Below are positions 1 to 64,000 of a stretch of DNA of 64,000 nt, piece by piece. Numbering within the stretch: position 1 is the stretch's first letter; each line of letters begins with the position of its first letter. The stretch spans positions 30,644 to 94,643 of the forward strand of contig SVDZ01000011.1 of assembly GCA_015057625.1 (NCBI GenBank), in the 5' to 3' direction. The notes below the pieces were generated by a model that saw only the letters and a list, made by a program, of their open reading frames with translations, did no database searches and was not told the DNA's origin. Origin of the DNA: Lachnospiraceae bacterium (GTDB lineage: Bacteria > Bacillota > Clostridia > Lachnospirales > Lachnospiraceae). The position numbers and the translations under genes were made by a program.

Positions 1-97
1 CAGATGAAAGTAACCATCCGGGATTTCTTCTCCCCTAATTAAAGTAACATCTTTAACTTTATTCATCTTACTATCATAAGCATCCCATTTTTCCATT
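1..97 (-). CDS. Partial CDS (N-terminal 32 aa, runs off the window): possible NUDIX hydrolase N-terminus
   Basis: Reverse strand reads MEKWDAYDSKMNKVKDVTLIRGEEIPDGYFHL. This resembles the usual N-terminus of small Firmicutes NUDIX hydrolases. The ATG is at 95-97. Confidence 0.35.
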
Positions 98-377
98 TTA
101 AACTTTCCTCATAATGATATCATATTCAAAATATTGTTCTTGAAAATGTACAGTTGTGAATTTGAAGGCGATTTTGGAGAACTCGAAAAAGTTGATGACT
201 TGACATACAAAACTACCATTATAAATATTGTATACAAAAATGAAGCTGATTACCTATATTTCTATTTACCGGGTTCAAAAGTAGAAAAGATTCCCTTCGA
301 AAGGAAATGAAGGAGGAATATCTTAATCAGACTGAGTTGAATGAAAAATATCCTCGGCTACCATACACCCTATCACA

Positions 378-1184
378 CTAATTACCTGAACTTTTATAAT
401 ATTTCAACGAATACAACCAAAAAGCATATGCCAACAAATACATTCCAACACCAACTATTGGCGTTAAGTACAGATATATTTCCGGGTACTGACTCATATC
501 TTCTTTTCTGAGCAAAAACTGTGCCGGGAAATAATTTACAAAGGCGTATGGCATTATGTATATCATTAGAAACTGTACGCCCTTGTTAAATATGCTGATT
601 GGATATCCGGCAAATTTTCTTACATTCCAATACAACAGTTCTTTTATACTTCCTGTCTCTATCAAATAAATGTTGAGGGTTGCTATAAACAAAAATACTG
701 CTCCCTGTATCAGCACTCCTCCTATAACAGCAAATAAGTAATAGAGCGCATTGTAGATATTCCAATGTACGCCAACTTTCCCCGCAGATATTAGGAACAA
801 TGTTATCCCCAAACCACCATGTCCAATTGCTGCAAACCAGTCAGAATTCACAAAAATTATTTGAAATAAAATTCCTCGAGGTCTCAATACAAATCTATCA
901 AAACTGCCCTCTCTCACCATATTTCCAAAATCTCTAAGGCCTGTGAAAAATATAATCATTATTCCGTATGTCAGAAAAATCAGACTATACAAAAACAATA
1001 ATTCATAAATATTCCATCCATTAAGTGAATTAAACTTAAGCAGAGTAAAATAAATTACTATTATTCCTGTAGATTCTCTGGCAAATACAGCCAAGGATCT
1101 GAGCACTGCATCCACTCGGTACTGAAACCACGCCCTTGCAGTAGTCTTACTATATACTGTCATTAAATGTAATGTATCATTCAT
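378..1184 (-). CDS. ABC-2 family transporter permease (COG3694/COG4587-type)
   Basis: 268 aa with about 6 hydrophobic segments. It sits directly downstream of a second permease and two ABC ATPases. Confidence 0.8.
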   Translation of the reverse strand: MNDTLHLMTVYSKTTARAWFQYRVDAVLRSLAVFARESTGIIVIYFTLLKFNSLNGWNIYELLFLYSLIFLTYGIMIIFFTGLRDFGNMVREGSFDRFVLRPRGILFQIIFVNSDWFAAIGHGGLGITLFLISAGKVGVHWNIYNALYYLFAVIGGVLIQGAVFLFIATLNIYLIETGSIKELLYWNVRKFAGYPISIFNKGVQFLMIYIMPYAFVNYFPAQFLLRKEDMSQYPEIYLYLTPIVGVGMYLLAYAFWLYSLKYYKSSGN

Positions 1185-1186
1185 CC

Positions 1187-1981
1187 TTAACCTCCCTGTA
1201 CGATTAATTTCTTCTGTCCTTTATTCCATAAAAAGTCTCCTATCAGATATATCATCACTATCCAGACAATTTGTATAAAACACTTATACACAATCTCTGC
1301 TGTACCCAGTTGTCCAAGATATATCTGTACCGGTGTAAAATAAATGGAAGAAAACGGTGTGTATTTAAGAACGCCTCCAATCCACTCAGGCATAAACCAC
1401 AGCGGAATCATTGAACCGGACAATACATTGATAAATACATTTTTGATAGTTACTATGCTCCAGATATTAATAAGCCAGAACGCAGTCATCTGAACTGCAA
1501 AGCTAATAGACCAAAGCACTCCATATCCAAGTACCGCACTGATTATAAAAAGCGCTACATTAATTATTCCAGCCGGACTATGGATTCCTGTTGTAAAAAA
1601 TGCAATCAGAAAAACCGGTATAAATTTAAAAATAAGATTGAATGCTGAATCCCCAACGTTTTCTGCAATCATTCTTCCTTTGAAACTGATTGGTCTTAGC
1701 AATTCTGTTGAAATACTTCCATCCCATATTTTCCCCGGAAGAAAAAAATCATTAGGTCTGAATACCATTCCAAGTCCCATTGATATTATGAAGTTAGTTG
1801 TAACCATGGACATAGTTATTCCGTCTATTGTTTCTGCATCTCCATATAGAGCTCTGTATATTTCATAAAAAATAAAAAACTGTAAACATGTTGATAGTAT
1901 GCCAAGGAAATGGTCTACCCTATAAGCACTTCGACCCAGAAAGTTTTTCTTTGCATACGCAACGTAAGGTGTTATTCTCAT
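1187..1981 (-). CDS. ABC-2 family transporter permease
   Basis: 264 aa, multi-pass hydrophobic. A 4-nt start/stop overlap with the upstream ATPase gene suggests translational coupling. Confidence 0.8.
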   Translation of the reverse strand: MRITPYVAYAKKNFLGRSAYRVDHFLGILSTCLQFFIFYEIYRALYGDAETIDGITMSMVTTNFIISMGLGMVFRPNDFFLPGKIWDGSISTELLRPISFKGRMIAENVGDSAFNLIFKFIPVFLIAFFTTGIHSPAGIINVALFIISAVLGYGVLWSISFAVQMTAFWLINIWSIVTIKNVFINVLSGSMIPLWFMPEWIGGVLKYTPFSSIYFTPVQIYLGQLGTAEIVYKCFIQIVWIVMIYLIGDFLWNKGQKKLIVQGG

Positions 1982-2967
1982 GCGAGCACCTTCTCTCTGT
2001 TATATATTTTACGTATTATGCTCTCAATATCCGGCTCTGCTATATTTATGTCCTTTACATTATATTTTTTCAACAGTTCACTCATAAGGTCATTTATCAT
2101 TACCTTCTGTCCGTCAAAAACAAACTGCCTGTGTCTGTTGTCTATATCTATAATCTGAACATTCTTTATAGGAGCGACAGCTGTATCCTCTGAGAAAAAT
2201 ACATCCAACAGCCTTGCCTCCCCATTCAGGCTTCTTATTCCGTTTAGTTCTCCGTCATAAATCAACGTACCATCATTAATTACAACTAGGCGGTTACATG
2301 TCTTTTCAATATCCTGCATATCGTGTGTCGTAAAAATCATTGTCACTTTATCTTCTCTATTTAATTCCCTGATAAACTTTCTGATTGCCTCTTTTCCAAC
2401 AACATCAACACCTATTGTCGGCTCATCGAAGAATACTATTTCCGGTGAATGCAGGAGCGAGGATGCTATATCAGCTCTCATTCGCTGCCCCAGTGACAAC
2501 TGTCTGACCGGTTGATTAATAAAGCCTGACATGTCCAACATTTCGGTAAATCTATCAACGTTTTTTCTGTAAACATCATCCGGAATGCTGTAAATTGCCT
2601 TCAACAGTTCAAAGCTGTCCGCCACAGGCAAATCCCACTGAAGTTGTGATTTTTGTCCAAACACTACTCCAATATTTCCAACATATTTCTTGCGCTGTTT
2701 GTAAGGAACAAATTCACCAACTTTTATGCTTCCACTATCCGGATAAAGAATACCTGAAAGCATCTTAATTGTAGTTGATTTTCCTGCACCGTTTGGTCCC
2801 ACAAATCCAACCATCTCCCCTTTCTCAATGGAGAAACTTATATTGCGAACCGCTTCTTTTCTCTCATACTTTGGCGCAATGAGATTGGCAACCATCCCCG
2901 GTATTCCGCTTTTTCTTTTGCTGATTCTATATGCTTTACTAAGATTATTCACTTCGATAAAACTCAT
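1978..2967 (-). CDS. ABC transporter ATP-binding protein (COG4586-like)
   Basis: Walker A GPNGAGKST, signature LSLGQRMR, Walker B VFFDEPT, and H-loop TTHD. Confidence 0.9.
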   Translation of the reverse strand: MSFIEVNNLSKAYRISKRKSGIPGMVANLIAPKYERKEAVRNISFSIEKGEMVGFVGPNGAGKSTTIKMLSGILYPDSGSIKVGEFVPYKQRKKYVGNIGVVFGQKSQLQWDLPVADSFELLKAIYSIPDDVYRKNVDRFTEMLDMSGFINQPVRQLSLGQRMRADIASSLLHSPEIVFFDEPTIGVDVVGKEAIRKFIRELNREDKVTMIFTTHDMQDIEKTCNRLVVINDGTLIYDGELNGIRSLNGEARLLDVFFSEDTAVAPIKNVQIIDIDNRHRQFVFDGQKVMINDLMSELLKKYNVKDINIAEPDIESIIRKIYNREKVLA

Positions 2968-3856
2968 TTTGTCCTCCTATAATCTGCATCACTATACTCT
3001 CAAGTTCTGATTTTTCAATATTGATGTCTCGTATTTCTGTCTGGTCTAAAATCACTTCAACCACCTCTGAAGACGATATATAATTATCGTTATACTCATA
3101 TGTAATTTTATCGTTATCAATGGTGTAACGATTAATTGGTAAATCATCAATATTAGGCATTTCCCCCTCAAAAGTTATAGTCATTTTATTCTTTGGTAAA
3201 TATTTGCGTCGAAGTCTCTCCTTACTTCCATAATAAATAAGTGTCCCTTTATCTATTATGGCAAGTCTTGTACAGATATTTGATATGCTCTGCATATCAT
3301 GAGACGTGATAAGGATCGTCATTCCCTCACTTGCTTTTTCCTTTAATATTTTTGTGAGACACTCTTTTGCATTCTGATCCATTCCAACTGTGGGTTCATC
3401 CAGCAACAATAACATTGGTTCTAATATCAATGCTGCTGCAACTTCGACTCTCATTTTTTGTCCAAATGACAAACTGATAACTTTTTCATACTCATACCCT
3501 TTAAAGTCGAGCATTTCTGATATTTCATTATATCTTTTATAAAATTCTGACTTATTAATGCCATACATGATTCTGAGCATTTCAAAGTTCTGTATTACAC
3601 TGGTTTCTTTATCAAGCAGATTCTTTCCAACAATGAAAGTACTCACATCAGAGAAATACTTTTGACGATAGTCAACAGGATTCTTTCCAAGTACTCTGAC
3701 TCTGCCCAAATCAGGAGTCAACAACCCGCATGCAAGTCTTACAAAAGTTGTTTTCCCCGAACCACTTGCGCCAATCAGTCCTACTATCTCTCCTTTTGGT
3801 ATGTTTATTGATATGTCTGATAATATAAACTTTGATACCTTCTCAAAATTAATCAT
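2945..3856 (-). CDS. ABC transporter ATP-binding protein (second ATPase)
   Basis: Walker A GASGSGKTT, signature LSFGQKMR, Walker B LLLDEPT, and H-loop TSHD. Confidence 0.9.
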   Translation of the reverse strand: MINFEKVSKFILSDISINIPKGEIVGLIGASGSGKTTFVRLACGLLTPDLGRVRVLGKNPVDYRQKYFSDVSTFIVGKNLLDKETSVIQNFEMLRIMYGINKSEFYKRYNEISEMLDFKGYEYEKVISLSFGQKMRVEVAAALILEPMLLLLDEPTVGMDQNAKECLTKILKEKASEGMTILITSHDMQSISNICTRLAIIDKGTLIYYGSKERLRRKYLPKNKMTITFEGEMPNIDDLPINRYTIDNDKITYEYNDNYISSSEVVEVILDQTEIRDINIEKSELESIVMQIIGGQNEFYRSE

Positions 3857-3930
3857 AGACGGCCTCTCTCTTTCTTATTTCATGAAATACATACTAAACA
3901 TAAAAGTACCGGCTTTATACTTTTTGCTTA

Positions 3931-3973
3931 GCTAAAAAAAGTTTAGCCCTTGTAACACGATATTACAAGGGCT
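3931..3973 (-). terminator. Rho-independent terminator after the kinase gene
   Basis: Stem AGCCCTTGTAA / TTACAAGGGCT (3945-3955 / 3963-3973) followed on the minus strand by a T-run (plus-strand AAAAAAA at 3935-3941). Confidence 0.6.
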
Positions 3974-3983
3974 TTGGGATAAA

Positions 3984-4715
3984 CTACATCTGTGCAGGGA
4001 TGAACGCACACGCAACAAAATATCCGTCTTCTTCATAGAAATCAGACATTCCTCCATATTTATCTATTATACTTTTTATCTGTGGTATGCCTTTTCCATG
4101 TTCTTCTTTATTTTCTTTAGAGGATATGAGCTTAGGATTACTGTCAAGAACTGATTTTTCAATCTTATTTTTAACCATGATTACTTCATAATCTCTTCTT
4201 GCCAATATCTGAACTATCAGTTCTTTCTCTTTTTCTTTCATACAAGCCTCAATCCCATTATCAAGCAGGTTGCCAAGTAGTGAAGAAAAATCCAGACTTG
4301 CCATTCTCTCAAATGACAGATTTTCTACTTCTGCTTTTATCTGAATTTTTGCTTTTCGTGCAATCTCCAGTTTCTCATTTAATATATGATTCATAAGCGA
4401 ATTCCCGGTCTCTATGTAACTATGAATCATATTCAGTTTGTCTATAATCTTTGAGGTATAATCCTTTGCAGCTTCAACATCTTCTTTCTGCAAATATGAA
4501 GCAATAACCAGAAGGTGATTCTTCATATCATGCTTTAACGCTCTCATACTGTTATGTAGTTGCTTTATCTCTTCTTCTTTATTTTCAATGTCTTTTTTTT
4601 CGCTTTTCAATTCATCAAGTTCGTATCTGATCTGAGAATTTTCTGAAAATAGCCGATTATATTTTTCCTCCAACAACTCATTTTCCTGTTGCAGCTTTTT
4701 TTTATTTCCCATCAT
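3984..4715 (-). CDS. GHKL-type sensor histidine kinase (AgrC/LytS HPK10-like) with no transmembrane segments
   Basis: Coiled-coil N-terminus, H-box region ALKHDMKNHL, N-box LLGNLLDNGIEA, and GKGIPQI. No hydrophobic segment is visible. The start overlaps the response regulator stop. Confidence 0.75.
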   Translation of the reverse strand: MMGNKKKLQQENELLEEKYNRLFSENSQIRYELDELKSEKKDIENKEEEIKQLHNSMRALKHDMKNHLLVIASYLQKEDVEAAKDYTSKIIDKLNMIHSYIETGNSLMNHILNEKLEIARKAKIQIKAEVENLSFERMASLDFSSLLGNLLDNGIEACMKEKEKELIVQILARRDYEVIMVKNKIEKSVLDSNPKLISSKENKEEHGKGIPQIKSIIDKYGGMSDFYEEDGYFVACAFIPAQM

Positions 4716-5446
4716 CTAATCATGTACCTCATCAGTTTTTTTCTTGCATTCTCACCAAAACTTCGTCCTATTGGCAGGCTCTCTCCATTTATCAGTTTGC
4801 ATTCTTCAGAATTAAGACTCATAACTGCACTCTGATTAACTATGAACCCTTTGTGAATTCTGATAAAACCGTAGCTCTCCATAGAATTTTCAATCGACTG
4901 CATCGTATCTCTGAATCTATACTCATTATCTTTTGCAAAAACTTTGATGTAATTTCCGTCAGATTCAAAAAATAAAATATCATTTATCATAATGCTGATA
5001 TCTTCGGATGCAGTTCTGAAATAGAATCTCTTTTCATTGTTTACAATCTCTGATACACCGTCATTTAACACCTTTGGCAATTCTTTTGCCAGATATGATT
5101 TTCTAACAAAACCAAATGGATGAAACTGTAAACTTTCATATACTAATTCGTCATGGCTGGTAACAAAAACAACCAATGGTTTTGGATTCATATTGGAAAC
5201 ATATTTTGCAATATCCAACCCTGTTATTTCAGGCATATCTATATCTAACAGCAACATATCATATGTTTTTTTCTGAATTGATTCCAACAGTTTTTCCCCT
5301 GATTCATATGCCCAGACATCACATCCGTCAATTGTCTCTTTAATCAGTTCTGTAAGATCTGCTATCATTTTCTTTTCGTCATCGCATACAGCGATTTGGA
5401 TATTCTTTCCATTTGCAAACTGCTTTTCATCCATTTTTACATTCAC
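4712..5446 (-). CDS. LytTR-family response regulator
   Basis: Receiver domain (IAVCDDE, LLLDIDMP) plus a C-terminal LytTR-like DNA-binding domain (FIRIHKGFIVN). Confidence 0.9.
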   Translation of the reverse strand: MNVKMDEKQFANGKNIQIAVCDDEKKMIADLTELIKETIDGCDVWAYESGEKLLESIQKKTYDMLLLDIDMPEITGLDIAKYVSNMNPKPLVVFVTSHDELVYESLQFHPFGFVRKSYLAKELPKVLNDGVSEIVNNEKRFYFRTASEDISIMINDILFFESDGNYIKVFAKDNEYRFRDTMQSIENSMESYGFIRIHKGFIVNQSAVMSLNSEECKLINGESLPIGRSFGENARKKLMRYMIR

Positions 5447-5634
5447 TTTCTCAGTTATTATTTATTCACATCATTTGGGAAAGCTTAATTCCTCCGGCAA
5501 TATTTATTTTATTATATTCATTTATATGAACACTTTCAAGCCTGCTTTAGCACATATCAAATAATAATATCCGCAAAAAATGCGTGCCATCTTAAGTAAT
5601 AAAAAATGGCATCGTTTAAACTAAATTTATATTG

Positions 5635-6021
5635 TTAAAATATTGCTAATCCTATTCTACAACAAACTCCGATAATATTTTTCTCTTCGTCTCTTGCAAC
5701 AAGACTAATCGCCACTCGGCTCACTAAAGTTTCAATTCTCTCACGAAATCTTTCTTTCGGATACTGTGTCCCCAAATCCGAGCGCTTCAAAAATTCAATA
5801 TATTCATCAGCTGTTATTCTTTCCTCACAAATTTTATAATCCACCCAATTCACTCCCTTTTTAACTTTCTTATACACTAACATTCCATTGCCGTAAGGAT
5901 CATCTTCTGCTCCAAATTCTTCATTTACAAAAGTATATCCACATTTTTCAAGAACTCTTGCTGATGCACCGTTTCCATGCACAACACGACCATGAATAAC
6001 CCACTGATGAAAATCATCCAC
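5635..6021 (-). pseudogene. Fused remnants of two GNAT acetyltransferase genes (a C-terminal fragment followed by an N-terminal fragment)
   Basis: [22 protein letters not shown]...YGNGMLVYKK looks like the end of a RimJ-type GNAT. It is followed in frame by DYKICEERITADEYIEFLKRSDLG...VARDEEKNIIGVC, which looks like a GNAT start and is then truncated. Confidence 0.5.
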
Positions 6022-6190
6022 TTCGCCCTCAAATGAGACTCCTTATAAGCACTGTACAATCGCTTCGGTTCATTATTCTCTCCTCCGGACCACCTGGGGC
6101 CAACAGCATGGATCACATACTTTGCCGCCTTCCCAAAGGCCCGTATTGGCTGCATTTACAATAGCATCCGTATATTGTACATTCCACAAA
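5925..6190 (-). pseudogene. Macro-domain (ADP-ribose binding/hydrolase) gene remnant with an internal deletion and frameshift
   Basis: One frame reads [13 protein letters not shown] and another reads [33 protein letters not shown]. The segment normally lying between these motifs is missing, and the frame then runs into the GNAT fragment. Confidence 0.5.
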
Positions 6191-6209
6191 AAGTAAATTC
6201 CTCCACTAA

Positions 6210-7004
6210 TTATCCTTTTTGTAAAATGTCTAAGACATGATCTGATGCCCCAAGCAGTTCATAACGTTCACAGGTTGCCAGATGATACTCGATAAATAGC
6301 CGATATTCTTCCTCTGTAAACTCCGGCATCTGATGTCTTAAATATCTTGCCGCTCCGTCTGTAGCGATAATCTTATCTCTTTTTACCGGGAATCCTTCAT
6401 TGACTTGATTGATATCTTCAATTCTAACAATATCTATTATTTCCTCCGGCTTGGATTTACATTTGAACCCCTCTTCAAACATATCATTTTCCATGTAACC
6501 TGTAATCAGTTTTTTCCCGAACATATAATGAATCATCACTGCTTCGTTCATGCAGTATGCCACCATAATGACACCGCCCTTTTTCGTTACACGAACTGCC
6601 TCTTCCATAACCTTTTTCTTATCCTCAAGGTTATATAAGTGATACATTGGGCCAAGCACCAGCGTCATGTCAAAGGACGCATCTTCATATCGGGATAAAT
6701 CCATAGCATTGCCCTGCTCTGCTACAATGCTATGTTCCGGTTTGATTTTTGACTTCAATACTTTCAGATTATGTTCCACCAGTTCCACAGCGGTCACCTG
6801 ATATCCCATATCTGCCAGGGCAATGCTGTACCGCCCTGTAGCCGCTCCTAATTCCAGAATTTTTGCATTCTTGTCATCTCCCAAGTATTCCTTGATGTAC
6901 TTCATCGTGGTCACAAATTCCACATTTCCATCTCTGCTTAAAAGTCTTTCCTCTTCATTACAATGATTCTCGTAAAAATTGACAAGTATATCATTTTCCA
7001 TCAT
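6210..7004 (-). CDS. Class I SAM-dependent methyltransferase
   Basis: Motif I ILELGAATGRYS and a Rossmann-fold pattern. Confidence 0.85.
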   Translation of the reverse strand: MMENDILVNFYENHCNEEERLLSRDGNVEFVTTMKYIKEYLGDDKNAKILELGAATGRYSIALADMGYQVTAVELVEHNLKVLKSKIKPEHSIVAEQGNAMDLSRYEDASFDMTLVLGPMYHLYNLEDKKKVMEEAVRVTKKGGVIMVAYCMNEAVMIHYMFGKKLITGYMENDMFEEGFKCKSKPEEIIDIVRIEDINQVNEGFPVKRDKIIATDGAARYLRHQMPEFTEEEYRLFIEYHLATCERYELLGASDHVLDILQKG

Positions 7005-7554
7005 AGTCCTCCTTTAATATGCTATATTCCACAATATCTGTAATCCCCTGCTTGCTCCATCCGGCTTGCCTTCTGGTACCCTCATAGGTCATTCCCATTT
7101 TCTGCATTGCTTTCCCTGATTTTTGGTTGTTTACTTGATGCTGTGCCTGAATTCTGTTAAATCCAATTTCCTCAAACAAATATTTGATTACCGCCTTTCC
7201 GGCTTCCGGCATAATTCCATTGCCCCACCATTTGGAGCCCATGCAGTATCCAATCTCTGCGCACAAAATATATTCCTTGATTTGAACAACGGAAATATTC
7301 CCAACAATCTCCCCGGTTTCTTTCAATTCAATTACCCAGTTGTAATAATCCGGTCGTTCATACTGTGCTGTCCAATCCGTCAACAATCCCTTCGTAATTT
7401 CCGAGCTCTCGTGAGTGGGCCAAGGCAGGTAACGGCTTACCTCATCTTCCGATGCCCAATTATCAAACATCGCCTGTGCATCTTCCAGCGTAAACTTTCT
7501 AAGAATTAGCCGCTTCGTTTCTAACTTTTTTGTTCCCTGATGATTCATTTTCAA
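6991..7554 (-). CDS. GNAT family N-acetyltransferase (RimJ/RimL-like)
   Basis: LETKRLILRKFTLEDA start and a GNGIMPEAGKAVIKYLFEEIGFNRI core. Confidence 0.85.
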   Translation of the reverse strand: MKMNHQGTKKLETKRLILRKFTLEDAQAMFDNWASEDEVSRYLPWPTHESSEITKGLLTDWTAQYERPDYYNWVIELKETGEIVGNISVVQIKEYILCAEIGYCMGSKWWGNGIMPEAGKAVIKYLFEEIGFNRIQAQHQVNNQKSGKAMQKMGMTYEGTRRQAGWSKQGITDIVEYSILKEDYDGK

Positions 7555-7872
7555 ACCTCCTCATAAAAAATAAAAAAACCACCAAACAATATTGCTATTG
7601 CTTAATGGTATCTGACACTTGAATTTCTTTTTTTATAATTTAAGAACCGGAATATTCTCCAATACAGTATCTTTTTCCATCAGCAATAGACCCATAGCCG
7701 ACCTTGACCACAAGCAACTTCGATAATCTATCGCACTTTGAAAAAAGATTTCTGTTCTGCATTGTTCTGATTCCTTTCCTAAATTCTTATAACGTTATAA
7801 TTGTGTTTTATTATACACGCATAAATACAATTGTCAAATATTTTTATTAACTCCGTTACTGTCATTCTTAAT

Positions 7873-8709
7873 TTATGCAATTATCATATTAGTGATTCTT
7901 TGCACAACTTCAACCACTTCTTTATATTGAACTTTTCCTACATAATAGTTTTTGCTAGTATAATTATTCCACAACTCTTCCAATATACTACTATCTGATA
8001 TATTTTTTAATTCCTCTAGAATCTTTTTATCTGTAAATTCTGTTCCACGGCGCACGCAAGTTGCCTTAAATGCTTCTTTTAAAACATCTACTGAAAAACC
8101 AATTTCTTTTTCCAACTTATAAATATCATAAAAGTCTCTCATTCTCGTATTTGCTGTTCCACGACTAATGATAGTCTGTGTTTTTTCAGCAAGTGTTGTT
8201 TCAATATTATATGTATTGAGCAATATACTTCTGTCTTCAAACATTAATTTGTATTCATACTCTATTGCAGACGTAGTAATTTTATCATTAGTAGAAATAT
8301 CAATCTTAACTGGTTGTCTTAGTTTTTCAAGAGTTGCCTCCATATTAATTCTAAGACCCGGGTATTCAAAGTCATCCATAATATTATCAATTTTAACAAC
8401 TTTGAAAACAATATTATCCTCTAATTCAATATTGCATATTTCATCTAAAACCTCCAACATATATTCCTTTGTAAGCGGCAAAGATTCTACTGTTGTATCG
8501 ATATCCATCGTTGATCTCAAATCAATTCCTAAAAGAGAGGAAACAAGCATCCCTCCCTTCAAAATAAAATTATCTCTGTATTTTGACAATGAAACTCTTT
8601 CCATAAATCTTTCCATAAAATAAATCCTAATATATGATTTTGCAATCCTATCATTTCCCTTTGACACATTTCGAATTTTCGCCTTCAGCTGAATAGCTGT
8701 ACTTATCAT
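7873..8709 (-). CDS. AbiEii/AbiGii-family nucleotidyltransferase toxin (type IV TA)
   Basis: FILKGGMLVSSLLGIDLRSTMDIDTT (GG plus DxD nucleotidyltransferase signature). A 4-nt overlap links it to the upstream AbiEi-like gene. Confidence 0.85.
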   Translation of the reverse strand: MISTAIQLKAKIRNVSKGNDRIAKSYIRIYFMERFMERVSLSKYRDNFILKGGMLVSSLLGIDLRSTMDIDTTVESLPLTKEYMLEVLDEICNIELEDNIVFKVVKIDNIMDDFEYPGLRINMEATLEKLRQPVKIDISTNDKITTSAIEYEYKLMFEDRSILLNTYNIETTLAEKTQTIISRGTANTRMRDFYDIYKLEKEIGFSVDVLKEAFKATCVRRGTEFTDKKILEELKNISDSSILEELWNNYTSKNYYVGKVQYKEVVEVVQRITNMIIA

Positions 8710-9299
8710 ACCAGTACCTCCACATACTTCTTCATTTCATCTTCAATTTTCAACAATTTTGCATACCTCATCAATTTGGATAGTTCTCTATCCTTGTCTC
8801 TCAAATAGCTTACAAGCGCAGTTTGATAATTCTGAACTTCAGTTTTTTTTCTATTTTTTACAAGGTCACAAATGCATCTTTCCCGATCATAACACCTGAT
8901 TTTATTTCCAAAATTAGTTTCAATTTCAACAATTCCCAAATTATATGTTTCCTCTTTCTCTTGATGAATTTCAACACCTTTTTTCCGTAATCTGCTTCCA
9001 CTAAAACCTCTGGGAACACTAACATAAATTTTGTTACATTCACGATCAATCAACTGATGCAAATACAATGCTGTCTCTCCTGAAAAAATAATATTGGGAT
9101 AACATCTTTGCATAATAAATAGTTCATCTTCCCATGTATCCTCTGAAATATAGATTCCTTTAGCCACTCTCTCAAAATTATTTGAATGGACATATTCTGC
9201 TAAATATGTTCTGGAAATATGTTCCTTTTCCACATCAGATACAAATAAATATCCGTTATTCTTTTCTGTCATTTTATCTAATAATTCTTTTTTATTCAT
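8706..9299 (-). CDS. AbiEi-family antitoxin / transcriptional regulator
   Basis: GYLFVSDVEKEHISRTYLAEYVHSNNFERVAKGIYI is typical of AbiEi_4. The start is placed at MNKKELL (9299); the ORF stays open to 9368. Confidence 0.8.
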   Translation of the reverse strand: MNKKELLDKMTEKNNGYLFVSDVEKEHISRTYLAEYVHSNNFERVAKGIYISEDTWEDELFIMQRCYPNIIFSGETALYLHQLIDRECNKIYVSVPRGFSGSRLRKKGVEIHQEKEETYNLGIVEIETNFGNKIRCYDRERCICDLVKNRKKTEVQNYQTALVSYLRDKDRELSKLMRYAKLLKIEDEMKKYVEVLV

Positions 9300-9425
9300 A
9301 GTAATCACCCACTTTACATTCGTGCTATTATTTAAGATTATATTAGCACCATCGTTAAGTCGTGTCAATTATTTTTATTTTTAAAAAACACTTAGCCCAA
9401 TAGACATATGAGCGGTTGCTTGTTT

Positions 9426-9482
9426 TGCAAGATACGCGCTTGTAATACAACGCTGCTTGTTAGGAAGTATCCTAAGACCTCT
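9426..9482 (+). repeat. Conserved structured motif, copy 1 (TGCAAGATACGC - variable hairpin - CTTGTTAGGA-loop-TCCTAAGACCT)
   Basis: Shares its 5' and 3' blocks with copies at 39415-39471 (minus) and 41997-42055 (plus). The central hairpin differs in sequence but keeps its pairing. Confidence 0.6.
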
Positions 9483-9858
9483 TATGTATCGTTGTCATGA
9501 TGACAACACTCTAGGCATTACTACTCTTTACACTACGTAGTAGCGAAATACTAAGAGAATAAAATCGTCAGATTTTGTGCGATGGGTGTATTTTGCTCTC
9601 ATACGCCGAGGGCTTAGTGATGTGTGCCCTATCACTTTAATTATTTTCATATTCTCCTCCATCTGTTTGACTTATAAAACCATATAGACTAGTATTATAT
9701 TATCAACATTAATGGGAGGTGTGTGTTTGAAATTTAGTTATCGTGTGGAAGTATGTGCGGCATAGGCTGTCATATTTCGATAGCCTGTGCATTCTAGCTT
9801 AACAATAACTGTATTATGAATTTATTTCATATCACAGCATATGATAGGAGGCACATAC

Positions 9859-10131
9859 ATGGGCTATATAAACGGAAACAAAATATTGCCTGAGGAATTA
9901 ATCAATCGTATTCAGGATTATATTGAAGGCGAATGTATCTATATACCAAAGAGTAAGAAACATTGTAAAGCATGGGGAGAGGTAAGCAATGCCAGGTTTG
10001 AACTGGATTGTCGAAACCGTGATATCTATGAGAGATATATTTCTGGAACGACCGTAAAGAAATTATCTGAAATATACTGTCTTTCTACTCAGGGTATTTA
10101 CAAGATTATTTCCTCGCAAAAACAAAGGTAG
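9859..10131 (+). CDS. Small HTH protein (CD3324/Mor-like family)
   Basis: YIPKSKKHCKAWGE...RNRDIYERYISGTTVKKLSEIYCLSTQGIYKII, with RBS AGGAGG 8 nt upstream of the ATG at 9859. Confidence 0.6.
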   Translation: MGYINGNKILPEELINRIQDYIEGECIYIPKSKKHCKAWGEVSNARFELDCRNRDIYERYISGTTVKKLSEIYCLSTQGIYKIISSQKQR

Positions 10132-10207
10132 AAATCTATTATTGTCTTAGGGTTCAAACAGCTAAATGTTTGGACCCTGAGCGATAAATGATTTCTACTT
10201 TTTATTT
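10128..10207 (+). terminator. Compound terminator (outer stem GTAGAAATC/GATTTCTAC with inner hairpin) plus T-run
   Basis: Outer stem 10128-10136 pairs with 10190-10198. Inner hairpin is AGGGTTCAAAC/GTTTGGACCCT. TTTTT follows. Confidence 0.6.
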
Positions 10208-10307
10208 TATAATCAATAGTTGCTAGAATTATCTATAGGTACTTGATAAAGTTAGATATGTAAATGCGTTTAACTATAATTACAAAAATGGGAGGTTATA
10301 AAATAAA

Positions 10308-11018
10308 ATGAGATGTGATAGTTATAAAGATTTATTTAGTAAAGAATATTTAATGGGACCAAACAGCATGCGACTGCTTGATGAACTGATTGAAAAATAT
10401 CCAATCGACACAAATCTTAAAATAATGGATTTGGGATGTGGCAAAGGAATTACCAGTTTCTTTCTTTCCAAAGAATTTAACGCCAATGTATATGCCACGG
10501 ACTTGTGGTGCTCTGCAACAGACAATTATGAGCAGTTCAAGCAATGGGGAATTGATAACAATGTCGTTCCTATTCATGCAGATGCACATAATTTACCTTA
10601 TGCAAACAATTATTTTGATTTGATAACAACCATAGATTCATTTCATTATTTTTCAACGGAACCGGGATTTTTTGAATCGAAAATACTGCCCCTTGTAAAA
10701 TCTGGTGGGTATGTATATATTGCAATGCCCGGTCTTAAGGAAGAAATTCACGGTAACAAAGACAATCTGGTTCTTGAATGGCTTGGTGGTGAAGAAAGTG
10801 AATATGAATTATTCCACAGTATCGATTGGTGGAAAAACCACCTGAATAGTTCCGATTTATACGAGATTGTTGATGCCTTCGAACTGACAACGGGTGAAAA
10901 AGCATGGCAGGACTGGTTTGATTCTGAACATGAATATTCCGTTAGTGATAAAGAATACTTTGCAAAAGGACTCAATAAGTATCTCAATGTTATTGGGTTC
11001 ATTATAAAGAAATTCTAG
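10308..11018 (+). CDS. Class I SAM-dependent methyltransferase
   Basis: Motif I IMDLGCGKGITS. Confidence 0.85.
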   Translation: MRCDSYKDLFSKEYLMGPNSMRLLDELIEKYPIDTNLKIMDLGCGKGITSFFLSKEFNANVYATDLWCSATDNYEQFKQWGIDNNVVPIHADAHNLPYANNYFDLITTIDSFHYFSTEPGFFESKILPLVKSGGYVYIAMPGLKEEIHGNKDNLVLEWLGGEESEYELFHSIDWWKNHLNSSDLYEIVDAFELTTGEKAWQDWFDSEHEYSVSDKEYFAKGLNKYLNVIGFIIKKF

Positions 11019-11030
11019 TTATGATATCAT

Positions 11031-11546
11031 TCACTTCATCTTTTGCTGAATCATTTGAAGTACACGAAGCTCTCTTTTAATCATGATTTCGTCAAAAAAG
11101 TTATCACTCTGATATTCATCGTTTGCCTGAATCGCCACCTTAAGATCAACGACTCTTAAGACAAACTCCGCTTCTTTCTCATATTCATCCAATTCCTGAC
11201 TTGCAAGCTGATTCTCCACATCGCAAAAATAGTAATAGTTTTCCTGCTCGAAAATGGTATTCTCACTTTCATCACTCTTTTGTCTTCGAAGCACACTTCC
11301 AAATTCTCGAATGCTTTCCGGAATCACTAACATCCCCACTTCTTCTCTGACTTCACGAATCAGAGCTTCCACCTTATCTTCATCATTATGAATTCCTCCA
11401 CCGGGAAATTTATAGTATTTTTCTTTCTTACTATAAACAAGAGCAATTTTGTCCCCTTGAAGGATAATCGCTCTGGCTGACGGTCTACGAAAAATCTCAT
11501 CCGTTTTCTTATAATCTTTTAAGTCAATTTCAAATAGTCGTTCCAT
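11031..11546 (-). CDS. NUDIX hydrolase
   Basis: Nudix box GGGIHNDEDKVEALIREVREEVG. Confidence 0.85.
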   Translation of the reverse strand: MERLFEIDLKDYKKTDEIFRRPSARAIILQGDKIALVYSKKEKYYKFPGGGIHNDEDKVEALIREVREEVGMLVIPESIREFGSVLRRQKSDESENTIFEQENYYYFCDVENQLASQELDEYEKEAEFVLRVVDLKVAIQANDEYQSDNFFDEIMIKRELRVLQMIQQKMK

Positions 11547-11563
11547 ATTCTATAATCCCTTTT

Positions 11564-12457
11564 CTAAAACAAATCCAGCGAACCGGATAAATAAATTTCT
11601 TCCCGTACTTTTAACTGATGCTCCGGTTTCGTCATATAATAAAGCAGAAATTCCAGAATCATTGCGCTGCCTAGGCTTCGCCCCTCAATTTTAAAATTCC
11701 GAAAACCTGCCGGAGCATACACCTTCTGAATGTCATCAATTCCTATAAATCCCGGATTGTTCATTGCATCAGAAAACCGATAGCCTCTCTGTGCAGTCGG
11801 TGACACACACACATGGTCGTCACAGTCCATGTCCAGATTCTTCCTACTGACATTTTCATAGCAATCCTTTCGGGCATAGCAGTCAAACCAACAACACTCA
11901 TTGCAGAGAAATTCTACCTTTTCCTTTTGCACTTCTGTTAGTCTGTCAAGTTGTTCCCGTTCCTTGTTGAGTCGAAAATCCGGAACCACATATCGAAATT
12001 CATCCCGGTTCAATTCCCTTTCAAACTCTCGAAAATCTGTCAGCACCTTCGTCGTAGAGGAAACAAAGTAAAACTCCGGATAATTCTTTTGAAGATACTC
12101 CAACAGTAAATCCGAATGGATGATAATTCCGTTGTTTCCACCATTTTCAAACAGTTCGCAAAGTCGATTACAAAACCGGTCGCAAAGATGCTTCTCTTCC
12201 AAAAGAGAATTACTGAAGGTCAGTCGTGCTGATATGTCATATGTATTTATTAATTCCAATACCTTCTCCGGTGATTCTTCTCCAAAGCCTACGCGTCCGC
12301 CACCCCACAAGCATTCCTGTGGAGCTCCATAGATTGATCCGATTTCACACCACTCGTAAAAATATTCCCTGTGTTCCCGAAACAGAGACAGGAACATCCG
12401 ATATAACTCATAGAATTCAAACAATCCCGGAAGATGGTAATAAATCTTCTTCTCCAT
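11564..12457 (-). CDS. Conserved hypothetical protein with a Cys-rich segment
   Basis: Start placed at MEKKIYYHLPGLFEF (12457). Cys cluster FLCNECCWFDCYARKDC...CDDHVC. No family assigned. Confidence 0.55.
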   Translation of the reverse strand: MEKKIYYHLPGLFEFYELYRMFLSLFREHREYFYEWCEIGSIYGAPQECLWGGGRVGFGEESPEKVLELINTYDISARLTFSNSLLEEKHLCDRFCNRLCELFENGGNNGIIIHSDLLLEYLQKNYPEFYFVSSTTKVLTDFREFERELNRDEFRYVVPDFRLNKEREQLDRLTEVQKEKVEFLCNECCWFDCYARKDCYENVSRKNLDMDCDDHVCVSPTAQRGYRFSDAMNNPGFIGIDDIQKVYAPAGFRNFKIEGRSLGSAMILEFLLYYMTKPEHQLKVREEIYLSGSLDLF

Positions 12458-12613
12458 GATTTCTTCATCTCCATACCTAATATAAACTTTATTTAGTATA
12501 TCATATCGAGCAATGATTTGCGAAGAACAGACTCCCTTTTCTTGAGCCACGATTTCATTTTTGATATAATAAATACAATATTATGTTCTGAAAATTTCAT
12601 AGGAGGTATGATT

Positions 12614-13504
12614 ATGAAGAAAAAACTTTATTGCATTTCTACCCTATTACTTAGTTGCTCTTTTCTTCTATCCTTCTCTGGATGCTCCAAGGGAAAAAAA
12701 GCAACAGAGATGAAACGGGAGAAGCAGGAAATTATAGAGGAAATGGTTGTGGATTATGGAACCTACGGTAAAGACGCCGATGAGAAGGTGGACGCATTGT
12801 TGAAAGAACTTCGGACCACAGATTCAGATTGTGGGAAACGCTGGGACAGTATTATGAAGCTATGGGGCACCACAAATAGCGATTTGTCTCTAAATTATGA
12901 TGTTCTTCCGGACAATCTTTCTGACACGGATTCTCTCTGTCTGGTAGCTTTGGGCTTCCAGTTAAATCCTGACGGTTCCATGAAAGATGAACTGATTGAA
13001 CGGTTAAAAGTTTTAAAGAACAGTGCCGAAAAATATCCTAATGCACTGATTGTTTGTACCGGCGGTGGCACTGCAGAAGATGATAAAACCGCAACAGAAG
13101 CCGGAAAGATGGCGGAATGGCTGATTCAACAAGGCATTGATGAAAAAAGGATTATTATAGAGGATAAATCCGTCACCACAGCCCAAAATGCTATCTATAC
13201 CTTTGATATTCTTGAAAAACAATATCCGCAGGTAAAAGAGTTGGCAATTATTTCAAGCGATTACCACATTGCAACCGGAACCCTTCTATTCGAGGCAGAA
13301 TCACTTCTTAGAGCCGCTAGCATGGATGCCACGAGAACAGAAGTTGTATCCAATGCAGCTTGGAAAGCACCATCCGGAACTCTTTCAACAATGTTCCAAG
13401 CCGGTGCCTTAATCGAACTCTCCGGAGATGTAGATACAGCATTTGAAATCTATTACGACACTTATGACATTCACAAACTTCCGGATATTCATGAAGGAAA
13501 ATAA
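12614..13504 (+). CDS. YdcF/DUF218-family lipoprotein
   Basis: Lipobox LSFSGC after MKKKLYCISTLLLSC, and DUF218 core LIVCTGGG...AEWLIQQGIDEKRIIIEDKSVTTAQNA. RBS AGGAGG lies upstream of the ATG at 12614. Confidence 0.8.
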   Translation: MKKKLYCISTLLLSCSFLLSFSGCSKGKKATEMKREKQEIIEEMVVDYGTYGKDADEKVDALLKELRTTDSDCGKRWDSIMKLWGTTNSDLSLNYDVLPDNLSDTDSLCLVALGFQLNPDGSMKDELIERLKVLKNSAEKYPNALIVCTGGGTAEDDKTATEAGKMAEWLIQQGIDEKRIIIEDKSVTTAQNAIYTFDILEKQYPQVKELAIISSDYHIATGTLLFEAESLLRAASMDATRTEVVSNAAWKAPSGTLSTMFQAGALIELSGDVDTAFEIYYDTYDIHKLPDIHEGK

Positions 13505-13552
13505 AGAATATTTTGGTTTAAGATAGCTATGCAAGCACGCCTCAGCGTTCTT

Positions 13553-14371
13553 CTACTCACCAACTGTACACAGTTTTCCTCTTAACACATATCCTATTTT
13601 TTCATAACATGCATTGGATGCAACATAATCTGCATTTGTATATAACATAGGCACATAACCTTCATCTTGGGCTTTTTTTGTTATATTATACACAAGATTT
13701 TCTGCATAATGTTTTCTTCTGGCATCTTCACGTGTATATACTAATTCTATAGAAGCCAACTCTCCATTGCCATTAGGTCGGTATGTACAACTGGCAACAT
13801 GCTCACCTTTACCATCTTCCCAAAAGAATATATTATTGTTATTAACTGAATATTCTGCATTGGCACGATTCTGCTCATAACTTTGATGGCCGATACCTGT
13901 TTCCCTTTGGAATAAATCATATATTTCCGTTATTTCCTCTATATCATCCACAGTGCACTGATGCACCTTTCCCTCAACATTTCCCTCCGGTTCAAGCAAA
14001 TTTAGACAGTCATATGCAAACATATTAATCTTTATAGTAAGCTTTTTTTCCTCTTCATCTGCTCTTTTAATAAAATACTCCGCCAGCTCATATTTAATAT
14101 TGAAAGTATAACCTTTATCAAATGGAAATATATCATTTGTCAACTGATATACCTCCTCCATCTCCGCCTCTGTGGCATTATCCGGAGTCCAAATCCAAAC
14201 CGGAAAAGGGTTATTTGAATGACAAATAATCATCCTCTCATGATCAGTTAGAAGGATTCTGCAATCACCACCCATAATTCTTCCTAATACAAAAAATGTG
14301 TATTTATCATCTTCAAGTAATCTATAGTCCCTTTCGTCCACATAATTATCCATACTTCTTGCATCTTTCAT
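13553..14371 (-). CDS. GNAT family acetyltransferase
   Basis: C-terminal RRKHYAENLVYNITKKAQDEGYVPMLYT...NACYEKIGY acetyl-CoA-binding pattern. Confidence 0.7.
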   Translation of the reverse strand: MKDARSMDNYVDERDYRLLEDDKYTFFVLGRIMGGDCRILLTDHERMIICHSNNPFPVWIWTPDNATEAEMEEVYQLTNDIFPFDKGYTFNIKYELAEYFIKRADEEEKKLTIKINMFAYDCLNLLEPEGNVEGKVHQCTVDDIEEITEIYDLFQRETGIGHQSYEQNRANAEYSVNNNNIFFWEDGKGEHVASCTYRPNGNGELASIELVYTREDARRKHYAENLVYNITKKAQDEGYVPMLYTNADYVASNACYEKIGYVLRGKLCTVGE

Positions 14372-14420
14372 CTATTCTACACTTTCCTTCTTTTTGGTGC
14401 ATTTTTTGCCATGTCTGTTT

Positions 14421-15074
14421 TCACGCTGACACAATATCCATCAATTCAATTATATCTTCCACAACATAATCAGCTCCTGCTTTCTCCAAATCCTCTTTTG
14501 ATGAGTTACCATAAGTTACGCCACAAGTGCAGACGCCGGCACTCCTTCCCATCTCAATATCCACCGGCATATCCCCAACAACCAGTGACTCTTCAGAAGA
14601 AAACGAAAGTTCTTTCAGTGTTTTCAAAACCTGTTGGGGATTTGGCTTCAATAGGGTTGAATTATCATTACCCAGAATATATTTGAAATACTCCTTAAAT
14701 TTCCATTGTGTCAAAAATTCATTAACTGATTCTGTGTCTCTTGATGTAGCAATGGTACATTGAATACCTCTTTTCGTAAGTTCTTCCAACACCGTATCTA
14801 CATTTGTAAAAAATGTTGGAGATATGGTCTTCTTCATTTCTTCAAATAACTGTCTGTAAATTGTCTCACACTCCACTAGCGTCTCTTCCGATAATTCCGG
14901 ATATAATTTGTGAAAACCCACTTTCGAAGAAAAGCCTATGGTGGACGCAAATTCCTCATCACTTGCCACTGCGTATCCCATTCTCCGCATGGTTTCTTTT
15001 TTTGCTGTTAAGATTACTTTCCTTGTGTCTGCAATCGTTCCGTCAAAATCAAAAATAACTAAATTATATTTCAT
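14421..15074 (-). CDS. HAD-family hydrolase (phosphoglycolate phosphatase-like)
   Basis: Motif I VIFDFDGT, motif II ATSR, motif IV VGDMPVD. Start placed at MKYNLVIF. Confidence 0.85.
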   Translation of the reverse strand: MKYNLVIFDFDGTIADTRKVILTAKKETMRRMGYAVASDEEFASTIGFSSKVGFHKLYPELSEETLVECETIYRQLFEEMKKTISPTFFTNVDTVLEELTKRGIQCTIATSRDTESVNEFLTQWKFKEYFKYILGNDNSTLLKPNPQQVLKTLKELSFSSEESLVVGDMPVDIEMGRSAGVCTCGVTYGNSSKEDLEKAGADYVVEDIIELMDIVSA

Positions 15075-15091
15075 ATCTTTCCTCATTACCA

Positions 15092-16189
15092 TTACTCGTT
15101 AAACACAATTAACGGAATCAGCATTTCCTCTTCCGTTATACTACCATGCATTGACACCCATCTCTCATCATTGAAATAGATTGTCAAATCGCTCGTGGCA
15201 ATAGCTAGATAGTCCCCTAACATTCCTCTAAACTGTTCATGAAGTTTTCCTGTTCCGAACAGATTTTTTTCTATTACTTCTTCCACGGGCATCAGTAAAA
15301 ACTTCTCCCCAAATATTCTGTTGAACTCCTCTTTAAAGAATTCTTTTTTTTCCTCTTTTACAAAGAAATTGAGAACTCGTGGTTCAAGTGATGGCTTTCT
15401 TATAAGGCAATCACAAAGCTGTGGATAATCCTGTAGCACAACCATGTCATTGTCAATGTGCCCATGATCTGCTGTAACAACTATAAGTGTGTCACTTAGT
15501 TCTTCTGCCATTTCTTTAATCATCTCTTCCATCTCAAGCATACATTTGTGCACTTCATCAGATTTCAATCCATGTCTGTGAAGCGCCCCATCCGGATTAT
15601 TCCAGTATGCATAGATATATTTCTGATCATGTTCTTTGCACCACTCTTTAATCTGTGTACATATTTCTTCTAGACTCTGCGGATGTGGCTCTAGGAATGG
15701 TGCCGTCATATATGCTTTGCCTCCAAATCGATTAATCCTATCCACAATATTTTCATAAGGTGTCACTGTCCATGGTACATTGAAATCTGCTGCAGGTTCG
15801 TCCGTATCCTGCACCACGTTCATAAACACTGTGACATTCTTATCAACTATTGGATAATAGCAGTCCCACCCAAGCCAACTATGCTCACATGGCTGAAGCC
15901 CCGACATAACGGATGTTGTGGCTGCAACAGTTGTAGAAAGAAATACTGAACTATATATTCCTGCCAGATGACTTCTAAACGGTCCATTTTCTTTTAAATG
16001 ATTTTCAAGAACAACTTTTCCCATACCATCCAACAATATAACAACTATGTTTTTGTAATCCTTCTCCAAATATTTATCCAAAAGTGGCAATGTTGCTCCC
16101 ACTGGATCCGCATTAAACTTCTTTAAAATTGAATTTGGCAAATTCGCTATACAATTGTTGTAATCAGGCCATACTACTTTCTTTTCCAT
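15092..16189 (-). CDS. Alkaline phosphatase superfamily / type I phosphodiesterase-nucleotide pyrophosphatase
   Basis: VVILLDGMG and VTADHGH metal-site motifs. Start placed at MEKKVVWPDY with RBS GGGAGG. Confidence 0.8.
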   Translation of the reverse strand: MEKKVVWPDYNNCIANLPNSILKKFNADPVGATLPLLDKYLEKDYKNIVVILLDGMGKVVLENHLKENGPFRSHLAGIYSSVFLSTTVAATTSVMSGLQPCEHSWLGWDCYYPIVDKNVTVFMNVVQDTDEPAADFNVPWTVTPYENIVDRINRFGGKAYMTAPFLEPHPQSLEEICTQIKEWCKEHDQKYIYAYWNNPDGALHRHGLKSDEVHKCMLEMEEMIKEMAEELSDTLIVVTADHGHIDNDMVVLQDYPQLCDCLIRKPSLEPRVLNFFVKEEKKEFFKEEFNRIFGEKFLLMPVEEVIEKNLFGTGKLHEQFRGMLGDYLAIATSDLTIYFNDERWVSMHGSITEEEMLIPLIVFNE

Positions 16190-16201
16190 AAAAACCTCCC
16201 T

Positions 16202-16237
16202 AAAAAAGAAAACGCCTATCTGTGTAGATAAGCGTTT
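16202..16237 (-). terminator. Rho-independent terminator of the small ORF
   Basis: Minus strand reads ACGCTTATCT-ACAC-AGATAGGCGT followed by TTTCTTTTTT. Confidence 0.6.
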
Positions 16238-16281
16238 GTCAAAAATAAAATATAATATAAAATACAAGTTTACTCTTATCT

Positions 16282-16380
16282 TCACTTCAAATATCTATAT
16301 ACACCATCAAGACCATACACTCTTATAATGTGCATGATCGAAATAATGACATATAAATAAATGAATGAAAATGTATTCAT
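16282..16380 (-). CDS. Stand-alone 32-aa hydrophobic peptide (MNTFSFIYLYVIISIMHIIRVYGLDGVYRYLK); type I toxin-like or small membrane protein
   Basis: RBS AAGGAGAG lies 6 nt before the ATG. It has its own consensus promoter and its own terminator. It is absent from the ORF track because it is under 60 aa. Confidence 0.5.
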   Translation of the reverse strand: MNTFSFIYLYVIISIMHIIRVYGLDGVYRYLK

Positions 16381-16412
16381 AGTAAACTCTCCTTTCGTTA
16401 AAAATTAGAGTC

Positions 16413-16441
16413 ATTGTATCTCTATTGTTAATTATTGTCAA
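16413..16441 (-). promoter_or_regulatory. Sigma-A-type promoter for the small ORF
   Basis: Minus strand reads TTGACA - 17 nt - TACAAT, about 30 nt upstream of the small-ORF RBS. Confidence 0.55.
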
Positions 16442-16465
16442 TAACAAAATTATTTTTCAAAACAA

Positions 16466-17266
16466 TCAGTCAGAAAACACCTCAAAACTATCCCTTCTGG
16501 CACGGGCTATCAGTACAATTTTATTTTCATTTGCGTACTGTACTGCTCTGTCAGTTGGTACAGCTTTTGCCACCAGCACAGGAATACCTGCCTCGCTTAC
16601 TTTTGTAATCATATCAAGGGGAACTCTTCCTGATGTATATATAATGCAGGACTCAGGATTGATACGATTAATAAGAATATAGCCTATCGCTTTGTCTATT
16701 GCATTATGTCTGCTTATGTCTTCACATTCAAAAACAATCTCCCCATCTTTTAATAAAAAGCAACTGTGAGCAGACTTTGTCTTGTTATGTATCTCACTTC
16801 CTTTGGAAAATTCCTCTATAAGTTTCCAGATATCTCCTATTCTATATTCTTTGAATTCTGTTCGTCTGCTATAATTTTCGTTCTTTTCATTTATTTTGGC
16901 ACTCCGGTCAATCTCAATGTCCTCTACCATTACTGTCACTTCATCATTCTGAACAATACTTAAATCAACAATATCATCCAAACCTCTTATAACTTTTTTG
17001 GAGAATAATCTTCCAACCACCAATTCTTTTATATTTGTTTTTGTACAGACAATGTTATACTTTTCTATTTGTTCAATTTGTTCTTTTTTTTCTGTATCTT
17101 CAATTACTGCTTTTCTATCTTTTTTTCTTATAACCTTCACAGCAATCTCTTTCTCTACAAGTATTTGCTGTTTTGCGCTAATCTCACTGCCATCAGCCTT
17201 ATACATTTTTGTATTTACTGTAATAATATTTTCCATATGTTCTCTCCGATATTTCTCTCTATCCAT
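16466..17266 (-). CDS. fdhD: Formate dehydrogenase accessory sulfurtransferase FdhD
   Basis: SAHSCFL, ISRHNAIDKAIGY, SGRVPLDMITKVSEAGIPVLVAKAVPT. Confidence 0.85.
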   Translation of the reverse strand: MDREKYRREHMENIITVNTKMYKADGSEISAKQQILVEKEIAVKVIRKKDRKAVIEDTEKKEQIEQIEKYNIVCTKTNIKELVVGRLFSKKVIRGLDDIVDLSIVQNDEVTVMVEDIEIDRSAKINEKNENYSRRTEFKEYRIGDIWKLIEEFSKGSEIHNKTKSAHSCFLLKDGEIVFECEDISRHNAIDKAIGYILINRINPESCIIYTSGRVPLDMITKVSEAGIPVLVAKAVPTDRAVQYANENKIVLIARARRDSFEVFSD

Positions 17267-18170
17267 CCGCTTCGCCTCTTAAAATATCTATACCGTGGGA
17301 AAGAGTTGGGACAACAAACTCAAGGCACTCTCTCACTGCTTTTGGACTTCCCGGAAGGTTAATAATAATGGTTCTTTTTCTGATAACTGACTCAGCGCGG
17401 CTAAGCATTGCCTTTGGAGTAATATTGAAACTATAATTTCTAATTGCCTGACTTATGCCCGGAACATTTCTATCTCCTGCTTTTAGCGTAGCTTCAGGAA
17501 CCCTGTCTCTTACAGAAAATCCCGTACCACCTGTAGTAAAAATCACATCCGGCATGTCATTGTCGCTTATTTCAACCAACCTTTTGTAAATCATATTTTC
17601 ATCATCGCTTAGCAGGTCATATGATATAACTTTGTATCCGTATCCTTCTAATAATTCTTTTACAAGAGGACCGCTTTTGTCCTCTCTTACTCCCTCAAAA
17701 CTTCTGTCGCTTGCCGTGATAACTGCTGCAGTATATGCCCTCTTTTCTATACTCATCTCATCCCCCACAGAAATTTTTCCGCCGCTGATAACCTTTGCAA
17801 AAACTCCTTCTCTTGGCATAATGCAATCTCCGGTCATCTGCCTGATATTGCATCCCTCATGACATATTTTTCCAACCTGTGTAATCTCAAGAACCACGTC
17901 ATTGCATACAAATCTTGTCCCTATAGCGCACTTTTTAAAATCAAAACCGCTTACTAAAAGGTTCTCTCCAAAAACTCCCGGTTCAATATCAAGTCCGGTC
18001 TTTTTTGCAAATGCAGTTTCTATTTCGTAGGACAAAAGACTTACCTGTCTTTCACTTCCACCGTGGGCATCATTTTTAAGCCCATACTCCGCTATTAAAT
18101 TACATTCTCCTATATTTTTCTTTGCTGTTCCTTTTTTTTCACTTATGCAAACTGCCTTTACTATCCCCAT
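17259..18170 (-). CDS. MOSC domain fused to a MogA/MoaB-type molybdopterin-binding domain
   Basis: N-terminal MGIVKAVCIS...GLKNDAHGG...RQVSLL (MOSC). C-terminal AAVITASDR...VIFTTGGTGFSVRDRVPEAT (MoaB/MogA). RBS GGAGGA precedes the ATG at 18170. Confidence 0.8.
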   Translation of the reverse strand: MGIVKAVCISEKKGTAKKNIGECNLIAEYGLKNDAHGGSERQVSLLSYEIETAFAKKTGLDIEPGVFGENLLVSGFDFKKCAIGTRFVCNDVVLEITQVGKICHEGCNIRQMTGDCIMPREGVFAKVISGGKISVGDEMSIEKRAYTAAVITASDRSFEGVREDKSGPLVKELLEGYGYKVISYDLLSDDENMIYKRLVEISDNDMPDVIFTTGGTGFSVRDRVPEATLKAGDRNVPGISQAIRNYSFNITPKAMLSRAESVIRKRTIIINLPGSPKAVRECLEFVVPTLSHGIDILRGEADG

Positions 18171-18171
18171 A

Positions 18172-19176
18172 TTATCCTCCAATTTGAAACATATCCGTGT
18201 ATTCTGCTTCCCTCATCATCTGATGTTCCTTAGGTTTGAGACTAATACTCTCTCTAATAATCTCTGTTATCTCACTGTCCGTGCTATTGTTTCTGAGTTT
18301 CTCTCTGATATCCACACCAATATCATGGTGCAGGCACATTTTCAACGTGCCGGTTGAAGTAAGTCTGATTCTGTTACATGAAGCACAGAAAACATTGCTT
18401 ATCGGACTTATAAATCCTATACGCCCTTTAAATCCCTCGGGTCTGTAATATATGGCAGGTCCATTTTGTTTTTCTCGTTGTTCCTCTTTCTGCGCTTCAT
18501 CTCTACATAGCTCTCTCTTAACTTCTTCCTTCAGTTCTCCGAAGACAGATTCCAAATTCTTTTTGATTTCTCCATTTTCTATACCGCAATAATTTTTTCC
18601 ACAACTGGTCGGCATCAATTCAATAAACCTGACATCAATATTTTTATCCTTTGCCATTCCTGCAATATCTGAGATTTCTTTTTCATTCCACTCTTTTATA
18701 GGAACACAATTTATCTTTGGTTTTAGATTATATTTAATCGCCAGCTCAATTCCCTCTAAGACATCCTCAAGCTTGTCTTCTCCTGTCAGTTCATTGAACA
18801 CATCTCTGCTTAATGTATCAAGACTGATATTTATATCATCCAGTCCTGCCTTTACCAGTTCATCAATACTGTACTTTAGCATTGTACCGTTTGTGGTAAT
18901 TGACACCCTCTCGATTCCTTCGGTGTTTTTGATATCTCTTATCAACTTGCAGATATTTTTCCTAATCAGCGGTTCTCCTCCTGTAAGCCTGATTCTCTTT
19001 ATCCCAAGTTTTGCCAGAATTGACACTATCCTACTTATTTCCTCAAGAGACAGGATATCATTGTGGCTTACATGCTCCACACCTTCCTGTGGCATACAAT
19101 ATTTACACCTCAGGTTACATCGGTCTGTCAACGATATTCTCAAATAATCTATGTTTCTGTTATAACTATCTTTCAT
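18172..19176 (-). CDS. moaA: GTP 3',8-cyclase MoaA (radical SAM)
   Basis: LRISLTDRCNLRCKYCMP and the C-terminal cluster CASCNRIRLTSTG. Confidence 0.9.
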   Translation of the reverse strand: MKDSYNRNIDYLRISLTDRCNLRCKYCMPQEGVEHVSHNDILSLEEISRIVSILAKLGIKRIRLTGGEPLIRKNICKLIRDIKNTEGIERVSITTNGTMLKYSIDELVKAGLDDINISLDTLSRDVFNELTGEDKLEDVLEGIELAIKYNLKPKINCVPIKEWNEKEISDIAGMAKDKNIDVRFIELMPTSCGKNYCGIENGEIKKNLESVFGELKEEVKRELCRDEAQKEEQREKQNGPAIYYRPEGFKGRIGFISPISNVFCASCNRIRLTSTGTLKMCLHHDIGVDIREKLRNNSTDSEITEIIRESISLKPKEHQMMREAEYTDMFQIGG

Positions 19177-19185
19177 GTCTTTCCT

Positions 19186-20265
19186 CTATCTATCCAACAC
19201 AATCAATTTTCCGGTATCAACTTTCAGATAAAACGACTTTTCCTCATTGGTTTTTCCACTGAAAATCTCATCTTTTATTTCATCCCATTTTGGTTTTGAA
19301 ACTACCCATGTGAGTAGCGAGTCAGGTGAATCACTCTGATTACCGGACTGTCTGAAACAAACCATCACAGAAAATGTATCTTCTATGATTCTTTCCAAAC
19401 TGCATTTAAAAACATCCACATCATCATTACCGTCAACCAATTTGAAATAGTGAGCTCTAAATCCCACATTTGTTATATTGACCCCTTCTATTAAGGAATC
19501 CGGAATTCTTATCTTTATACCCCAGTCCGTTGCATTATAGATATCATCACTAACATTCTCAATGCGGGACACATTTTTGCATCCTGTAAGTCTGGTTGCC
19601 ACCACACTCTTTGGATGATCGAAGAACTCCTCCTTTTTTTGTATATCAGTCAGGCTTCCATTATCCATAACACCAATATTGTCTGCCATTTTGTACACTT
19701 CATTTCTGTCGTGACTCACCATAATTACAGGACCTGAAAATTCATCTATCACGCTATATATCTCACGCTCTATTCTGAATTTCAGATAATTATCCAACGC
19801 TGAAAAAGGCTCGTCAAACATTATCAATTCAGGTTTCGTCATTAACATTCTGGCCATAGCCGTTCTCTGACTTTGTCCTCCGGATAATTGGGCCGGATAT
19901 AAATCCTTGACACTTCCAAGATCAAATCTCTCTATAATCTCATCTGTCATAGAAGGTTCCTTAGCTGTGCAGGTAATATTTTCTCTGACAGTCATATTTG
20001 GAAACAGTGCGTAATCCTGAAACAGAAAGCCAATGTTTCTCTTTCTTGCCGGGACATCTATTTTTTTCTTTGAATCAAACAGTACTCTATCCCCAAGTAC
20101 TATCCTTCCCTCGTCAGGTTTTTCCACACCGGCTATGCACTTAAGAGTCATAGTCTTTCCACTTCCCGACGCACCTAATATGGCAAAAACATCATCCTCA
20201 ACCACAAAGTTTGCCTCAAGGATGAAGTCGTCAAAAGATTTTTTGATGTCTACTTCTAACTTCAT
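19186..20265 (-). CDS. modC: Molybdate ABC transporter ATP-binding protein
   Basis: Walker A GASGSGKT, LSGGQSQR, MFDEPFS, plus a C-terminal Mop/TOBE-like extension. It lies in the modABC context. Confidence 0.85.
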   Translation of the reverse strand: MKLEVDIKKSFDDFILEANFVVEDDVFAILGASGSGKTMTLKCIAGVEKPDEGRIVLGDRVLFDSKKKIDVPARKRNIGFLFQDYALFPNMTVRENITCTAKEPSMTDEIIERFDLGSVKDLYPAQLSGGQSQRTAMARMLMTKPELIMFDEPFSALDNYLKFRIEREIYSVIDEFSGPVIMVSHDRNEVYKMADNIGVMDNGSLTDIQKKEEFFDHPKSVVATRLTGCKNVSRIENVSDDIYNATDWGIKIRIPDSLIEGVNITNVGFRAHYFKLVDGNDDVDVFKCSLERIIEDTFSVMVCFRQSGNQSDSPDSLLTWVVSKPKWDEIKDEIFSGKTNEEKSFYLKVDTGKLIVLDR

Positions 20266-20924
20266 CGCTTCCTCCTTTTAAATCCGTCGGTAAATACATT
20301 CATAAGTACTAAAACCACCATAGAAAACATAATTATAAGACCAACCCACAAATACGCTTTTTCTCTGTTACCGCTCTGCATAAATGAATATATGGCTACT
20401 GACATTGTTCTGGTCTTTCCCGGAATATTTCCCGCCACCATTATGGTCGCGCCAAATTCTCCAAGGGCTCTGGCAAAAGATAAAACCGTCGCTGCCGCTA
20501 TGCCCGGCCATGCATTTGGAATTAAAACCTTGCGAAATATTTCCCACTCACTCATGCCAAGAGTTCGTGCAACATTGATAAGATTTGTATCCACCTGATC
20601 TATAGCCCCTCTGGTGCTTCTGTACATAATTGGAAATGAAACAATCGCCGATGCTATAACACCTCCTGCCACAGTAAATATTACATTTATTCCCACACTG
20701 TTAAGAAATCTTCCAAGAAAAGAATTTCTACCCATTAAAATCAGCAGTAAAAATCCTACTACTGTAGGCGGGAGCACCAGCGGTATGGACATAATACTGT
20801 CCACAACCGCCCTTCCTCTTTTCATATGTGAGACAGCAAAGGCTGCCATAATTCCTGCAAAAAAGGTTATCACTGTAGCCATCACTGCTATTTTTAAAGA
20901 TATCCATAATGGTGATAAATCCAT
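20262..20924 (-). CDS. modB: Molybdate ABC transporter permease
   Basis: EAA-loop region ARALGEFGATIMVAGNIPGKT, typical of ModB. Confidence 0.9.
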   Translation of the reverse strand: MDLSPLWISLKIAVMATVITFFAGIMAAFAVSHMKRGRAVVDSIMSIPLVLPPTVVGFLLLILMGRNSFLGRFLNSVGINVIFTVAGGVIASAIVSFPIMYRSTRGAIDQVDTNLINVARTLGMSEWEIFRKVLIPNAWPGIAAATVLSFARALGEFGATIMVAGNIPGKTRTMSVAIYSFMQSGNREKAYLWVGLIIMFSMVVLVLMNVFTDGFKRRKR

Positions 20925-20945
20925 ACTGCTGCCTCCAATATCTTA

Positions 20946-21770
20946 CTAATTACATTCATAGAATCCGTATTTTTTAAAGGTCTCCATTCCTTCGCTTGAA
21001 GACATATAATCCGTCAGTTTTTTAACTTCATCTTTATTCTCCGAATTGCTGAGTGTTCCTACCGGATATATAATATCCTTACACAATCCTTTTTCTGCTG
21101 TAGCGACAATCTTAACTTTGTCACTGACCTTAGCATCAGTCTCATAAACTACTCCGCAATCTGCTTCTCCAGCCTCAACCCATGTCAAAACAGTTCTTAC
21201 GTCCGCTCCCAAGTTGGCCTTTTTTTCAACCACGTCCCACATACCAAGACTCTCAAAAACCTGTTTTGCATATTTTCCTGCAGGAACTGACTCAGGATTT
21301 CCAATACCCACTAATTTCACTTTGTCCTCCTTAATATCCTCAAATGATGTCACATCATTTTTCTCTTTTGAAGTAATAAGCACAACCTTATTTTCAAGGA
21401 GATTCTTTGTGGAATCCTTATCAATAAATCCTCCTTCTGTCAGAATATCCATCTGATCTGTTGATGCGGACATAAACATATCTGCCTTTATCCCCTCTTC
21501 AATCTGTGTCTGAAGAGCACCGGAACTTGCATATGAGAAAGTCAAAATCACTTTGTTATCCTTCTCATATTTTTCCTTTATTTCATCACATACATCTGTA
21601 AGAGATGCTGCTGCAAGAATTGTAAGTTCTGCTTTTTTATTATCTTTTGACTTATCATCAGTTGTGTTGTCTGAAATATTGCTCTTACATCCTCCCAATG
21701 ATGCTGCCATTGTTAATACCAAAGCTGATATCGCTATTTTACTAATATTATTATTATCTTTATTTTTCAT
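20946..21770 (-). CDS. modA: Molybdate-binding lipoprotein ModA
   Basis: Lipobox ASLGGC, then ILAAASL...SYASSGALQTQIEEG periplasmic-binding pattern. Confidence 0.85.
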   Translation of the reverse strand: MKNKDNNNISKIAISALVLTMAASLGGCKSNISDNTTDDKSKDNKKAELTILAAASLTDVCDEIKEKYEKDNKVILTFSYASSGALQTQIEEGIKADMFMSASTDQMDILTEGGFIDKDSTKNLLENKVVLITSKEKNDVTSFEDIKEDKVKLVGIGNPESVPAGKYAKQVFESLGMWDVVEKKANLGADVRTVLTWVEAGEADCGVVYETDAKVSDKVKIVATAEKGLCKDIIYPVGTLSNSENKDEVKKLTDYMSSSEGMETFKKYGFYECN

Positions 21771-21774
21771 TCTT

Positions 21775-22248
21775 CTACCTTACAAAATGGCCACTCTTTC
21801 CACCACTTTTTTCTTCTAATCTTATATTTCCGATGACCATTGTTTTGTCGATAGCCTTGCACATATCATAAACAGTCAACAACGCAGTACTTACACCTGT
21901 AAGTGCCTCCATCTCTGCTCCGGTCTGCCCGTTGAGTTTAACTGTACATATACACTTAATCTCCAAACTCTCCTCAAGAATTTCAAAATCGAGAGCCACC
22001 TTACTCAAAAGCAGAGTATGGCAAAGAGGTATCAGTTCAGGTGTTTTCTTTGCCGCCATAATCCCCGCAATCCTTGCAGTTCCAAGGACGTCACCCTTTT
22101 TCACCTGGTTGGTAATAACAGCATCAATAACTTCCCTGCTCACTCTGATTGAACCTGATGCTACTGCCATTCTGTCTGTGTGTTTTTTATCTGACACATC
22201 AACCATGGTGGCGTTTCCGTATTTATCTATATGTGTTAATTTTCCCAT
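21775..22248 (-). CDS. moaC: Cyclic pyranopterin monophosphate synthase MoaC
   Basis: [42 protein letters not shown]. Confidence 0.9.
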
Positions 22249-22271
22249 AATTTATCTACCTCTTACCTACT

Positions 22272-23306
22272 CTATTTACCGAATCCACAGTTTGGAAAAT
22301 GGCATTTCTCACAATTCAAACACATTCCGCCCTCTCCATAACATAAAAGATCCTTTGCATTTAACTGTTCTCCTGCAATCAATCTTGGCAATACTAAATC
22401 GAATATGGTTCTTCTTGCATACATTACACAGCCCGGCAATCCTATTACCGGTATCTGCCTTTCACCTTGTTCATAGTACGACAACAAAAACATAGCGCCG
22501 GGAAGTGTCGGTGCACCATAGCTGACTATCCTTGCACCTGTAGCCTTAATAGCACCCGGCGTCTGGTCATCAGGATCCACGCTCATTCCTCCGGTGCAAA
22601 GTACAATGTCCACTCCTTTATTTATATAATCATTAATGGCATTAACTATTGCATCTTTACTGTCATCCACTATCTTCTGCCCGATACACACAGCCCCGTA
22701 CTCTTCCATTTTATTTTTAAGCACCGGTCCGAAGGCGTCTTTGATAATGCCCTTAAACACTTCACTTCCCGTTGTGACAATTGCGTATTTTACAGTCTTG
22801 AAAGGTAAAATTGACAATATCTTTCTGTCGTTAACAATATCCTTTGCCTTATCCATCTTTGACTTTTCAATCACAAGGGGAATAATTCTTGTTCCGGCAA
22901 GCTTATCGCCTTTTTTTACCGGGAAATTTCCGTGAACTGTGGCAATCATCATCTCACCAAGACCATTGATTTCATTAAGCAGTTCTGTGTCAACCTTTAA
23001 AAGACCGTCCATCGCTGCCATGATTTCTATTTTTCCTTCCTTTGGTTCTCCACATTCAAATTCAGTGGCATCTCCTACACAAATGTCTTTAAGCACAAAA
23101 GCCGCCTCGTTCTCATGAAGCATATTTTCATTATTCTCCCAGACATATAAATGCTCTTTGCCAACTGACAACAAAACATCTATATCCTCAGGCTTAACTA
23201 TATGTCCTTTTCTAAAGACCGGTCCTTTGGATTTTCCCGGTATTATCTGTGTAATGTCATGGCACAACACGTGACCCACTGCATCTTTTGTATCTACTAA
23301 TTTCAT
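22272..23306 (-). CDS. Molybdopterin-binding (MoCF_BD) domain protein with a C-terminal Cys cluster
   Basis: DIVLCTGGMSVDPDDQTPGAI and a CLNCEKCHFPNCG tail. Start placed at MKLVDTKDAVGHVLCHDITQI (23306). Confidence 0.7.
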   Translation of the reverse strand: MKLVDTKDAVGHVLCHDITQIIPGKSKGPVFRKGHIVKPEDIDVLLSVGKEHLYVWENNENMLHENEAAFVLKDICVGDATEFECGEPKEGKIEIMAAMDGLLKVDTELLNEINGLGEMMIATVHGNFPVKKGDKLAGTRIIPLVIEKSKMDKAKDIVNDRKILSILPFKTVKYAIVTTGSEVFKGIIKDAFGPVLKNKMEEYGAVCIGQKIVDDSKDAIVNAINDYINKGVDIVLCTGGMSVDPDDQTPGAIKATGARIVSYGAPTLPGAMFLLSYYEQGERQIPVIGLPGCVMYARRTIFDLVLPRLIAGEQLNAKDLLCYGEGGMCLNCEKCHFPNCGFGK

Positions 23307-23350
23307 ATTCTCTCCAATTTCAATTGCATTTTTGATTTGAACGCCGGTTG

Positions 23351-24424
23351 TCAACATTCATCAATTCCAAAATACTTTTTTATGCACAAAAAAATCCCTG
23401 TAACATCATTGATATCATAAATATCTCGATATTCTAGGGAATCCATATCAGTTGCAATGCATATTAACCGCGACTTATCACAAACACTTTCAGGATAGAC
23501 TTCTCTCCTCACCACCTCAACTTTAGGAAAATGAGATTTTTTAAATCCTTCAAGTATGATAAAGTCTGGCCTGACATCCTCGGTTATTTGTTTTATAATC
23601 TCTTTCACATTGACAGATTTTCTGGTGTTCATAAAGAATCTTTTATCCGTAAGCGCAGCCGAACTCAAAGCTCCAGCCTCAAAAAATCTGTACGTATCCG
23701 TGCCTTTAACATCTTCGAGCACATCATGACCGTCGTGTTTTATGGTTGCAACTGTGTAATTATTATTTATAAATTCATTTATCAATTTTTCTATGAGAAA
23801 TGTCTTGCCACTGTTTTTGTAACCGCTTACCGCAAAACAAACAGGCTTAACAGCCTCAAAGTATTCGCTCTTTGTATTTATATTTTTGACTATTTTTTTC
23901 TCAAAGGACGTGTAACACAAATTAATATATTTTGTTCTTGCGCCTTTAATAATTTCGAATAATTTGTATTTACCCTCTGCTATCAGACTCTCTATGAGAG
24001 GCAACAGTTTTTTGGAATAAATTGCGCACAAAGGCTGAAGTCTCTCACCATCATCAATGACATAACAGTCATAATCAGAGCAGATATACTCTGCCATATA
24101 CTCCACTAAATCCTTTGTGACAAATGGCATGTCCGCAGCACACACAAACACATAATCCTTCTCTGCCTTGATAAGAACCTGTCTGATTCCCTCAATTGGA
24201 CCAATTTCTCTGTGTTCATCGTAAACGACCTTTGGTGAATACTTCTCATAAATTCCTTTTTGGGCAGCAGAAATAATAGGAGTATCAAACTCCATAAATT
24301 CGTTTGTAAGTCTTTGTATAATCGACTCATTATTAATTTGTAACAGAGCTTTGTTCTGTCCCATTCTGCTGCTCTTTCCGCCTGCCAATATAGCAACGGA
24401 AAGGTTGTTCACTTCTCTGTTCAT
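23351..24424 (-). CDS. mobA: MobA (molybdenum cofactor guanylyltransferase) fused to MobB
   Basis: N-terminal LAGGKSSRMGQNKALL (MobA). Central P-loop VSGYKNSGKTFLIEKL (MobB). Confidence 0.8.
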   Translation of the reverse strand: MNREVNNLSVAILAGGKSSRMGQNKALLQINNESIIQRLTNEFMEFDTPIISAAQKGIYEKYSPKVVYDEHREIGPIEGIRQVLIKAEKDYVFVCAADMPFVTKDLVEYMAEYICSDYDCYVIDDGERLQPLCAIYSKKLLPLIESLIAEGKYKLFEIIKGARTKYINLCYTSFEKKIVKNINTKSEYFEAVKPVCFAVSGYKNSGKTFLIEKLINEFINNNYTVATIKHDGHDVLEDVKGTDTYRFFEAGALSSAALTDKRFFMNTRKSVNVKEIIKQITEDVRPDFIILEGFKKSHFPKVEVVRREVYPESVCDKSRLICIATDMDSLEYRDIYDINDVTGIFLCIKKYFGIDEC

Positions 24425-24479
24425 AAGCCATTCCCCATTAGTCTTTCTGTATTAGTCTTATTGCATTAGTCTTTCTATA

Positions 24480-25691
24480 TTAATCTTTCATCATAAGAAT
24501 ATTCACTTCATGATTCTTTTTATATTCTTTATTCGCATCAATAATAACGTAGCAGTTACATTGATTAAGATTGCTGATAACTGACGAAGCATTTTTCTTT
24601 TCAAGATGCACCACGCCGTTTTCAAATCTCGCTCTCAAAAACCTCTTGGTCTTCTCGATTTTCCCATAATCGTCCGCCAGTATTCCTACATCTATTTTGC
24701 TTGCCCAGGTATCATTTTCGGTGATGTGTGCCAGCAAATCCCAGAAATAATAATCAAAATTGCACAAGGCTGCGTAAGGATTACCGGACAGACTAAGGAT
24801 AACTTTTCCATCCTTCACACTTGCTGTAGTAGGGGTTCCCGGTTTAATGTTGACCCTCTTAAACAGTACCTTTGCTCCGATACTTTCTATCACCTCCGGA
24901 AGCAAATCTTTTTTACCGACACTTACTCCACCTGTGGTAATTATAGCGTCACAACTACCAAGCATTTCTGTGATATTACGCTGTATAATATCCGCATCAT
25001 CTTTGCATATTACAGTCTTACAGATAAGTCCTGCCTTTTTAAGTGACGCCGCAAGCATATAGGAAATACTGTTATATATCTTTCCTTTTACAGGAGAATC
25101 ATTCACCGATAAAAGTTCTGAACCTGTACAAATAATGCCAATGACAGGTTGAGGTTTTACTTTTACCTCTGCAATTCCAAGACTTGCCAACATACCTACA
25201 TGAGCTCTGGTCAAGATAGTTCCACCTGTTATAACTATCTCTCCCTCTTCAATGTCCTCTCCAACTTTGCAATAATTTGTAAAGGGTGCCACTGAATTCA
25301 TTACAAGTACTGTATCTTCACCGTAATCCGTATCTTCCTGTTTCACAACCGCATCATAACCTTTTGGTACATAGGCACCTGTCATTATCCTTACTGCAGT
25401 ACCTGAAATCCATTCAGTTTCTTTGTAATCTCCGGCTAACATTTCTCCCACAACTTTTAACCTGACCGCACTGTTCTTTGATGCACCTTCAACCTCTTTA
25501 GCCTTAACAGCATATCCGTCCATGGCTGATTTTGGAAAAGAAGGGACAGCAAACGGAGATTTAATGTCCTCGGCAATAACTCTTCCGATGCTTTCCGCTA
25601 TAGATATCTCTTCATTTTCTCGTCCAATGATAAAAGCATTGTCTATCAATATTTGTTTTGCCTCTTGAATTTCCATTTTCTGTCCCTGCAT
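24480..25691 (-). CDS. moeA: Molybdopterin molybdotransferase MoeA
   Basis: SPFAVPSFPKSAMDGYAV, IRIMTGAYVP, ITTGGVSVGKKD. Confidence 0.85.
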   Translation of the reverse strand: MQGQKMEIQEAKQILIDNAFIIGRENEEISIAESIGRVIAEDIKSPFAVPSFPKSAMDGYAVKAKEVEGASKNSAVRLKVVGEMLAGDYKETEWISGTAVRIMTGAYVPKGYDAVVKQEDTDYGEDTVLVMNSVAPFTNYCKVGEDIEEGEIVITGGTILTRAHVGMLASLGIAEVKVKPQPVIGIICTGSELLSVNDSPVKGKIYNSISYMLAASLKKAGLICKTVICKDDADIIQRNITEMLGSCDAIITTGGVSVGKKDLLPEVIESIGAKVLFKRVNIKPGTPTTASVKDGKVILSLSGNPYAALCNFDYYFWDLLAHITENDTWASKIDVGILADDYGKIEKTKRFLRARFENGVVHLEKKNASSVISNLNQCNCYVIIDANKEYKKNHEVNILMMKD

Positions 25692-25757
25692 TTCTATATT
25701 TTTTCTTCTTTTAATTTTCTACTGTTCTATTAGTTTTCAGCTGTTATGCTTTTCCTA

Positions 25758-28460
25758 TTAGAGTTTTGAAATATTTACCGCGCAAACTTTGTACTCAGGA
25801 ATTCGCGCGAATTCGTCCAGCGCTGCATTTGTCAGCACATTAACCGGCGAATCTTCAAAGTGGAATGGCATCCAAGTCTCTCCCTCTGATACCTTTCTTC
25901 CCACTCTGGCAGTAGCAGTTATAGTTCCTCTTCTGCTGCTAACCTGAATCTTCTCGCCGTTTTCTATGCCAAGTCTTTTTGCATCATTGTAATTCACTTC
26001 GATAAAACCTTCGCCTGCAATGTCCATAAGACCTTTTGATCTGGTAGTCATCGCTCCGGCATTGTAATGGTAAAGTATTCTTCCTGTTGTCAAAATGAAA
26101 GGATATTCATCATCCGGCAATTCATTTGACGGAACATATTCTGCAGGATAGAACAAGGCTTTTCCTCTTACCGGACCATTTGCATGCATAATATATGTAC
26201 CCGGATGTTCCTTCGAAGTACATGGCCATTGCAATGTCTCTCCATCATCCAGTCTCTTATGAGATATTCCGGCAAAGCTTGGTGTAACAGATGCTATTTC
26301 ATCCATAACTTCAGCTGAAGTCATTGGCTTTTGAGGATATCCCATTGCATTCATAAGATCAATTATAATATCAATGTCAGAACGCATCTCGCCGTCCACT
26401 GTTACAGCCTTTCGGATTCTTTGAACTCTCCTCTCTGTATTTGTAAATGTTCCTTCTTTTTCCGCATAACTTATTGCCGGCAAAATCACATCTGCATACC
26501 GGGCGGTTTTTGTCATAAATAAATCCTGTACAACGAAGAATTCAAGACTCTCAAGTGCTTTGATAATATGTGTTGTATCTGGATCTGATACAACCGGATC
26601 CTCACCACATATATAAAGCCCTTTTATTTCTCCGTGTATTGCTGCCGGGAAAACATCTGTAGCTTTAAGTCCCGGCTTGTCATTAAGCTTTATGCCCCAA
26701 GCTTTTTCAAATTTCTCTCTAACCTGAGGGTTATCTACTTTCTGATATCCCGGGTAGTCCGTCGGCAATGCTCCCATATCACAGGCTCCCTGCACATTGT
26801 TCTGTCCTCTTAGAGGATTAACTCCACAACCACTGCGACCGAGTTTGCCTGTGAGCAATGCAAGATTTGACATAGTCATTACACCCTCTGTTCCTGTGGA
26901 ATGCTCAGTAACACCAAGGCAGTAGATAATAGGTGCCTTAGGTGCTTTTGCATACATTCTTGCAGCCTCCACTAACATATCAGGATCAACATGACATATC
27001 TCACCCACTTTTTCAGGTGTATAATCCTTAACTAACTCTTTTATTTTTTCAAAATCTTCTGTGTACTTTTCGATAAATTCATTATCTGTCAGACCTTCAT
27101 TGATAATAACATTCATCATTCCGTTCGCAAATGCAACGTTAGTACCCGGTCTTAATTTCAAATGTATATCTGCATACTTAGTAAGTCCGATATCCCTCGG
27201 ATCAACAACAATAAGTCTGGTCTTTCTGTGCTTTACCGCCTGTCTTATCTGCATACCAACTACCGGATGAGCTTCTTCAGGATTTGAACCCACTAAAAGT
27301 ATACAGTCAACATCATGCGTAATGTCGTATATAGGATTGGTCATGGCTCCTGAGCCCAATGTTTTAGCCAGTCCTGCTACTGTAGCTGAGTGGCATACTC
27401 TGGCACAATTGTCCGTATTGTTTGAGCCAAAACATGTTCTCACCATCTTTTGAACCATATAAACATCTTCATTGGCAGATCTTGAGCAGGCAAACCCCGC
27501 AAGTGAATCTCCGCCATATTGGGCTTTGAGTTCCATAAACTTATCTGCTGTGTACTTTATGGCCTTTTCCCAGGATACTTCCTCAAATGCTCCGGTCTCT
27601 TTATTTTTAATCATCGGATGTTTGATTCTCTCTTCTGATGAGACAAAATCATAACTTCCCGATCTGCCCTTTACGCATAACAATCCGTGATTAGACGGAC
27701 CGTCTGCCGCTTCAACATCCACAATTTTGTTATCCTTCACCACAAGATAATACTGACATCCTGTTGCACAATGAGGGCATGTAGTAAGAACTTTTTTTGT
27801 TTCCCACTCTCTGTAGTTCTGTCTTCTTTTAAGCACTAACGCCCCTGTAGGACATGCTGCAGCACAGTTTCCACAGGATTCACAATCTGTTTCTTTCCAG
27901 TCGCTTCCAAATGGCGCATCAACTATGTGAAATACTCCGGTCCTTGCATTTTTAAGTGTTCCGTTTCCTGCTGCCATACCGCAGGCACCAACGCACCTCT
28001 GGCAGTGAATACATTTACTTGGATCATATAACAGATAAGGATTATCTTTTAATTTTGGAAGTTTATCTTCAATATCTTTCCTTGAACCTTTGTAGTCCGT
28101 TCCATCAACTCCAAATTCGTTACACAGGCGTTGAAGAGAACATGCACCATTCTTCGGGCATGACATACATTCTGTATTATGGTTTGACAGGATAAGTTCA
28201 AGCATTTCTCTTCTGTAGGCTTTCAAGGTATCACTGTCTGTTTTGATAACCATTCCGTCCTTTATCATTGTTTTGCACGCTGCCAAAAAGCGACTATATC
28301 CTTCGATTTCCACCATGCACAGTCTGCAGGCGCCAATCTCACTAACGTCCTTGAGGTAGCACAATGTAGGAATATAAATATTATTCTCACGGCATACCTC
28401 CAACACAGTTTTGTTTCCATCTACATCATATTTTTTATCATTTATTATCACACTCATCAT
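25758..28460 (-). CDS. fdhA: Formate dehydrogenase catalytic subunit (NuoG-like N-terminal Fe-S domains plus molybdopterin oxidoreductase), Cys-type
   Basis: 2Fe-2S and 4Fe-4S Cys clusters at the N-terminus. Active-site region NCARVCHSATVAGL carries Cys where selenoenzymes carry Sec. The 900-aa ORF is uninterrupted. Confidence 0.9.
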   Translation of the reverse strand: MMSVIINDKKYDVDGNKTVLEVCRENNIYIPTLCYLKDVSEIGACRLCMVEIEGYSRFLAACKTMIKDGMVIKTDSDTLKAYRREMLELILSNHNTECMSCPKNGACSLQRLCNEFGVDGTDYKGSRKDIEDKLPKLKDNPYLLYDPSKCIHCQRCVGACGMAAGNGTLKNARTGVFHIVDAPFGSDWKETDCESCGNCAAACPTGALVLKRRQNYREWETKKVLTTCPHCATGCQYYLVVKDNKIVDVEAADGPSNHGLLCVKGRSGSYDFVSSEERIKHPMIKNKETGAFEEVSWEKAIKYTADKFMELKAQYGGDSLAGFACSRSANEDVYMVQKMVRTCFGSNNTDNCARVCHSATVAGLAKTLGSGAMTNPIYDITHDVDCILLVGSNPEEAHPVVGMQIRQAVKHRKTRLIVVDPRDIGLTKYADIHLKLRPGTNVAFANGMMNVIINEGLTDNEFIEKYTEDFEKIKELVKDYTPEKVGEICHVDPDMLVEAARMYAKAPKAPIIYCLGVTEHSTGTEGVMTMSNLALLTGKLGRSGCGVNPLRGQNNVQGACDMGALPTDYPGYQKVDNPQVREKFEKAWGIKLNDKPGLKATDVFPAAIHGEIKGLYICGEDPVVSDPDTTHIIKALESLEFFVVQDLFMTKTARYADVILPAISYAEKEGTFTNTERRVQRIRKAVTVDGEMRSDIDIIIDLMNAMGYPQKPMTSAEVMDEIASVTPSFAGISHKRLDDGETLQWPCTSKEHPGTYIMHANGPVRGKALFYPAEYVPSNELPDDEYPFILTTGRILYHYNAGAMTTRSKGLMDIAGEGFIEVNYNDAKRLGIENGEKIQVSSRRGTITATARVGRKVSEGETWMPFHFEDSPVNVLTNAALDEFARIPEYKVCAVNISKL

Positions 28461-30334
28461 TAGTCCCTACCTCCGCGCATATCTCCGCAACCAAAATGGT
28501 CACATCTCAAACATCTGCCTGATTCTCTGTCAGCCTCCTCAGGAGTCATAGGCACCTCTACGTGTTCAAAATCTTTTCGCCTCTCAAAGGGATCGCGTTC
28601 CTCAATCTCAGCTCTACCGGTAGGAATACACTTATTTGGCATAGCAAAAGGCGTCTGCACATCATAATCCACTATATGATGATATCCTAAATATTCGTCT
28701 ATATTGTAAGCTGCAACCTGTCCTGCCGCTATGGCATTTATGGCAGTGGACGGACCTGTAACACAGTCACCCCCTGAAAAAATACCCTTGCTTTCCTTTA
28801 TGGCAGTTTCTGTGTCTGACCCCTCCTCTGCAAATTTGACACTGCAGGTTTCATCTGCAAGAATCCTTCCTCTCTCGACAGGAATTCCTTCTTTTTCAAA
28901 GTCAGCCACATCACATCTTTGACCAACTCCGAGAATAAGAAGGTCACACTTGAATCTATAAGGATATGCGCTGGAATGTTCTGTAGTCACAAATCCCATT
29001 GAATCAAATTCACCCACAATCTGAGGTTGTAGCCATACTGCAGCTATTTTATTTTCATCTTCAACGCTCTCCTCGAAATGTAGGAAATTGAGAAGTGTTC
29101 TGAATATAACTCCTTCTTCCTTGGCACTTTCTATCTCACTCTCAAGCGCTGTGTAATCGTCTCTTTTTCTTGTAAATACATTTACGGTTTTGGCATTAAG
29201 TCTTATAGCGGTTCTTGCCGCATCCATTGATACATTTCCTCCGCCAATAAGAACAACATCTTTTCCTGAAAGATCCATCTTCTCGCCTGCAGCTATTTTC
29301 TGTAAAAAGTCTGCTGCAGGTATTACATTTTCTGCATCGCTGTTCTCTACAGGCATTCGGTTTCCTATCTGAGCTCCAAGTCCCAGATACAGAGCATCAT
29401 ATTTTTCTCTCAGTTCCTTAACCGAAATATCTCTGCCAACTTTTGTATTAAGATGTACTTCTATATCTCCGCTCTTTAGTATAGCGTTGATATCCTCATC
29501 TAATTTATCCTTTGGAAGCCTGTATTCCGGAATGCCGTATCTGAGCATGCCTCCTAATTTTTCGTGTTCATCATATACCACAACTTTATGTCCCATCATA
29601 GTAAGGAAGTATGCAGCTGTAAGTCCTGAAGGACCTCCACCGACTATACCCACAGTCTTTCCTGTATCCACATTTCTGGTAGGAGTGTCCACCTGATCTG
29701 CCGGTATCTGATCCACTGCATATTTTTTAAGTCCCCTGATGTTAATCGGCTGGTCCACAATACTTCTTCGACAGCGTTTCTCACAAGGATGCTCGCAAAC
29801 ATAAGCGCAAGCTGTCGGAAATGGATTTTTCTTTCTTATTGTGTTTATCGCTCCGGCATAATCATGTTCGTGAATAAGTGCCACATACCCCGGCACATCT
29901 ACGTGAGCAGGACACAGAGTCAGACACGGTACTGTCTGAATAACATTCTCAACGCATCTCCTATTCTTGATGTGGCTCTCATACTCATCTGCAAATTCAT
30001 GTAAACTGTCGAGCACTGTATTTGCAGCTACCACACCTACTGCACAATCAGCAGTTTTTGTAATCATTACACACAACTCTTCCAGCTTTTTGAGGGTATC
30101 AGAAGTTCCCTCTCCCTCAAGAATAGCCCCCAACATCCTGTCTGCCTCCACTAGTCCATCTCTGCATGGAATACATTTTCCGCAACTCTGATTCATAGAC
30201 ATCTGCAAAATAGATCTGTACATAACAAGTGGACACATCCCAGGTGGATATGATGTAAGCCTAGATTTAAATTTGTTTAGAACGATTTCCATTCTATCGT
30301 TCATATTTCCCCTTTTCGCTAATTCTTTCGCCAT
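28460..30334 (-). CDS. NuoF-like Fe-S module fused to a GltD-like FAD/NAD(P)-binding oxidoreductase; presumed electron-transfer partner of FdhA
   Basis: SCGKCIPCRDG, then VGIVGGGPSGLTAA dinucleotide motifs. The stop overlaps the fdhA start by 1 nt (TAATG). Confidence 0.8.
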   Translation of the reverse strand: MAKELAKRGNMNDRMEIVLNKFKSRLTSYPPGMCPLVMYRSILQMSMNQSCGKCIPCRDGLVEADRMLGAILEGEGTSDTLKKLEELCVMITKTADCAVGVVAANTVLDSLHEFADEYESHIKNRRCVENVIQTVPCLTLCPAHVDVPGYVALIHEHDYAGAINTIRKKNPFPTACAYVCEHPCEKRCRRSIVDQPINIRGLKKYAVDQIPADQVDTPTRNVDTGKTVGIVGGGPSGLTAAYFLTMMGHKVVVYDEHEKLGGMLRYGIPEYRLPKDKLDEDINAILKSGDIEVHLNTKVGRDISVKELREKYDALYLGLGAQIGNRMPVENSDAENVIPAADFLQKIAAGEKMDLSGKDVVLIGGGNVSMDAARTAIRLNAKTVNVFTRKRDDYTALESEIESAKEEGVIFRTLLNFLHFEESVEDENKIAAVWLQPQIVGEFDSMGFVTTEHSSAYPYRFKCDLLILGVGQRCDVADFEKEGIPVERGRILADETCSVKFAEEGSDTETAIKESKGIFSGGDCVTGPSTAINAIAAGQVAAYNIDEYLGYHHIVDYDVQTPFAMPNKCIPTGRAEIEERDPFERRKDFEHVEVPMTPEEADRESGRCLRCDHFGCGDMRGGRD

Positions 30335-30536
30335 AAGTTTTTACCTCATTATCTCTTGTTTCTATTCAATTGTTCCGTTCAAAAAATATATTTCTATTTT
30401 ACTCTTTTTTAAAAACAAAAGCAACGATTTATAGCACGCCTGATTATCCCTAAAAAAAGAAAAACCACCAAACAATATTTCTATCATCTGATGGTTTTAA
30501 TACTTATTTCATTCACTTTTTTCAGAAAACTGAATC

Positions 30537-31283
30537 TCATTTTTCGATCATATTTTCCAAAACCTTTATGAATTCTCTCCAATCCTCAATATAAAGATGT
30601 TCGCAATCCACTTTAAGACCGTCATTTATTTTTTTCATTGGATCGTTCTCTTCGTCTGTCTCTCCATTGTAAAGAACCGGGAATATTCCGGCGTTGTGAG
30701 CTCCGACAACGTCTGCCGCAATGCTGTCACCGCAATACCACACCTCGTCCGGTGTAAGCCCGGCTTTTTTTAATGCTACATCAAACATCATTCTATTAGG
30801 CTTAGTGAAAACATATTCACTTGAGGTAAGCACGAATTCAAATTTATTATTCGGTAAAAACCTGTTTAATCTCTCCTTTAAAGCTTCACCTGAAAAGCAC
30901 AAATTACTTATTACTCCGGTACGTATCCCCTGTTGATCCATAAATTCTAACATTTCATCCACATAGGGCATTTTGGCACCCTTTGAAATACCATACCAGA
31001 TAATTTGCTCAGCCTCCGGAATCGAAACAGACAATTCTATTCCAAGATAATCCATAACCATCTGCAAAAAGCAGTGCTCATGAACTTCAATATTGGGACC
31101 TCTCTCTGCTTTTACTTCAGCCAACAGCGCCATAACTGTTCTGTTAAATTCATCGAATGTAACATTATAAGGATTACTCTTAACGTAATTCCAAATTGCT
31201 CTGTTACCATTGTCTGTATCATGGTTAGGCTCATACAAAAGTGTATGACCGTAATCAAATATTATCATCTTAGGTTTAATCAT
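30537..31283 (-). CDS. HAD-family hydrolase
   Basis: IIFDYGHTL (degenerate motif I), VISN, CGDSIAADV. Confidence 0.75.
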   Translation of the reverse strand: MIKPKMIIFDYGHTLLYEPNHDTDNGNRAIWNYVKSNPYNVTFDEFNRTVMALLAEVKAERGPNIEVHEHCFLQMVMDYLGIELSVSIPEAEQIIWYGISKGAKMPYVDEMLEFMDQQGIRTGVISNLCFSGEALKERLNRFLPNNKFEFVLTSSEYVFTKPNRMMFDVALKKAGLTPDEVWYCGDSIAADVVGAHNAGIFPVLYNGETDEENDPMKKINDGLKVDCEHLYIEDWREFIKVLENMIEK

Positions 31284-31307
31284 TTTGATTGTTCCTCTCT
31301 GTAGTCG

Positions 31308-32063
31308 TTATTCCGTAAAACTGTAATTTTTGATTATCTCGAGAATATCATTCTTGTAAACATTTCCATCCAACACATCACCGTTTGGTGAAAAACTGAT
31401 TGCTCTGACATCTCTTGGATCTTCCTCATAAGGCGACTCAAACTCCTTGCCCTCAAAATATTCTCCAAAATATTTTAATGCATTTCCACTTGGGAAAATC
31501 ACATTTCCGGATCCTATTTTAAGATTCAATTCATCAAATTCTTTCAGAAGTTTTCTTGTCTGATTATTGTATTCATTGTCATCGTCTTCACTAACCAACC
31601 ATGCAGGACTAAGCTTTATCGGCACCCCTGCTTTTGAAATACATTTTGCAAAATACATTACCGGTTCCAGCGGAATTGTTTCCTGATGAAAAGCATCTAT
31701 CGATAACAGTATTTCATTCACTCCGCTGTCTTTCAGATTATTTGCAACTTCTTCTATTCTTCCAAAGTCCTTTGAAAAATAGCCGTTGGTAATCAGCTGT
31801 CTTTTCCCAATTCCCATTTGGGTTGCAACCTTATGAATATCACAAACTGCCTCCGGATAAATCAGCGGTTCGCCGCCAAAAGTCATCAGCGATTCAATGT
31901 CGTAATGTTCACACACTTCTCTGATTGATTTTTTGACAATATCCACGTCAACATGCCCTGTACAATTAATGTGTTCTCCCTGAGAGCAGTGCTTGCATCT
32001 TCCTGTACAAGCCAATGTTACAACTACTTCGATTCTTTTTAAATTCTTAACATATTCATTCAT
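31308..32063 (-). CDS. Radical SAM protein
   Basis: CTGRCKHCS CxxxCxxC motif, GGEPL. Confidence 0.8.
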   Translation of the reverse strand: MNEYVKNLKRIEVVVTLACTGRCKHCSQGEHINCTGHVDVDIVKKSIREVCEHYDIESLMTFGGEPLIYPEAVCDIHKVATQMGIGKRQLITNGYFSKDFGRIEEVANNLKDSGVNEILLSIDAFHQETIPLEPVMYFAKCISKAGVPIKLSPAWLVSEDDDNEYNNQTRKLLKEFDELNLKIGSGNVIFPSGNALKYFGEYFEGKEFESPYEEDPRDVRAISFSPNGDVLDGNVYKNDILEIIKNYSFTE

Positions 32064-32307
32064 AATTAACTACATTCCTTTCAAAAACAAACCACTCACA
32101 TCCAAGTTATTCGGATGGAGTTTCATTCTAATTTACAATTAAACTTCTTAGTTATTTTTCTGTTTAAGGCGATGCAGTTCTGACAACATATTTTCAATTA
32201 ACCTCGATACAACCTGTTGCCAATATTAGAACTGCATCGAGTTTCTAATTCGTTTTCTCATTTTAAACACTCCTATTATAGTTCTTCAAAAGGCTTCACC
32301 GGCCCCT

Positions 32308-32550
32308 TCACTTATTCTCTCTTAGGAACTCCATTATCTTTTCATAATTTTCAGGGACATGCGGGAACACACATTTAGAACAGTCCTTAATCTTCCTGTC
32401 TCCCTTATCTATAAACGACGGATTTCCCAGACACTTTTCCTTTGTGTACATCGGGCAATAACAAAACATACAGTTAAAATCCTCCAAGCCCTTATGACAT
32501 GGAAAATACTTACAATCCCTATTCTCAAAAAACTTATATGAATTCTGCAT
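32308..32550 (-). CDS. Cysteine-rich small domain protein
   Basis: CKYFPCHKGLEDFNCMFCYCPMY pattern. Confidence 0.65.
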   Translation of the reverse strand: MQNSYKFFENRDCKYFPCHKGLEDFNCMFCYCPMYTKEKCLGNPSFIDKGDRKIKDCSKCVFPHVPENYEKIMEFLRENK

Positions 32551-32620
32551 TTTTTACTCCATCTCTGTTCTACTATAAAAACTACTCTTCTGTTTCGTAT
32601 ACAAATATTTTTGTTCCGTC

Positions 32621-33040
32621 TTATTTTTCATTGTTTTTTTCTTTATTCTTTGGTCGAAAAATATAATAAATCCCAAGAAATACAACAGTGAAAACATTAA
32701 CTATAATCATAAAAGCCGGTAGTTGTTCTATATAAATACCCACTTGTATCAATATAGGAATATATTCTATTGTTCCTGTTTTTCCAAACTTCCATCGAAT
32801 AAGGTTCAACACCAACAATAGTGCTAATGGATATAGCGAAATAGCAAAAGTTATAATTGGGAAAACAAGAGCTGCTTTCCCTTTGCTTTTTCTGGTGATT
32901 ACAACTTGTACAATAATCAATATCACTATCAATCCAATAATTATAATAACCAGAGGAATTCTTTCCGCCAACCACATCAATAGAACCAGTAGCATCATAA
33001 ACAGAATTTTAACCGCATCAAACAATATCTTTATATCCAT
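32621..33040 (-). CDS. Small integral membrane protein
   Basis: 4 hydrophobic segments. Start placed at MDIKILFD with RBS GGAGGA. Confidence 0.6.
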   Translation of the reverse strand: MDIKILFDAVKILFMMLLVLLMWLAERIPLVIIIIGLIVILIIVQVVITRKSKGKAALVFPIITFAISLYPLALLLVLNLIRWKFGKTGTIEYIPILIQVGIYIEQLPAFMIIVNVFTVVFLGIYYIFRPKNKEKNNEK

Positions 33041-33060
33041 ACATTTCCTCCTTTTCGTTA

Positions 33061-33828
33061 TTAAGATTCCATGTAATACCATGTCAAAAATATTTTATGC
33101 TTTATAGAAAATTCTTCCGGATATTTTTCCTCAAGCATCTTTCTGTGTTCATAGTCAAATTGTATCAGCTGCTCTTCATTCATAGATGCCATAACTCCTC
33201 GACTTGCCATCATACGCCCATGCCATGTTTCTCTTGTAAATGGCAAATCTACAATAACTGTATCCATATGTGGATTTTCAAAATAATGTGTAGTCAAATC
33301 TTTAACTGGTGCAGAAGAGCCATTCCAATTAGTATTAATCATCTTTACCAGTCTGTTTGAATCCTGAGCTATAGACTCTTCTTTCATGTAGCTCATATAT
33401 AATTTTAGGAACATTCCTCCTGGCTTAAGCATTTTTTTAATAACCGGGACAATGATATTTGGATCGAAATACCAGAAACATTGGCAGGCTGTAATCACGT
33501 CAAAATAATTTTGCGGATATTCAATGTTTTCAGCTGCTACCGCTTCATATTTGATATTATCTATACCTTTTGACAATTCTATTGCCTCTTCAATCTGCTC
33601 TTTCGCAATATCTGTGGCTATAATATTTGCCCCATACTTTGCCAAACCTCTTGGAATTACACCTGTACCAGTTCCAAGATCAAGCCAATTACTATCCTGC
33701 TTTCCCACTCCTATTTGGTACAATTTATCAAACAATTCTTCCGGATAAATATCTCTATACTGAGCATATGCCTTTGAACTTTTTCCAAAATCAAATTGCT
33801 TTCCCGCATCAATAAATACTTTTTCCAT
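33061..33828 (-). CDS. Class I SAM-dependent methyltransferase
   Basis: Motif I WLDLGTGTGVIP. Confidence 0.85.
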   Translation of the reverse strand: MEKVFIDAGKQFDFGKSSKAYAQYRDIYPEELFDKLYQIGVGKQDSNWLDLGTGTGVIPRGLAKYGANIIATDIAKEQIEEAIELSKGIDNIKYEAVAAENIEYPQNYFDVITACQCFWYFDPNIIVPVIKKMLKPGGMFLKLYMSYMKEESIAQDSNRLVKMINTNWNGSSAPVKDLTTHYFENPHMDTVIVDLPFTRETWHGRMMASRGVMASMNEEQLIQFDYEHRKMLEEKYPEEFSIKHKIFLTWYYMES

Positions 33829-33886
33829 CTCTCATCCTCCCAGCATCTTAGATTAATGTTGCTAATTCCTCTTTCAAAACTAGCAT

Positions 33887-34627
33887 TTAATTTCCTCCAC
33901 ATCTGATATATTCAATCAGTTCCTTCCAACTTCCGATTTCCATATATGGCACTTTTGTATCTACGCTGTACTCACAATCAATGTATGTAGGATAAAAAAC
34001 CGGCTTCATTCCAAAATTAAAAGCGCCTTCAATATCACACAGCAAATTGTCTCCGCAAAACCAGATTTCTTCCGGCTTTAACTTTGCCTTTTTTGTTGCC
34101 ATCTCAAAAATGAATGGGTGTGGTTTTCTGAACAAATAGCTGTTAGACGCCAAATAAAATTCAAACCAATTTTGCGGAATCAGCGTATCTATTCTTCTTT
34201 TCAACAATCCGGAACTGTTCATCATATTGCTGATAACACCGGTCCTTATATTATTTTCCTGCAAATAGGCCAACAACTCTTCTATTCCCTCTGTGGGTTC
34301 TGCCCATTCCAATGTGGCATTATCCCAGAATTTTCCCTGAACCTCTTCCATATCCACGTCAAATTCCAGTCCCAAAGATTCATACACGTATGTGTCAAAA
34401 CCTTTGCAATTTATCTCCAGTAATTGTTCATGTCGGTTGCTTTCCTGAATACGTTGGCTTTCTTTAAATACTCTATTAACCTGCTGCTGCAACTCATGGG
34501 CAGTTATATTTTCCGGATTTTTGGTTGCAATACTAAGTACTGCTTCATTACCCTTTATTGCATCAAACTTTTTTTCATTTACTAACGTCTGCCCATAGTC
34601 AAACAAAATCATCTTTGGTTTTTGCAT
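33887..34627 (-). CDS. HAD-family hydrolase (paralog of 30537-31283)
   Basis: ILFDYGQTL, VISN, CGDNLLCDI. Same length and motif spacing as the other HAD gene. Confidence 0.75.
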   Translation of the reverse strand: MQKPKMILFDYGQTLVNEKKFDAIKGNEAVLSIATKNPENITAHELQQQVNRVFKESQRIQESNRHEQLLEINCKGFDTYVYESLGLEFDVDMEEVQGKFWDNATLEWAEPTEGIEELLAYLQENNIRTGVISNMMNSSGLLKRRIDTLIPQNWFEFYLASNSYLFRKPHPFIFEMATKKAKLKPEEIWFCGDNLLCDIEGAFNFGMKPVFYPTYIDCEYSVDTKVPYMEIGSWKELIEYIRCGGN

Positions 34628-34682
34628 TTTCCCCTCACTATTTACAAACCATCTCCACCAAAATCAATGGTACTTACATCTC

Positions 34683-35708
34683 TTAATCTTGTAATCCCAA
34701 CAGTTCATTCACATATCTCACTGCCTGATCAAATCTGCTATTATAATCACCTGTTATAATCTTGTAATCAAAATTATGCTTTTCATACAAGGCTTTTATC
34801 ATTTCGCTGTATTTTTTTCTGTCAGCTGCAATGACCTCACTTCGATCACCGTCTTGCACCCACTCTACATCAGGCTCTAGAAACAAAATCAAATCGTATG
34901 TGTTTAGTGCAGAAATCGCCTCCGCAAGAAGAGCATTATTTTCTATATTTTCATCTTCTAAAAATCCCATATAAAAGCGTGTCACCAAACAATCTGTATC
35001 TTCAAACAACACTTTGTTGGCTTGCTCAATCAATCGATATTCTTTCGCCTTGTGTTCCAACAAAATCCTAGTGAAGTCATCAGAGAGCATATACACATCT
35101 GTCCCTGAAAGTTCAGATAATTCTCTCCCTACTTCTTCAAGATATACCGTATTATAGTAGTTTGCAAGATTTATTGTAAGTGTTGATTTGCCAACACTCT
35201 CACCACCTATAAGCAGCACCTTTTTGGTAAAATATGATCTTACAATCTGTGGCATTTCATCCCATCGTCCATACAAATCATTTCTTATGTCAGTTGAGTT
35301 GAAGTGATTTCTTTTAAATACTATAAATTCAGATTCTTCATAGCACTTATTCCAAAAGCTGCTTTCATCGTAGTCATCTCCGCAAAAAACCGCATCTATC
35401 TTTTTTCCTATTGCATCTTTGACTATCTCACAGTCTTTCTTCCAATATTCTTCTGTATATTGTTCTTTTGAATCAAGCTCATCTTTTAATGGAATAATAT
35501 GCACATTTCCCAGATGCTTTGTCAGTTGATATACCCATCTAATTTTCACTTTAAGAGGAATATCAGAGGCATTTTCTCTATATGAAATAATTACATATAA
35601 CTCATCACACAATCCTGCCGCCTTAATGATGCATTCTAAATGTCCAAGGTGTAGCGGATTGAAACAGCCTCCATACATACCAACATTATATTTCTTTCCC
35701 TTTGGCAT
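34683..35708 (-). CDS. nadR: NadR-type NMN adenylyltransferase / ribosylnicotinamide kinase (no HTH domain)
   Basis: GGCFNPLHLGHL (HxGH nucleotidyltransferase) plus P-loop GGESVGKST. RBS AGGAGG precedes the ATG at 35708. Adjacent to pnuC. Confidence 0.75.
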   Translation of the reverse strand: MPKGKKYNVGMYGGCFNPLHLGHLECIIKAAGLCDELYVIISYRENASDIPLKVKIRWVYQLTKHLGNVHIIPLKDELDSKEQYTEEYWKKDCEIVKDAIGKKIDAVFCGDDYDESSFWNKCYEESEFIVFKRNHFNSTDIRNDLYGRWDEMPQIVRSYFTKKVLLIGGESVGKSTLTINLANYYNTVYLEEVGRELSELSGTDVYMLSDDFTRILLEHKAKEYRLIEQANKVLFEDTDCLVTRFYMGFLEDENIENNALLAEAISALNTYDLILFLEPDVEWVQDGDRSEVIAADRKKYSEMIKALYEKHNFDYKIITGDYNSRFDQAVRYVNELLGLQD

Positions 35709-36408
35709 TGTTTTCCTCCTGTTCTTTTGTTCCTTTATACCACTGAACAAACATAATTATCGCATTAGCGAGAAATACTGTCCACATAAGAAGAACTGCC
35801 ACACTTGCTCCGTCTGTAAACAATGCATATACCCACATAATAACTGAAACAACATCTACAAAAATCCATATAACCCATTGTTCCATAAATCTCTTAATCA
35901 TAAGTACCTGGGCAATTACTGAAAATACCGTGCTCATGCTGTCGACTATAGGAAGATTTCCTCCTAACAACTTAAGAACGTATGCATAACCAAATACACC
36001 AAGCGCACTTATCACCGCAAGCAAGATATCCTGCTGCCATGTCATTCTTCTCTTATACACGACATTTGTCTCTTTATCTACATTTTTTGCCCACAAAACC
36101 CATCCGAGAATATTTGTTGGGAAATAATACAAAAGGTTCAGCATAACGTCACCGTAATATTTTGCCTTCCAGGCTATTATAGCATACAAAATAACATTGA
36201 TTGTTCCAAAAAAATAATTTGAAACTTTTCCCATGCCGCACAATATTACGCAAATAACACCGGTTATAGCTGCTGCAATTCCAATAACTGAATCTTTCTG
36301 ATAAACAGATACTCCTAAAATCACAATATTAGCAAACAGCATCCAGATGATCTGCCACTTTTTCCACCCGGTTAATTCTCTTTTGATATTTTCCTTTAAC
36401 TCATTCAT
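35686..36408 (-). CDS. pnuC: Nicotinamide riboside transporter PnuC
   Basis: 240 aa, 7-8 transmembrane segments, W-rich PnuC pattern (WQIIWM, WVIWIFVD), nadR neighbour. Confidence 0.8.
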   Translation of the reverse strand: MNELKENIKRELTGWKKWQIIWMLFANIVILGVSVYQKDSVIGIAAAITGVICVILCGMGKVSNYFFGTINVILYAIIAWKAKYYGDVMLNLLYYFPTNILGWVLWAKNVDKETNVVYKRRMTWQQDILLAVISALGVFGYAYVLKLLGGNLPIVDSMSTVFSVIAQVLMIKRFMEQWVIWIFVDVVSVIMWVYALFTDGASVAVLLMWTVFLANAIIMFVQWYKGTKEQEENNAKGKEI

Positions 36409-36520
36409 TTAATATCCCTTCCTTCCTATAAATTATAGTATAAGACTACGTTAAGTAAAACTACTATTCAAGCATTTTTTTATTGAAGCTTCATGTTGAT
36501 ATTCTACAACATTAAAGACT

Positions 36521-36590
36521 AAAAATGGTCGCCGGATTGGCGACATTGTTAATAAAAAATGCACCCAAAATGTATTTACATTTCAGATGC
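36521..36590 (-). terminator. Two tandem terminators downstream of the lipoprotein gene
   Basis: GCATCTGAAATGTA/TACATTTTGGGTGC plus T-run, then GTCGCC-AATCC-GGCGAC plus TTTTT (read on the minus strand). Confidence 0.6.
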
Positions 36591-36609
36591 ATTAATCATT
36601 CATTTAGTA

Positions 36610-37077
36610 TTAATAACCTAATTCTTTAATTACGTCTTTAACTGAATCTTTGTAAGTCTCTTCCACATGAATATAAAGTAATGTAGTATCAACTCTGCAA
36701 AGGTACATATATGAACCATCACTTGTCAATGAATAAGTCGCGTAATTTCCTAAGCTGACTGATGACTCAGCTGAAACATTTCCTTTGCTTGCCTCAAATG
36801 TATTTTTGTTAGTGGTAAACATTCCTTCTGTATTTGCCTCATTATCAATACTGTAGAACTCAATCTGATATCCATCCGGATGTTGTGCAATTGTAGCTTC
36901 TTTAACATGATCAAATTCAGCATACTGACTGGTTGCATCAGTTGTAGTAAAGCCGAGGCTCTCGGTTTTTGATATAAACTCACTTGTTGTGATTGCCTTC
37001 TTTTTGCCACAACCTGTTAACGCCAAAACAATAATAATACATAACGCTCCGATAATACTAATTTTTTTCATTTTCAT
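36610..37077 (-). CDS. Lipoprotein of unknown function
   Basis: Signal peptide with lipobox LALTGC. Confidence 0.7.
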   Translation of the reverse strand: MKMKKISIIGALCIIIVLALTGCGKKKAITTSEFISKTESLGFTTTDATSQYAEFDHVKEATIAQHPDGYQIEFYSIDNEANTEGMFTTNKNTFEASKGNVSAESSVSLGNYATYSLTSDGSYMYLCRVDTTLLYIHVEETYKDSVKDVIKELGY

Positions 37078-37093
37078 TTTCTCCTCCTTAAAT

Positions 37094-38506
37094 TTAGATT
37101 GATTCCAATCTTATAGTGTTTGTGTTGCCTGATTTACCTCCGGCAGAACCACCTGTGAGTACTACATTATCGCCCTTTTCAAGACCAAATACATTCTTGG
37201 CATGCTGAAGCGCATGATAGAACATTACGTCCACTGAATTGAACTCCTCACTCAGTACAGGTGTTACTCCCCAACTCAGATTAAGCTTTCTCCACGCCTT
37301 CTCAGATGTAGTCATTCCTATAATGTCAACAGGTGGTCTGAAACGGCTTACCATTCGCACTGTAATACCAGACAACGAACTAATGACAATTCCCTTTGCC
37401 CCTGTGTCAATTGCCATGGCACAAGTCGCATGGGAAACGGCATCTATATTGCTCTTAATCACATAATCTGTGTTGGAAAATCTCTTTGTATAATCAATCT
37501 TTGTCTCTGTGTACTCTGCTATCTCTGCCATATTCTTAACTGCAGCAACAGGATACTTTCCTGATGCAGACTCACCGGATAACATGATAGCTGAAGATCC
37601 ATCGTAAACCGCGTTGGCGACGTCAGAAATCTCTGCTCTGGTTGGACGTGGATTTTGAATCATTGACTCTAACATTTCTGTTGCTGTGATAACTCGCTTT
37701 CCAAGAAGTCTACATTTCTTAATTAAGAACTTCTGAATAGATGGCACCTCAACAAATGGGATTTCAACGCCAAGGTCACCTCTGGCTACCATGATTCCGT
37801 CAGCGATATCACATATTTCTTCTATATTTTCAACTCCTGCGCGGTTCTCAATCTTTGCTATAACATCAATGTCATTTCCACCATTGCTATTTAAAAATTC
37901 TCTTACTGAATTGATATCGCTCTTGGTAGATACAAATGACGCCGCTATGTAATCAACATCATTTTGAATTCCGAAAAGAATATCATCTTTGTCCTGTTCG
38001 CTGAGATAATCACCTTTCAATATGTGATTTGGGAAGTTCATACTCTTTCTGTCTGACAATTCACCCCCAGCGATAACCTTGCATATAGCTTCTGTTTTCT
38101 TAAGTTCCACAACCTCAAAAATCAACAATCCGTTATTAACAAGAATTCTCTCACCTACTTTTATTTCATTAATGAGGTTCTTGTAATTGACAGACACTCT
38201 CTGCTCATTTCCTTCCACATCATCAACTGTAAATATGAACTGGTCGCCTTCTTTTAATACTATTTTGTGATTTTCAAAAGTCTTGATTCTGTATTCCGGT
38301 CCCTTTGTATCAAGCATGATAGCTATTGGCAAATTTAATTTTTCTCTGACTTTTTTAATCAAATCTATCTTTGTCTGATGTTCCTCATGGGTTCCATGGG
38401 AAAAATTCAGTCTTGCAACATTCATTCCAGCCATACACATCTTTGTAAGTATTTCTTCATTTTCACTTGCCGGTCCAATGGTACAAATAATCTTTGTCTT
38501 CCTCAT
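37094..38506 (-). CDS. pyk: Pyruvate kinase
   Basis: MRKTKIICTIGPAS, NVARLNFSHG, MVARGDLGVEIP. Confidence 0.95.
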   Translation of the reverse strand: MRKTKIICTIGPASENEEILTKMCMAGMNVARLNFSHGTHEEHQTKIDLIKKVREKLNLPIAIMLDTKGPEYRIKTFENHKIVLKEGDQFIFTVDDVEGNEQRVSVNYKNLINEIKVGERILVNNGLLIFEVVELKKTEAICKVIAGGELSDRKSMNFPNHILKGDYLSEQDKDDILFGIQNDVDYIAASFVSTKSDINSVREFLNSNGGNDIDVIAKIENRAGVENIEEICDIADGIMVARGDLGVEIPFVEVPSIQKFLIKKCRLLGKRVITATEMLESMIQNPRPTRAEISDVANAVYDGSSAIMLSGESASGKYPVAAVKNMAEIAEYTETKIDYTKRFSNTDYVIKSNIDAVSHATCAMAIDTGAKGIVISSLSGITVRMVSRFRPPVDIIGMTTSEKAWRKLNLSWGVTPVLSEEFNSVDVMFYHALQHAKNVFGLEKGDNVVLTGGSAGGKSGNTNTIRLESI

Positions 38507-38689
38507 ATTTTTCCTTTCCTTTATGCTTTAAGAATTATTATCTTAGTTTCCTCTCAATTTTACATCCATTCCGTATTATAACACTTGATTTTTATAAAAC
38601 AAACACTAATTATAAATATTGGTGAAAATAACTATAAATAATTATATATTGTCATTATGCAAAAAAACAAAAAATAACTAAAAAAACTG

Positions 38690-38718
38690 TTTACAAATCC
38701 ACTTTGATATAGTAGAAT
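38690..38718 (+). promoter_or_regulatory. Putative promoter of tRNA-Gly
   Basis: TTTACA - 17 nt - TAGAAT, about 30 nt upstream of the tRNA 5' end. Confidence 0.45.
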
Positions 38719-38746
38719 AATTCTTGCGTGTGAAACACGTAACAAT

Positions 38747-38818
<72 letters not shown>

Positions 38819-38825
38819 TAGTAAA

Positions 38826-38860
38826 AAACAAGGTCATCCAAATGGATGGCCTTGTTTTTT
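38826..38860 (+). terminator. Terminator after tRNA-Gly
   Basis: AACAAGGTCATCCA / TGGATGGCCTTGTT stem followed by TTTTTT. Confidence 0.75.
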
Positions 38861-39081
38861 ATTGAGCCCAATCCTGGGCTCAAAGGTTCGCTCTCTCGCC
38901 TGCCGGCTCGGTCGTTGCTTCTGCTTCGCATCTATAAGTGCACGGCTTATCATATTCTTCTATTAGTTTTGAGTTGTTATAAACTTAATTTATTTAGGTT
39001 CGAGGAACTTGTGGAACTGAGTTCCAGAAGTTAATTTTTTGCAAAAAAAAGCTACCGACATTTGCCAGCAACTTGTACTTT

Positions 39082-39384
39082 TCATATTTTGTTATATATC
39101 AACCAGTCTTCCACCGAACAACCATTTATTGCACAAACAATTATTTCATTCCATCTTTCTTTAATTGATTTACCATCATAGATTGGTGCTTCAAGCATTT
39201 CCTTAGCTGTTTTAAATTCGCAACCATCTTTTATATCACAAAGTCCAACCCAATAAGGTTTTTCATACTCCGGTAAAAACCCTATATAATGTTCTGTTTC
39301 TTTTGGATCAGATTTGAAATAAAAAACTGTTTCATCACAGTTTTCTGCTTTTTCAAAAATACTTAATAATTCTTCGTATTTCAT
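39082..39384 (-). CDS. Hypothetical 100-aa protein (small acidic, immunity-protein-like)
   Basis: ORF with RBS GGAGAG, immediately preceded by motif copy 2. No recognisable catalytic motif. Confidence 0.55.
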   Translation of the reverse strand: MKYEELLSIFEKAENCDETVFYFKSDPKETEHYIGFLPEYEKPYWVGLCDIKDGCEFKTAKEMLEAPIYDGKSIKERWNEIIVCAINGCSVEDWLIYNKI

Positions 39385-39414
39385 TTTTCTCTCCGTCTTT
39401 TTAATTTAGGAATA

Positions 39415-39471
39415 AGGTTTTAGGATTATCCTAACAAGAATGCATTTGTGGCCACAGATGCGTATCTTGCA
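39415..39471 (-). repeat. Conserved structured motif, copy 2 (minus orientation)
   Basis: Reverse complement reads TGCAAGATACGC ATCTGTGGCCACAAATGCA TT CTTGTTAGGATAATCCTAAAACCT. Confidence 0.6.
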
Positions 39472-39659
39472 ATACAGTACACACAGTTCAATGATACTAC
39501 CTCCTATGATTACTTTCAGACTGGACATCAAATTATTATTATCACTCTATTCTGAAATGAATAAAATCATTTCCTCATATGCATATTACATAATCACCAT
39601 ATCCCGTCTTAAATATACCATCTTGAAGACATACTGCAACGACACGTTTGAGAAGAAAG

Positions 39660-39980
39660 TTATAGCTCCGTATACTTATCAGCCTTTCCTTTAGCTTTTT
39701 CCACTGGGTACTTCTTCTCATTCTGTTCCATTTTCATATTAACTATTTCATCTGCATCCAATTCAAGTTTATCCAATAAATTTTGACTATATACAATAAC
39801 ATCTGCCAATTCCTCTTTGATATGTTGGATATCATATTTTTCTTCTGACCACTGGAAACATTCTAATAATTCAGCTGCTTCAATCACTATTGATTTGGCC
39901 AAGTTAGCAGGTGAATGGAATTGATCCCATTCTCTATCTTCTGTAAATTTTCTAATTCTATCTATTGTTTCTCGTTTCAT
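39660..39980 (-). CDS. MazG-like all-alpha nucleoside triphosphate pyrophosphohydrolase
   Basis: REWDQFHSP.NLAKSIVIEAAELLECFQW and EELADVIVY metal-binding motifs. The start lies 3 nt after the helicase stop. Confidence 0.8.
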   Translation of the reverse strand: MKRETIDRIRKFTEDREWDQFHSPANLAKSIVIEAAELLECFQWSEEKYDIQHIKEELADVIVYSQNLLDKLELDADEIVNMKMEQNEKKYPVEKAKGKADKYTEL

Positions 39981-39983
39981 TTT

Positions 39984-41780
39984 TTATCTCTCCAATGTTA
40001 CATCATTCGCAATTGCAATATATTTTTTTAAATATTCTCTAAGCCTACGATTGCAGGCATATACATAACACCCTTTAATACCTCTTGCTAGAATGGTGGT
40101 ATATGTATTCAATATTAATTCTTTAAGAACTTTTTCATCTGTTCCAGCTTTAACCTTTTTATCTTTGTACTTTGATAAGTCAATTACAATGGAATCACTC
40201 TCCTCATCATAGTCTATCTCTTCACCAAAAATAACTCCAACATAGTTCATATCGTACCCCTGTGTAGTATGAATACAACCAATAGTACAATGCGAGTCTT
40301 TTCTAGTTATCCATGATTCATTAGTAAGATTCCAAATATACTTATGCTTTTCAATTAAAATGTCATATTCTCCGTCCTTAACCAACATATCATAACATTC
40401 CATATTGTCTTTAGGTTTCTTAGCTTGCTTTGTTTTCCAATCCCATGAAAAACCTGCAACAGTTTTAGACAAACCGACTTCATCATCTTTTTTTCTTACC
40501 GTATTAACCAACTTATCTACGTCGTCAAAAATCAAAAAATCATAATTTTCAATTTTTTCTCTTTTCTTTCGACTGCAAGTCATAATATCTTTGACATACT
40601 GAATATAAGTATCTCCACCCTCACAACGCATCTGTGTTTCGAGCTTGTGCTCTTTTATATTTGTTCCATACTTTTCTAAAGTATTATTAAACTCAATATT
40701 TGTAATATCTGATGATTTGACACTTTGATTTTTATCATAAAACAAAACAACATGTTTCGCAGATTTTAATACCCACTCTAACTGATTACTATTTTCTGGT
40801 TCAAGACCTAATGCTCTACATGTTTTATCAAAAGAACTGTACCCAGTTAGATTTTTTCTTTTTGATAATCTGTGTGATTCATCCACGAACAAAATATCAT
40901 AGTCATCCTTTATCACATCATTAGGACCAATAACCATTTCCCTAACAAGACCATTTCCGCATTCTTTAAACACATTGGAAACTGTATTTCTTATTCCTGG
41001 CATCGGAAATACAAATCCTATTTTAAATGGTTTGCCATTGCGCTCGGTTACAATATATTCCTTTAATCTTTTTAGTGCAAAACGCTTATTATCTTCAATA
41101 TCATCTTCTAATTCGTCTTGTATATCCAAAATATCATCTTCAACATTCATTGCATTCACCAACGAATTTATTAAACTGATTGCCAGTACGGTCTTACCGG
41201 TTCCTGCACAACCATCCACCAAACTTACACAACTACTTTTAGTATTTTCGAATGTATCCAAAATATCATTAAGCACTTCTATGCTCACTTTGTTCTGTTC
41301 ACCAGTCAAAGCATTATAAGGAGAAAACTTAAAAATATTATCATTTTCTATTATATCAATAGATTTTTTTGCAAGTCCCTTATCTCTTAAATCTTTCCAT
41401 AGCGTCCTGAAATCACTTCTGTATTTTTTTCTTTGATAATAATCGTGAGAGGCTTGTTGTCCTTTATTTCGATTAATTATATTTTTAAACCTTTTATCAA
41501 CTGAACAATATTTTATAAGTCTCTGTTCATAATCTAAAACTACAGACTTATTAAACTCACCATTAAAAACAATCTCTACAACTTTTAAATTTCTTTTTTC
41601 TTCGTTACTTAAGTGTTGCTTCATTCTTCGAGCTGCACTTGTAGTTTCGCCTACATATAAACTTTCATCATCATGTATTAGATATACAACCGGCCAGTCA
41701 TTTCCTTTTTCGGACATTTCGACAGTTTTTATCCCCTCTTCATTAAATGGATATGAGCGAATCTCATTCAATATTGCCAT
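39984..41780 (-). CDS. GIY-YIG-like nuclease domain fused to a DUF2075/SF1 (Schlafen-type) P-loop helicase
   Basis: VVYLIHDDESLYVGETTSAARRMKQHL (GIY-YIG), DGCAGTGKTVLA (Walker A), ILFVDESHRL (Walker B), IHTTQGYDMNYVGVIF (SF1 C-terminal motif). Confidence 0.8.
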   Translation of the reverse strand: MAILNEIRSYPFNEEGIKTVEMSEKGNDWPVVYLIHDDESLYVGETTSAARRMKQHLSNEEKRNLKVVEIVFNGEFNKSVVLDYEQRLIKYCSVDKRFKNIINRNKGQQASHDYYQRKKYRSDFRTLWKDLRDKGLAKKSIDIIENDNIFKFSPYNALTGEQNKVSIEVLNDILDTFENTKSSCVSLVDGCAGTGKTVLAISLINSLVNAMNVEDDILDIQDELEDDIEDNKRFALKRLKEYIVTERNGKPFKIGFVFPMPGIRNTVSNVFKECGNGLVREMVIGPNDVIKDDYDILFVDESHRLSKRKNLTGYSSFDKTCRALGLEPENSNQLEWVLKSAKHVVLFYDKNQSVKSSDITNIEFNNTLEKYGTNIKEHKLETQMRCEGGDTYIQYVKDIMTCSRKKREKIENYDFLIFDDVDKLVNTVRKKDDEVGLSKTVAGFSWDWKTKQAKKPKDNMECYDMLVKDGEYDILIEKHKYIWNLTNESWITRKDSHCTIGCIHTTQGYDMNYVGVIFGEEIDYDEESDSIVIDLSKYKDKKVKAGTDEKVLKELILNTYTTILARGIKGCYVYACNRRLREYLKKYIAIANDVTLER

Positions 41781-41996
41781 ACCTTAAACCTCTCTTACCG
41801 CACAAAAATATAATATAATTATATTAATAATCACTAACTCTTTCAAGCATACTACAGCGTATCTCAAGCATTTTTCTGCAAAAATCATATATTATCATAA
41901 CAGTTTAAAACTGCTTTCGATTTACTTAAACCAAAAAGATTTTTTTAACCCTTTTGCGCATGCTTTTTCTTTCTAAAATTTGTGTTTAGTGTCTAC

Positions 41997-42055
41997 TGCA
42001 AGATACGCCTTTGTATATACAATGCAAACTTGTTAGGAAGTATCCTAAGACCTCT
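41997..42055 (+). repeat. Conserved structured motif, copy 3
   Basis: TGCAAGATACGC CTTTGTATATACAATGCAAA CTTGTTAGGAAGTATCCTAAGACCTCT. Confidence 0.6.
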
Positions 42056-42185
42056 GCTTATCTAATGACATCATGTCCACAAGTTGGCTAATGTCATCAT
42101 GTCACCAAAATATAGTATCACATAAAAAAGTATGCTATCATAGAGAAAGATTGTAAATGAAAAATCGGAACCGAAGGAGCAAAAT

Positions 42186-42596
42186 ATGTACAAAATTGAA
42201 ACGGATAAATTCATACTGGATCTATCTCCGGAAATCTATAAACAAGACCAGTCATATCCTGTAAATGTAAATCTAGGTGTTAAGGTTTTTAGTTATGGCT
42301 TTTCAGCCGAAATATTTATGGAAGTTGGCGTTAAGGAAATTGCGGAATTTTCTGATGAAATTATGAATCTTTATAACACACTGACAGGGGTGGCGAGATT
42401 GGAAGAACCATATGGTTTTCATAATTACATAGAGTTCATTGCACAAAAAGGCGGACATATAAAAGTAAAAGGAAGATTAAACAATGCATGCGCTTATGGA
42501 TATGAGCAAGAAATTAATTTTGAAAATGAGATTGACCAGACTTGCATAAGAAACTTTAGCAATCAATTATTTTCTAATTTCAGCAAATATATTTAA
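42186..42596 (+). CDS. Hypothetical 136-aa protein (immunity-protein-like)
   Basis: ORF with RBS AAGGAG. No motif recognised. Confidence 0.55.
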   Translation: MYKIETDKFILDLSPEIYKQDQSYPVNVNLGVKVFSYGFSAEIFMEVGVKEIAEFSDEIMNLYNTLTGVARLEEPYGFHNYIEFIAQKGGHIKVKGRLNNACAYGYEQEINFENEIDQTCIRNFSNQLFSNFSKYI

Positions 42597-42617
42597 TACT
42601 GTTTTAAGAGGTATGTT

Positions 42618-42941
42618 ATGGAAAAATACAGATTTAAATATTGGTTTGAATGGGGTTGCACAGAAGATAGATGTCCTTGCTTGTGGTCTGATAACGACGC
42701 TGCAAGAGAACGCTTTGGCTACAGCGTTGATTTAAACGCGTTACCAATCTCCCAAGAATTAATTAGTTTTCTTTTTACCATTGGTATGGAACATGATAAA
42801 GCACTGGACTGGGATTATCCATCTAATCCCAGTCTATGGTCACCAGAAGAAGAACAATCCTTTTTAAAAAGAGCAAATGAAGGTTATTTACGTCTCCAGC
42901 AGGAGCTGGGAAGTAATTACGAAATAGAATTTTGCATATAA
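42618..42941 (+). CDS. Hypothetical 107-aa protein
   Basis: ORF 21 nt downstream of the previous gene. W- and C-rich N-terminus. Confidence 0.55.
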   Translation: MEKYRFKYWFEWGCTEDRCPCLWSDNDAARERFGYSVDLNALPISQELISFLFTIGMEHDKALDWDYPSNPSLWSPEEEQSFLKRANEGYLRLQQELGSNYEIEFCI

Positions 42942-43003
42942 TAATTTCAAATCTCAAATGAAGTCAGGATCTGATATAATACTTTTTATTTAATCTTTTT
43001 CTT

Positions 43004-43435
43004 CTACATTTGTTCTATTTTTTCTTCACTAATTTTGATATCCAAATCCGCTCTCTGATTCTTCACCGCAATTTGAAAATCATCTTCATAAATAATTTCT
43101 CCGGGAATTTCTTCTATCTCCGATCTATACAGCTTCACATCATACTTTGCAAGCATCTTTCGATAAAACGTCATCTGCTCATAAATGTCGTTTCCAGCCT
43201 TTGTATCTTTAAACCATGTAATCGCTCTGTCCGGATTACCCTGCTCATAAAATGGTGGAACCGGAAGTACTTTTTCAAAATATTCTCTGTTCCTCCGATA
43301 TTCTGCAATCTCTTCTTCATTCATAATCTTTGCATCAACCAATTTCCCCACCGCAGTAAAAATTCCTCTTGGTTGCTTGGTAAGATAAGCAATGTCACCT
43401 GTGTGAATTCTGTAATATTTCATATTTTCTCTCAT
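43004..43435 (-). CDS. Hypothetical protein (about 140 aa)
   Basis: ORF with an alternative start at 43423 (MKYYRIH). No motif recognised. Confidence 0.5.
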   Translation of the reverse strand: MRENMKYYRIHTGDIAYLTKQPRGIFTAVGKLVDAKIMNEEEIAEYRRNREYFEKVLPVPPFYEQGNPDRAITWFKDTKAGNDIYEQMTFYRKMLAKYDVKLYRSEIEEIPGEIIYEDDFQIAVKNQRADLDIKISEEKIEQM

Positions 43436-43835
43436 TTATATTTACCTCACTTTCCACCTACATGGCAGTTCTCTGAAAAATGTGTTTCATTCAATCTTCT
43501 GAATACTCTTTGTCTTTATATTCCACATCATATCACACTTTTTCCCCATACACTACCAACCGCTAGTATACCTTTCATCTATCTACTCTCCATTCATTCC
43601 ATAAATAGCTCCTAAACAAAAAAACGCCAATTGTCAAACTATTTACAGAGGTTATCTGCACCATTTTTGATGTATCATTCAAGTATGAATGGGAGATTTT
43701 GGGAAAACTCAGAAAATAGTAAATTAAAACATAAAGAGCAAGCACGTCGATTATTGTGCTTACTCTTTATGTTATTTCATCGTATATTTGCATTTAGGAT
43801 AGTTGGGGCACCCATAAATTTTCCTTCCCTAATTA

Positions 43836-44189
43836 TCAACCACACACTGTATATTTAATACTCTTTGCAACAATATACATATCATTTCCAATATCTGTGT
43901 TTGATATTTTAAAAATAGTATTTCCTTTAGTCACTTTATACTCCATATTTATTTCATAAGCTTTTTTACCATCAACTATAGAAATGAAATTTCCATCTCC
44001 CTCATAACTAAATTTCAAGTCACATATTATTGCAAATGGATTTTCAAACGTTATTTTAATTTTTTCCTCTCCCATTTCATCAAGGAATCCTACAATTTCT
44101 AGGAAGCCTCCATTAATACTATAAATTTCAAAATCCATCCACAGTTCTTTATTCAAATATTCATTTATATCATTTATTATTTTTTTCAC
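43836..44189 (-). CDS. Hypothetical 117-aa protein (immunity-protein-like), GTG start
   Basis: RBS AGGAGG lies 6 nt before the GTG at 44189. Confidence 0.5.
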   Translation of the reverse strand: MKKIINDINEYLNKELWMDFEIYSINGGFLEIVGFLDEMGEEKIKITFENPFAIICDLKFSYEGDGNFISIVDGKKAYEINMEYKVTKGNTIFKISNTDIGNDMYIVAKSIKYTVCG

Positions 44190-44325
44190 TTATTTCCTCC
44201 TAATCAAGTGGAATATGCGTCACTATAGCACCAGTTTCGTTGAAATTAGGATTTTTAGTTGAACGATGCACCATTTTTTTTGTATATCATTCAAGTGTAA
44301 ATTTTCTTACCCCACCTTCACTTTA

Positions 44326-44822
44326 CAATATATTGTTTTGGGCATGCGTACCATAATCAATTTTTAAATCTGATACGTACACGCTTTGCAATATATTATT
44401 TTGGGCATGCGTACCATAATCAATTTTCAAATCTGATACGTACACACTTTGCAATATATTGTTTTGGGCATGCGTACCATAATCAATTTTTAAATCTGAT
44501 ACGTACACGCTTTGCAATATATTATTTTGGGCATACGTACCACAATCATTTTTTAAATCTGATACGTACATGCTTTGCAATATATTGTTTTGGGCATGCG
44601 TACCATAATCAATTTTTAAATCTGATACGTACATTCTTTGCAATATATTGTTTTGGGCATGCGTACCACAATCATTTTTTAAATCTGATACGTACACACT
44701 TTGCAATATATTGTTTTGGGCATACGTACCAAAATCATTTTTTAACTCTGATACGTACACGCTTTGCAATATATTGTTTTGGGCATGCGTACCAAAATCA
44801 TTTTTTAAATCTGATACGTACT
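44326..44822. repeat. Tandem direct repeat, 63-bp unit x about 8
   Basis: Unit is CAATATATTGTTTTGGGCATGCGTACCATAATCAATTTTTAAATCTGATACGTACACGCTTTG. Units start at 44326, 44389, 44452, 44515, 44578, 44641, 44704 and 44767. A few variable positions recur between units. Confidence 0.9.
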
Positions 44823-45143
44823 ACACAGCATCCGATGCGTCCGCCCAAAAACTATACATTTTGAAACGGTCTCTAATCTACAAGTTTTGGGTTGAACGAT
44901 GCACCATTTTGTATCATTCAAGTATTGCATCTTGTATCAGCAAAAAGAGCAAGCACTATATCTTGATTTTCGCAACAATATTTATTCGCCCTTTGATTAT
45001 ATCATAATGTGACAATTAGCCCAGCTGTTTTTTCCTGATAATCTAATTCGCCTGTTACCATATAATTATTTCTATACTGTTTTTCAGTTAGTCTGAGCAA
45101 TCTTACCATACCTGTTTTTTGCATTTCTCCCTCAACATTATAC

Positions 45144-45196
45144 ATAAAAAGGAGCGTTGAGTTAGTGATACTAAAAAATCACAAACGCAACACTCC
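45144..45196 (-). terminator. Terminator downstream of the S8 peptidase gene
   Basis: AGGAGTGTTG...CAACGCTCCT stem with inner hairpin, flanked by T-runs on both strands. Confidence 0.5.
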
Positions 45197-45221
45197 TTTT
45201 TAATCATTTTGTTCTAATTTT

Positions 45222-47840
45222 TTATGAAATTACATCAATATAGCGATATGCTCCATAAGTCTCCACACCATCAAGTACTGCTGATACACGTATCTGATGT
45301 TCGCCTTCTGATAAGTTATTTATTTGGTAATAAGCACATGGTACTAACGACAATTTCTTTTCTCCATCTACATAAACATTATATTTGCATCCGGAATTGA
45401 TTCTGTCAGCATCTTGTCCCCAAACAATTCCTACCGTTCCTCTGCTAGGATTTGTTACCAAAATACCAATAACTTCGAGAAGTCCCGGCGCTTCAACCTC
45501 TTCAACTACAGTTATTCCACGTTCTGATCCTGTTGATTCGTATCCACAATAAACGCTTGTAACTTTTACAATATGCTCACCTTCTTCTATATCTTTAATC
45601 TCAAAATAAGCACATGGAACATTTGATAATTTCTTTACACCGTCTACATAAACATTGTATTTAAATCCATTTTCTACTGCCTCGCTATTTTGTCCCCAAA
45701 TTACTCCCAATGTATTTTTTGCCGGTTGTGTAACCTTAAGATTCATAGGATTTGTCGGATTTGTTAATGTTCTTGATGAGTAGTATAATTGATTCAATTT
45801 AAGCTCATTAACTGAATTATCCTTCTTAGTCCCATTTACAATTTCATAATTCATTAATGGCTTAAGAGTATTTGCCCAAATATCTGTGACAGTTGCACCT
45901 GCGTTAATAGCTTCAGGACTCATAGTAACTCTGATATAACGCACCCATCTTGCTGTGTTCGCCCAATAACTTGGCCATTTCTTAGGTAGGGTATAAGCTT
46001 CACGACTCCATTTAATCCTATCACGAGATGTTTCTAATAAAATATTATCTTCAATCGCCTCGTTGGAGTTATAATTTTTTATATTGACTGCTAAAAAATC
46101 ATACCAATAAAGTCCTCCAAGATCAATCAATACAGACTGCGCGCATGTATTAATTTCCGGTTTCCATCCTGTATTATTGTCTTTGTCAAACATATATCTC
46201 GCGCCAAAACCTTCTGCTTCAGAAGTAGAAACAATTGTACGAGTATTATCGTGCATTTTTTCTTTTATTCCTGCTGCCATTGCCACTGCACCATACGCAT
46301 TGACAAAACCATATGATGAATCGTCATCGTACCCCCGTTTAAAGAAATCAAAAACTGTTTCTTCTAAATATGTTTCTGAATAATCAGCATTCATTTTACT
46401 ATTTACAGAATACATCATTGCAACAATTGCAGCGACACAAGGTGCGGAAAAAGATGTTCCCTCAGTAGTTACAAATCCGGTTGTTCCTGTAGTATAAATA
46501 TCTCCACCCGGTGCACTAAAATCTGTCCAAGTTCCATAACTCGTGAAAGAAGATCTTCTGAAATTTTCATCCATACTTGCAATGGCTAAAGTTGTAGGAT
46601 ACGCCGCAGGGTATCTTGCTGCGCTACTACCATCATTTCCGGCACTGCAAACTACAGTTATACTTGCATTATATGCTCTTTCACAAGCTGCTCGATAAGC
46701 CGAATTAGGAGTGCCTGAACACGAACTGATATTTATAACTTTTACTCCAATTGAAATTGCGTAATCAATACCCTTAATCAGATCAGCATCGTAAAGAACT
46801 TCCTTTCCATCTTTTATTTTAGAAATCTTAATATTAATTAAGTCAATAATATTATTATAAGTTCCACTGGCAACACCGGCAATTCCTGTTTCGTTATTTG
46901 AAATTGCTCCAATAACTCCTGAAACCATTGTTCCGTGATTACTAGTATAAGTTGTTTCCTGGCCATACAGTTTTTTATCATTTGTCACATCATATGACAA
47001 TTCCTTATTAATGTTCAAATCTGTATTGTGAAAGCTTACACCTGTATCAAGTACTGCCACTTTAACCTTTTTATGTGAAACACGATTTACAATTCCCCAT
47101 GCATTTGGTACAAGCATTGCATTCAAATACCACTGTTTGTTGCTTTTTTGATCGTTTATTAATTCTTTTGCCTCTACAATACTACTGTATGCCATTTGGT
47201 TTTCAGTATTTTTTTCTGCACTTATAACACAGTCATATTTATTAAATGCATCGACAGCATCATCAACCTTGTGTCCTAACGATATTTTTACATAAGCAAA
47301 ATATGTACCGTCACTTGTCTCATATAAATCTATTGCTTTTCCATATTCAGCCGAAATAATTCTCTTAATATTATCTTTTCCTGTATCTTTTTTGAAATTG
47401 ATAACAATTGTTCCAACTTCATAATCCAGTTCATCCTGACTATTTCGTTCTTCATATGCATTTTCATATCCACTTACAATATCGTCTGCATCATTTTCGA
47501 TTGTTTTAGAAAAATCATCAATTTTCTTTTTTTCATCTTCTTCGTAATAGTCTGTCAAAACTTTATTGACTGCATAGTTAAAATCGTCTTCATCTTCTAT
47601 TTGATTAATTATTTTTGCTACTTTTTTTCCATCATTAACTGAAGTATCAATCATTGAATTAATTTCTTTTTTATCCACATCAGGCAATATATCATCAAGT
47701 TCTTTTGATACTTGTTTTTTGTATTCTGCTCCTGATAGCTCCTTTGCTGATACTTTTACAGATGATGTGCTAATTACTCCCCCAATATTTGCAGCCATGG
47801 TTAAACATAATAAACTGCTAATAATCTTTTTGCTCCTCAT
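45222..47840 (-). CDS. Secreted S8 (subtilisin-family) serine peptidase with C-terminal discoidin-like and two Fn3/Ig-like repeats
   Basis: Signal peptide present. Catalytic triad contexts are VAVLDTGV (Asp), HGTMVSGVIGA (His) and GTSFSAPCVAA (Ser). The C-terminus carries a duplicated KYNVYVDG.KKLS.VPCAY...GEH module. Confidence 0.9.
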   Translation of the reverse strand: MRSKKIISSLLCLTMAANIGGVISTSSVKVSAKELSGAEYKKQVSKELDDILPDVDKKEINSMIDTSVNDGKKVAKIINQIEDEDDFNYAVNKVLTDYYEEDEKKKIDDFSKTIENDADDIVSGYENAYEERNSQDELDYEVGTIVINFKKDTGKDNIKRIISAEYGKAIDLYETSDGTYFAYVKISLGHKVDDAVDAFNKYDCVISAEKNTENQMAYSSIVEAKELINDQKSNKQWYLNAMLVPNAWGIVNRVSHKKVKVAVLDTGVSFHNTDLNINKELSYDVTNDKKLYGQETTYTSNHGTMVSGVIGAISNNETGIAGVASGTYNNIIDLINIKISKIKDGKEVLYDADLIKGIDYAISIGVKVINISSCSGTPNSAYRAACERAYNASITVVCSAGNDGSSAARYPAAYPTTLAIASMDENFRRSSFTSYGTWTDFSAPGGDIYTTGTTGFVTTEGTSFSAPCVAAIVAMMYSVNSKMNADYSETYLEETVFDFFKRGYDDDSSYGFVNAYGAVAMAAGIKEKMHDNTRTIVSTSEAEGFGARYMFDKDNNTGWKPEINTCAQSVLIDLGGLYWYDFLAVNIKNYNSNEAIEDNILLETSRDRIKWSREAYTLPKKWPSYWANTARWVRYIRVTMSPEAINAGATVTDIWANTLKPLMNYEIVNGTKKDNSVNELKLNQLYYSSRTLTNPTNPMNLKVTQPAKNTLGVIWGQNSEAVENGFKYNVYVDGVKKLSNVPCAYFEIKDIEEGEHIVKVTSVYCGYESTGSERGITVVEEVEAPGLLEVIGILVTNPSRGTVGIVWGQDADRINSGCKYNVYVDGEKKLSLVPCAYYQINNLSEGEHQIRVSAVLDGVETYGAYRYIDVIS

Positions 47841-47887
47841 TTTGCAAAACTCCTTCCATTATATTTGTGCGTATACACGCACGAACT

Positions 47888-47916
47888 ATTATAATATTGC
47901 GCAATATTATATTCAA
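47888..47916 (-). promoter_or_regulatory. Promoter of the S8 peptidase gene
   Basis: Minus strand reads TTGAAT - 17 nt - TATAAT. Confidence 0.55.
47890..47911. promoter_or_regulatory. Perfect 22-bp palindrome (candidate operator) covering the promoter spacer and -10
   Basis: TATAATATTGCGCAATATTATA is its own reverse complement. Confidence 0.6.
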
Positions 47917-47944
47917 CCAAGTTTTTGCTAAAAGGATTTTCTTT

Positions 47945-47996
47945 ATGAAAAAGAGGTGGATAATAATATGTTAAAAAAACATATCTTTATCCACCT
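47945..47996 (-). terminator. Terminator after the XRE regulator gene
   Basis: AGGTGGATAA...TTATCCACCT stem plus T-run on the minus strand. Confidence 0.6.
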
Positions 47997-48041
47997 TTTC
48001 ATTCTATCGATTATGCTATTTTCTTTTTTTTAGTATTTAAT

Positions 48042-48692
48042 TTAATGATATTTCTGTCTCAATTTTGACACAAAGCCAATTCCTGCACCAATAATCATAC
48101 CTACTAATGAAATCCCAGCTCCACTAAGTATCATACTAAGTTCCGGAATATTGAATTTGTCAAATGTCGTCATATTTGCAAGACTGAATGTTGCATACTC
48201 TGCCAACATATACATTATTCCAAAAAACAACGGAACAAACCATTTCTCCATTCCCCATCCTCTGTCTTTTCCAATAATCAGCGACTCAATAAAAGCAGTT
48301 ACCGGAAGCACCAAGAAAAAGGTCATTAACGAATATCCCACTGCATCCTGATCACCTGTAAATAACCAGAATGTCAGTACACATAAAGCCCAAATCACAA
48401 CATACACTCCAACCTGAATTATCTTTGCAAGTTTGTTTTTGCTCTTTACTATATTAGTACTCTCTTCCAGATAGTTTGCATAGTCTGAAGTCTTCTTTTC
48501 TTCCTTAAGCAGGACATCCAAACTCACATCATACATATCACTAATTTTAATTACACTGATAATATCGGGATATGTTTTGTTATTTTCCCAGTTTGATATA
48601 GTTTGTCTGCTTATTCCCAGTTCTTCAGCTGCCTGCTCCTGCGTGTAATTAGCTTTTGTGCGCGCATCCCTTAATTTCTGCCCAATTTCCAT
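48042..48692 (-). CDS. XRE-family HTH regulator fused to a 4-transmembrane-segment domain
   Basis: N-terminal IGQKLRDARTKANYTQEQAAEELGISRQTISNWENNKTYPD. The C-terminal half is hydrophobic. Confidence 0.85.
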   Translation of the reverse strand: MEIGQKLRDARTKANYTQEQAAEELGISRQTISNWENNKTYPDIISVIKISDMYDVSLDVLLKEEKKTSDYANYLEESTNIVKSKNKLAKIIQVGVYVVIWALCVLTFWLFTGDQDAVGYSLMTFFLVLPVTAFIESLIIGKDRGWGMEKWFVPLFFGIMYMLAEYATFSLANMTTFDKFNIPELSMILSGAGISLVGMIIGAGIGFVSKLRQKYH

Positions 48693-48705
48693 TATTTCAC
48701 ACCTC

Positions 48706-49140
48706 TTATTTCTTTTTAATTGTTCTTATGCCTATTCCAATGATCAATCCAACTAACGAAATCACAACACCCGGAATAATCATTTCAAAATCAGGTATAT
48801 TGATTTTATCAAATGCAGTCATATTTGCAAGACTGAATGTTGCATACTCTGCTAACATGTACATTATTCCAAAGAACACTGTCATAAACCATTTTTCTTT
48901 ACCCCAACCTTTGTCTTTTCCTATAATTAATGAAACCACAAAAGATGTAATTGGAAGCGCAAAGTAAAATATCATTAAAGCATATCCCATAGCATCAGTA
49001 TCTTCCACAAAAAACCAGAATGACATAATCGCTGCTGCCCAAACGATTAAATAGCTACCTACCTCAATAACCTTTTTAAGTTTCTTATTACTCTTTTCCA
49101 CATTTGTAATTTCCTCTAAATAATTAACATAATTTGACAT
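48706..49140 (-). CDS. Membrane protein paralogous to the C-terminal domain of the adjacent XRE regulator (no HTH)
   Basis: Shares FFGIMYMLAEYATFSLANMT.FDK.NIP and near-identical DNA stretches with 48042-48692. RBS GGAGGA precedes the ATG at 49140. Confidence 0.65.
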   Translation of the reverse strand: MSNYVNYLEEITNVEKSNKKLKKVIEVGSYLIVWAAAIMSFWFFVEDTDAMGYALMIFYFALPITSFVVSLIIGKDKGWGKEKWFMTVFFGIMYMLAEYATFSLANMTAFDKINIPDFEMIIPGVVISLVGLIIGIGIRTIKKK

Positions 49141-49435
49141 ATAATTTTCCTCCTTAACATACATTTTGTTTTTTATAATTTTGTTTTTTAACTTTGCCCT
49201 CCTTCTGACCACAATGTATCAGTTATCAGCTGAACCGTCTATCAAAAGGATTTTACAATTAAGGATTTTCTATGTCAAAATGCTTTTCCTCACCCCTGTT
49301 TTATTATGTCAAATTGCTTTTACATCCCTGAATTTACTAGGTTTCCGCTGTTGCGCATTCTCCTAAGCAATCCATTACCATGCCTAATTTGTTAGTCGAT
49401 TTTCATTGCCTATTTAGTATTGTGAGAATTACACT

Positions 49436-49479
49436 CGAAAAAAACCAAAAACACCCCTAAGGCTCTATAATGCCTTAGG
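49436..49479 (-). terminator. Terminator after the discoidin-repeat protein gene
   Basis: CCCTAAGGC-ATTATAGA-GCCTTAGGG followed by a T-rich run (minus strand). Confidence 0.65.
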
Positions 49480-49495
49480 GATGTTGGTATTCTGA

Positions 49496-52369
49496 TTAAA
49501 ACTCCGGTTCCTCATTTATATAAGAATCGTCTGTCTCATCTTCCGGCTGAGGTGGACTAACAGTCTCCTTTTCACCCGGTGTATAAAGATTTTCATTCCA
49601 TCCATATTCAACTTCTACGTTTCTGTAATATGGCGAAGTTGCTCCAATTAAGGATGCATTATTCAGCACACTGTACAAGTATGTATGGCCATAATAATTT
49701 GGTGCCAGACTGTGATCATATATATAAGCTGCCACCTCTGCAACTGAAATACTTCTCGTTTTATCGCTATATATTATAGTCCCGTCAGTAGCTAGGACAA
49801 ATGCTCTAACATGAAGTGTTCTGTTTATTATTGCCGAATCAATTCCTTCCATGGTTCTGACATAATAAGTATGTGTCGTATCTTCTTTATTGTAGTCACT
49901 TACAACACCCACAGCAGTAGCTAAATATCCGTAAGTATAATTTACATCATTGTATTTGTAATATCCCACGTATGCATCCACACCATTTGGATCCTTCGAG
50001 ATAGTCGGATTGAGCAGTGTGTACCTGCTTGACAACACATCTTGTGTCTTGTCATAACTTGGATTTGGATCAAGGGTGTAAATAGTTCCAAATCCTGCAA
50101 CTGTATATGTATTACCTGAAACATCAATACTGCTACCAATATTAGGCGCTTTGCATACTGTTCTGAATGCAACATTTCCTCCGATGCCATTGGTACGCAT
50201 CTGAAATCCCACCACTGAAATATCTAATGAAGTCTCAAAGGATTCTGCATCATTACCTTCCCAGTCTTTCAATACCGGTTCAGAAAAATCAAGAGTCACG
50301 CCTGAAGCTACTCTTCCTAAATCAAAGATAAAATAAACATCTCCATCTTCGTCTGAAACAGCGCTAAGCTCTAAATGTTCTGTTCCAAGTTTAACAAAAT
50401 GCTGTGTCATTCCCGATGCTCTGTAACTTCCTCCATCTGCAAAGGAATAGAACTTAATCTGCATTTTGTAAGTCTCCCCTGCAATAAGGCCGGAATAGCT
50501 TTTCTTCAACTGAACGCTGTCATACCCATCTGTTGTGCTAAAAGTAAATTTAGTCTGAACATGATCAGCATCTCCTGAATCCACTGCAACTGTTCCGCCG
50601 GAATTTGTCGCATCAATTCTATAACTGTATCCTCCAATAGGATGCCACTCTCCATCAGCCTCAACCGCGCTGATATCACTCAGTTGTTCTGCTTTGCTTA
50701 CTGTTAACATGCCGGAATAAACCGGTTCAGATTGCACTCCCTGCGAATCAACTGTCACCACTGCTATTTTATATGTACCGGCAACAATTCCATCAAGAGT
50801 TCCTGAAGTTTGAGCATTTCTAATACGCTTCGAATTATTTCCCTGCTGATCTACAACTAAAATATCGTATGTATATCCCTGTTGTCCCTCAAAGGAATAA
50901 TCAATCTCATTGTAATCCTCTGATGACGCCACCAGTGATGTGGCCTGTGGAACATTTACTGCATTCCCTGATAAACTTAAGTCTCCATTCATATCCAAAA
51001 CTGCTACTTCTGTTGCCTGAGCTCCGTACGCAACAGCTTCAGGATAATAGAATCTAACATATCTGACATCACCTGTAGCAGATGACACATCCGCTACTAC
51101 CTTAAATGGTGCCACATTTCCGTGAGCATTTAAGGCACTGCTTACATCTGCTGCAGTAAGTGTTGCTACTGTATTAAAATTGGTATTATCTGTAGAAAAC
51201 TGAATCTGTAATGTTCCATTACCTGTCGGATAACAACCTCCAACTGTGGTTCTGTACCAGACAATGGCTTTATCTAAAGTTGATGCATCGTAAACATTTC
51301 CCAAATCAACAGTATATCCTGTGCCTGTTGTATTAAAAACAGGACATATATAATCAGCAGTACCACCACTTATGATACCGTTTGTTATACTTCCATAGCC
51401 TTCATTTGCTTCTCCCGGAAAGATAGTAAATTCCTTGAAATAGCATACATTCTTTTCAGGATTGCTGACATAACTCTCATAGTCATATACGGTTACAGGA
51501 CTGCTAACAATACCCGTTGATGCCCTGCCCTGATATGAAGATACTATTCTTAATGTATGTACACCTGCAGAAATACCGTCAATATTATATTGCGTGCCTG
51601 CAGATAAATTTACCAATATCGGAGCTTCATTATCATCTAAGAAAGCGAGATACCGATATCCTTCCTGATTGGCACCTGCGGTTACTGAAAATCTTATTTG
51701 TCCAAACACATCTTCTGTTGACTCTACTAAAACCGATGCCGGATTATCAACATTCACCACTTTATCACTTATTTTAGCATCACCGTCAGTATCAAATATT
51801 CCTACTTCTGATGTCTGGGCACCATAAGCTATTGAATTAGGATAATATACTCTTACATATCGCACCTCATCACATGAAATCGAATCAGGAATATCGGCCT
51901 GGATAACAAAAGGTGCTGCCTGCCCACTTTTCTGACTATTAAAATTACTTTGTGATACAGTAGCAACTGTTTCAAATACATACCCATCTACTGAATACTG
52001 TATCTCAAATCCACCACTTCCGGGATAACATCCGCCAAAATCAAGTCTATACCAAACGCATACAGAATCAATCCCATCGGCTTCATATATATCTCCAAGA
52101 TCTATTGTGTACCATGAACCTGCCACTCCTTTTGTAGGTGTTAAAAACTTTCCTGCATCTACATCTCCATCCGTAATACTTCCGTCTCCTTCTGTAGATG
52201 TTCCTGATGACAACGTATATGATTTACCAAGGGCAAGGTTAGCCGTTCCATCTGATACTATATCGATTGGTGCCGCTTCAACAATCCTTACGCCACACCA
52301 TTCAATTCCTCCAAAAGCCATTGCGACGGTTAATACTATTGCAACCATTCCTCTAACTAATTTCTTCAT
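49496..52369 (-). CDS. Large secreted protein: two discoidin/F5-8-type-C-like modules, Ig/Fn3-like modules, and a C-terminal unassigned shared domain
   Basis: Signal peptide MKKLVRGMVAIVLTVAMAFGG. Duplicated WY..DLG..Y......V.WY......CYP module, each followed by VRYVR.YYP..AYGAQ.SEV. C-terminal VVGFQMRT...FRTV...GTIY domain. Confidence 0.75.
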   Translation of the reverse strand: MKKLVRGMVAIVLTVAMAFGGIEWCGVRIVEAAPIDIVSDGTANLALGKSYTLSSGTSTEGDGSITDGDVDAGKFLTPTKGVAGSWYTIDLGDIYEADGIDSVCVWYRLDFGGCYPGSGGFEIQYSVDGYVFETVATVSQSNFNSQKSGQAAPFVIQADIPDSISCDEVRYVRVYYPNSIAYGAQTSEVGIFDTDGDAKISDKVVNVDNPASVLVESTEDVFGQIRFSVTAGANQEGYRYLAFLDDNEAPILVNLSAGTQYNIDGISAGVHTLRIVSSYQGRASTGIVSSPVTVYDYESYVSNPEKNVCYFKEFTIFPGEANEGYGSITNGIISGGTADYICPVFNTTGTGYTVDLGNVYDASTLDKAIVWYRTTVGGCYPTGNGTLQIQFSTDNTNFNTVATLTAADVSSALNAHGNVAPFKVVADVSSATGDVRYVRFYYPEAVAYGAQATEVAVLDMNGDLSLSGNAVNVPQATSLVASSEDYNEIDYSFEGQQGYTYDILVVDQQGNNSKRIRNAQTSGTLDGIVAGTYKIAVVTVDSQGVQSEPVYSGMLTVSKAEQLSDISAVEADGEWHPIGGYSYRIDATNSGGTVAVDSGDADHVQTKFTFSTTDGYDSVQLKKSYSGLIAGETYKMQIKFYSFADGGSYRASGMTQHFVKLGTEHLELSAVSDEDGDVYFIFDLGRVASGVTLDFSEPVLKDWEGNDAESFETSLDISVVGFQMRTNGIGGNVAFRTVCKAPNIGSSIDVSGNTYTVAGFGTIYTLDPNPSYDKTQDVLSSRYTLLNPTISKDPNGVDAYVGYYKYNDVNYTYGYLATAVGVVSDYNKEDTTHTYYVRTMEGIDSAIINRTLHVRAFVLATDGTIIYSDKTRSISVAEVAAYIYDHSLAPNYYGHTYLYSVLNNASLIGATSPYYRNVEVEYGWNENLYTPGEKETVSPPQPEDETDDSYINEEPEF

Positions 52370-52584
52370 ACTATAATCTTCCCTTCTAATGATTCCAAAA
52401 ACTAGGATCAAAATCTCCATTCTCAATATCTGTTTCCGAGGTACCATGCAAATTGATTATATTTCCATCTCCCTCATTGGGATTTCCCTCTCCCATCAGG
52501 TCGGCACGGGAAACAAATTTGATTACTTCAATCGTAGGTTCAATATATTTTTGTTTTTTCATAATCCATCACTCCTCGATAATG

Positions 52585-55500
52585 TCAATTATACATTGAT
52601 AAGTCCCAACCATACTCAACTTTCTTGTAAAATCCATATTCACTTCCCACAATAATAGGAACCTGATTATAAATCCACTCTGTTATAGTTTCATAACTTG
52701 TATTTGAATAATTATTTAACACACCTAAGAATGTCTGCTGCTCTTGTTCAGAGAGGGTTGATTCGAAGGCACCGGCAGTTGAATAATTATAAAAATCATC
52801 TTCTTCATTTGCCGTATTCGTCTTGTAAATATAATCCTTGAGATCTTTATATATCTGATTGATATATGTATAATTATCATCTCCTGTGCTGTGTACATCT
52901 GCTGCGACACACATTGCAGAAGCAATTTTACCTCTGTTGTTAGGCATCCCGATTTTAACCGGATTCAAGACGTTGTCATATAAGTACTGATGTGTTTCAG
53001 CAGAAGGCATCTTCTTATTCTGATACAACTCTTGTGCTATATCGTACATGGTAACTGAATAAATATCATTTCCATAAACATAAGTTTCTTCGCCGCCAAT
53101 CTCAATAATTGCATAAGCTCTTACTGAATATGATGTTGTGAGCGACTGGTACGAATAGAACCAATGTTTCAATGTCAACGCGTAGTAATCAAAATACTTC
53201 TGATCTTTGTTTCCACTAGTCCACTGATCGTAAACGCCCTGTGATGTAGCCTCAAAATACTGCACTGAATTTTCATCAACTTCAGCGTCGCTGCCAAACG
53301 GTTCTGCGTTACCTATTGTCATTTGTGTTGCTTTATTTGTAAGATTATTTTCCAATGCAAATATTGTTCCAAATCTTGTTATTCGATACAAATCATTGCC
53401 CACTGACATTACTTTTGAAACCTTGGATACTGTTCTAAATGAAGGATTATACTGTGAAACTCCACCTTCACTTTTATTTCCGTTCATCTGGAATCCCACA
53501 ACATTTACTCCACCTGGATCCGCAACTATTTTCACCGGAACATATCTGATTTCACTATTATTATTTGTAATTTTTAACAGGAAATAATTTACCTTATATT
53601 TAATCTCGAATACAGTTTCAGAATCAAAACTAATTCCTTCTGTTGAGGCAAGTGTAGTTTTGTCTGTAAATGTTAATGTATTTGCCTTGCTGGCATATAA
53701 GGTTGTGTCGCTACAACCTGACACTGCCATTGTCGACTGGTTGTTATAAAATGTATCTTTTCCCGGAATATTAATGCTGTAATCATCGCTACCGATCATG
53801 TCATATGCATCTGTCCCGGTATATTTTGATGTATTATGAGGACAATCCAGATAATATACCTTGGTCATTACAGACACATCCTGAAACTTTGCAGGAAGCT
53901 TATACTGTTCTGAAATAAGTCTCCAATATCCGTCTTTTACAACCAAGAAAGTATCCACAACATAAGTTTCTGTTCTTTCTATTCTAGTAACTGCATGGTG
54001 ATTTCCATCCGTTCCCGACTTCACCATTGTTGCAATAACTTTCAAGTCTGAACCTATATGGTCTGAATTATCCACTGTTCTGTAAATTCCACTTAAAACT
54101 ATTTTTTCATTGTTATTTACTACCAAATTTCCCAATGCATCACAGAAATTATTTACGCTGGTACTGTCATTTAAATCTGCTGCCGAAATGGTTACTGTGG
54201 AATTTGGTTTTACATTTCCATCCGCATCATAGACAGTTACAGTAATTGCATCCTTAACATAAGCTGTCGATCCAAGCTCCAAAATATTTTCACTCATGTG
54301 ATCGTTTACTAACACTCCGGTCTTTCCAATCTGAACACCAAGATCACTGTCTATAAATGTAAATTCATTAAGTCCCTCTCCTCCGGAACTCGCTGAATAT
54401 TCTACCTCCACTTCATCGCCTACTCTTACCACGTCTCCCTTTTCAAGTGGATTTCCATCTTTATAATACTGAATTTCAGGAATTGCATCTCCGTCAAGGA
54501 AATGAATATTAGACTGTATTGTAATATCACTGGCCCAGGAATGACGTTCCAAATAGAAGAAATCGAAAGAATAAATCTTTCCCTTCTCAAGACCGATATC
54601 ATCTGCGATATCATTTAATATAAGGCCGTCCTCTCTTTTTTCATGAGCAGCACCAATGTCCATTACCAACTGATTATTAATGAACAGATACACGTCATCA
54701 TCACCCTGAAAGTGAAATTCTAATTGATCATCAGGATCGTATACAAACATACAATGAGATGTCATTCCAAAGTGATAATTATGAGTGGTCTCCCTTCCAT
54801 AACTGTATATCTCCGGTTCGTTAAAAGTATCTGCCTCAAAACTTTCATCACCCAATACTGATCTGTCTATTGGATAAAAACCACTTGTATTTTCTGTACT
54901 GTTTTTCTGAGTTATAATTCTATTTTCAGTGTCATAAGTAATAGGATGGCTATCTGTAAATTCATACATTCCTCCAACCTTCTTTAACTCAACATAATCA
55001 TACACATCTGTATTTTCTGTCAAATCTCCGTCCGTATCCGTCCAAAAATTGTTCATTGCGTAATATGCATAATCCATACAAGTAGTCACATCAGCAAGCC
55101 CTCTGTCAGCTACTGAGTACTTTGTAACAGTGTCGGTATATGTTCCAAGCACTGCGACTCCCGGATTGTTAGCATCAGACTTAACCTTTGCTGAAATTTG
55201 ATCATACAAACCTGTAGTCATAGCAGGATTAGTATCATAGGTAAGAGTTGGATTACTATCTATATATTCCTTGATTATTCCGGCTACCTTTTCTATAACC
55301 GCCTTCTTATACACCGGCTTTCCGTTGGTTCCAAGAGTTGCGGAAACCAATCCCTTTCCGGGTGATGTAGCTCCGCTAGCCTCATAAAAATCAGTGCCAT
55401 CCATAGTGAGTATATTGATTAATGGATTTTCCAAATCATACTCAAAGAGCAAGTGATCATCCCTGTGATCCAGCAAAGTAATTGGCAACATAAGACTTTC

Positions 55501-55644
55501 TAATTCTTCAGCCTTAACTTCCTTTTCTCCAATATCCGGAATAGCAACTACTGTTGCTGCCAATGACAGAGACATCAGCAAAGCTCCGACTCTCCTAGTC
55601 AGAGATTTTCCTTTTTTCCTACCGCATAGTATTTTTTCCCTCAT
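52585..55644 (-). CDS. Large secreted fibro-slime/PA14-like domain protein with the C-terminal shared domain
   Basis: GFYPID...HNYHFGM...FHFQGDDDVYLFINNQLVMDIGAAH...YSFDFFYLERH matches the fibro-slime (PA14-like) pattern. Signal-anchor RRVGALLMSLSLAATVVAIP. The start is uncertain (55644 or 55665). Confidence 0.75.
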   Translation of the reverse strand: MREKILCGRKKGKSLTRRVGALLMSLSLAATVVAIPDIGEKEVKAEELESLMLPITLLDHRDDHLLFEYDLENPLINILTMDGTDFYEASGATSPGKGLVSATLGTNGKPVYKKAVIEKVAGIIKEYIDSNPTLTYDTNPAMTTGLYDQISAKVKSDANNPGVAVLGTYTDTVTKYSVADRGLADVTTCMDYAYYAMNNFWTDTDGDLTENTDVYDYVELKKVGGMYEFTDSHPITYDTENRIITQKNSTENTSGFYPIDRSVLGDESFEADTFNEPEIYSYGRETTHNYHFGMTSHCMFVYDPDDQLEFHFQGDDDVYLFINNQLVMDIGAAHEKREDGLILNDIADDIGLEKGKIYSFDFFYLERHSWASDITIQSNIHFLDGDAIPEIQYYKDGNPLEKGDVVRVGDEVEVEYSASSGGEGLNEFTFIDSDLGVQIGKTGVLVNDHMSENILELGSTAYVKDAITVTVYDADGNVKPNSTVTISAADLNDSTSVNNFCDALGNLVVNNNEKIVLSGIYRTVDNSDHIGSDLKVIATMVKSGTDGNHHAVTRIERTETYVVDTFLVVKDGYWRLISEQYKLPAKFQDVSVMTKVYYLDCPHNTSKYTGTDAYDMIGSDDYSINIPGKDTFYNNQSTMAVSGCSDTTLYASKANTLTFTDKTTLASTEGISFDSETVFEIKYKVNYFLLKITNNNSEIRYVPVKIVADPGGVNVVGFQMNGNKSEGGVSQYNPSFRTVSKVSKVMSVGNDLYRITRFGTIFALENNLTNKATQMTIGNAEPFGSDAEVDENSVQYFEATSQGVYDQWTSGNKDQKYFDYYALTLKHWFYSYQSLTTSYSVRAYAIIEIGGEETYVYGNDIYSVTMYDIAQELYQNKKMPSAETHQYLYDNVLNPVKIGMPNNRGKIASAMCVAADVHSTGDDNYTYINQIYKDLKDYIYKTNTANEEDDFYNYSTAGAFESTLSEQEQQTFLGVLNNYSNTSYETITEWIYNQVPIIVGSEYGFYKKVEYGWDLSMYN

Positions 55645-55710
55645 ATCATTTCCTCTTTTCATCATTTTTTCATTTCTATTTTCACTTTTTATAATTTCTC
55701 TATCAAGCCC

Positions 55711-55759
55711 AAAAAAAGGGAATTGCAAATGCAATTAACTAATCAACTTTGCAATTCCC
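55711..55759 (-). terminator. Terminator after the GH5 gene
   Basis: GGGAATTGCAAA...TTTGCAATTCCC stem plus TTTTTTT (minus strand). Confidence 0.65.
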
Positions 55760-55857
55760 CTCATCACTTAAGGATAACATTTATTTTTTTTCATATCAAT
55801 ATCTTATTGGACAAATTTCAAAAAAATGTCACTTCTTACATTTCGATTACTCGATTA

Positions 55858-57147
55858 CTATTTCTGTGATTCTTTAATGGCATTTACAAGCGGTGTATTT
55901 TCCTGCGCATCAGAAACATTAGACCATGCTTCCATAATATCTTCATAAGAATCATTTTCAAGGTCAACTGTGGTTGAAGCTATCTTCTGTACTCCCCAGT
56001 TGTCATTGTCTGTTCTGCACTTATATGACCAGATACTCCAATTGAATCCTTCCTCGTCAAGCAGTTTTAATCCTTCAACCCATGCATCCATATTGTTGAA
56101 ATAATTGAATTCGCCCATATAATTCGGAACATCATAGTGACCTATATTTACATTGTTAATCTTTCTCTTCATACTCTGAATCTGAGCGTTATTCTCATTG
56201 TCGTAATTACTGTACTCATAATTGTGATATTCATACATAACGTTTGTCCAATCGTAATCCTTTGGATTTGGCAAATCCCAAGAATCCCAAGTAGCTTCCA
56301 TAATTACCACGTGATCTTTATCTATTTTTCTGATTCTGTCATAAGCCACATCATAAATATCCCACACAAGTTTGTGAAGTTCGTCATCTGATAATCCTGA
56401 ATTGTATCTGTATGTACAATAAGGCTCATTGAGCAAGTCGTAACCTGCAACTACAGGATTGCCCTTGTAGTGCTCTGCGATTTTTTCCCACATTTCATAG
56501 TAGAGTTTCTGATTCTTCTCAGCATTATCACCGAAGAAAAATTCTGAAGCAGTTTTCTTTGCATCTCTTCCGTCGATTCCCGAATGGTCACTTCCGTTCT
56601 GTGAGCCAAATGCACCGTGCATATCAAGGATTACGTAAAGTCCGCGCTTTCCGGCTTCATTCACAAACCAGTCAACTCTCTTGAATGCATCCTTCTTCCA
56701 ATTACCTTCTGCATCTGCAAATGTGCCGTACCAGAAAGGAAGTCTTATGCTGTTGAATCCCAGTTCCTTTATATAATCAAAGTCTTTTTCTGTAAAGAAA
56801 TTATCCTGGAATGTATTGATGAGTTTGTCAGTTTTTTCCTGTCCAAATCTCTCAACAAGTTTCTCTTCCAACTCTTTCTGACATGTGACATTGTCTGTAT
56901 ATTTACATGGTCCCATCCAGAATTCCTGTACAAAATAGTTTCCGATATTAATTCCCTTTAAGTAAACAGTTTCACCTTTTTCATTTTTTAATTCTGTTCC
57001 CTGAGCTTTTAAAAAGTCTTTGCTTTTAATTTTACCGCTTCCGTTCAAATTAATAACTCCTCCCATGGATAATGCAAAAACAATACAGCCAATTGCAACT
57101 ATCACTGCTCCTGCGATTATCACTTTCTTTAAACTCCCCTTCATCAT
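55858..57147 (-). CDS. Glycoside hydrolase family 5 (beta-glucanase; resembles exo-1,3-beta-glucanase-type GH5)
   Basis: GFNSIRLPFWY, VILDMHGAFGSQNGSDHSG, YDLLNEP (acid/base Glu), MGEFN (nucleophile Glu). N-terminal signal-anchor. Confidence 0.85.
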   Translation of the reverse strand: MMKGSLKKVIIAGAVIVAIGCIVFALSMGGVINLNGSGKIKSKDFLKAQGTELKNEKGETVYLKGINIGNYFVQEFWMGPCKYTDNVTCQKELEEKLVERFGQEKTDKLINTFQDNFFTEKDFDYIKELGFNSIRLPFWYGTFADAEGNWKKDAFKRVDWFVNEAGKRGLYVILDMHGAFGSQNGSDHSGIDGRDAKKTASEFFFGDNAEKNQKLYYEMWEKIAEHYKGNPVVAGYDLLNEPYCTYRYNSGLSDDELHKLVWDIYDVAYDRIRKIDKDHVVIMEATWDSWDLPNPKDYDWTNVMYEYHNYEYSNYDNENNAQIQSMKRKINNVNIGHYDVPNYMGEFNYFNNMDAWVEGLKLLDEEGFNWSIWSYKCRTDNDNWGVQKIASTTVDLENDSYEDIMEAWSNVSDAQENTPLVNAIKESQK

Positions 57148-57309
57148 CTACCTCCTTTTGTTTTGTTGTAAAACACCTCCGTCATTATATCATTTGACCG
57201 GTAATATTCCAACATATTTTATGCAATGCATATACTCATTATTTACTACAATTCTTCAAGACTCTCTCGCGAGTCTTGATGCGAAATGCGCGTCAGTAGA
57301 AAGATAACT

Positions 57310-57366
57310 TACTTTGTAAGTTATCTTAGCGATAGCGATTCTTTACAATCGCTATCGCTCCCGGAG
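57310..57366 (+). repeat. Double-hairpin extragenic element, copy A
   Basis: AGATAACTTAC-TTT-GTAAGTTATCT then GCGATAGCGATT-CTTTAC-AATCGCTATCGC. About 80 percent identical to 59399-59456. Confidence 0.6.
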
Positions 57367-57372
57367 CGAATA

Positions 57373-58800
57373 TCAGATGCTGTCAAGGATAGACTGTGTA
57401 AGGGTAAATGAATCTCCATACATTGTCCATGTCAGCGGAAGTTTCATTTCATAGTTTCCTTCATTTATAAATTTAAGCTGCGCATTCAATCTGGATAAAT
57501 CTTCATGGGCTTCTTCAAGCAACATTATTTTCTTTCTTGCCTCAATAAATGCCTTAAGATAGTCCGCTTCATTTCCACCCTTTGCCGGTGTCAAGGCCGC
57601 TCTTTGTGCTGCTTTTCTGATACCACCAAAGCTCTCACTGTCATTTCCCGGTCCGTGCATTACCATAGCATCATAGTAAATGAACTGTCCCAAAATGCTC
57701 AGTCCGTCCGTCTGCGCATCCGCCACTGCCGGGTGGAGATACCATTCTCTAACTATCTTGTTCTGAGCATCTATCATCTCCTGATCCTTTGCCGCATTTC
57801 TCCATGCTCGCATATAATTGCTTCCAAGACCGGCTACTGAATCTGTACCGTTTACCGCGCGAAGCGCCGGCAAATATTGTTCAAGTGGATTGTTCTGAGG
57901 CTTTAGGGCTATATACTGTTCCACAACTTCAAGCATATCTCCTGTTCCTGAAGTAAATCCGATAATGCCTCCTGTGTATCCTCTTCCGTCGCCTATATTT
58001 TCAATATAAGAATACTGTTCTTTAAAATTGAGACTTGAATTTTCAGCGCTTGAAACAATAGCAAATGCAATCTTCATCAAATCACCGTTTTCTATTGTTT
58101 TGTTTTCCGGCTGAGTTGTCTCAGGCACTGTTGTTTCCGGTATTGTAGTTGCCGGCACCGTTGTTTCCGGCGTTGTTGTTGCAGGCACCGTTGTTTCCGG
58201 TATTGTTTCAGGTTCATAATCTAAACAACTGTAATTGCTGTTAACTATTTTCAAAATTGTATTAAACAGATATTCATGTCCCGCCTGACTCTTCATCTGA
58301 CTCTTTTTATATAATCTATCCGCAAGATTATATACTGTAAAGGAATCCACTGCACCGTAATAATATGTTCCGTTGCGCAGTTTCGCGTACGGGCGAACTA
58401 TGTATTCCTGTGTAAATGCAGCAATATTGTAAGCACCATAATCAATAGTCATCGCATAATTACCGGTTCCATTATCAGAGGATAACAAACCTTCTGATGT
58501 TGCAGCAAACGCTCTGATGTTTTCACCCTGATGATTAATGTCTAACTTGCTCTCATCTACCACATCCGCCAGACCGTAAACCAATCCTCTTTCCGTAACT
58601 CTGCTACCATTGATTCTTTCCGCTACAGAATATAATGTTCTTATGCCGCCATATACAGTACTGATCTGAAAGCCTGTAATATTAAGTTCTCCCGATGTTT
58701 CAACTCCCCATGACTGTGTCCTCCAAATAGCAGAACCTGCAAGTACCGTCCCCGCACATACAGATACTGCACAAATGAGTGACAATAACCTTTTCTTCAT
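57373..58800 (-). CDS. Secreted GH46 chitosanase with an N-terminal shared domain and a Thr/Pro-rich linker
   Basis: AIVSSAENSSLNFKEQYSYIENIGDGRGYTGGIIGFTSGTGDMLEVV and YYDAMVMHGPGNDSESFGGIRK closely match the Streptomyces N174-type chitosanase core. Linker PETTVPATTTPETTVPATTIPETTVPETT. Start placed at MKKRLLSL. Confidence 0.85.
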   Translation of the reverse strand: MKKRLLSLICAVSVCAGTVLAGSAIWRTQSWGVETSGELNITGFQISTVYGGIRTLYSVAERINGSRVTERGLVYGLADVVDESKLDINHQGENIRAFAATSEGLLSSDNGTGNYAMTIDYGAYNIAAFTQEYIVRPYAKLRNGTYYYGAVDSFTVYNLADRLYKKSQMKSQAGHEYLFNTILKIVNSNYSCLDYEPETIPETTVPATTTPETTVPATTIPETTVPETTQPENKTIENGDLMKIAFAIVSSAENSSLNFKEQYSYIENIGDGRGYTGGIIGFTSGTGDMLEVVEQYIALKPQNNPLEQYLPALRAVNGTDSVAGLGSNYMRAWRNAAKDQEMIDAQNKIVREWYLHPAVADAQTDGLSILGQFIYYDAMVMHGPGNDSESFGGIRKAAQRAALTPAKGGNEADYLKAFIEARKKIMLLEEAHEDLSRLNAQLKFINEGNYEMKLPLTWTMYGDSFTLTQSILDSI

Positions 58801-58953
58801 AATTGCTCCCTTCTCTCTCCGAACCTTTCTGCCGAACTTACAATTTCCGAAAGTCCGACACACGACACTTATATTATACTCTTGGGAAAAATATTTTCAA
58901 AGATGAAAATCCAACGGTATTTTGAGAATGGAGGGTGGGGCGGGAATTCCAAG

Positions 58954-59076
58954 AATTTCACCTTCGTTGCTGGGAGAATTCTGGAAATCATGACAATTTC
59001 ACCTTTGTTGCTGGGAGAATGTTGGAAATCATGGCAATTTCAACTTTGTTGCTTGGAGAATGCAACATGAAATGCA
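58954..59076 (+). repeat. Tandem repeat, 41-nt unit x 3
   Basis: AATTTCACCTTCGTTGCTGGGAGAATTCTGGAAATCATGAC, then AATTTCACCTTTGTTGCTGGGAGAATGTTGGAAATCATGGC, then AATTTCAACTTTGTTGCTTGGAGAATGCAACATGAAATGC. Confidence 0.8.
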
Positions 59077-59398
59077 TTTTTTCAATTTATGTTGTACGCA
59101 AAATTCAATTATGTAAACCAAAGCGACTTGAACGATTTCTTCCAATGCAACATATATGCCTTTTTTTAGATTTATGTTGTACACTTCAGGAAGATTTGTT
59201 AACATAATATTTTTCACTTTCTAAATTTGTACAACATAAAACAAGATTTGTTAATCTATGTTGCATGTAGAAAGTAAAATTGTTAACATAACTTGGAGCA
59301 CTGTCAAAAAACGTACAACATAAAAAGCAATTTCCCGATATATGTTGTATTTTAGAAATCAAATCCCTAAAATCATGAAAATTCCCGTGCGCGCCATG

Positions 59399-59456
59399 AG
59401 ATAACTTACTTAGTAAGTCATCGACTGCGACAGCGATTATTTATAATCGCGATAGC
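59399..59456 (+). repeat. Double-hairpin extragenic element, copy B (partly degenerate)
   Basis: AGATAACTTACTTAGTAAGTCATC...GCGACAGCGATTATTTATAATCGCGATAGC. Lies downstream of metF. Confidence 0.55.
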
Positions 59457-59531
59457 ACAGATTTTCGCTTGGCTCGTCGTGGATAATCGAGTAGGCATAT
59501 ATCAAATACGAGAGAACTCTTCCTTACAACT

Positions 59532-60395
59532 CTACACTCTCAAATTTCTGATGCCATCACAAATTCTTCTTGCAACTACAGGGTTGTTCATTGTGTAGAG
59601 GTGGATTCCGTCTATGTCATTTGCAAGTAAATCTATTATCTGACTTGTGGCATAAGACATTCCCGCATCAAAGAGTGCCACCTTATTATTTTCAAACTTG
59701 CTGATTATCTTTTGAAACTTAACCGGCAATGACGCTCCGCACATTGTTATCATTCTTTTTATCTGCGCAGCATTTATCACCGGCATAATTCCGGGTATTA
59801 CAGGTACATTTATATCTGCAATTCTGCAGTCATCCACGAAGCGGTAAAACTCGTTGTTGTCGAAAAACAACTGGGATAACAACACTTCCGCTCCGGCCTC
59901 AACTTTCGCTTTAAGGTTGTGCATTTCACTGACGCGATTGTCTGACTCCGGATGACATTCAGGGTAGCATGCCCCGGCAAAGCAGAAGTCCCCTTTATTT
60001 TTCATATATGAAATCAAATCAGAAGCATGGTGAAAATCATTCTTCTCCGGGAGATTTGGATTTCTGTCTCCTCTAAGTGCAAGAATATTATTGATTCCTT
60101 CATCCGCCAGCACTCTGGAGAATTCATCAATTTCTGACTTATCATAGCTAAGGCATGTAAGATGCACTACCGGCTCAATATCATATTCATTTTTGATTTT
60201 CTTGGCAAGTTCAATGGTACGGTTTCTGTTTGAACCGCCACCTGCGCCAAAAGTCACACTAATGAAATCCGGTTTGAGTTCACTCAATACTGATAATGTC
60301 TCATCTATATTTTTCAACTCTTCATCCTTCTTTGGAGGAAAGATTTCAAATGACAAACTTCTTTCTTTTTTCTTATGAATATCTGATAGTAACAT
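59532..60395 (-). CDS. metF: Methylenetetrahydrofolate reductase
   Basis: SFEIFPPK, ISVTFGAGG, ILALRGD. Confidence 0.9.
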   Translation of the reverse strand: MLLSDIHKKKERSLSFEIFPPKKDEELKNIDETLSVLSELKPDFISVTFGAGGGSNRNRTIELAKKIKNEYDIEPVVHLTCLSYDKSEIDEFSRVLADEGINNILALRGDRNPNLPEKNDFHHASDLISYMKNKGDFCFAGACYPECHPESDNRVSEMHNLKAKVEAGAEVLLSQLFFDNNEFYRFVDDCRIADINVPVIPGIMPVINAAQIKRMITMCGASLPVKFQKIISKFENNKVALFDAGMSYATSQIIDLLANDIDGIHLYTMNNPVVARRICDGIRNLRV

Positions 60396-60446
60396 ATTAC
60401 ATTCTCCTACATTTTATTTATTCTTTTTCGGTTATATCTTTTTATT

Positions 60447-60521
60447 TTCAAGCAATATTTTTTACTTTTCTTTCAAGCAATACTTTTTACTTTTCCTTCA
60501 AGTAATACTTTTCACTTATTA
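60447..60521 (+). repeat. Tandem repeat, 25-nt unit x 3, in the metE-metF spacer
   Basis: TTCAAGCAATATTTTTTACTTTTCT, then TTCAAGCAATACTTTTTACTTTTCC, then TTCAAGTAATACTTTTCACTTATTA. The last unit overlaps the metE stop codon. Confidence 0.75.
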
Positions 60522-62789
60522 ATACTGCTCTCTTAAAATATTCGCTGCTGCCACAAGATTTTTTAGACTTTCTTTTGTCTCAGTTATTCCTCTTGTCTTC
60601 AGTCCGCAATCCGGATTAATCCAAAGTTTATTCTTATCAATTTTCCCAAGCATCTTCTCAAGGGCTTTCACAATCTCATCCACAGACGGAACTCTTGGCG
60701 AATGAATATCATAAACTCCCGGTCCAACCTCTGTCTCAAAATTGTTCTCTTTGATAGCCTCAAGGATGGTAAGTTTTGAGCGGGAAGCCTCAAATGAAAT
60801 TACATCTGCATCCATATTGTCGATGTCTTTAATAATCTCATCAAACTCGCTGTAACACATATGAGTGTGAATCTGTGTCTCAGACTTAACATTGCTGTGG
60901 CACAATCTGAATGCCGGAATTGCCCAGTCAAGATACTCCTTATACCAATCGCTCTTTCTGATTGGAAGTTTCTCTTTTAGCGCAGCCTCATCAATCTGAA
61001 TAATTTTAATTCCTGCATTTTCAAGATCATTAACTTCTTCGCGAATCGCGATTCCAATCTGAAAAGCCATTTCCTTCAATGAAATGTCTTCCCTTGGGAA
61101 AGACCAGTTAAGAATTGTCACGGGTCCTGTGAGCATTCCTTTTACAGGCTTGTCTGTAAGGCTCTGAGCATATTTTAAATACTCTGTTGTAATTGGCTTT
61201 GTTCTCTTCACATCGCCGAAAATTATTGGTGGCTTAACACAACGAGTTCCGTAAGACTGTACCCACGCTTTCTCTGTGAATACATATCCTTCAAGATTCT
61301 CTCCGAAAAACTCAACCATATCATTTCTCTCATACTCGCCGTGAACCAAAACGTCGATTCCCATGTTTTCCTGCTCTCTGATGCAGTCGCTAATAAACTC
61401 ATTGACTTTCGCATCATATGTAGCCTTGTCAATTTCTCCCTTCTTGAACTGAGTTCTGTTTTTCTTCACCTCAATAGTCTGAGGAAAAGAACCAATTGTG
61501 GTGGTTGGGAAGAGCGGAAGCTTAAGTTTTGATTTTTGAATTATCGCTCTCTCACTTCTAACCGGAAGTCTCACAAAGTCATTTTCTTTAAGTTCATTCA
61601 CTTGTTTTTTCACATCTTCACTCTGATACAAACGTTCCTTTTCAAATAGTTCTTTGTTTTCCAGATACTCTTTTTCTACTCTGAAATCATCAGTTTCAGT
61701 TAAAATGCTTATCTCGTTAAGTTCCTGTAATTTTTCAAGAGCGAATGCAAAGAACTGTGAAATCTCCGGTTTCAGTGAAGATTCATTTTCAAGCGTATAC
61801 GGTACGTGAAGTAATGAGCACGTTGTTGAAAGTACCATTTCATCTGTATGTCTTTTCAGCACTTCAAGTGAACTCAAAATCTTTTCGTAGTTTGACTTCC
61901 AGATATTCTTACCGTTTACTAGTCCGGCAAATAATACTTTATCTTTTGGGAAACCATATTTTTCTACAAGTGAGAAACTTTCTTTTCCTTCCACAAAATC
62001 CAATCCGATTCCATCGAAATCAAGTTCAACTATTTCCTTGTAACAATCTCTGATATCTCCGAAATATGTCTGGAGTAAAATTTTTGTGCCGCCCTTTGCA
62101 GGAAGTATTTTTTCATACAATCCTGCAAACAGTTTCAAGTCATCATCAATTAAATCAGTAACCAGTGATGGTTCGTCAAACTGAATCCACTCTGCCCCGA
62201 GTCCTTCAATTTTTCTAATCATAGCAATGTATGCATCTGCTAACTCGTCTGCAAAATCTGCCGCCAATTTTCTTCCCTGATATTTTGCCAGTTTAAGAAA
62301 TGTAAACGGCCCCACAATAACAGGTTTCGTCTGAATCCCCAACTGACTAGCCTCATGATATTCTTGGAAAGGCTTCTCTCCCACAAGTTTTATTTCTGTA
62401 TCATCATCTATCTCCGGCACAAGATAATGATAATTTGTATTAAACCATTTTTTCATTGCAAGAGCTTTCACATCCCCTGCTTTTCCCTGATAACCTCTTG
62501 CCATTGCAAAATATGTATCAATATCATCTAACTGCAAATCCTTGTACTTTTTTGGAATCACATTGAAAAGAACTGCTGCATCCAAAACACCGTCATAAAA
62601 AGAAAAATCATTAGAAGGTATCATACCAACTCCCGCATTTTTCTGAAATTTCCAATGCTCCGCGCGAAGTTCCTTTGCCACCTGCAAAAGTTCTTCTTTA
62701 TTAACTTCCCCTCTAAAATATTTTTCTGATATAAATTTCAATTCTCTGAGTTTTCCAACTCTCGGGAAACCAACTATCGTATTATTCAT
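60519..62789 (-). CDS. metE: Cobalamin-independent methionine synthase
   Basis: Start at MNNTIVGFPRVGKLRELK with RBS GGAGGAAGG. Two-domain, roughly 755-aa MetE with HMCYSEF and NPDCGLKTR zinc-site motifs. Confidence 0.9.
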   Translation of the reverse strand: MNNTIVGFPRVGKLRELKFISEKYFRGEVNKEELLQVAKELRAEHWKFQKNAGVGMIPSNDFSFYDGVLDAAVLFNVIPKKYKDLQLDDIDTYFAMARGYQGKAGDVKALAMKKWFNTNYHYLVPEIDDDTEIKLVGEKPFQEYHEASQLGIQTKPVIVGPFTFLKLAKYQGRKLAADFADELADAYIAMIRKIEGLGAEWIQFDEPSLVTDLIDDDLKLFAGLYEKILPAKGGTKILLQTYFGDIRDCYKEIVELDFDGIGLDFVEGKESFSLVEKYGFPKDKVLFAGLVNGKNIWKSNYEKILSSLEVLKRHTDEMVLSTTCSLLHVPYTLENESSLKPEISQFFAFALEKLQELNEISILTETDDFRVEKEYLENKELFEKERLYQSEDVKKQVNELKENDFVRLPVRSERAIIQKSKLKLPLFPTTTIGSFPQTIEVKKNRTQFKKGEIDKATYDAKVNEFISDCIREQENMGIDVLVHGEYERNDMVEFFGENLEGYVFTEKAWVQSYGTRCVKPPIIFGDVKRTKPITTEYLKYAQSLTDKPVKGMLTGPVTILNWSFPREDISLKEMAFQIGIAIREEVNDLENAGIKIIQIDEAALKEKLPIRKSDWYKEYLDWAIPAFRLCHSNVKSETQIHTHMCYSEFDEIIKDIDNMDADVISFEASRSKLTILEAIKENNFETEVGPGVYDIHSPRVPSVDEIVKALEKMLGKIDKNKLWINPDCGLKTRGITETKESLKNLVAAANILREQY

Positions 62790-62906
62790 AACCTTCCTCC
62801 ATTCAAGACTCACTTCATTTTTCATTCGGAATTCCTAGTTCTTTAGTATGTTTATACTAGAACAAAGTATAAAGTACCGATGTCTCTTTGAAAAATACAA
62901 AAAAAC

Positions 62907-62943
62907 AGCGGTTTGATATAGTTTTAAACTATATCAAACCGCT
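62907..62943. promoter_or_regulatory. Perfect 37-bp palindrome containing a Met-box-like core TATAGTTTTAAACTATA; also a terminator hairpin for the LysR gene
   Basis: AGCGGTTTGATATAGTTT-T-AAACTATATCAAACCGCT, followed by a T-run on the minus strand. It lies between the LysR gene and metE. Confidence 0.6.
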
Positions 62944-62957
62944 ACTTTTCATTTTTT

Positions 62958-63860
62958 CTATATGCCTATATGTTTTTTCAAAGCTTCCATATAAACGCTT
63001 CCGTATCTGCTGAGTGTGGCGTTCTTCTGAGTAACAACACCAATTCGCATATACTCATCTACTTTGAGAGGCTTTGCGATAATATTCTCGCCATTTAACT
63101 CTTTACTGATAACACCGGAACTTACGGTGTAGCCGTTCAGTCCGATTAAAAGATTAAACAATGTAGCTCTGTCTCTTACCTTGATATTCTTTTTTCGATC
63201 GAGGGTGCTAAGTATCTCTTCCGAATAATAAAAGGAATTGTAATCTCCCTGCTCAAATGACAGATAAGGATAATCTTCCAAATCCTCTAAGGTCAAAGTT
63301 TTTTTCCCCGCAAGAGGATGGTTGGAATTGATGAATACATGTGGTTTTGCTACGAACAACTCTTCAAAGACAAGTTCACTCTGCTTAAGAATTTTCATTA
63401 TAACTTCTTCATTTTTTGAAGATGTATAAAGAATACCAATCTCACTTTTCATATGACTGACATCTTCTATAATTTCATAAGTCTGAGTTTCTCTAAGTAT
63501 AAAATCATATTTGTCTGAGTCAAATGTTCTTATCACATCAACAAAAGCATTTACAGCAAATGAATAATGCTGACATGATACTGAAAACTTTGGTCTTCCT
63601 TCTTTCTTATTTAAGAATTTTTCCTCCAGCAAATCTGCCTGTTCTAAAACTTGTCTCGCATAGGACAAAAACAAATCGCCTTCATTGGAAATGGTTACAC
63701 CTTTGTTTGTTCTGTTAAAAATCGTAATCTGCATTTCCTTTTCCAACTCGCGAATGGAATTGGTAAGGCTGGGCTGTGAAATAAACAAACGCCTTGCAGC
63801 CTCTGTGATATTTCCTGTTTCTGCCACAGTGACAATGTATTTTAATTGTTGTAAAGTCAT
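62958..63860 (-). CDS. LysR-family transcriptional regulator (MetR/MtaR-like by context)
   Basis: N-terminal MTLQQLKYIVTVAETGNITEAARRLFISQPSLTNSIRELE HTH. Adjacent to metE-metF. Confidence 0.85.
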   Translation of the reverse strand: MTLQQLKYIVTVAETGNITEAARRLFISQPSLTNSIRELEKEMQITIFNRTNKGVTISNEGDLFLSYARQVLEQADLLEEKFLNKKEGRPKFSVSCQHYSFAVNAFVDVIRTFDSDKYDFILRETQTYEIIEDVSHMKSEIGILYTSSKNEEVIMKILKQSELVFEELFVAKPHVFINSNHPLAGKKTLTLEDLEDYPYLSFEQGDYNSFYYSEEILSTLDRKKNIKVRDRATLFNLLIGLNGYTVSSGVISKELNGENIIAKPLKVDEYMRIGVVTQKNATLSRYGSVYMEALKKHIGI

Positions 63861-63877
63861 CTTTCCCTCCGGACTTT

Positions 63878-64000
63878 TTATTTATCAAGTTTTTTTACCC
63901 CTGTTACAAACCAGTCCTCATCTTTGATATCATATTTTGTTGAACAATACGGACAACAATCATTTTTAGTCGCATCAAAACTTGCCGCACAATTTTTACA
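63878..64000 (-). CDS. Partial CDS (C-terminal 40 aa) of a zinc-ribbon-containing protein
   Basis: Reverse strand reads CKNCAASFDATKNDCCPYCSTKYDIKDEDWFVTGVKKLDK-stop. Runs off the window. Confidence 0.4.
   Translation of the reverse strand, partial: CKNCAASFDATKNDCCPYCSTKYDIKDEDWFVTGVKKLDK

Follow-up and report, generated by a model that had tools for sequence, protein, structure and literature searches.

What is a motif of about 57 nt, present in three diverged copies beside defence-type operons, doing in a bacterial chromosome? The first-pass annotation of the 64-kb window, the whole stretch of DNA analysed here, had described the copies and had offered three readings: a cis-regulatory leader RNA, a small RNA, or a recombination or boundary site for cassette exchange. 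Here we present the case that each copy is very probably a pC221/MOBP7-type origin of transfer (oriT), orphaned at this locus and either a handle for mobilisation or recombination in trans or a relic.

Three copies of one branched hairpin

Sequence search and the covariance model place the three copies exactly where they had been annotated, at 9426..9482 on the + strand (copy 1), 39415..39471 on the - strand (copy 2) and 41997..42055 on the + strand (copy 3), copy 2 being inverted with respect to the others. TGCAAGATACGC occurs exactly three times in the 64-kb window, and the pattern CTTGTTAGGA-N2-5-TCCTAARACCT three times, against 0 expected from 100 shuffles. A covariance model built from relatives scored the copies at 53.1, 54.3 and 55.7 bits, respectively (53-56 bits, E about 1e-11), which is 5-10 bits below the best-scoring relatives; no fourth copy was found in the 64 kb, where the next best match reached 11 bits. 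In the orientation originally read, copy 1 comprises helix P1 (9427-9431 with 9456-9459), the variable hairpin P2 (9436-9453), hairpin P3 (9460-9475) and a tail, GACCTCT (9476-9482). Folding as single-stranded DNA gave the same branched hairpin for each copy, with P1 enclosing P2 and P3 alongside (z = -2.5 to -3.0).

The flanking genes were also confirmed, and each copy adjoins a defence-type operon, either AbiE or a helicase with MazG. AbiEii (7873-8709, - strand; Pfam; PADLOC 6.5e-93) and AbiEi (8706-9368, - strand; Pfam; PADLOC 5e-67) form an abortive-infection/toxin-antitoxin pair (7873..9368, - strand; promoter-like site at 9368-9340) that is transcribed away from copy 1. Downstream of copy 1 is a gene for a CD3324-family (Mor-like) small DNA-binding protein (9841..10131, + strand; Pfam Mor; NCBIfam CD3324_fam 1.2e-30), a family that co-occurs with few orphan copies only. 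Copy 1 is also followed by a further hairpin-rich conserved module. The accessory island with copies 2 and 3 begins just past a tRNA-Gly(GCC) gene (38747..38818, + strand). Between these two copies lies a cassette (39660..41780, - strand; Pfam, with weak PADLOC PDC-S14 matches) encoding a helicase of GIY-YIG plus Schlafen-group-3 (SLFN)/DUF2075 type (39984-41780, - strand; Pfam) and a MazG-like pyrophosphatase (39660-39980, - strand; Pfam). An ORF of 100 aa with no assigned function (39082..39384, - strand) begins 31 nt downstream of copy 2 and is oriented like it; it had no Pfam, PADLOC or NCBIfam match, and its orthologue in another genome (L111) has about 80% DNA identity. A WapI-like immunity protein gene (42186..42596, + strand; Pfam PF24716, 1.2e-10) follows copy 3. 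The distances from motif to downstream ORF, about 360-380, 31 and about 130 nt, agree with those first given.

Covariation and the folding strand

The compensatory variation described between the three copies proved to be real and general. In an alignment of 73 distinct relatives, 89.6% of cells were paired, and changes on both sides of a pair were seen in 78 cells, against 18.4 +/- 3.4 in shuffles (0/500). When the partner was shifted by one column as a control, pairing fell to about 50%. Covariation was present in P2, in P3 and in P1 (GCAAG/CTTG), for which an Enterococcus faecium plasmid, and a contig retrieved solely by way of its relaxase, have the variant GCTAG...CTAG. Over all subfamilies the most conserved block is P3 with its flanks and not the CTTGC core. 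In P2, A.C mismatches outnumber G.T pairs by 44 to 12, and because of this asymmetry we assign folding to the complement of the strand first read. The compensatory changes reflect hairpins of transferred single-stranded DNA, not RNA.

Most relatives of the motif precede mobilization operons

Relatives of the motif number in the hundreds and occur in gut and rumen Lachnospiraceae as well as on plasmids of Clostridium, Cohnella, Enterococcus and Acinetobacter. In about 60-70% of cases the motif immediately precedes an operon for MobC (NikA-like) and a MOBP relaxase, the classical position of an oriT; the remaining 30-40% or so are orphans. A genome census yielded 117 loci bearing the window's own 5' block, and among the 78 copies with enough flanking DNA, 57 stand at most 1.5 kb upstream of a mobC/relaxase operon. 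For the exact variant of the window (TTAGGA/TCCTAA.ACCT) the count in metagenomes is 19/31. On contigs from viral collections, the ORFs directly after the motif encode NikA-like/MobC proteins and then PF03432 relaxases. The orientation of the motif relative to mobC depends on the subfamily, being opposite in 54/57 cases and the same in 20/20. Independently annotated plasmids show the same arrangement: the motif is 75-105 nt upstream of mobC and relaxase genes on Acinetobacter and Cohnella plasmids and on C. botulinum pCDC3875, typed MOBP, and about 650 nt upstream on E. faecium pEF7150-3. Sampling in the other direction, through the relaxase alone, gave a strong motif at one of four loci and a weak one at two (identical matches). 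Other neighbours of the relatives are typical of ICEs and IMEs (integrases, serine recombinases, excisionases, DUF3991-TOPRIM and RadC-like proteins) or belong to type I restriction-modification systems, and Rep-only tiny plasmid contigs of the rolling-circle type carry the motif as well.

The window itself encodes no MobC or relaxase detectable with Pfam, and all three of its copies are therefore orphans. The AbiE pair sits in the place that mobC-relaxase holds in complete elements.

Resemblance to known transfer origins and the predicted nick

On pC221, a mobilizable S. aureus plasmid typed MOBP that encodes MobC and a relaxase, the best match of the covariance model falls exactly at the equivalent site, 90 nt upstream of mobC, with 14.9 bits. 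As at the pC221/pC223 oriT (MobC and MobA; MOBP7 clade), the relatives place the site upstream of mobC and a PF03432 MOBP relaxase gene. In the sense of mobC both have a hairpin, CAAG, an inverted repeat, 8 nt ending in CTTG and then C, and both share a tail, ACCC, beyond the distal hairpin. They differ in the stem (ATGGGAT on pC221, TTAGGR here), in the greater length of the variable repeat on pC221, and in an ATAC block between P1 and P2 that is not common to both; overall similarity is low at 14.9 bits, and the window copies have no adjoining mob genes. By sequence and architecture the copies belong to this family; they turn out to be essentially a known element, the oriT of a known plasmid type.

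MOBP nick regions share the consensus (C/T)ATCCTG(C/T), with an inverted repeat just 5' of it in RP4 and tfs4 (PMC3772185). TATCTTGC, the complement of the invariant block, matches YATCCTGY at 7/8 positions and likewise has an inverted repeat immediately 5'. Compared with RP4, R64 and H. pylori tfs4, the motif reads TATCTTG|C (the bar marking the nick, predicted for the motif) in place of (C/T)ATCCTG|(C/T), with one substitution in the hexanucleotide core; NikA-like/TraJ-like accessory proteins are common to these systems, whereas the pairing of the nick core with CAAG (P1) and the second conserved hairpin (P3) are additions of the window motif. In RP4 and R64 the inverted repeat is spaced 8 bp from the nick core. 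The complementary strand carries, in order, P3 as the distal hairpin (TTAGGR...YCCTAA) within conserved flanking sequence, then CAAG, the variable, covarying repeat P2, which is probably the specificity element, and 8 nt ending in GTATCTTG|C.

By analogy with the MOBP consensus and with the pC221 nick, which we take to be GCTTG|CCAAA, we infer the nicked strand and nick position. For copy 1 we predict a nick in the complementary strand, at GTATCTTG|C between 9428 and 9427, with the AbiE operon on the leading side; for copy 2, one in the + strand, at GTATCTTG|C between 39469 and 39470, toward the MazG/helicase cassette; and for copy 3, one again in the complementary strand, between 41999 and 41998, toward the helicase/MazG cassette. 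Alternatively, the nick could lie 3' of P3 on the strand first read. The copies had been described as facing outward from defence modules; the orientations stand, but on the probable nicked strand the direction is reversed and the predicted nicks face the defence operons.

Orphan copies and possibly mobile defence cassettes

Branched hairpins next to a conserved core are also found in the pWBG749 family (IR1-3), where the variable IR2 is read by a ribbon-helix-helix specificity protein, where 'oriT mimics' occur on relaxase-less S. aureus replicons, often in several copies each, and where the pWBG749 relaxase drives recombination between copies (PMC4652767, PMC4993578). The window motif shares with this family the branched hairpin, the single variable repeat and the multiple orphan copies without a relaxase; the pWBG749 core, CTTATGCTCTT, and the relaxase clade are different, its orphans are on plasmids whereas those of the window are chromosomal and beside defence cassettes, and function in trans, proven for the pWBG749 mimics, is by analogy a candidate property of the window copies.

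A similar setting has been published for gut Firmicutes. One report describes MOBP7 IMEs and ICEs there with MobC and a MOBP7 relaxase related to pC221/pC223, integrated elements that lack a relaxase but contain stretches resembling the putative oriT that precedes mobC, and abundant defence cargo in these elements (PMC12084326). The MobC-MOBP7 setting and the defence cargo of these oriT-only elements, MOBP7 IMEs and Tn1549-type ICEs recall the locus studied here; the islands of the window differ in having no integrase. Judged by description, the window motif is likely the same as the putative oriT of these elements and of Tn1549. An oriT of Tn1549 was reportedly described by Tsvetkova et al. 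in 2010.

If an ICE or IME residing elsewhere in the cell serves the orphans in trans with its relaxosome, the branched hairpin would be recognised as single-stranded DNA by a MobC/NikA-type ribbon-helix-helix protein and a PF03432 (MobA/VirD2-like, MOBP) relaxase, which would cut at the nick core, bond to the 5' end and lead the strand into the recipient by way of a conjugative element's mating pore. Given the predicted nick direction, the adjacent defence operon would be the first DNA transferred; alternatively, copies might recombine with each other. That the orphans are still usable in one of these ways we put at close to an even chance. A possible helper comes from a metagenome-assembled genome in which AbiEi together with copy 1 matches the window at 97.8% identity and a different contig bears a copy linked to mobC/relaxase genes (L162, L103).

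In related genomes the cargo between or next to these copies differs. The helicase/MazG cassette with both motif copies recurs at 98% identity in L111 with different flanks, which indicates that orphan-plus-cassette units move as units; at the same tRNA-Gly locus in Eubacterium uniforme a motif pair holds different cargo, and another locus (L176) combines a motif pair with an integrase, an excisionase and restriction-modification cargo and lacks mob genes. One E. uniforme copy has a fragment of an IS200-like TnpA about 220 nt away.

The copies may instead be dead, leftovers of decayed or recombined ICEs/IMEs whose adjacency to defence genes reflects only where cargo is located, a reading that we consider a serious possibility though somewhat short of probable. 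Mob genes, integrase and att repeat are all absent from the window, its copies score somewhat under their best relatives, DNA adjacent to oriT is a known variable hotspot in ICESa2603-family elements (PMC4735348), and many defence systems reside on ICEs and IMEs of gut Firmicutes (PMC12084326). However, the three copies, though diverged, preserve every invariant position and each of the three helices, the units recur elsewhere as described above, and orphan oriTs of S. aureus are functional (PMC4652767). Orphan oriTs as such are already documented (PMC4652767, PMC12084326), and those of the window may help to move the anti-phage gene cassettes beside them.

Explanations other than an origin of transfer

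A single-strand origin or primosome assembly site (sso/ssi), priming the complementary strand on transferred or rolling-circle DNA rather than being nicked, would account for strand-specific hairpins in single-stranded DNA, for the Rep-only plasmid contigs and for the hairpin-rich module after copy 1. We consider it very unlikely: across phyla, including Acinetobacter, the motif tracks mobC-relaxase operons and not Rep genes, its MOBP-like nick core lies at the canonical 8-nt distance from the inverted repeat, and pC221 has its counterpart at the equivalent place upstream of mobC.

A structured RNA, acting either as a cis-regulatory leader for the small ORFs that follow or as a small RNA, would fit a conserved, covarying three-helix fold with a small ORF downstream of each copy in the same orientation, in copy 2 only 31 nt from the start codon. 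It is very unlikely, since a search of Rfam found no family, whether at the gathering threshold across the window or at E<=10 in the surroundings of copy 1, subfamilies differ in the direction of the motif with respect to its conserved neighbouring operon, the downstream genes are mutually unrelated, the wobble asymmetry points to the other strand, the promoters predicted for the flanking genes are placed between motif and gene or outside/downstream of the motif, and the motif is also found on Rep-only miniplasmids and Acinetobacter mob plasmids.

A terminus of an IS (for example, an IS200/IS605-type hairpin end) or of a miniature transposable element, or else an integron attC-like site, suggested by a hairpin-bearing repeat bordering variable cassettes and by the E. 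uniforme TnpA fragment, is scarcely credible, as similarity between copies is limited to about 60 nt without terminal inverted repeats or target duplications around them, neither a transposase nor an integron integrase is encoded in the window, an attC stem is very much longer than the 6 bp of this one and the fragment is present at one locus only. What endures of the proposed recombination or boundary site for cassette exchange is a DNA site whose neighbouring cargo differs by genome, now specified as an origin of transfer.

Three copies of an oriT-like motif

The 57-nt repeat reported in the first-pass annotation was recovered at 9426-9482 (+), 39415-39471 (-) and 41997-42055 (+), with coordinates and strands matching, and its sequence relationships make it very probably an origin of transfer (oriT) of the pC221/MOBP7 kind, the window copies being orphan oriTs beside defence cassettes. 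The window contains the 5' block, TGCAAGATACGC, three times and no more, and likewise has three instances of the 3' block, CTTGTTAGGA-N-TCCTAARACCT, which had no occurrence in 100 shuffles. A covariance model built from relatives scored the copies at 53-56 bits (E ~1e-11) and the rest of the window at 11 bits or less. When folded as single-stranded DNA, all three copies form the same branched hairpin (z -2.5 to -3.0), in which a helix designated P1 (GCAAG/CTTG) encloses the variable inverted repeat P2, with the distal TTAGGA/TCCTAA hairpin, P3, alongside. The features around the copies are AbiEii and AbiEi (7873-9368, -), a CD3324-family protein (9841-10131, +), tRNA-Gly (38747-38818), a GIY-YIG/Schlafen-type helicase with a MazG-like protein (39660-41780, -) and a WapI-like protein (42186-42596, +), in agreement with the flanking genes named earlier.

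Relatives of the motif and covariation of its helices

Pattern scans detected the core, CTTGTTAGG-loop-CCTAAKACC, in 61 contigs of a viral collection, the core linked to the 5' block of the window at no fewer than 117 genome loci, and the exact window variant, TTAGGA/TCCTAA.ACCT, at no fewer than 120 metagenome loci. Among the matches listed, nearly all of the genome loci with the window 5' block came from gut and rumen Lachnospiraceae. A blastn search of the phage collection with the motif gave no match, and a literature search by the motif sequence string returned unrelated primer matches only.

In alignments, the invariant blocks are GCAAGATACGC or GCAAGC, CTTGTTAGG and CCTAA.ACC, and the helices between them vary in sequence with pairing retained. 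Across 73 distinct sequences, 89.6% of cells were paired, and sliding the partner by one column halved the pairing; both sides had changed in 78 cells, compared with 18.4 +/- 3.4 in shuffles (0/500). P1 covaries too, with GCTAG...CTAG replacing GCAAG...CTTG in an Enterococcus faecium plasmid and in one contig retrieved only via its relaxase; sampling through the relaxase with an eight-sequence alignment yielded four loci only. Since pairing in P2 and P1 is kept through double changes, the compensatory variation claimed from the three window copies is real.

Position upstream of mobC-relaxase operons

In contigs of the viral collection, the motif is repeatedly followed first by a gene for a 105-115-aa NikA-like/MobC protein and then by one for a PF03432 (MobA/VirD2-like) relaxase. 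Profiles for both proteins were built from the fetched loci and used to measure the distance from motif to operon. Among the matches listed, 57 of the 78 genome copies with at least 1.5 kb of flank on both sides lay within 1.5 kb upstream of a mobC/relaxase operon, all but three of them (54) in the orientation opposite to that in which the motif was first written, and 19 of 31 metagenome copies of the exact window variant lay 74-513 nt upstream of mobC or the relaxase. In the viral set, 20 copies of the GCAAGC subfamily were also upstream of the mob operon, in the same orientation as first written. The relaxases of the L184 and L224 type have the TTAGGA/TCCTAA variant in their own oriT. Furthermore, the motif stands 75-105 nt upstream of an annotated mobC, then a relaxase, in Acinetobacter pYH16056-5, in Clostridium botulinum pCDC3875 (typed MOBP) and in one Cohnella plasmid, and about 650 nt upstream of mobC and relaxase in E. 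faecium pEF7150-3. Origins of transfer classically lie in this position. Other recurrent neighbours, namely tyrosine integrases, large serine recombinases, excisionases, DUF3991-TOPRIM and RadC-like proteins, are the usual gene set of ICEs and IMEs. A 2025 Faecalibacterium survey assigns the PF03432 relaxases encoded by gut IMEs and by ICEs of the Tn1549 type to the MOBP7 clade, together with pC221/pC223, and describes the order putative oriT, mobC, relaxase (PMC12084326).

On pEF7150-3 (L303), an optrA/fexA plasmid, about eight iteron-like repeats (AGTGATAGCAGAAAGTGC...) at 5040-5290 adjoin the oriT variant and may be binding sites for an accessory protein.

Folding strand, nick core and comparison with pC221

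On the strand as first written, P2 contains 44 A.C mismatches against 12 G.T pairs; because an A.C on that strand is a G.T wobble on the other, the complement is the folding strand. There the invariant block reads GCGTATCTTGC, and TATCTTGC agrees with the MOBP nick consensus, (C/T)ATCCTG(C/T), at 7/8 positions. On the complement, all three window copies have GTATCTTG|C after the P2 inverted repeat, the spacing being about 8 nt. In RP4 and Helicobacter pylori tfs4, the oriT likewise has an inverted repeat immediately 5' of the nick core (PMC3772185), as the motif has of its nick-like core.

The closest parallel was found in pC221, a MobC/MobA mobilizable plasmid of Staphylococcus aureus typed MOBP. 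At 90 nt upstream of its mobC stands GGGTATGGGATATAATCCCAT-CAAG-[GTATATTC...GAATATAC]-AACGCTTGCCAAA, in which the inverted repeat is followed by AACGCTTG|C. Exactly this site is the best match in pC221 to the window-family covariance model (14.9 bits, E 0.006). The order and spacing of hairpin, CAAG, inverted repeat, 8 nt ending in CTTG, and then C are as in the motif, and CTTGC is common to both. The mapped nick of pC221 we take to be GCTTG|CCAAA, and for Tn1549 a minimal oriT of 28 bp has been published. By this comparison we infer a nick in the motif at GTATCTTG|C on the complementary strand; an alternative candidate site is 3' of P3 on the strand as first written.

Orphan copies beside defence operons

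All three window copies are orphans, that is, they have no mobC/relaxase operon beside them. The MobC and relaxase profiles matched none of the ORFs in the 64 kb, and Pfam scans of 50 window ORFs revealed no integrase and no conjugation gene, the genes between the islands being ordinary chromosomal ones. In a closely related MAG, a separate contig (L103) bears a mob-linked copy. If placed as proposed, the nick of copy 1 would face AbiEi-AbiEii, and those of copies 2 and 3 would both face the helicase/MazG cassette, one from each side. The window defence operons stand where complete elements have mobC-relaxase, and at comparable distances. In other genomes, orphans of the same sub-variant adjoin type I restriction-modification operons (L091, L100), AbiE pairs (L162, L073) and a related helicase with MazG (L111, L168); PADLOC scans of orphan and mob-linked neighbours covered selected examples only. 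Among the matches listed, 30 of 80 well-flanked copies of the window's subfamily were orphans. Locus L176 combines integrase and excisionase genes with restriction-modification cargo and an inverted motif pair whose members are only 45 nt apart, again with no mob genes, and L068 resembles it, with a serine recombinase. Additionally, some metagenome contigs appear to be concatemers of tiny plasmids with only a rep gene and the motif.

Two such concatemer-like contigs, L194 (units of ~2.2 kb) and L256 (~1.4-1.6 kb), show a Rep gene and one motif copy per very small plasmid, which makes these miniplasmids candidates for "oriT-only" mobilizable elements. The pairing of a DUF2075/Schlafen group 3-type helicase with a MazG-like pyrophosphatase is a recurrent two-gene cassette beside the motif (window 39984-41780 and 39660-39980; L168 611-2858), the window helicase being fused to GIY-YIG. 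PADLOC gave this pair weak matches only (PDC-S14; Nhi/AbiO-like in L168), and it may be an undescribed defence pair.

Cargo differences around motif copies

The genes beside the copies differ between related loci. L111 carries the MazG/helicase cassette and both motif copies, with 98% identity over window 39646-42077; this stretch stops 22 nt past copy 3, the part with copy 2 and ORF100 is only 80% identical to the window, and the outer flanks are unrelated. In L162, a rumen MAG contig, AbiEi, copy 1 and a further 111 nt are 97.8% identical to the window, the AbiEii toxin gene region (window 7887-8631) is a different, non-alignable sequence, and in the gene after it identity returns, at ~79%; the pattern suggests that the toxin gene was swapped while the rest of the AbiE locus was conserved. 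At the same tRNA-Gly locus in Eubacterium uniforme, an inverted motif pair surrounds another gene, encoding a 301-aa secreted protein, and in the metagenome contig L246 the genes that in the window lie to the right of copies 3 and 1 have a different arrangement. The copies therefore mark borders of units exchanged between genomes. Relaxase-mediated recombination between oriT copies has been demonstrated for pWBG749 of S. aureus (PMC4652767), and in ICESa2603-family elements the DNA adjoining oriT is a cargo hotspot (PMC4735348); the putative exchange borders would fit either process and prove neither mechanism.

The 13-kb contig L246 shares genes with two separate parts of the window, 378-11018 and 42601-42970, in changed order and with the motif at one end; the shared genes are the ABC transporter/HK/LytTR block, CD3324 with a methyltransferase, and the ORF right of copy 3, which indicates a rearrangement between motif-bearing loci. 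The E. uniforme locus (L119) has a 66-aa ORF at 4752-4952, some 220 nt beyond the (+) motif copy. On visual inspection it looks like the C-terminal portion of a Y1 transposase of the IS200/IS605 family, apparently one left truncated.

Alternative readings

Within the oriT reading, the odds are near even between window copies that are dead relics and orphans that are still active. A single-strand origin is possible for the hairpin-rich module that adjoins copy 1; for the motif itself, however, this reading is opposed by the way the motif tracks relaxase operons across phyla and by the nick-like core that it contains.

The first-pass annotation had offered a cis-regulatory leader RNA or a small RNA, and neither option held up. 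At the gathering threshold Rfam found only tRNA-Gly in the whole window, and at E<=10 it found no match in the copy 1 region (9380-9560). The orientation relative to the conserved neighbour flips between subfamilies, the folding asymmetry points to the other strand, the downstream genes are mutually unrelated and the predicted promoters lie outside the motif.

A binding site for CD3324/Mor-like proteins was rejected, such proteins being encoded by seven ORFs in six loci only (the window and five relatives) at variable distance. A MITE or IS end was likewise set aside: similarity is confined to ~60 nt, there are no flanking direct repeats, and the window is without a transposase. An integron attC was set aside as well: the hairpin beside GTTAGGA has only a 6-bp stem, there is no matching inverse core, and the window is without an integrase. 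A sigma-70 promoter within the motif was rejected by eye, the spacing from TTGTTA to any -10-like hexamer being wrong and the loop varying from 3 to 16 nt; an extended -10-like TGATAT follows directly in many relatives, not in the window copies. As for integration at tRNA-Gly, no repeat of the tRNA 3' end was found within the window.

Proposed function and significance

We consider it unlikely, though worth stating, that the orphan oriTs function in a system in which a relaxase mobilises defence cassettes and shuffles them. In such a system, the predicted nick of each copy would face a defence operon, AbiE or helicase/MazG here and type I restriction-modification in relatives, and because this operon stands in the place of mobC-relaxase, it would be the first DNA to enter the recipient. 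Inverted pairs, with their predicted nicks inward, bracket a cassette that differs between genomes, the pair of one element being almost empty (45 nt between). A resident MOBP7 relaxosome, acting in trans, would export the cassettes and recombine them at the oriT copies, and the motif would thus give the anti-phage genes of Lachnospiraceae chromosomes a portable "handle".

Both the pC221/MOBP7 kind of oriT and the existence of orphans are already documented, the latter by the pWBG749 mimics (PMC4652767) and, in the Faecalibacterium survey, by oriT-only elements (PMC12084326). Two features are mildly new: the recurrent Lachnospiraceae chromosomal layout in which the predicted nick side is taken by defence operons instead of the mob operon, and the inverted motif pairs bracketing exchangeable cassettes. 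What had been a candidate "new RNA motif" is given a testable identity instead, as an oriT family widespread in gut and rumen Firmicutes and recognisable by a short pattern or a covariance model. This would be of use for the ICEs, IMEs and plasmids of Lachnospiraceae, in which oriTs are seldom annotated. It also flags chromosomal islands without mobility genes that a helper element could possibly move; the islands here carry the anti-phage systems AbiE and helicase/MazG, and those of relatives carry type I restriction-modification. The variable hairpin P2 is likely the specificity code linking an orphan to its helper. Should the orphans be active, they would account in part for the spread and recombination of defence cassettes between gut bacteria.

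Other conserved modules and repeats

Directly after copy 1, window 9483-9605 is a conserved, hairpin-rich module of ~120 nt that includes GTTGTCATGATGACAAC, CATTACTACT...AGTAGTAGCG and AAAATCGTCAGATTTTG. Four other loci have this module along with the motif, with 87-98% identity (L091 4397-4520, L119 4530-4650, L162 4061-4180 and L246 170-290), the five sequences being too alike for a covariation test. It could comprise an operator, a single-strand origin or accessory sites of the relaxosome. A second repeat of ~80 nt, promoter/operator-like and with TGACATCATGTCA-type palindromes, is present at window 42089-42170, L246 325-406 and 1749-1827, and L091 4552-4630. It precedes unlike small genes, WapI-like in the window and GNAT and a 121-aa ORF in L246, which suggests a shared regulatory cassette head. 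Finally, window 44258-44884 holds a tandem array of 7 to 10 copies of a 63-nt unit (72-96% identity) inside or overlapping ORF 44323-44769 (-); the product of this ORF would therefore consist of 21-aa repeats.

What the first reader, a model, noticed from the sequence alone, without database searches (positions are those of the whole stretch)
39660..41780. GIY-YIG/DUF2075-type helicase plus MazG-like pyrophosphohydrolase operon: candidate uncharacterised defence module next to tRNA-Gly
The 598-aa protein joins three parts:
- a GIY-YIG-like nuclease N-terminus (VVYLIHDDESLYVGETTSAARRMKQHL);
- a P-loop (DGCAGTGKT) with Walker B (ILFVDESHRL);
- an SF1 C-terminal motif (TTQGYDMNYVGVIF).

This is the DUF2075 / Schlafen-group-III-like helicase architecture. 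Its stop codon is 3 nt from the start of a 106-aa all-alpha MazG-type NTP pyrophosphohydrolase (EAAELLECFQW, EELADVIVY), so the two genes are very likely co-translated.

The pair lies 1-3 kb from a tRNA gene, inside a block of orphan small ORFs. It is bracketed by two outward-facing copies of a conserved 57-nt motif.

Nuclease-helicase fusions and nucleotide-pool-modifying enzymes are both established anti-phage themes. I do not recognise this particular pairing as a named system.
Basis: partly seen in the sequence, partly recalled or inferred. Interest (0 to 1): 0.7.

Follow-up and report, generated by a model that had tools for sequence, protein, structure and literature searches.

The report
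Nuclease-helicase plus MazG pyrophosphatase gene pair
A Lachnospiraceae chromosome carries a two-gene cassette, a DNA-cutting helicase and a small nucleotide-destroying enzyme, that stays paired in bacteria and archaea of many phyla and looks like an untested relative of known single-protein anti-phage defences.

Summary
ORF 39984-41780(-) encodes a 598-aa GIY-YIG nuclease fused to a Schlafen-group-3/DUF2075 SF1B helicase. Three nt downstream, ORF 39660-39980(-) encodes a 106-aa DCTPP1-like MazG pyrophosphatase.

- **Pairing:** in 80 related genome loci from many bacterial phyla and archaea, 73 have the MazG-like gene nearby and 69 have it directly adjacent on the same strand. It lies upstream in 33 and downstream in 36.
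- **Autonomy:** no other neighbour recurs in more than 5 loci, so this is a self-contained two-gene cassette.
- **Catalytic residues:** those of the nuclease, the ATPase and the pyrophosphatase are conserved.
- **Context:** flanks are variable and often defence-type (PDC-S01, type IV restriction, SauUSI-like DUF3427 enzymes with NUDIX, AbiD, Fic, CBASS). Relatives are absent from viral contigs.
- **Closest known:** Nhi, AbiO and Nhi-like, which are single-gene PD-(D/E)XK + DUF2075 defences. This cassette has a different nuclease and a conserved partner, and the Nhi/AbiO models do not match it. No searchable paper describes the pairing.
- **Flanking 57-nt motif:** it is real, but it is an orphan oriT-like site. 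In gut metagenomes it precedes NikA/MobC and relaxase genes.
- **tRNA-Gly:** the adjacency is incidental.

Defence function is inferred, not shown.

The parts
39984..41780 (-). Gene for the 598-aa GIY-YIG nuclease / SF1B (Schlafen-group-3, DUF2075) helicase fusion
   Evidence: ORF. Pfam SLFN-g3_helicase E=7e-61 and GIY-YIG E=1.5e-5. 100% identical to a Lachnospiraceae MAG 'DUF2075 domain-containing protein'. In the AlphaFold model (pLDDT 76), the best PDB folds are RecD, SLFN14, Sen1, IGHMBP2 and nsp13.
41511..41687 (-). GIY-YIG nuclease domain (residues 32-90)
   Evidence: Pfam. Residues Y33, Y42, G44, E45, R52, H56, N77 and E85 are conserved in at least 95% of 60 homologues of 36-99% identity, and they are invariant in alignment A2.
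40053..41231 (-). Helicase/ATPase core (residues 184-576): Walker A GCAGTGKT, Walker B DESHRL, TQMRC, HTTQGYD, motif VI RGIKGCYVY
   Evidence: Pfam. Conservation. SF1B fold matches.
39660..39980 (-). Gene for the 106-aa MazG-like (DCTPP1 / RS21-C6-type) all-alpha NTP pyrophosphohydrolase
   Evidence: Pfam PF12643 E=5e-16. PDB sequence hits: 4qgp 1e-19, and mouse/human dCTP pyrophosphatase 1 at 1e-16. Metal-binding residues E34, E37, E40, E57 and D60, plus H22, W18, W44, K83, Y91, P92, K102 and Y103, are conserved in 65 partner sequences.
39988..39993 (-). Shine-Dalgarno GGAGAG for the MazG gene, inside the last codons of the helicase gene. The stop-to-start gap is 3 nt.
   Evidence: Read directly from the sequence.
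41818..41846 (-). Best promoter-like site of the region (TTGAAA-17-TATAAT, 11 of 12), 38 nt upstream of the helicase ATG
   Evidence: This is a consensus match only.
41993..42054 (-). oriT-like two-hairpin motif, right copy, about 210 nt upstream of the helicase gene. It marks the edge of the block shared at 98% with strain L001.
39415..39475 (+). oriT-like motif, left copy, inverted relative to the right copy. It lies between the MazG gene and ORF 39082-39384.
38747..38818 (+). tRNA-Gly(GCC). It marks the border between core genes (pyruvate kinase, PnuC/NadR) and the variable region. It is not part of the module.

Best explanation
This is a self-contained, horizontally mobile two-gene conflict (anti-phage / anti-MGE) cassette.

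**Effector.** The effector is a nuclease-helicase of the same functional type as Nhi and AbiO. An ATP-driven SF1B (Schlafen-group-3 / DUF2075) motor carries an N-terminal GIY-YIG endonuclease. By analogy, it loads on foreign or replicating phage DNA and cuts it.

**Partner.** Its conserved partner is a DCTPP1-like all-alpha NTP pyrophosphohydrolase that acts on the deoxynucleotide pool. It most likely hydrolyses dCTP-type or non-canonical/modified dNTPs to dNMP + PPi. That would either starve phage DNA synthesis, especially of modified bases that shield phage DNA, or stop salvaged modified nucleotides from entering host DNA.

**Shown here:** the domain architecture, conservation of the catalytic residues, the operon structure, the conserved pairing, the variable and defence-rich contexts, and the absence from viral contigs.

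**Inferred:** the defence phenotype, the DNA target, the pyrophosphatase substrate, and whether the two proteins form a complex.
For: **Pairing**
- A MazG-like gene is found in 73 of 80 related genome loci, and in 68 of 71 loci of the GIY-YIG type. It is directly adjacent on the same strand in 69: 36 downstream and 33 upstream.
- The loci span Bacillota, Bacteroidota, Mollicutes, Proteobacteria, Patescibacteria and Methanomassiliicoccales.
- Gene order has switched even within one helicase clade of at least 60% identity (6 upstream, 16 downstream). Helicase and MazG pairwise identities correlate with rho = 0.38.
- The pair also occurs on Bacillus cereus-group megaplasmids and in Microcystis phage Mwe-JY31.

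**Autonomy**
- Only these two genes are conserved across the loci. The next most frequent neighbour cluster occurs in 5 loci.

**Activity**
- Catalytic residues of the nuclease, the ATPase and the pyrophosphatase are conserved.

**Context**
- Among 233 immediate neighbours: PDC-S01 / AAA_14-DUF4143 in 11, NUDIX in 6, HNH_4 in 5, DUF3427 in 3, plus type IV methyl-directed restriction, AbiD, SoFic and PbeA.
- The P0027 locus carries Fic, a PLD-SNF2-DUF3427 protein with NUDIX, IS elements, ArdC and SMODS/S_4TM.
- The run [PLD-SNF2-DUF3427][NUDIX][MazG/helicase pair] is contiguous in L007, L041 and L051, which belong to three phyla; within the pair MazG precedes the helicase in L007 and L051 and follows it in L041.
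- In the window the pair sits in a strain-variable block of orphan ORFs that includes a WapI-like immunity gene.
- A 98%-identical cassette lies in a different context in L001.

**Not phage-borne**
- No relatives in IMG/VR, 4 weak hits in INPHARED, and no PHROG family for the helicase.

**Precedent**
- DUF2075 nuclease-helicases Nhi, Nhi-like and AbiO are experimentally shown defences.
- DUF3427 enzymes restrict 5hmC phage and are noted next to DUF2075 NTPases.
- The MazG domain was flagged as an unvalidated predicted defence domain.

**Sensor-type fusions**
- Several of the 150 best family representatives have about 150 extra C-terminal residues. All five of those tested carry a LexA-like Peptidase_S24 domain. 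Others carry HSDR_N or an XRE-type HTH domain.
Against: - There is no experimental phenotype for any member of this clade.
- The window protein does not match the PADLOC Nhi or AbiO models at E <= 0.01. It has only weak partial PDC-S14 hits on the GIY-YIG part.
- The enrichment for defence neighbours is qualitative. It was tallied from family counts without a genome-background control.
- Many neighbours are ordinary metabolic genes.
- Some homologues lack MazG: P0116, L029, L076-L079 and the Paenibacillus plasmid.
- GIY-YIG, a helicase, an S24 peptidase and nucleotide-pool sanitation can also be read as a DNA-repair toolkit.
- The substrate of the pyrophosphatase is unknown. The assignment to dCTP or modified dCTP rests only on homology to DCTPP1.
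Confidence: 0.58

Rival explanations
1. A mobile DNA-repair / nucleotide-pool-sanitising module. The MazG-like enzyme removes damaged or non-canonical dNTPs, and the GIY-YIG helicase (UvrC-like nuclease plus motor) excises what was incorporated. In some relatives a LexA/UmuD-like S24 domain puts it under SOS-type control. It would be comparable to plasmid-borne umuDC/mucAB cassettes.
For: - DCTPP1-type enzymes are house-cleaning enzymes (homology).
- GIY-YIG is the UvrC nuclease fold.
- S24 peptidase fusions occur in several family representatives.
- NUDIX genes recur nearby.
- Several loci sit among metabolic genes.
Against: - The distribution is patchy and crosses domains of life. A pattern-limited scan of 185,579 species genomes found 149 relative-encoding stretches.
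- No synteny is conserved apart from the pair itself.
- Abi, type IV restriction, PDC-S01, Fic and CBASS genes are repeatedly adjacent.
- The region varies between strains and the cassette has been exchanged.
- The nearest characterised DUF2075 nuclease-helicases are defence proteins.
Confidence: 0.15
2. A toxin-antitoxin-like addiction or abortive pair. The nuclease-helicase is a toxin, and the MazG-like protein is its antidote or regulator, for example by hydrolysing a nucleotide that activates the toxin. The cassette would stabilise the mobile DNA that carries it. Any phage protection would come from abortive infection.
For: - The genes are tightly coupled, with gaps of 2-42 nt, in either order.
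- The cassette is carried on megaplasmids.
- AbiO is toxic at high copy number.
- The cassette lies near AbiE-type and other TA genes.
- It is flanked by oriT-like remnants of mobile elements.
Against: - The pyrophosphatase keeps a complete catalytic site in all 65 partners, which is unlike a typical proteic antitoxin.
- Some helicases occur without it.
- The operon carries no DNA-binding autoregulator.
Confidence: 0.15
3. Part of a conjugative or mobilisable element's own DNA-processing machinery. The GIY-YIG helicase would act at the flanking oriT-like sites as an unusual relaxase/helicase.
For: - In the window, and in the same-species locus L001, the pair occupies the position downstream of the oriT-like motif that NikA/MobC and relaxase genes occupy elsewhere.
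- TraI-type relaxases also carry SF1B helicase domains (general knowledge).
Against: - The motif is absent from the other 82 loci that carry the pair or its relatives.
- Flanking repeats are not a general feature.
- No relaxase, MobC or other transfer gene co-occurs with the pair, and none is present in the window.
- The conserved partner is a pyrophosphatase, not a transfer protein.
Confidence: 0.04

Closest known systems
Nhi (SERP2475, Staphylococcus epidermidis; Bari et al. 2022) and the Nhi-like protein of Millman et al. 2022
   Same: Both are an N-terminal nuclease fused to a DUF2075 / Schlafen-group-3 SF1B helicase. Both are mobile and plasmid- or island-borne. Relatives of the window protein at 30-37% identity (on Bacillus and Paenibacillus plasmids and in an Algoriphagus genome) give weak partial hits to the PADLOC Nhi model over the helicase core (E 1e-8 to 1e-14).
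   Different: Nhi has a PD-(D/E)XK nuclease, whereas this protein has GIY-YIG. Nhi works as a single gene, whereas this protein has a conserved MazG-like partner. The window protein does not reach E <= 0.01 against the Nhi model.
AbiO (Lactococcus abortive-infection protein)
   Same: Both combine a nuclease with a SLFN-g3-type SF1B helicase, and both are plasmid-associated. The PADLOC AbiO model weakly hits relatives of the window protein.
   Different: AbiO has a PD-(D/E)XK N-terminal domain and is a single gene. The window protein does not match its model.
Mammalian Schlafen group III proteins (SLFN5/11/13/14), C-terminal helicase domain
   Same: Same Pfam family, PF09848 (E=7e-61). Human SLFN14 is among the top structural matches. 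In SLFN11 the helicase domain binds ssDNA and controls a nuclease.
   Different: The window protein has no Schlafen (AlbA_2) tRNase domain. Its nuclease is a GIY-YIG DNA nuclease. Overall TM-scores are low (0.2-0.3).
dCTP pyrophosphatase 1 (DCTPP1 / RS21-C6) and archaeal 4QGP pyrophosphatase
   Same: Sequence homology is clear (E 1e-16 to 1e-19). The EXXE...EXXD metal site, the FH..NL and FQW motifs and the C-terminal KY.EL tail are shared.
   Different: DCTPP1 is a stand-alone house-cleaning enzyme. Here the gene is locked to a nuclease-helicase gene. The substrate has not been tested.
dNTP-depleting defences (dCTP deaminase, dGTPase) and predicted MazG-containing systems (DefensePredictor 2026; rare PUA-MazG-HAD variants of the PUA-Calcineurin-CE-HAD system)
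   Same: All are enzymes that attack the nucleotide pool in a defence setting. MazG was explicitly flagged as a predicted but unvalidated defence domain.
   Different: Those systems pair MazG with a MazG-C kinase, NMAD and UDG, or with PUA and HAD domains. None pairs it with a DUF2075 helicase. dCTP deaminase and dGTPase are unrelated folds (my own knowledge).
SauUSI-like PLD-SNF2-DUF3427 modification-dependent restriction enzymes
   Same: They are also nuclease plus motor proteins. In L007, L041, L051 and the P0027 locus such a gene, with its own small NTP pyrophosphohydrolase (NUDIX), lies beside the MazG-helicase pair. DUF3427 enzymes have been reported next to DUF2075 NTPases.
   Different: The nuclease is PLD, the motor is SF2, and the reader domain is DUF3427. 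No modification-reading domain is detectable in the window protein.

Membership tests
Nhi / AbiO nuclease-helicase defence proteins | DUF2075 / SLFN-g3 SF1B helicase domain | tested here: met
   Pfam PF09848 E=7e-61 over residues 184-576. Best PDB folds are SF1B helicases.
Nhi / AbiO nuclease-helicase defence proteins | N-terminal PD-(D/E)XK nuclease | tested here: not met
   The N-terminus is GIY-YIG (Pfam PF01541), and its catalytic residues are conserved. Nhi and AbiO are PD-(D/E)XK.
Nhi / AbiO nuclease-helicase defence proteins | Match to the family profile (PADLOC PDLC02372 Nhi, PDLC02350 AbiO) | tested here: not met
   The window protein has no hit at E <= 0.01. Relatives at about 30% identity give only partial hits on the helicase core.
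Nhi / AbiO nuclease-helicase defence proteins | Single-gene autonomous system | tested here: not met
   A MazG-like partner is conserved in 73 of 80 loci.
Nhi / AbiO nuclease-helicase defence proteins | Protects against phage | not testable with these tools
   Needs a phage challenge experiment.
GIY-YIG nuclease superfamily | GIY...YIG motifs with the catalytic Arg, Glu and Asn | tested here: met
   VVY(31-33)...YVG(42-44), R52, H56, N77 and E85 are conserved in at least 95% of 60 homologues. The Pfam score of 25.6 bits is only just above the 22.6 cut-off.
SF1 helicases | Walker A, Walker B, and the C-terminal arginine-finger motif (VI) | tested here: met
   GCAGTGKT (190-197), DESHRL (300-305) and RGIKGCYVY (566-574) are invariant or nearly so. 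Helicase activity itself was not tested.
MazG-like all-alpha NTP pyrophosphohydrolases (PF12643; DCTPP1 type) | Profile match above the curated cut-off, and the EXXE...EXXD metal-binding site | tested here: met
   59.3 bits against a cut-off of 27. E34, E37, E40, E57 and D60 are present in 98-100% of 65 partner sequences (four of the five are invariant). DCTPP1 and 4qgp match at E 1e-16 to 1e-19.
MazG-like all-alpha NTP pyrophosphohydrolases (PF12643; DCTPP1 type) | Preference for dCTP or 5-modified dCTP | not testable with these tools
   Needs enzyme assays on a panel of dNTPs.
PADLOC candidate PDC-S14 | Full-length match to the about 300-residue model | tested here: not met
   Only residues 5-113 match about 90 of 280-320 model positions, at E 2e-6 to 4e-3. 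This is a shared GIY-YIG-like domain only.
oriT of MobA/VirD2-type (PF03432) relaxase elements (applies to the 57-nt motif) | Inverted-repeat hairpins followed by a conserved nick-like core, directly upstream of accessory (NikA/MobC) and relaxase genes | tested here: met
   At least 120 metagenome contigs carry the motif. NikA/MobC lies a median of 49 nt downstream (24 loci) and the relaxase about 1.3 kb downstream (37 loci). Hairpin stems covary. Nicking was not tested. The resemblance to the RP4 nick core is from memory.
oriT of MobA/VirD2-type (PF03432) relaxase elements (applies to the 57-nt motif) | A cognate relaxase encoded next to the site in this window | tested here: not met
   No relaxase, MobC, RadC or DUF5688 homologue in the 64-kb window by tblastn. 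The three copies are orphans.

The most novel reading that the evidence does not exclude
The DCTPP1-like partner is specific for modified or non-canonical dNTPs (5-methyl- or 5-hydroxymethyl-dCTP, hmdUTP, dUTP and the like). This would make the cassette a two-pronged defence. It would strip phages of the modified nucleotides that shield their DNA while the GIY-YIG helicase destroys the now-unprotected DNA. Alternatively, it would keep salvaged modified nucleotides out of the host chromosome so that a modification-directed nuclease-helicase does not attack self.

The same logic would explain the recurrent neighbouring pair of a DUF3427 restriction enzyme with a NUDIX gene. It would also define a general 'nuclease-motor plus dNTP sanitiser' design shared with the mammalian Schlafen-helicase and DCTPP1 proteins.
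Probability: 0.2. Interest if true: 0.8.

Novelty: new variant of a known kind. Interest (0 to 1): 0.6.

Why it matters
**What would be new.** Nuclease-DUF2075 helicases (Nhi, AbiO, Nhi-like) are established single-protein phage defences whose target recognition is still poorly understood. This clade swaps the nuclease for GIY-YIG and is almost always locked to a DCTPP1-type dNTP pyrophosphatase, across bacterial phyla and archaea. If it defends, it would be the first system to couple direct DNA attack by a Schlafen-type helicase with enzymatic editing of the dNTP pool.

**Testability.** The system has two small genes with clear point-mutant predictions, so it is experimentally tractable.

**Wider link.** Both proteins have mammalian counterparts with roles in antiviral restriction (Schlafen group III proteins) and in nucleotide sanitation (DCTPP1).

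**Abundance.** The family is common in gut and rumen microbiomes. One cluster has 856 member sequences, and 351 representative clusters at 50% identity score E <= 1e-30.

Tried and rejected
- **Named defence system:** PADLOC gave only weak PDC-S14 hits on the GIY-YIG part. NCBIfam gave nothing specific.
- **Literature:** searches combining DUF2075 or Schlafen with MazG, and Nhi-like with MazG, found nothing relevant. The MazG system in DefensePredictor is a different one, built with a MazG-C kinase, NMAD and UDG.
- **Phage gene:** rejected. There are no relatives in IMG/VR, only 4 weak INPHARED hits, and no PHROG family for the helicase.
- **57-nt motif as riboswitch or known RNA:** there is no Rfam match at gathering or permissive thresholds. 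It was reinterpreted as oriT-like from its context. It has no PLSDB plasmid match.
- **Motif or flanking repeats as a general feature of the module:** rejected.
- **tRNA-targeted island as a general feature:** rejected.
- **Third conserved gene:** none found. ORF 39082-39384 is only 80% conserved in L001 and is absent elsewhere.
- **MazG-helicase fusion proteins:** none were seen among the 12 longer representatives inspected. Their extensions are S24 peptidase, HSDR_N or HTH domains.
- **Empty-site comparison:** looking up the flanking pyruvate kinase failed. Contigs either carry the island or break at the tRNA.
- **Global fold search:** it gave only generic SF1B matches with low TM-scores.
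- **RNAalifold on the MAFFT alignment of the motif:** it missed hairpin 2 because of alignment gaps. Folding each sequence separately was used instead.
Full report
**1. The observation**

ORF 39984..41780(-) encodes 598 aa and ORF 39660..39980(-) encodes 106 aa, and every quoted peptide is present.

- The helicase stop codon (TAA, 39986-39984) is followed by AAA and then the ATG of the second gene.
- A GGAGAG Shine-Dalgarno sequence lies inside the last helicase codons, so translational coupling is plausible.
- Pfam on the large protein gives SLFN-g3_helicase (the former DUF2075) at residues 184-576, E=7e-61. It gives GIY-YIG at residues 32-90, E=1.5e-5, just above the curated cut-off.
- Pfam on the small protein gives MazG-like PF12643, E=5e-16.
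- tRNA-Gly(GCC) lies at 38747-38818(+).
- The best promoter-like site in the region (TTGAAA-17-TATAAT, 11 of 12) lies 38 nt upstream of the helicase ATG.

**2. Where the window comes from**

- The 598-aa protein is 100% identical to a 'DUF2075 domain-containing protein' of a Lachnospiraceae MAG.
- The same arrangement recurs in several metagenome assemblies. The order is core genes (pyruvate kinase, PnuC/NadR), then tRNA-Gly, a 100-aa ORF, MazG, the helicase, a WapI-like immunity gene, more orphan ORFs, and an S8 peptidase.
- The window contains no integrase or relaxase.

**3. The pair is a conserved, autonomous cassette**

A scan of one genome per species (185,579 species) returned 80 loci. 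They come from Lachnospiraceae, Ruminococcaceae, Bacteroidales, Mollicutes, Gammaproteobacteria, Patescibacteria and Methanomassiliicoccales.

- tblastn with the window's MazG protein finds a homologue in 73 of the 80 loci. It is directly downstream on the same strand in 36, directly upstream on the same strand in 33, and on the opposite strand in 4.
- Among loci of the GIY-YIG type, 68 of 71 have it.
- When all flanking ORFs are clustered, only the helicase and the MazG-like protein are conserved. The next most frequent neighbour cluster occurs in 5 loci.
- Gene order has flipped repeatedly, even within one helicase clade of at least 60% identity (6 upstream, 16 downstream). Pairwise identities of the two proteins correlate only moderately (Spearman 0.38).
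- Adjacency that survives this much rearrangement and partner reshuffling argues for selection on the pairing itself.
- The pairing extends to relatives at about 30% identity on Bacillus cereus-group megaplasmids, where the neighbour is annotated 'nucleotide pyrophosphohydrolase' next to a 'DUF2075 domain-containing protein'. It also extends to Microcystis phage Mwe-JY31.
- A second helicase subfamily of about 618 aa also has the partner. It lacks GIY-YIG, and its N-terminus matches the PADLOC candidate PDC-S41. Algoriphagus genomes carry MazG, the GIY-YIG helicase and the 618-aa helicase in a row.
- Exceptions without MazG exist: L029, L076-L079, the P0116 locus, and a Paenibacillus plasmid where a DUF3578 protein takes its place.

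**4. All three enzymes look active**

- Across 60 helicase homologues of 36-99% identity, the GIY-YIG residues are conserved in at least 95% of sequences: Y33, Y42, G44, E45, R52, H56, N77 and E85. The same holds for Walker A (GCAGTGKT), Walker B (DESHRL), TQMRC, HTTQGYD and motif VI (RGIKGCYVY).
- An AlphaFold model (pLDDT 76) matches SF1B helicases best: RecD, human SLFN14, Sen1, IGHMBP2, nsp13 and RecD2. Global TM-scores are low.
- The small protein is a clear homologue of dCTP pyrophosphatase 1 / RS21-C6 and of the archaeal pyrophosphatase 4QGP (E 1e-16 to 1e-19).
- In 65 partner sequences the EXXE...EXXD metal site (E34, E37, E40, E57, D60) is conserved in 98-100% of them; E34, E37, E57 and D60 are invariant. 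The DCTPP1-like FH..NL and FQW motifs and the KY.EL tail are conserved at 94-98%.

**5. Context points to conflict systems rather than housekeeping**

- The family is sparse and patchy. The pattern-limited genome scan found 149 relative-encoding stretches. The 50%-identity representative library holds 351 clusters at E <= 1e-30.
- Among 233 immediate neighbours, the recurrent families are AAA_14/DUF4143 (PADLOC PDC-S01, 11), NUDIX (6), HNH_4 (5) and DUF3427 (3). Type IV methyl-directed restriction, PbeA, AbiD, SoFic, type I R-M and Cas1 also occur.
- In an abundant gut lineage (P0027, 856 member sequences) the pair sits between a Fic gene and IS elements. A PLD-SNF2-DUF3427 enzyme with NUDIX lies upstream, and ArdC and a SMODS/S_4TM CBASS lie downstream.
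- In L007, L041 and L051 the run [PLD-SNF2-DUF3427][NUDIX][MazG/helicase pair] is contiguous, with MazG before the helicase in L007 and L051 and after it in L041. These loci belong to Bacillota, Mollicutes and Bacteroidota.
- DUF3427 is the modified-cytosine recognition domain of SauUSI. DUF3427 enzymes restrict 5hmC phage, and they were already noted next to DUF2075 NTPases.
- The module is essentially absent from phage collections.
- Several of the 150 best family representatives have about 150 extra C-terminal residues. All five that were tested carry a LexA-like Peptidase_S24 domain, and others carry HSDR_N or an XRE-type HTH domain. These are sensor or regulator add-ons typical of conflict systems.
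- This enrichment is qualitative. I could not compute a background control.

**6. What is known**

- Nhi (PD-(D/E)XK + DUF2075; Bari et al.), the Nhi-like protein of Millman et al., and AbiO are experimentally supported single-gene defences with the same overall design.
- The window protein differs in three ways. Its nuclease is GIY-YIG, it has a conserved partner gene, and it does not match the PADLOC Nhi or AbiO profiles. Relatives at about 30% identity match them only partially.
- MazG has been listed as a predicted, unvalidated defence domain, but in other gene combinations.
- No searchable paper links DUF2075 or the Schlafen helicase domain with MazG.
- I therefore file this as a new variant of a known kind.

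**7. Most likely mechanism**

- Shown: an operon with its own promoter-like site, tight coupling of the two genes, and three conserved catalytic centres.
- Inferred by analogy with Nhi and AbiO: the SF1B motor loads on foreign or replicating DNA and the GIY-YIG domain cuts it.
- Inferred from DCTPP1 homology and from the parallel pairing of a DUF3427 enzyme with NUDIX: the partner hydrolyses dCTP-type or modified dNTPs. This would either deprive phages of them or keep salvaged modified nucleotides out of host DNA.
- Rivals: a mobile repair / nucleotide-sanitation module (0.15), a TA-like addiction pair (0.15), and element-encoded transfer machinery (0.04).

**8. The 57-nt motif**

- It is real, with three copies in the window, and it has no Rfam match.
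- It consists of two hairpins whose stems covary. The first is TTAGGR..YCCTAA. The second is a variable 5-7-bp stem, present in 52 of 61 unique copies. An invariant GCGTATCTTGCA follows them, but it was fixed by the search pattern itself.
- It typically lies a median of 49 nt upstream of a NikA/MobC-like gene, followed by a PF03432 MobA/VirD2 relaxase. RadC, DUF5688 and HTH genes lie upstream of it.
- It is therefore an oriT-like site. Its core resembles the RP4-type nick region, but that comparison is from memory.
- The window copies are orphans, because no mob genes are present.
- The motif does not travel with the module in other lineages.
- In the same-species locus L001, the block shared at 98% identity runs from just inside the left copy to about 23 nt beyond the right copy (window 39646-42077). 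The next segment is only 80% identical, and the other flank is unrelated.
- The repeats therefore mark the edges of an exchanged cassette.
- The third copy precedes an AbiEi/AbiEii pair.

**9. Verdict**

The tRNA adjacency is incidental. Interest is moderate to high: the module is widespread, clean and testable, has no published description, and invites a specific hypothesis about its mechanism.

Noticed in passing
window 39415-39475(+), 41993-42054(-), 9426-9481(-); loci L096-L215: A conserved two-hairpin element of about 60 nt, absent from Rfam 15, occurs in at least 120 gut and rumen metagenome contigs. It usually lies a median of 49 nt upstream of a NikA/MobC-like gene and a PF03432 relaxase, so it is probably an oriT. 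The window has three orphan copies with no mob genes. Two of them flank the helicase-MazG cassette in inverted orientation and coincide with the ends of the block shared at 98% with locus L001.
   Followed up: yes
window 7873-9368(-): An AbiEi-like (220 aa) and AbiEii (278 aa, Pfam E=4e-41) type IV TA / abortive-infection pair sits directly downstream of the third oriT-like copy. In locus L001 a 99.5%-identical AbiEii fragment lies only about 2.3 kb from the helicase cassette. The strains therefore differ by a rearrangement or exchange of defence cassettes.
   Followed up: partly
window 42186-44189 and 39082-39384: A run of small orphan ORFs surrounds the pair. One (42186-42596) is a WapI-like polymorphic-toxin immunity protein (Pfam E=1e-10). 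The others (100, 107, 143 and 117 aa) have no Pfam, NCBIfam or PADLOC hits. The run may be an orphan-immunity gene array.
   Followed up: partly
window 44258-44884: A tandem array with a 63-nt period: seven overlapping 249-nt windows at 72-100% identity span about 630 nt, or roughly ten units. It can be read on the minus strand as a 21-aa repeat ORF (44323-44769). Its function is unknown.
   Followed up: no
L007 2134-7788; L041 835-6102; L051 2339-7716; L216 832-10800: A PLD-SNF2-DUF3427 (SauUSI-like) gene plus a small NUDIX gene sits immediately beside the MazG-helicase pair in genomes of three phyla (in L216 it lies about 4.5 kb upstream, with transporter, TnpV and Fic genes in between). The result is two consecutive pairs of a nuclease-motor gene with an NTP pyrophosphohydrolase gene.
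   Followed up: partly
proteins P0123, P0126, P0146, P0168, P0224 (and L072, L075); P0191; P0167: Many family members carry a C-terminal LexA-like Peptidase_S24 domain. Others carry an N-terminal HSDR_N domain or a C-terminal XRE-type HTH domain. This suggests that some relatives are regulated by RecA/ssDNA or by DNA binding.
   Followed up: partly
L063 52-3944; L069 5914-9480; L073, L074, L075, L080; L083 3889-6095: A second DUF2075 helicase subfamily of about 618 aa has no GIY-YIG domain, and its N-terminus matches the PADLOC candidate PDC-S41. It is also found next to a MazG-like gene. In L063 (Algoriphagus) MazG, the GIY-YIG helicase and the 618-aa helicase form a contiguous same-strand trio; in L069 the two helicases are arranged the same way, with a tblastn MazG match upstream that my ORF caller did not separate from a 208-aa ORF.
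   Followed up: partly
L013 69-228 and 2554-2713: A 161-nt direct repeat (96% identity) flanks the helicase-MazG pair on a 3.3-kb MAG contig. It could be a small circular element or an assembly artefact.
   Followed up: no
L082 4522-7581 (Paenibacillus plasmid pY5S7-1): In this plasmid a DUF3578 protein (annotation as deposited) occupies the position upstream of the GIY-YIG helicase, where the MazG-like gene sits in most other upstream-type loci.
   Followed up: no
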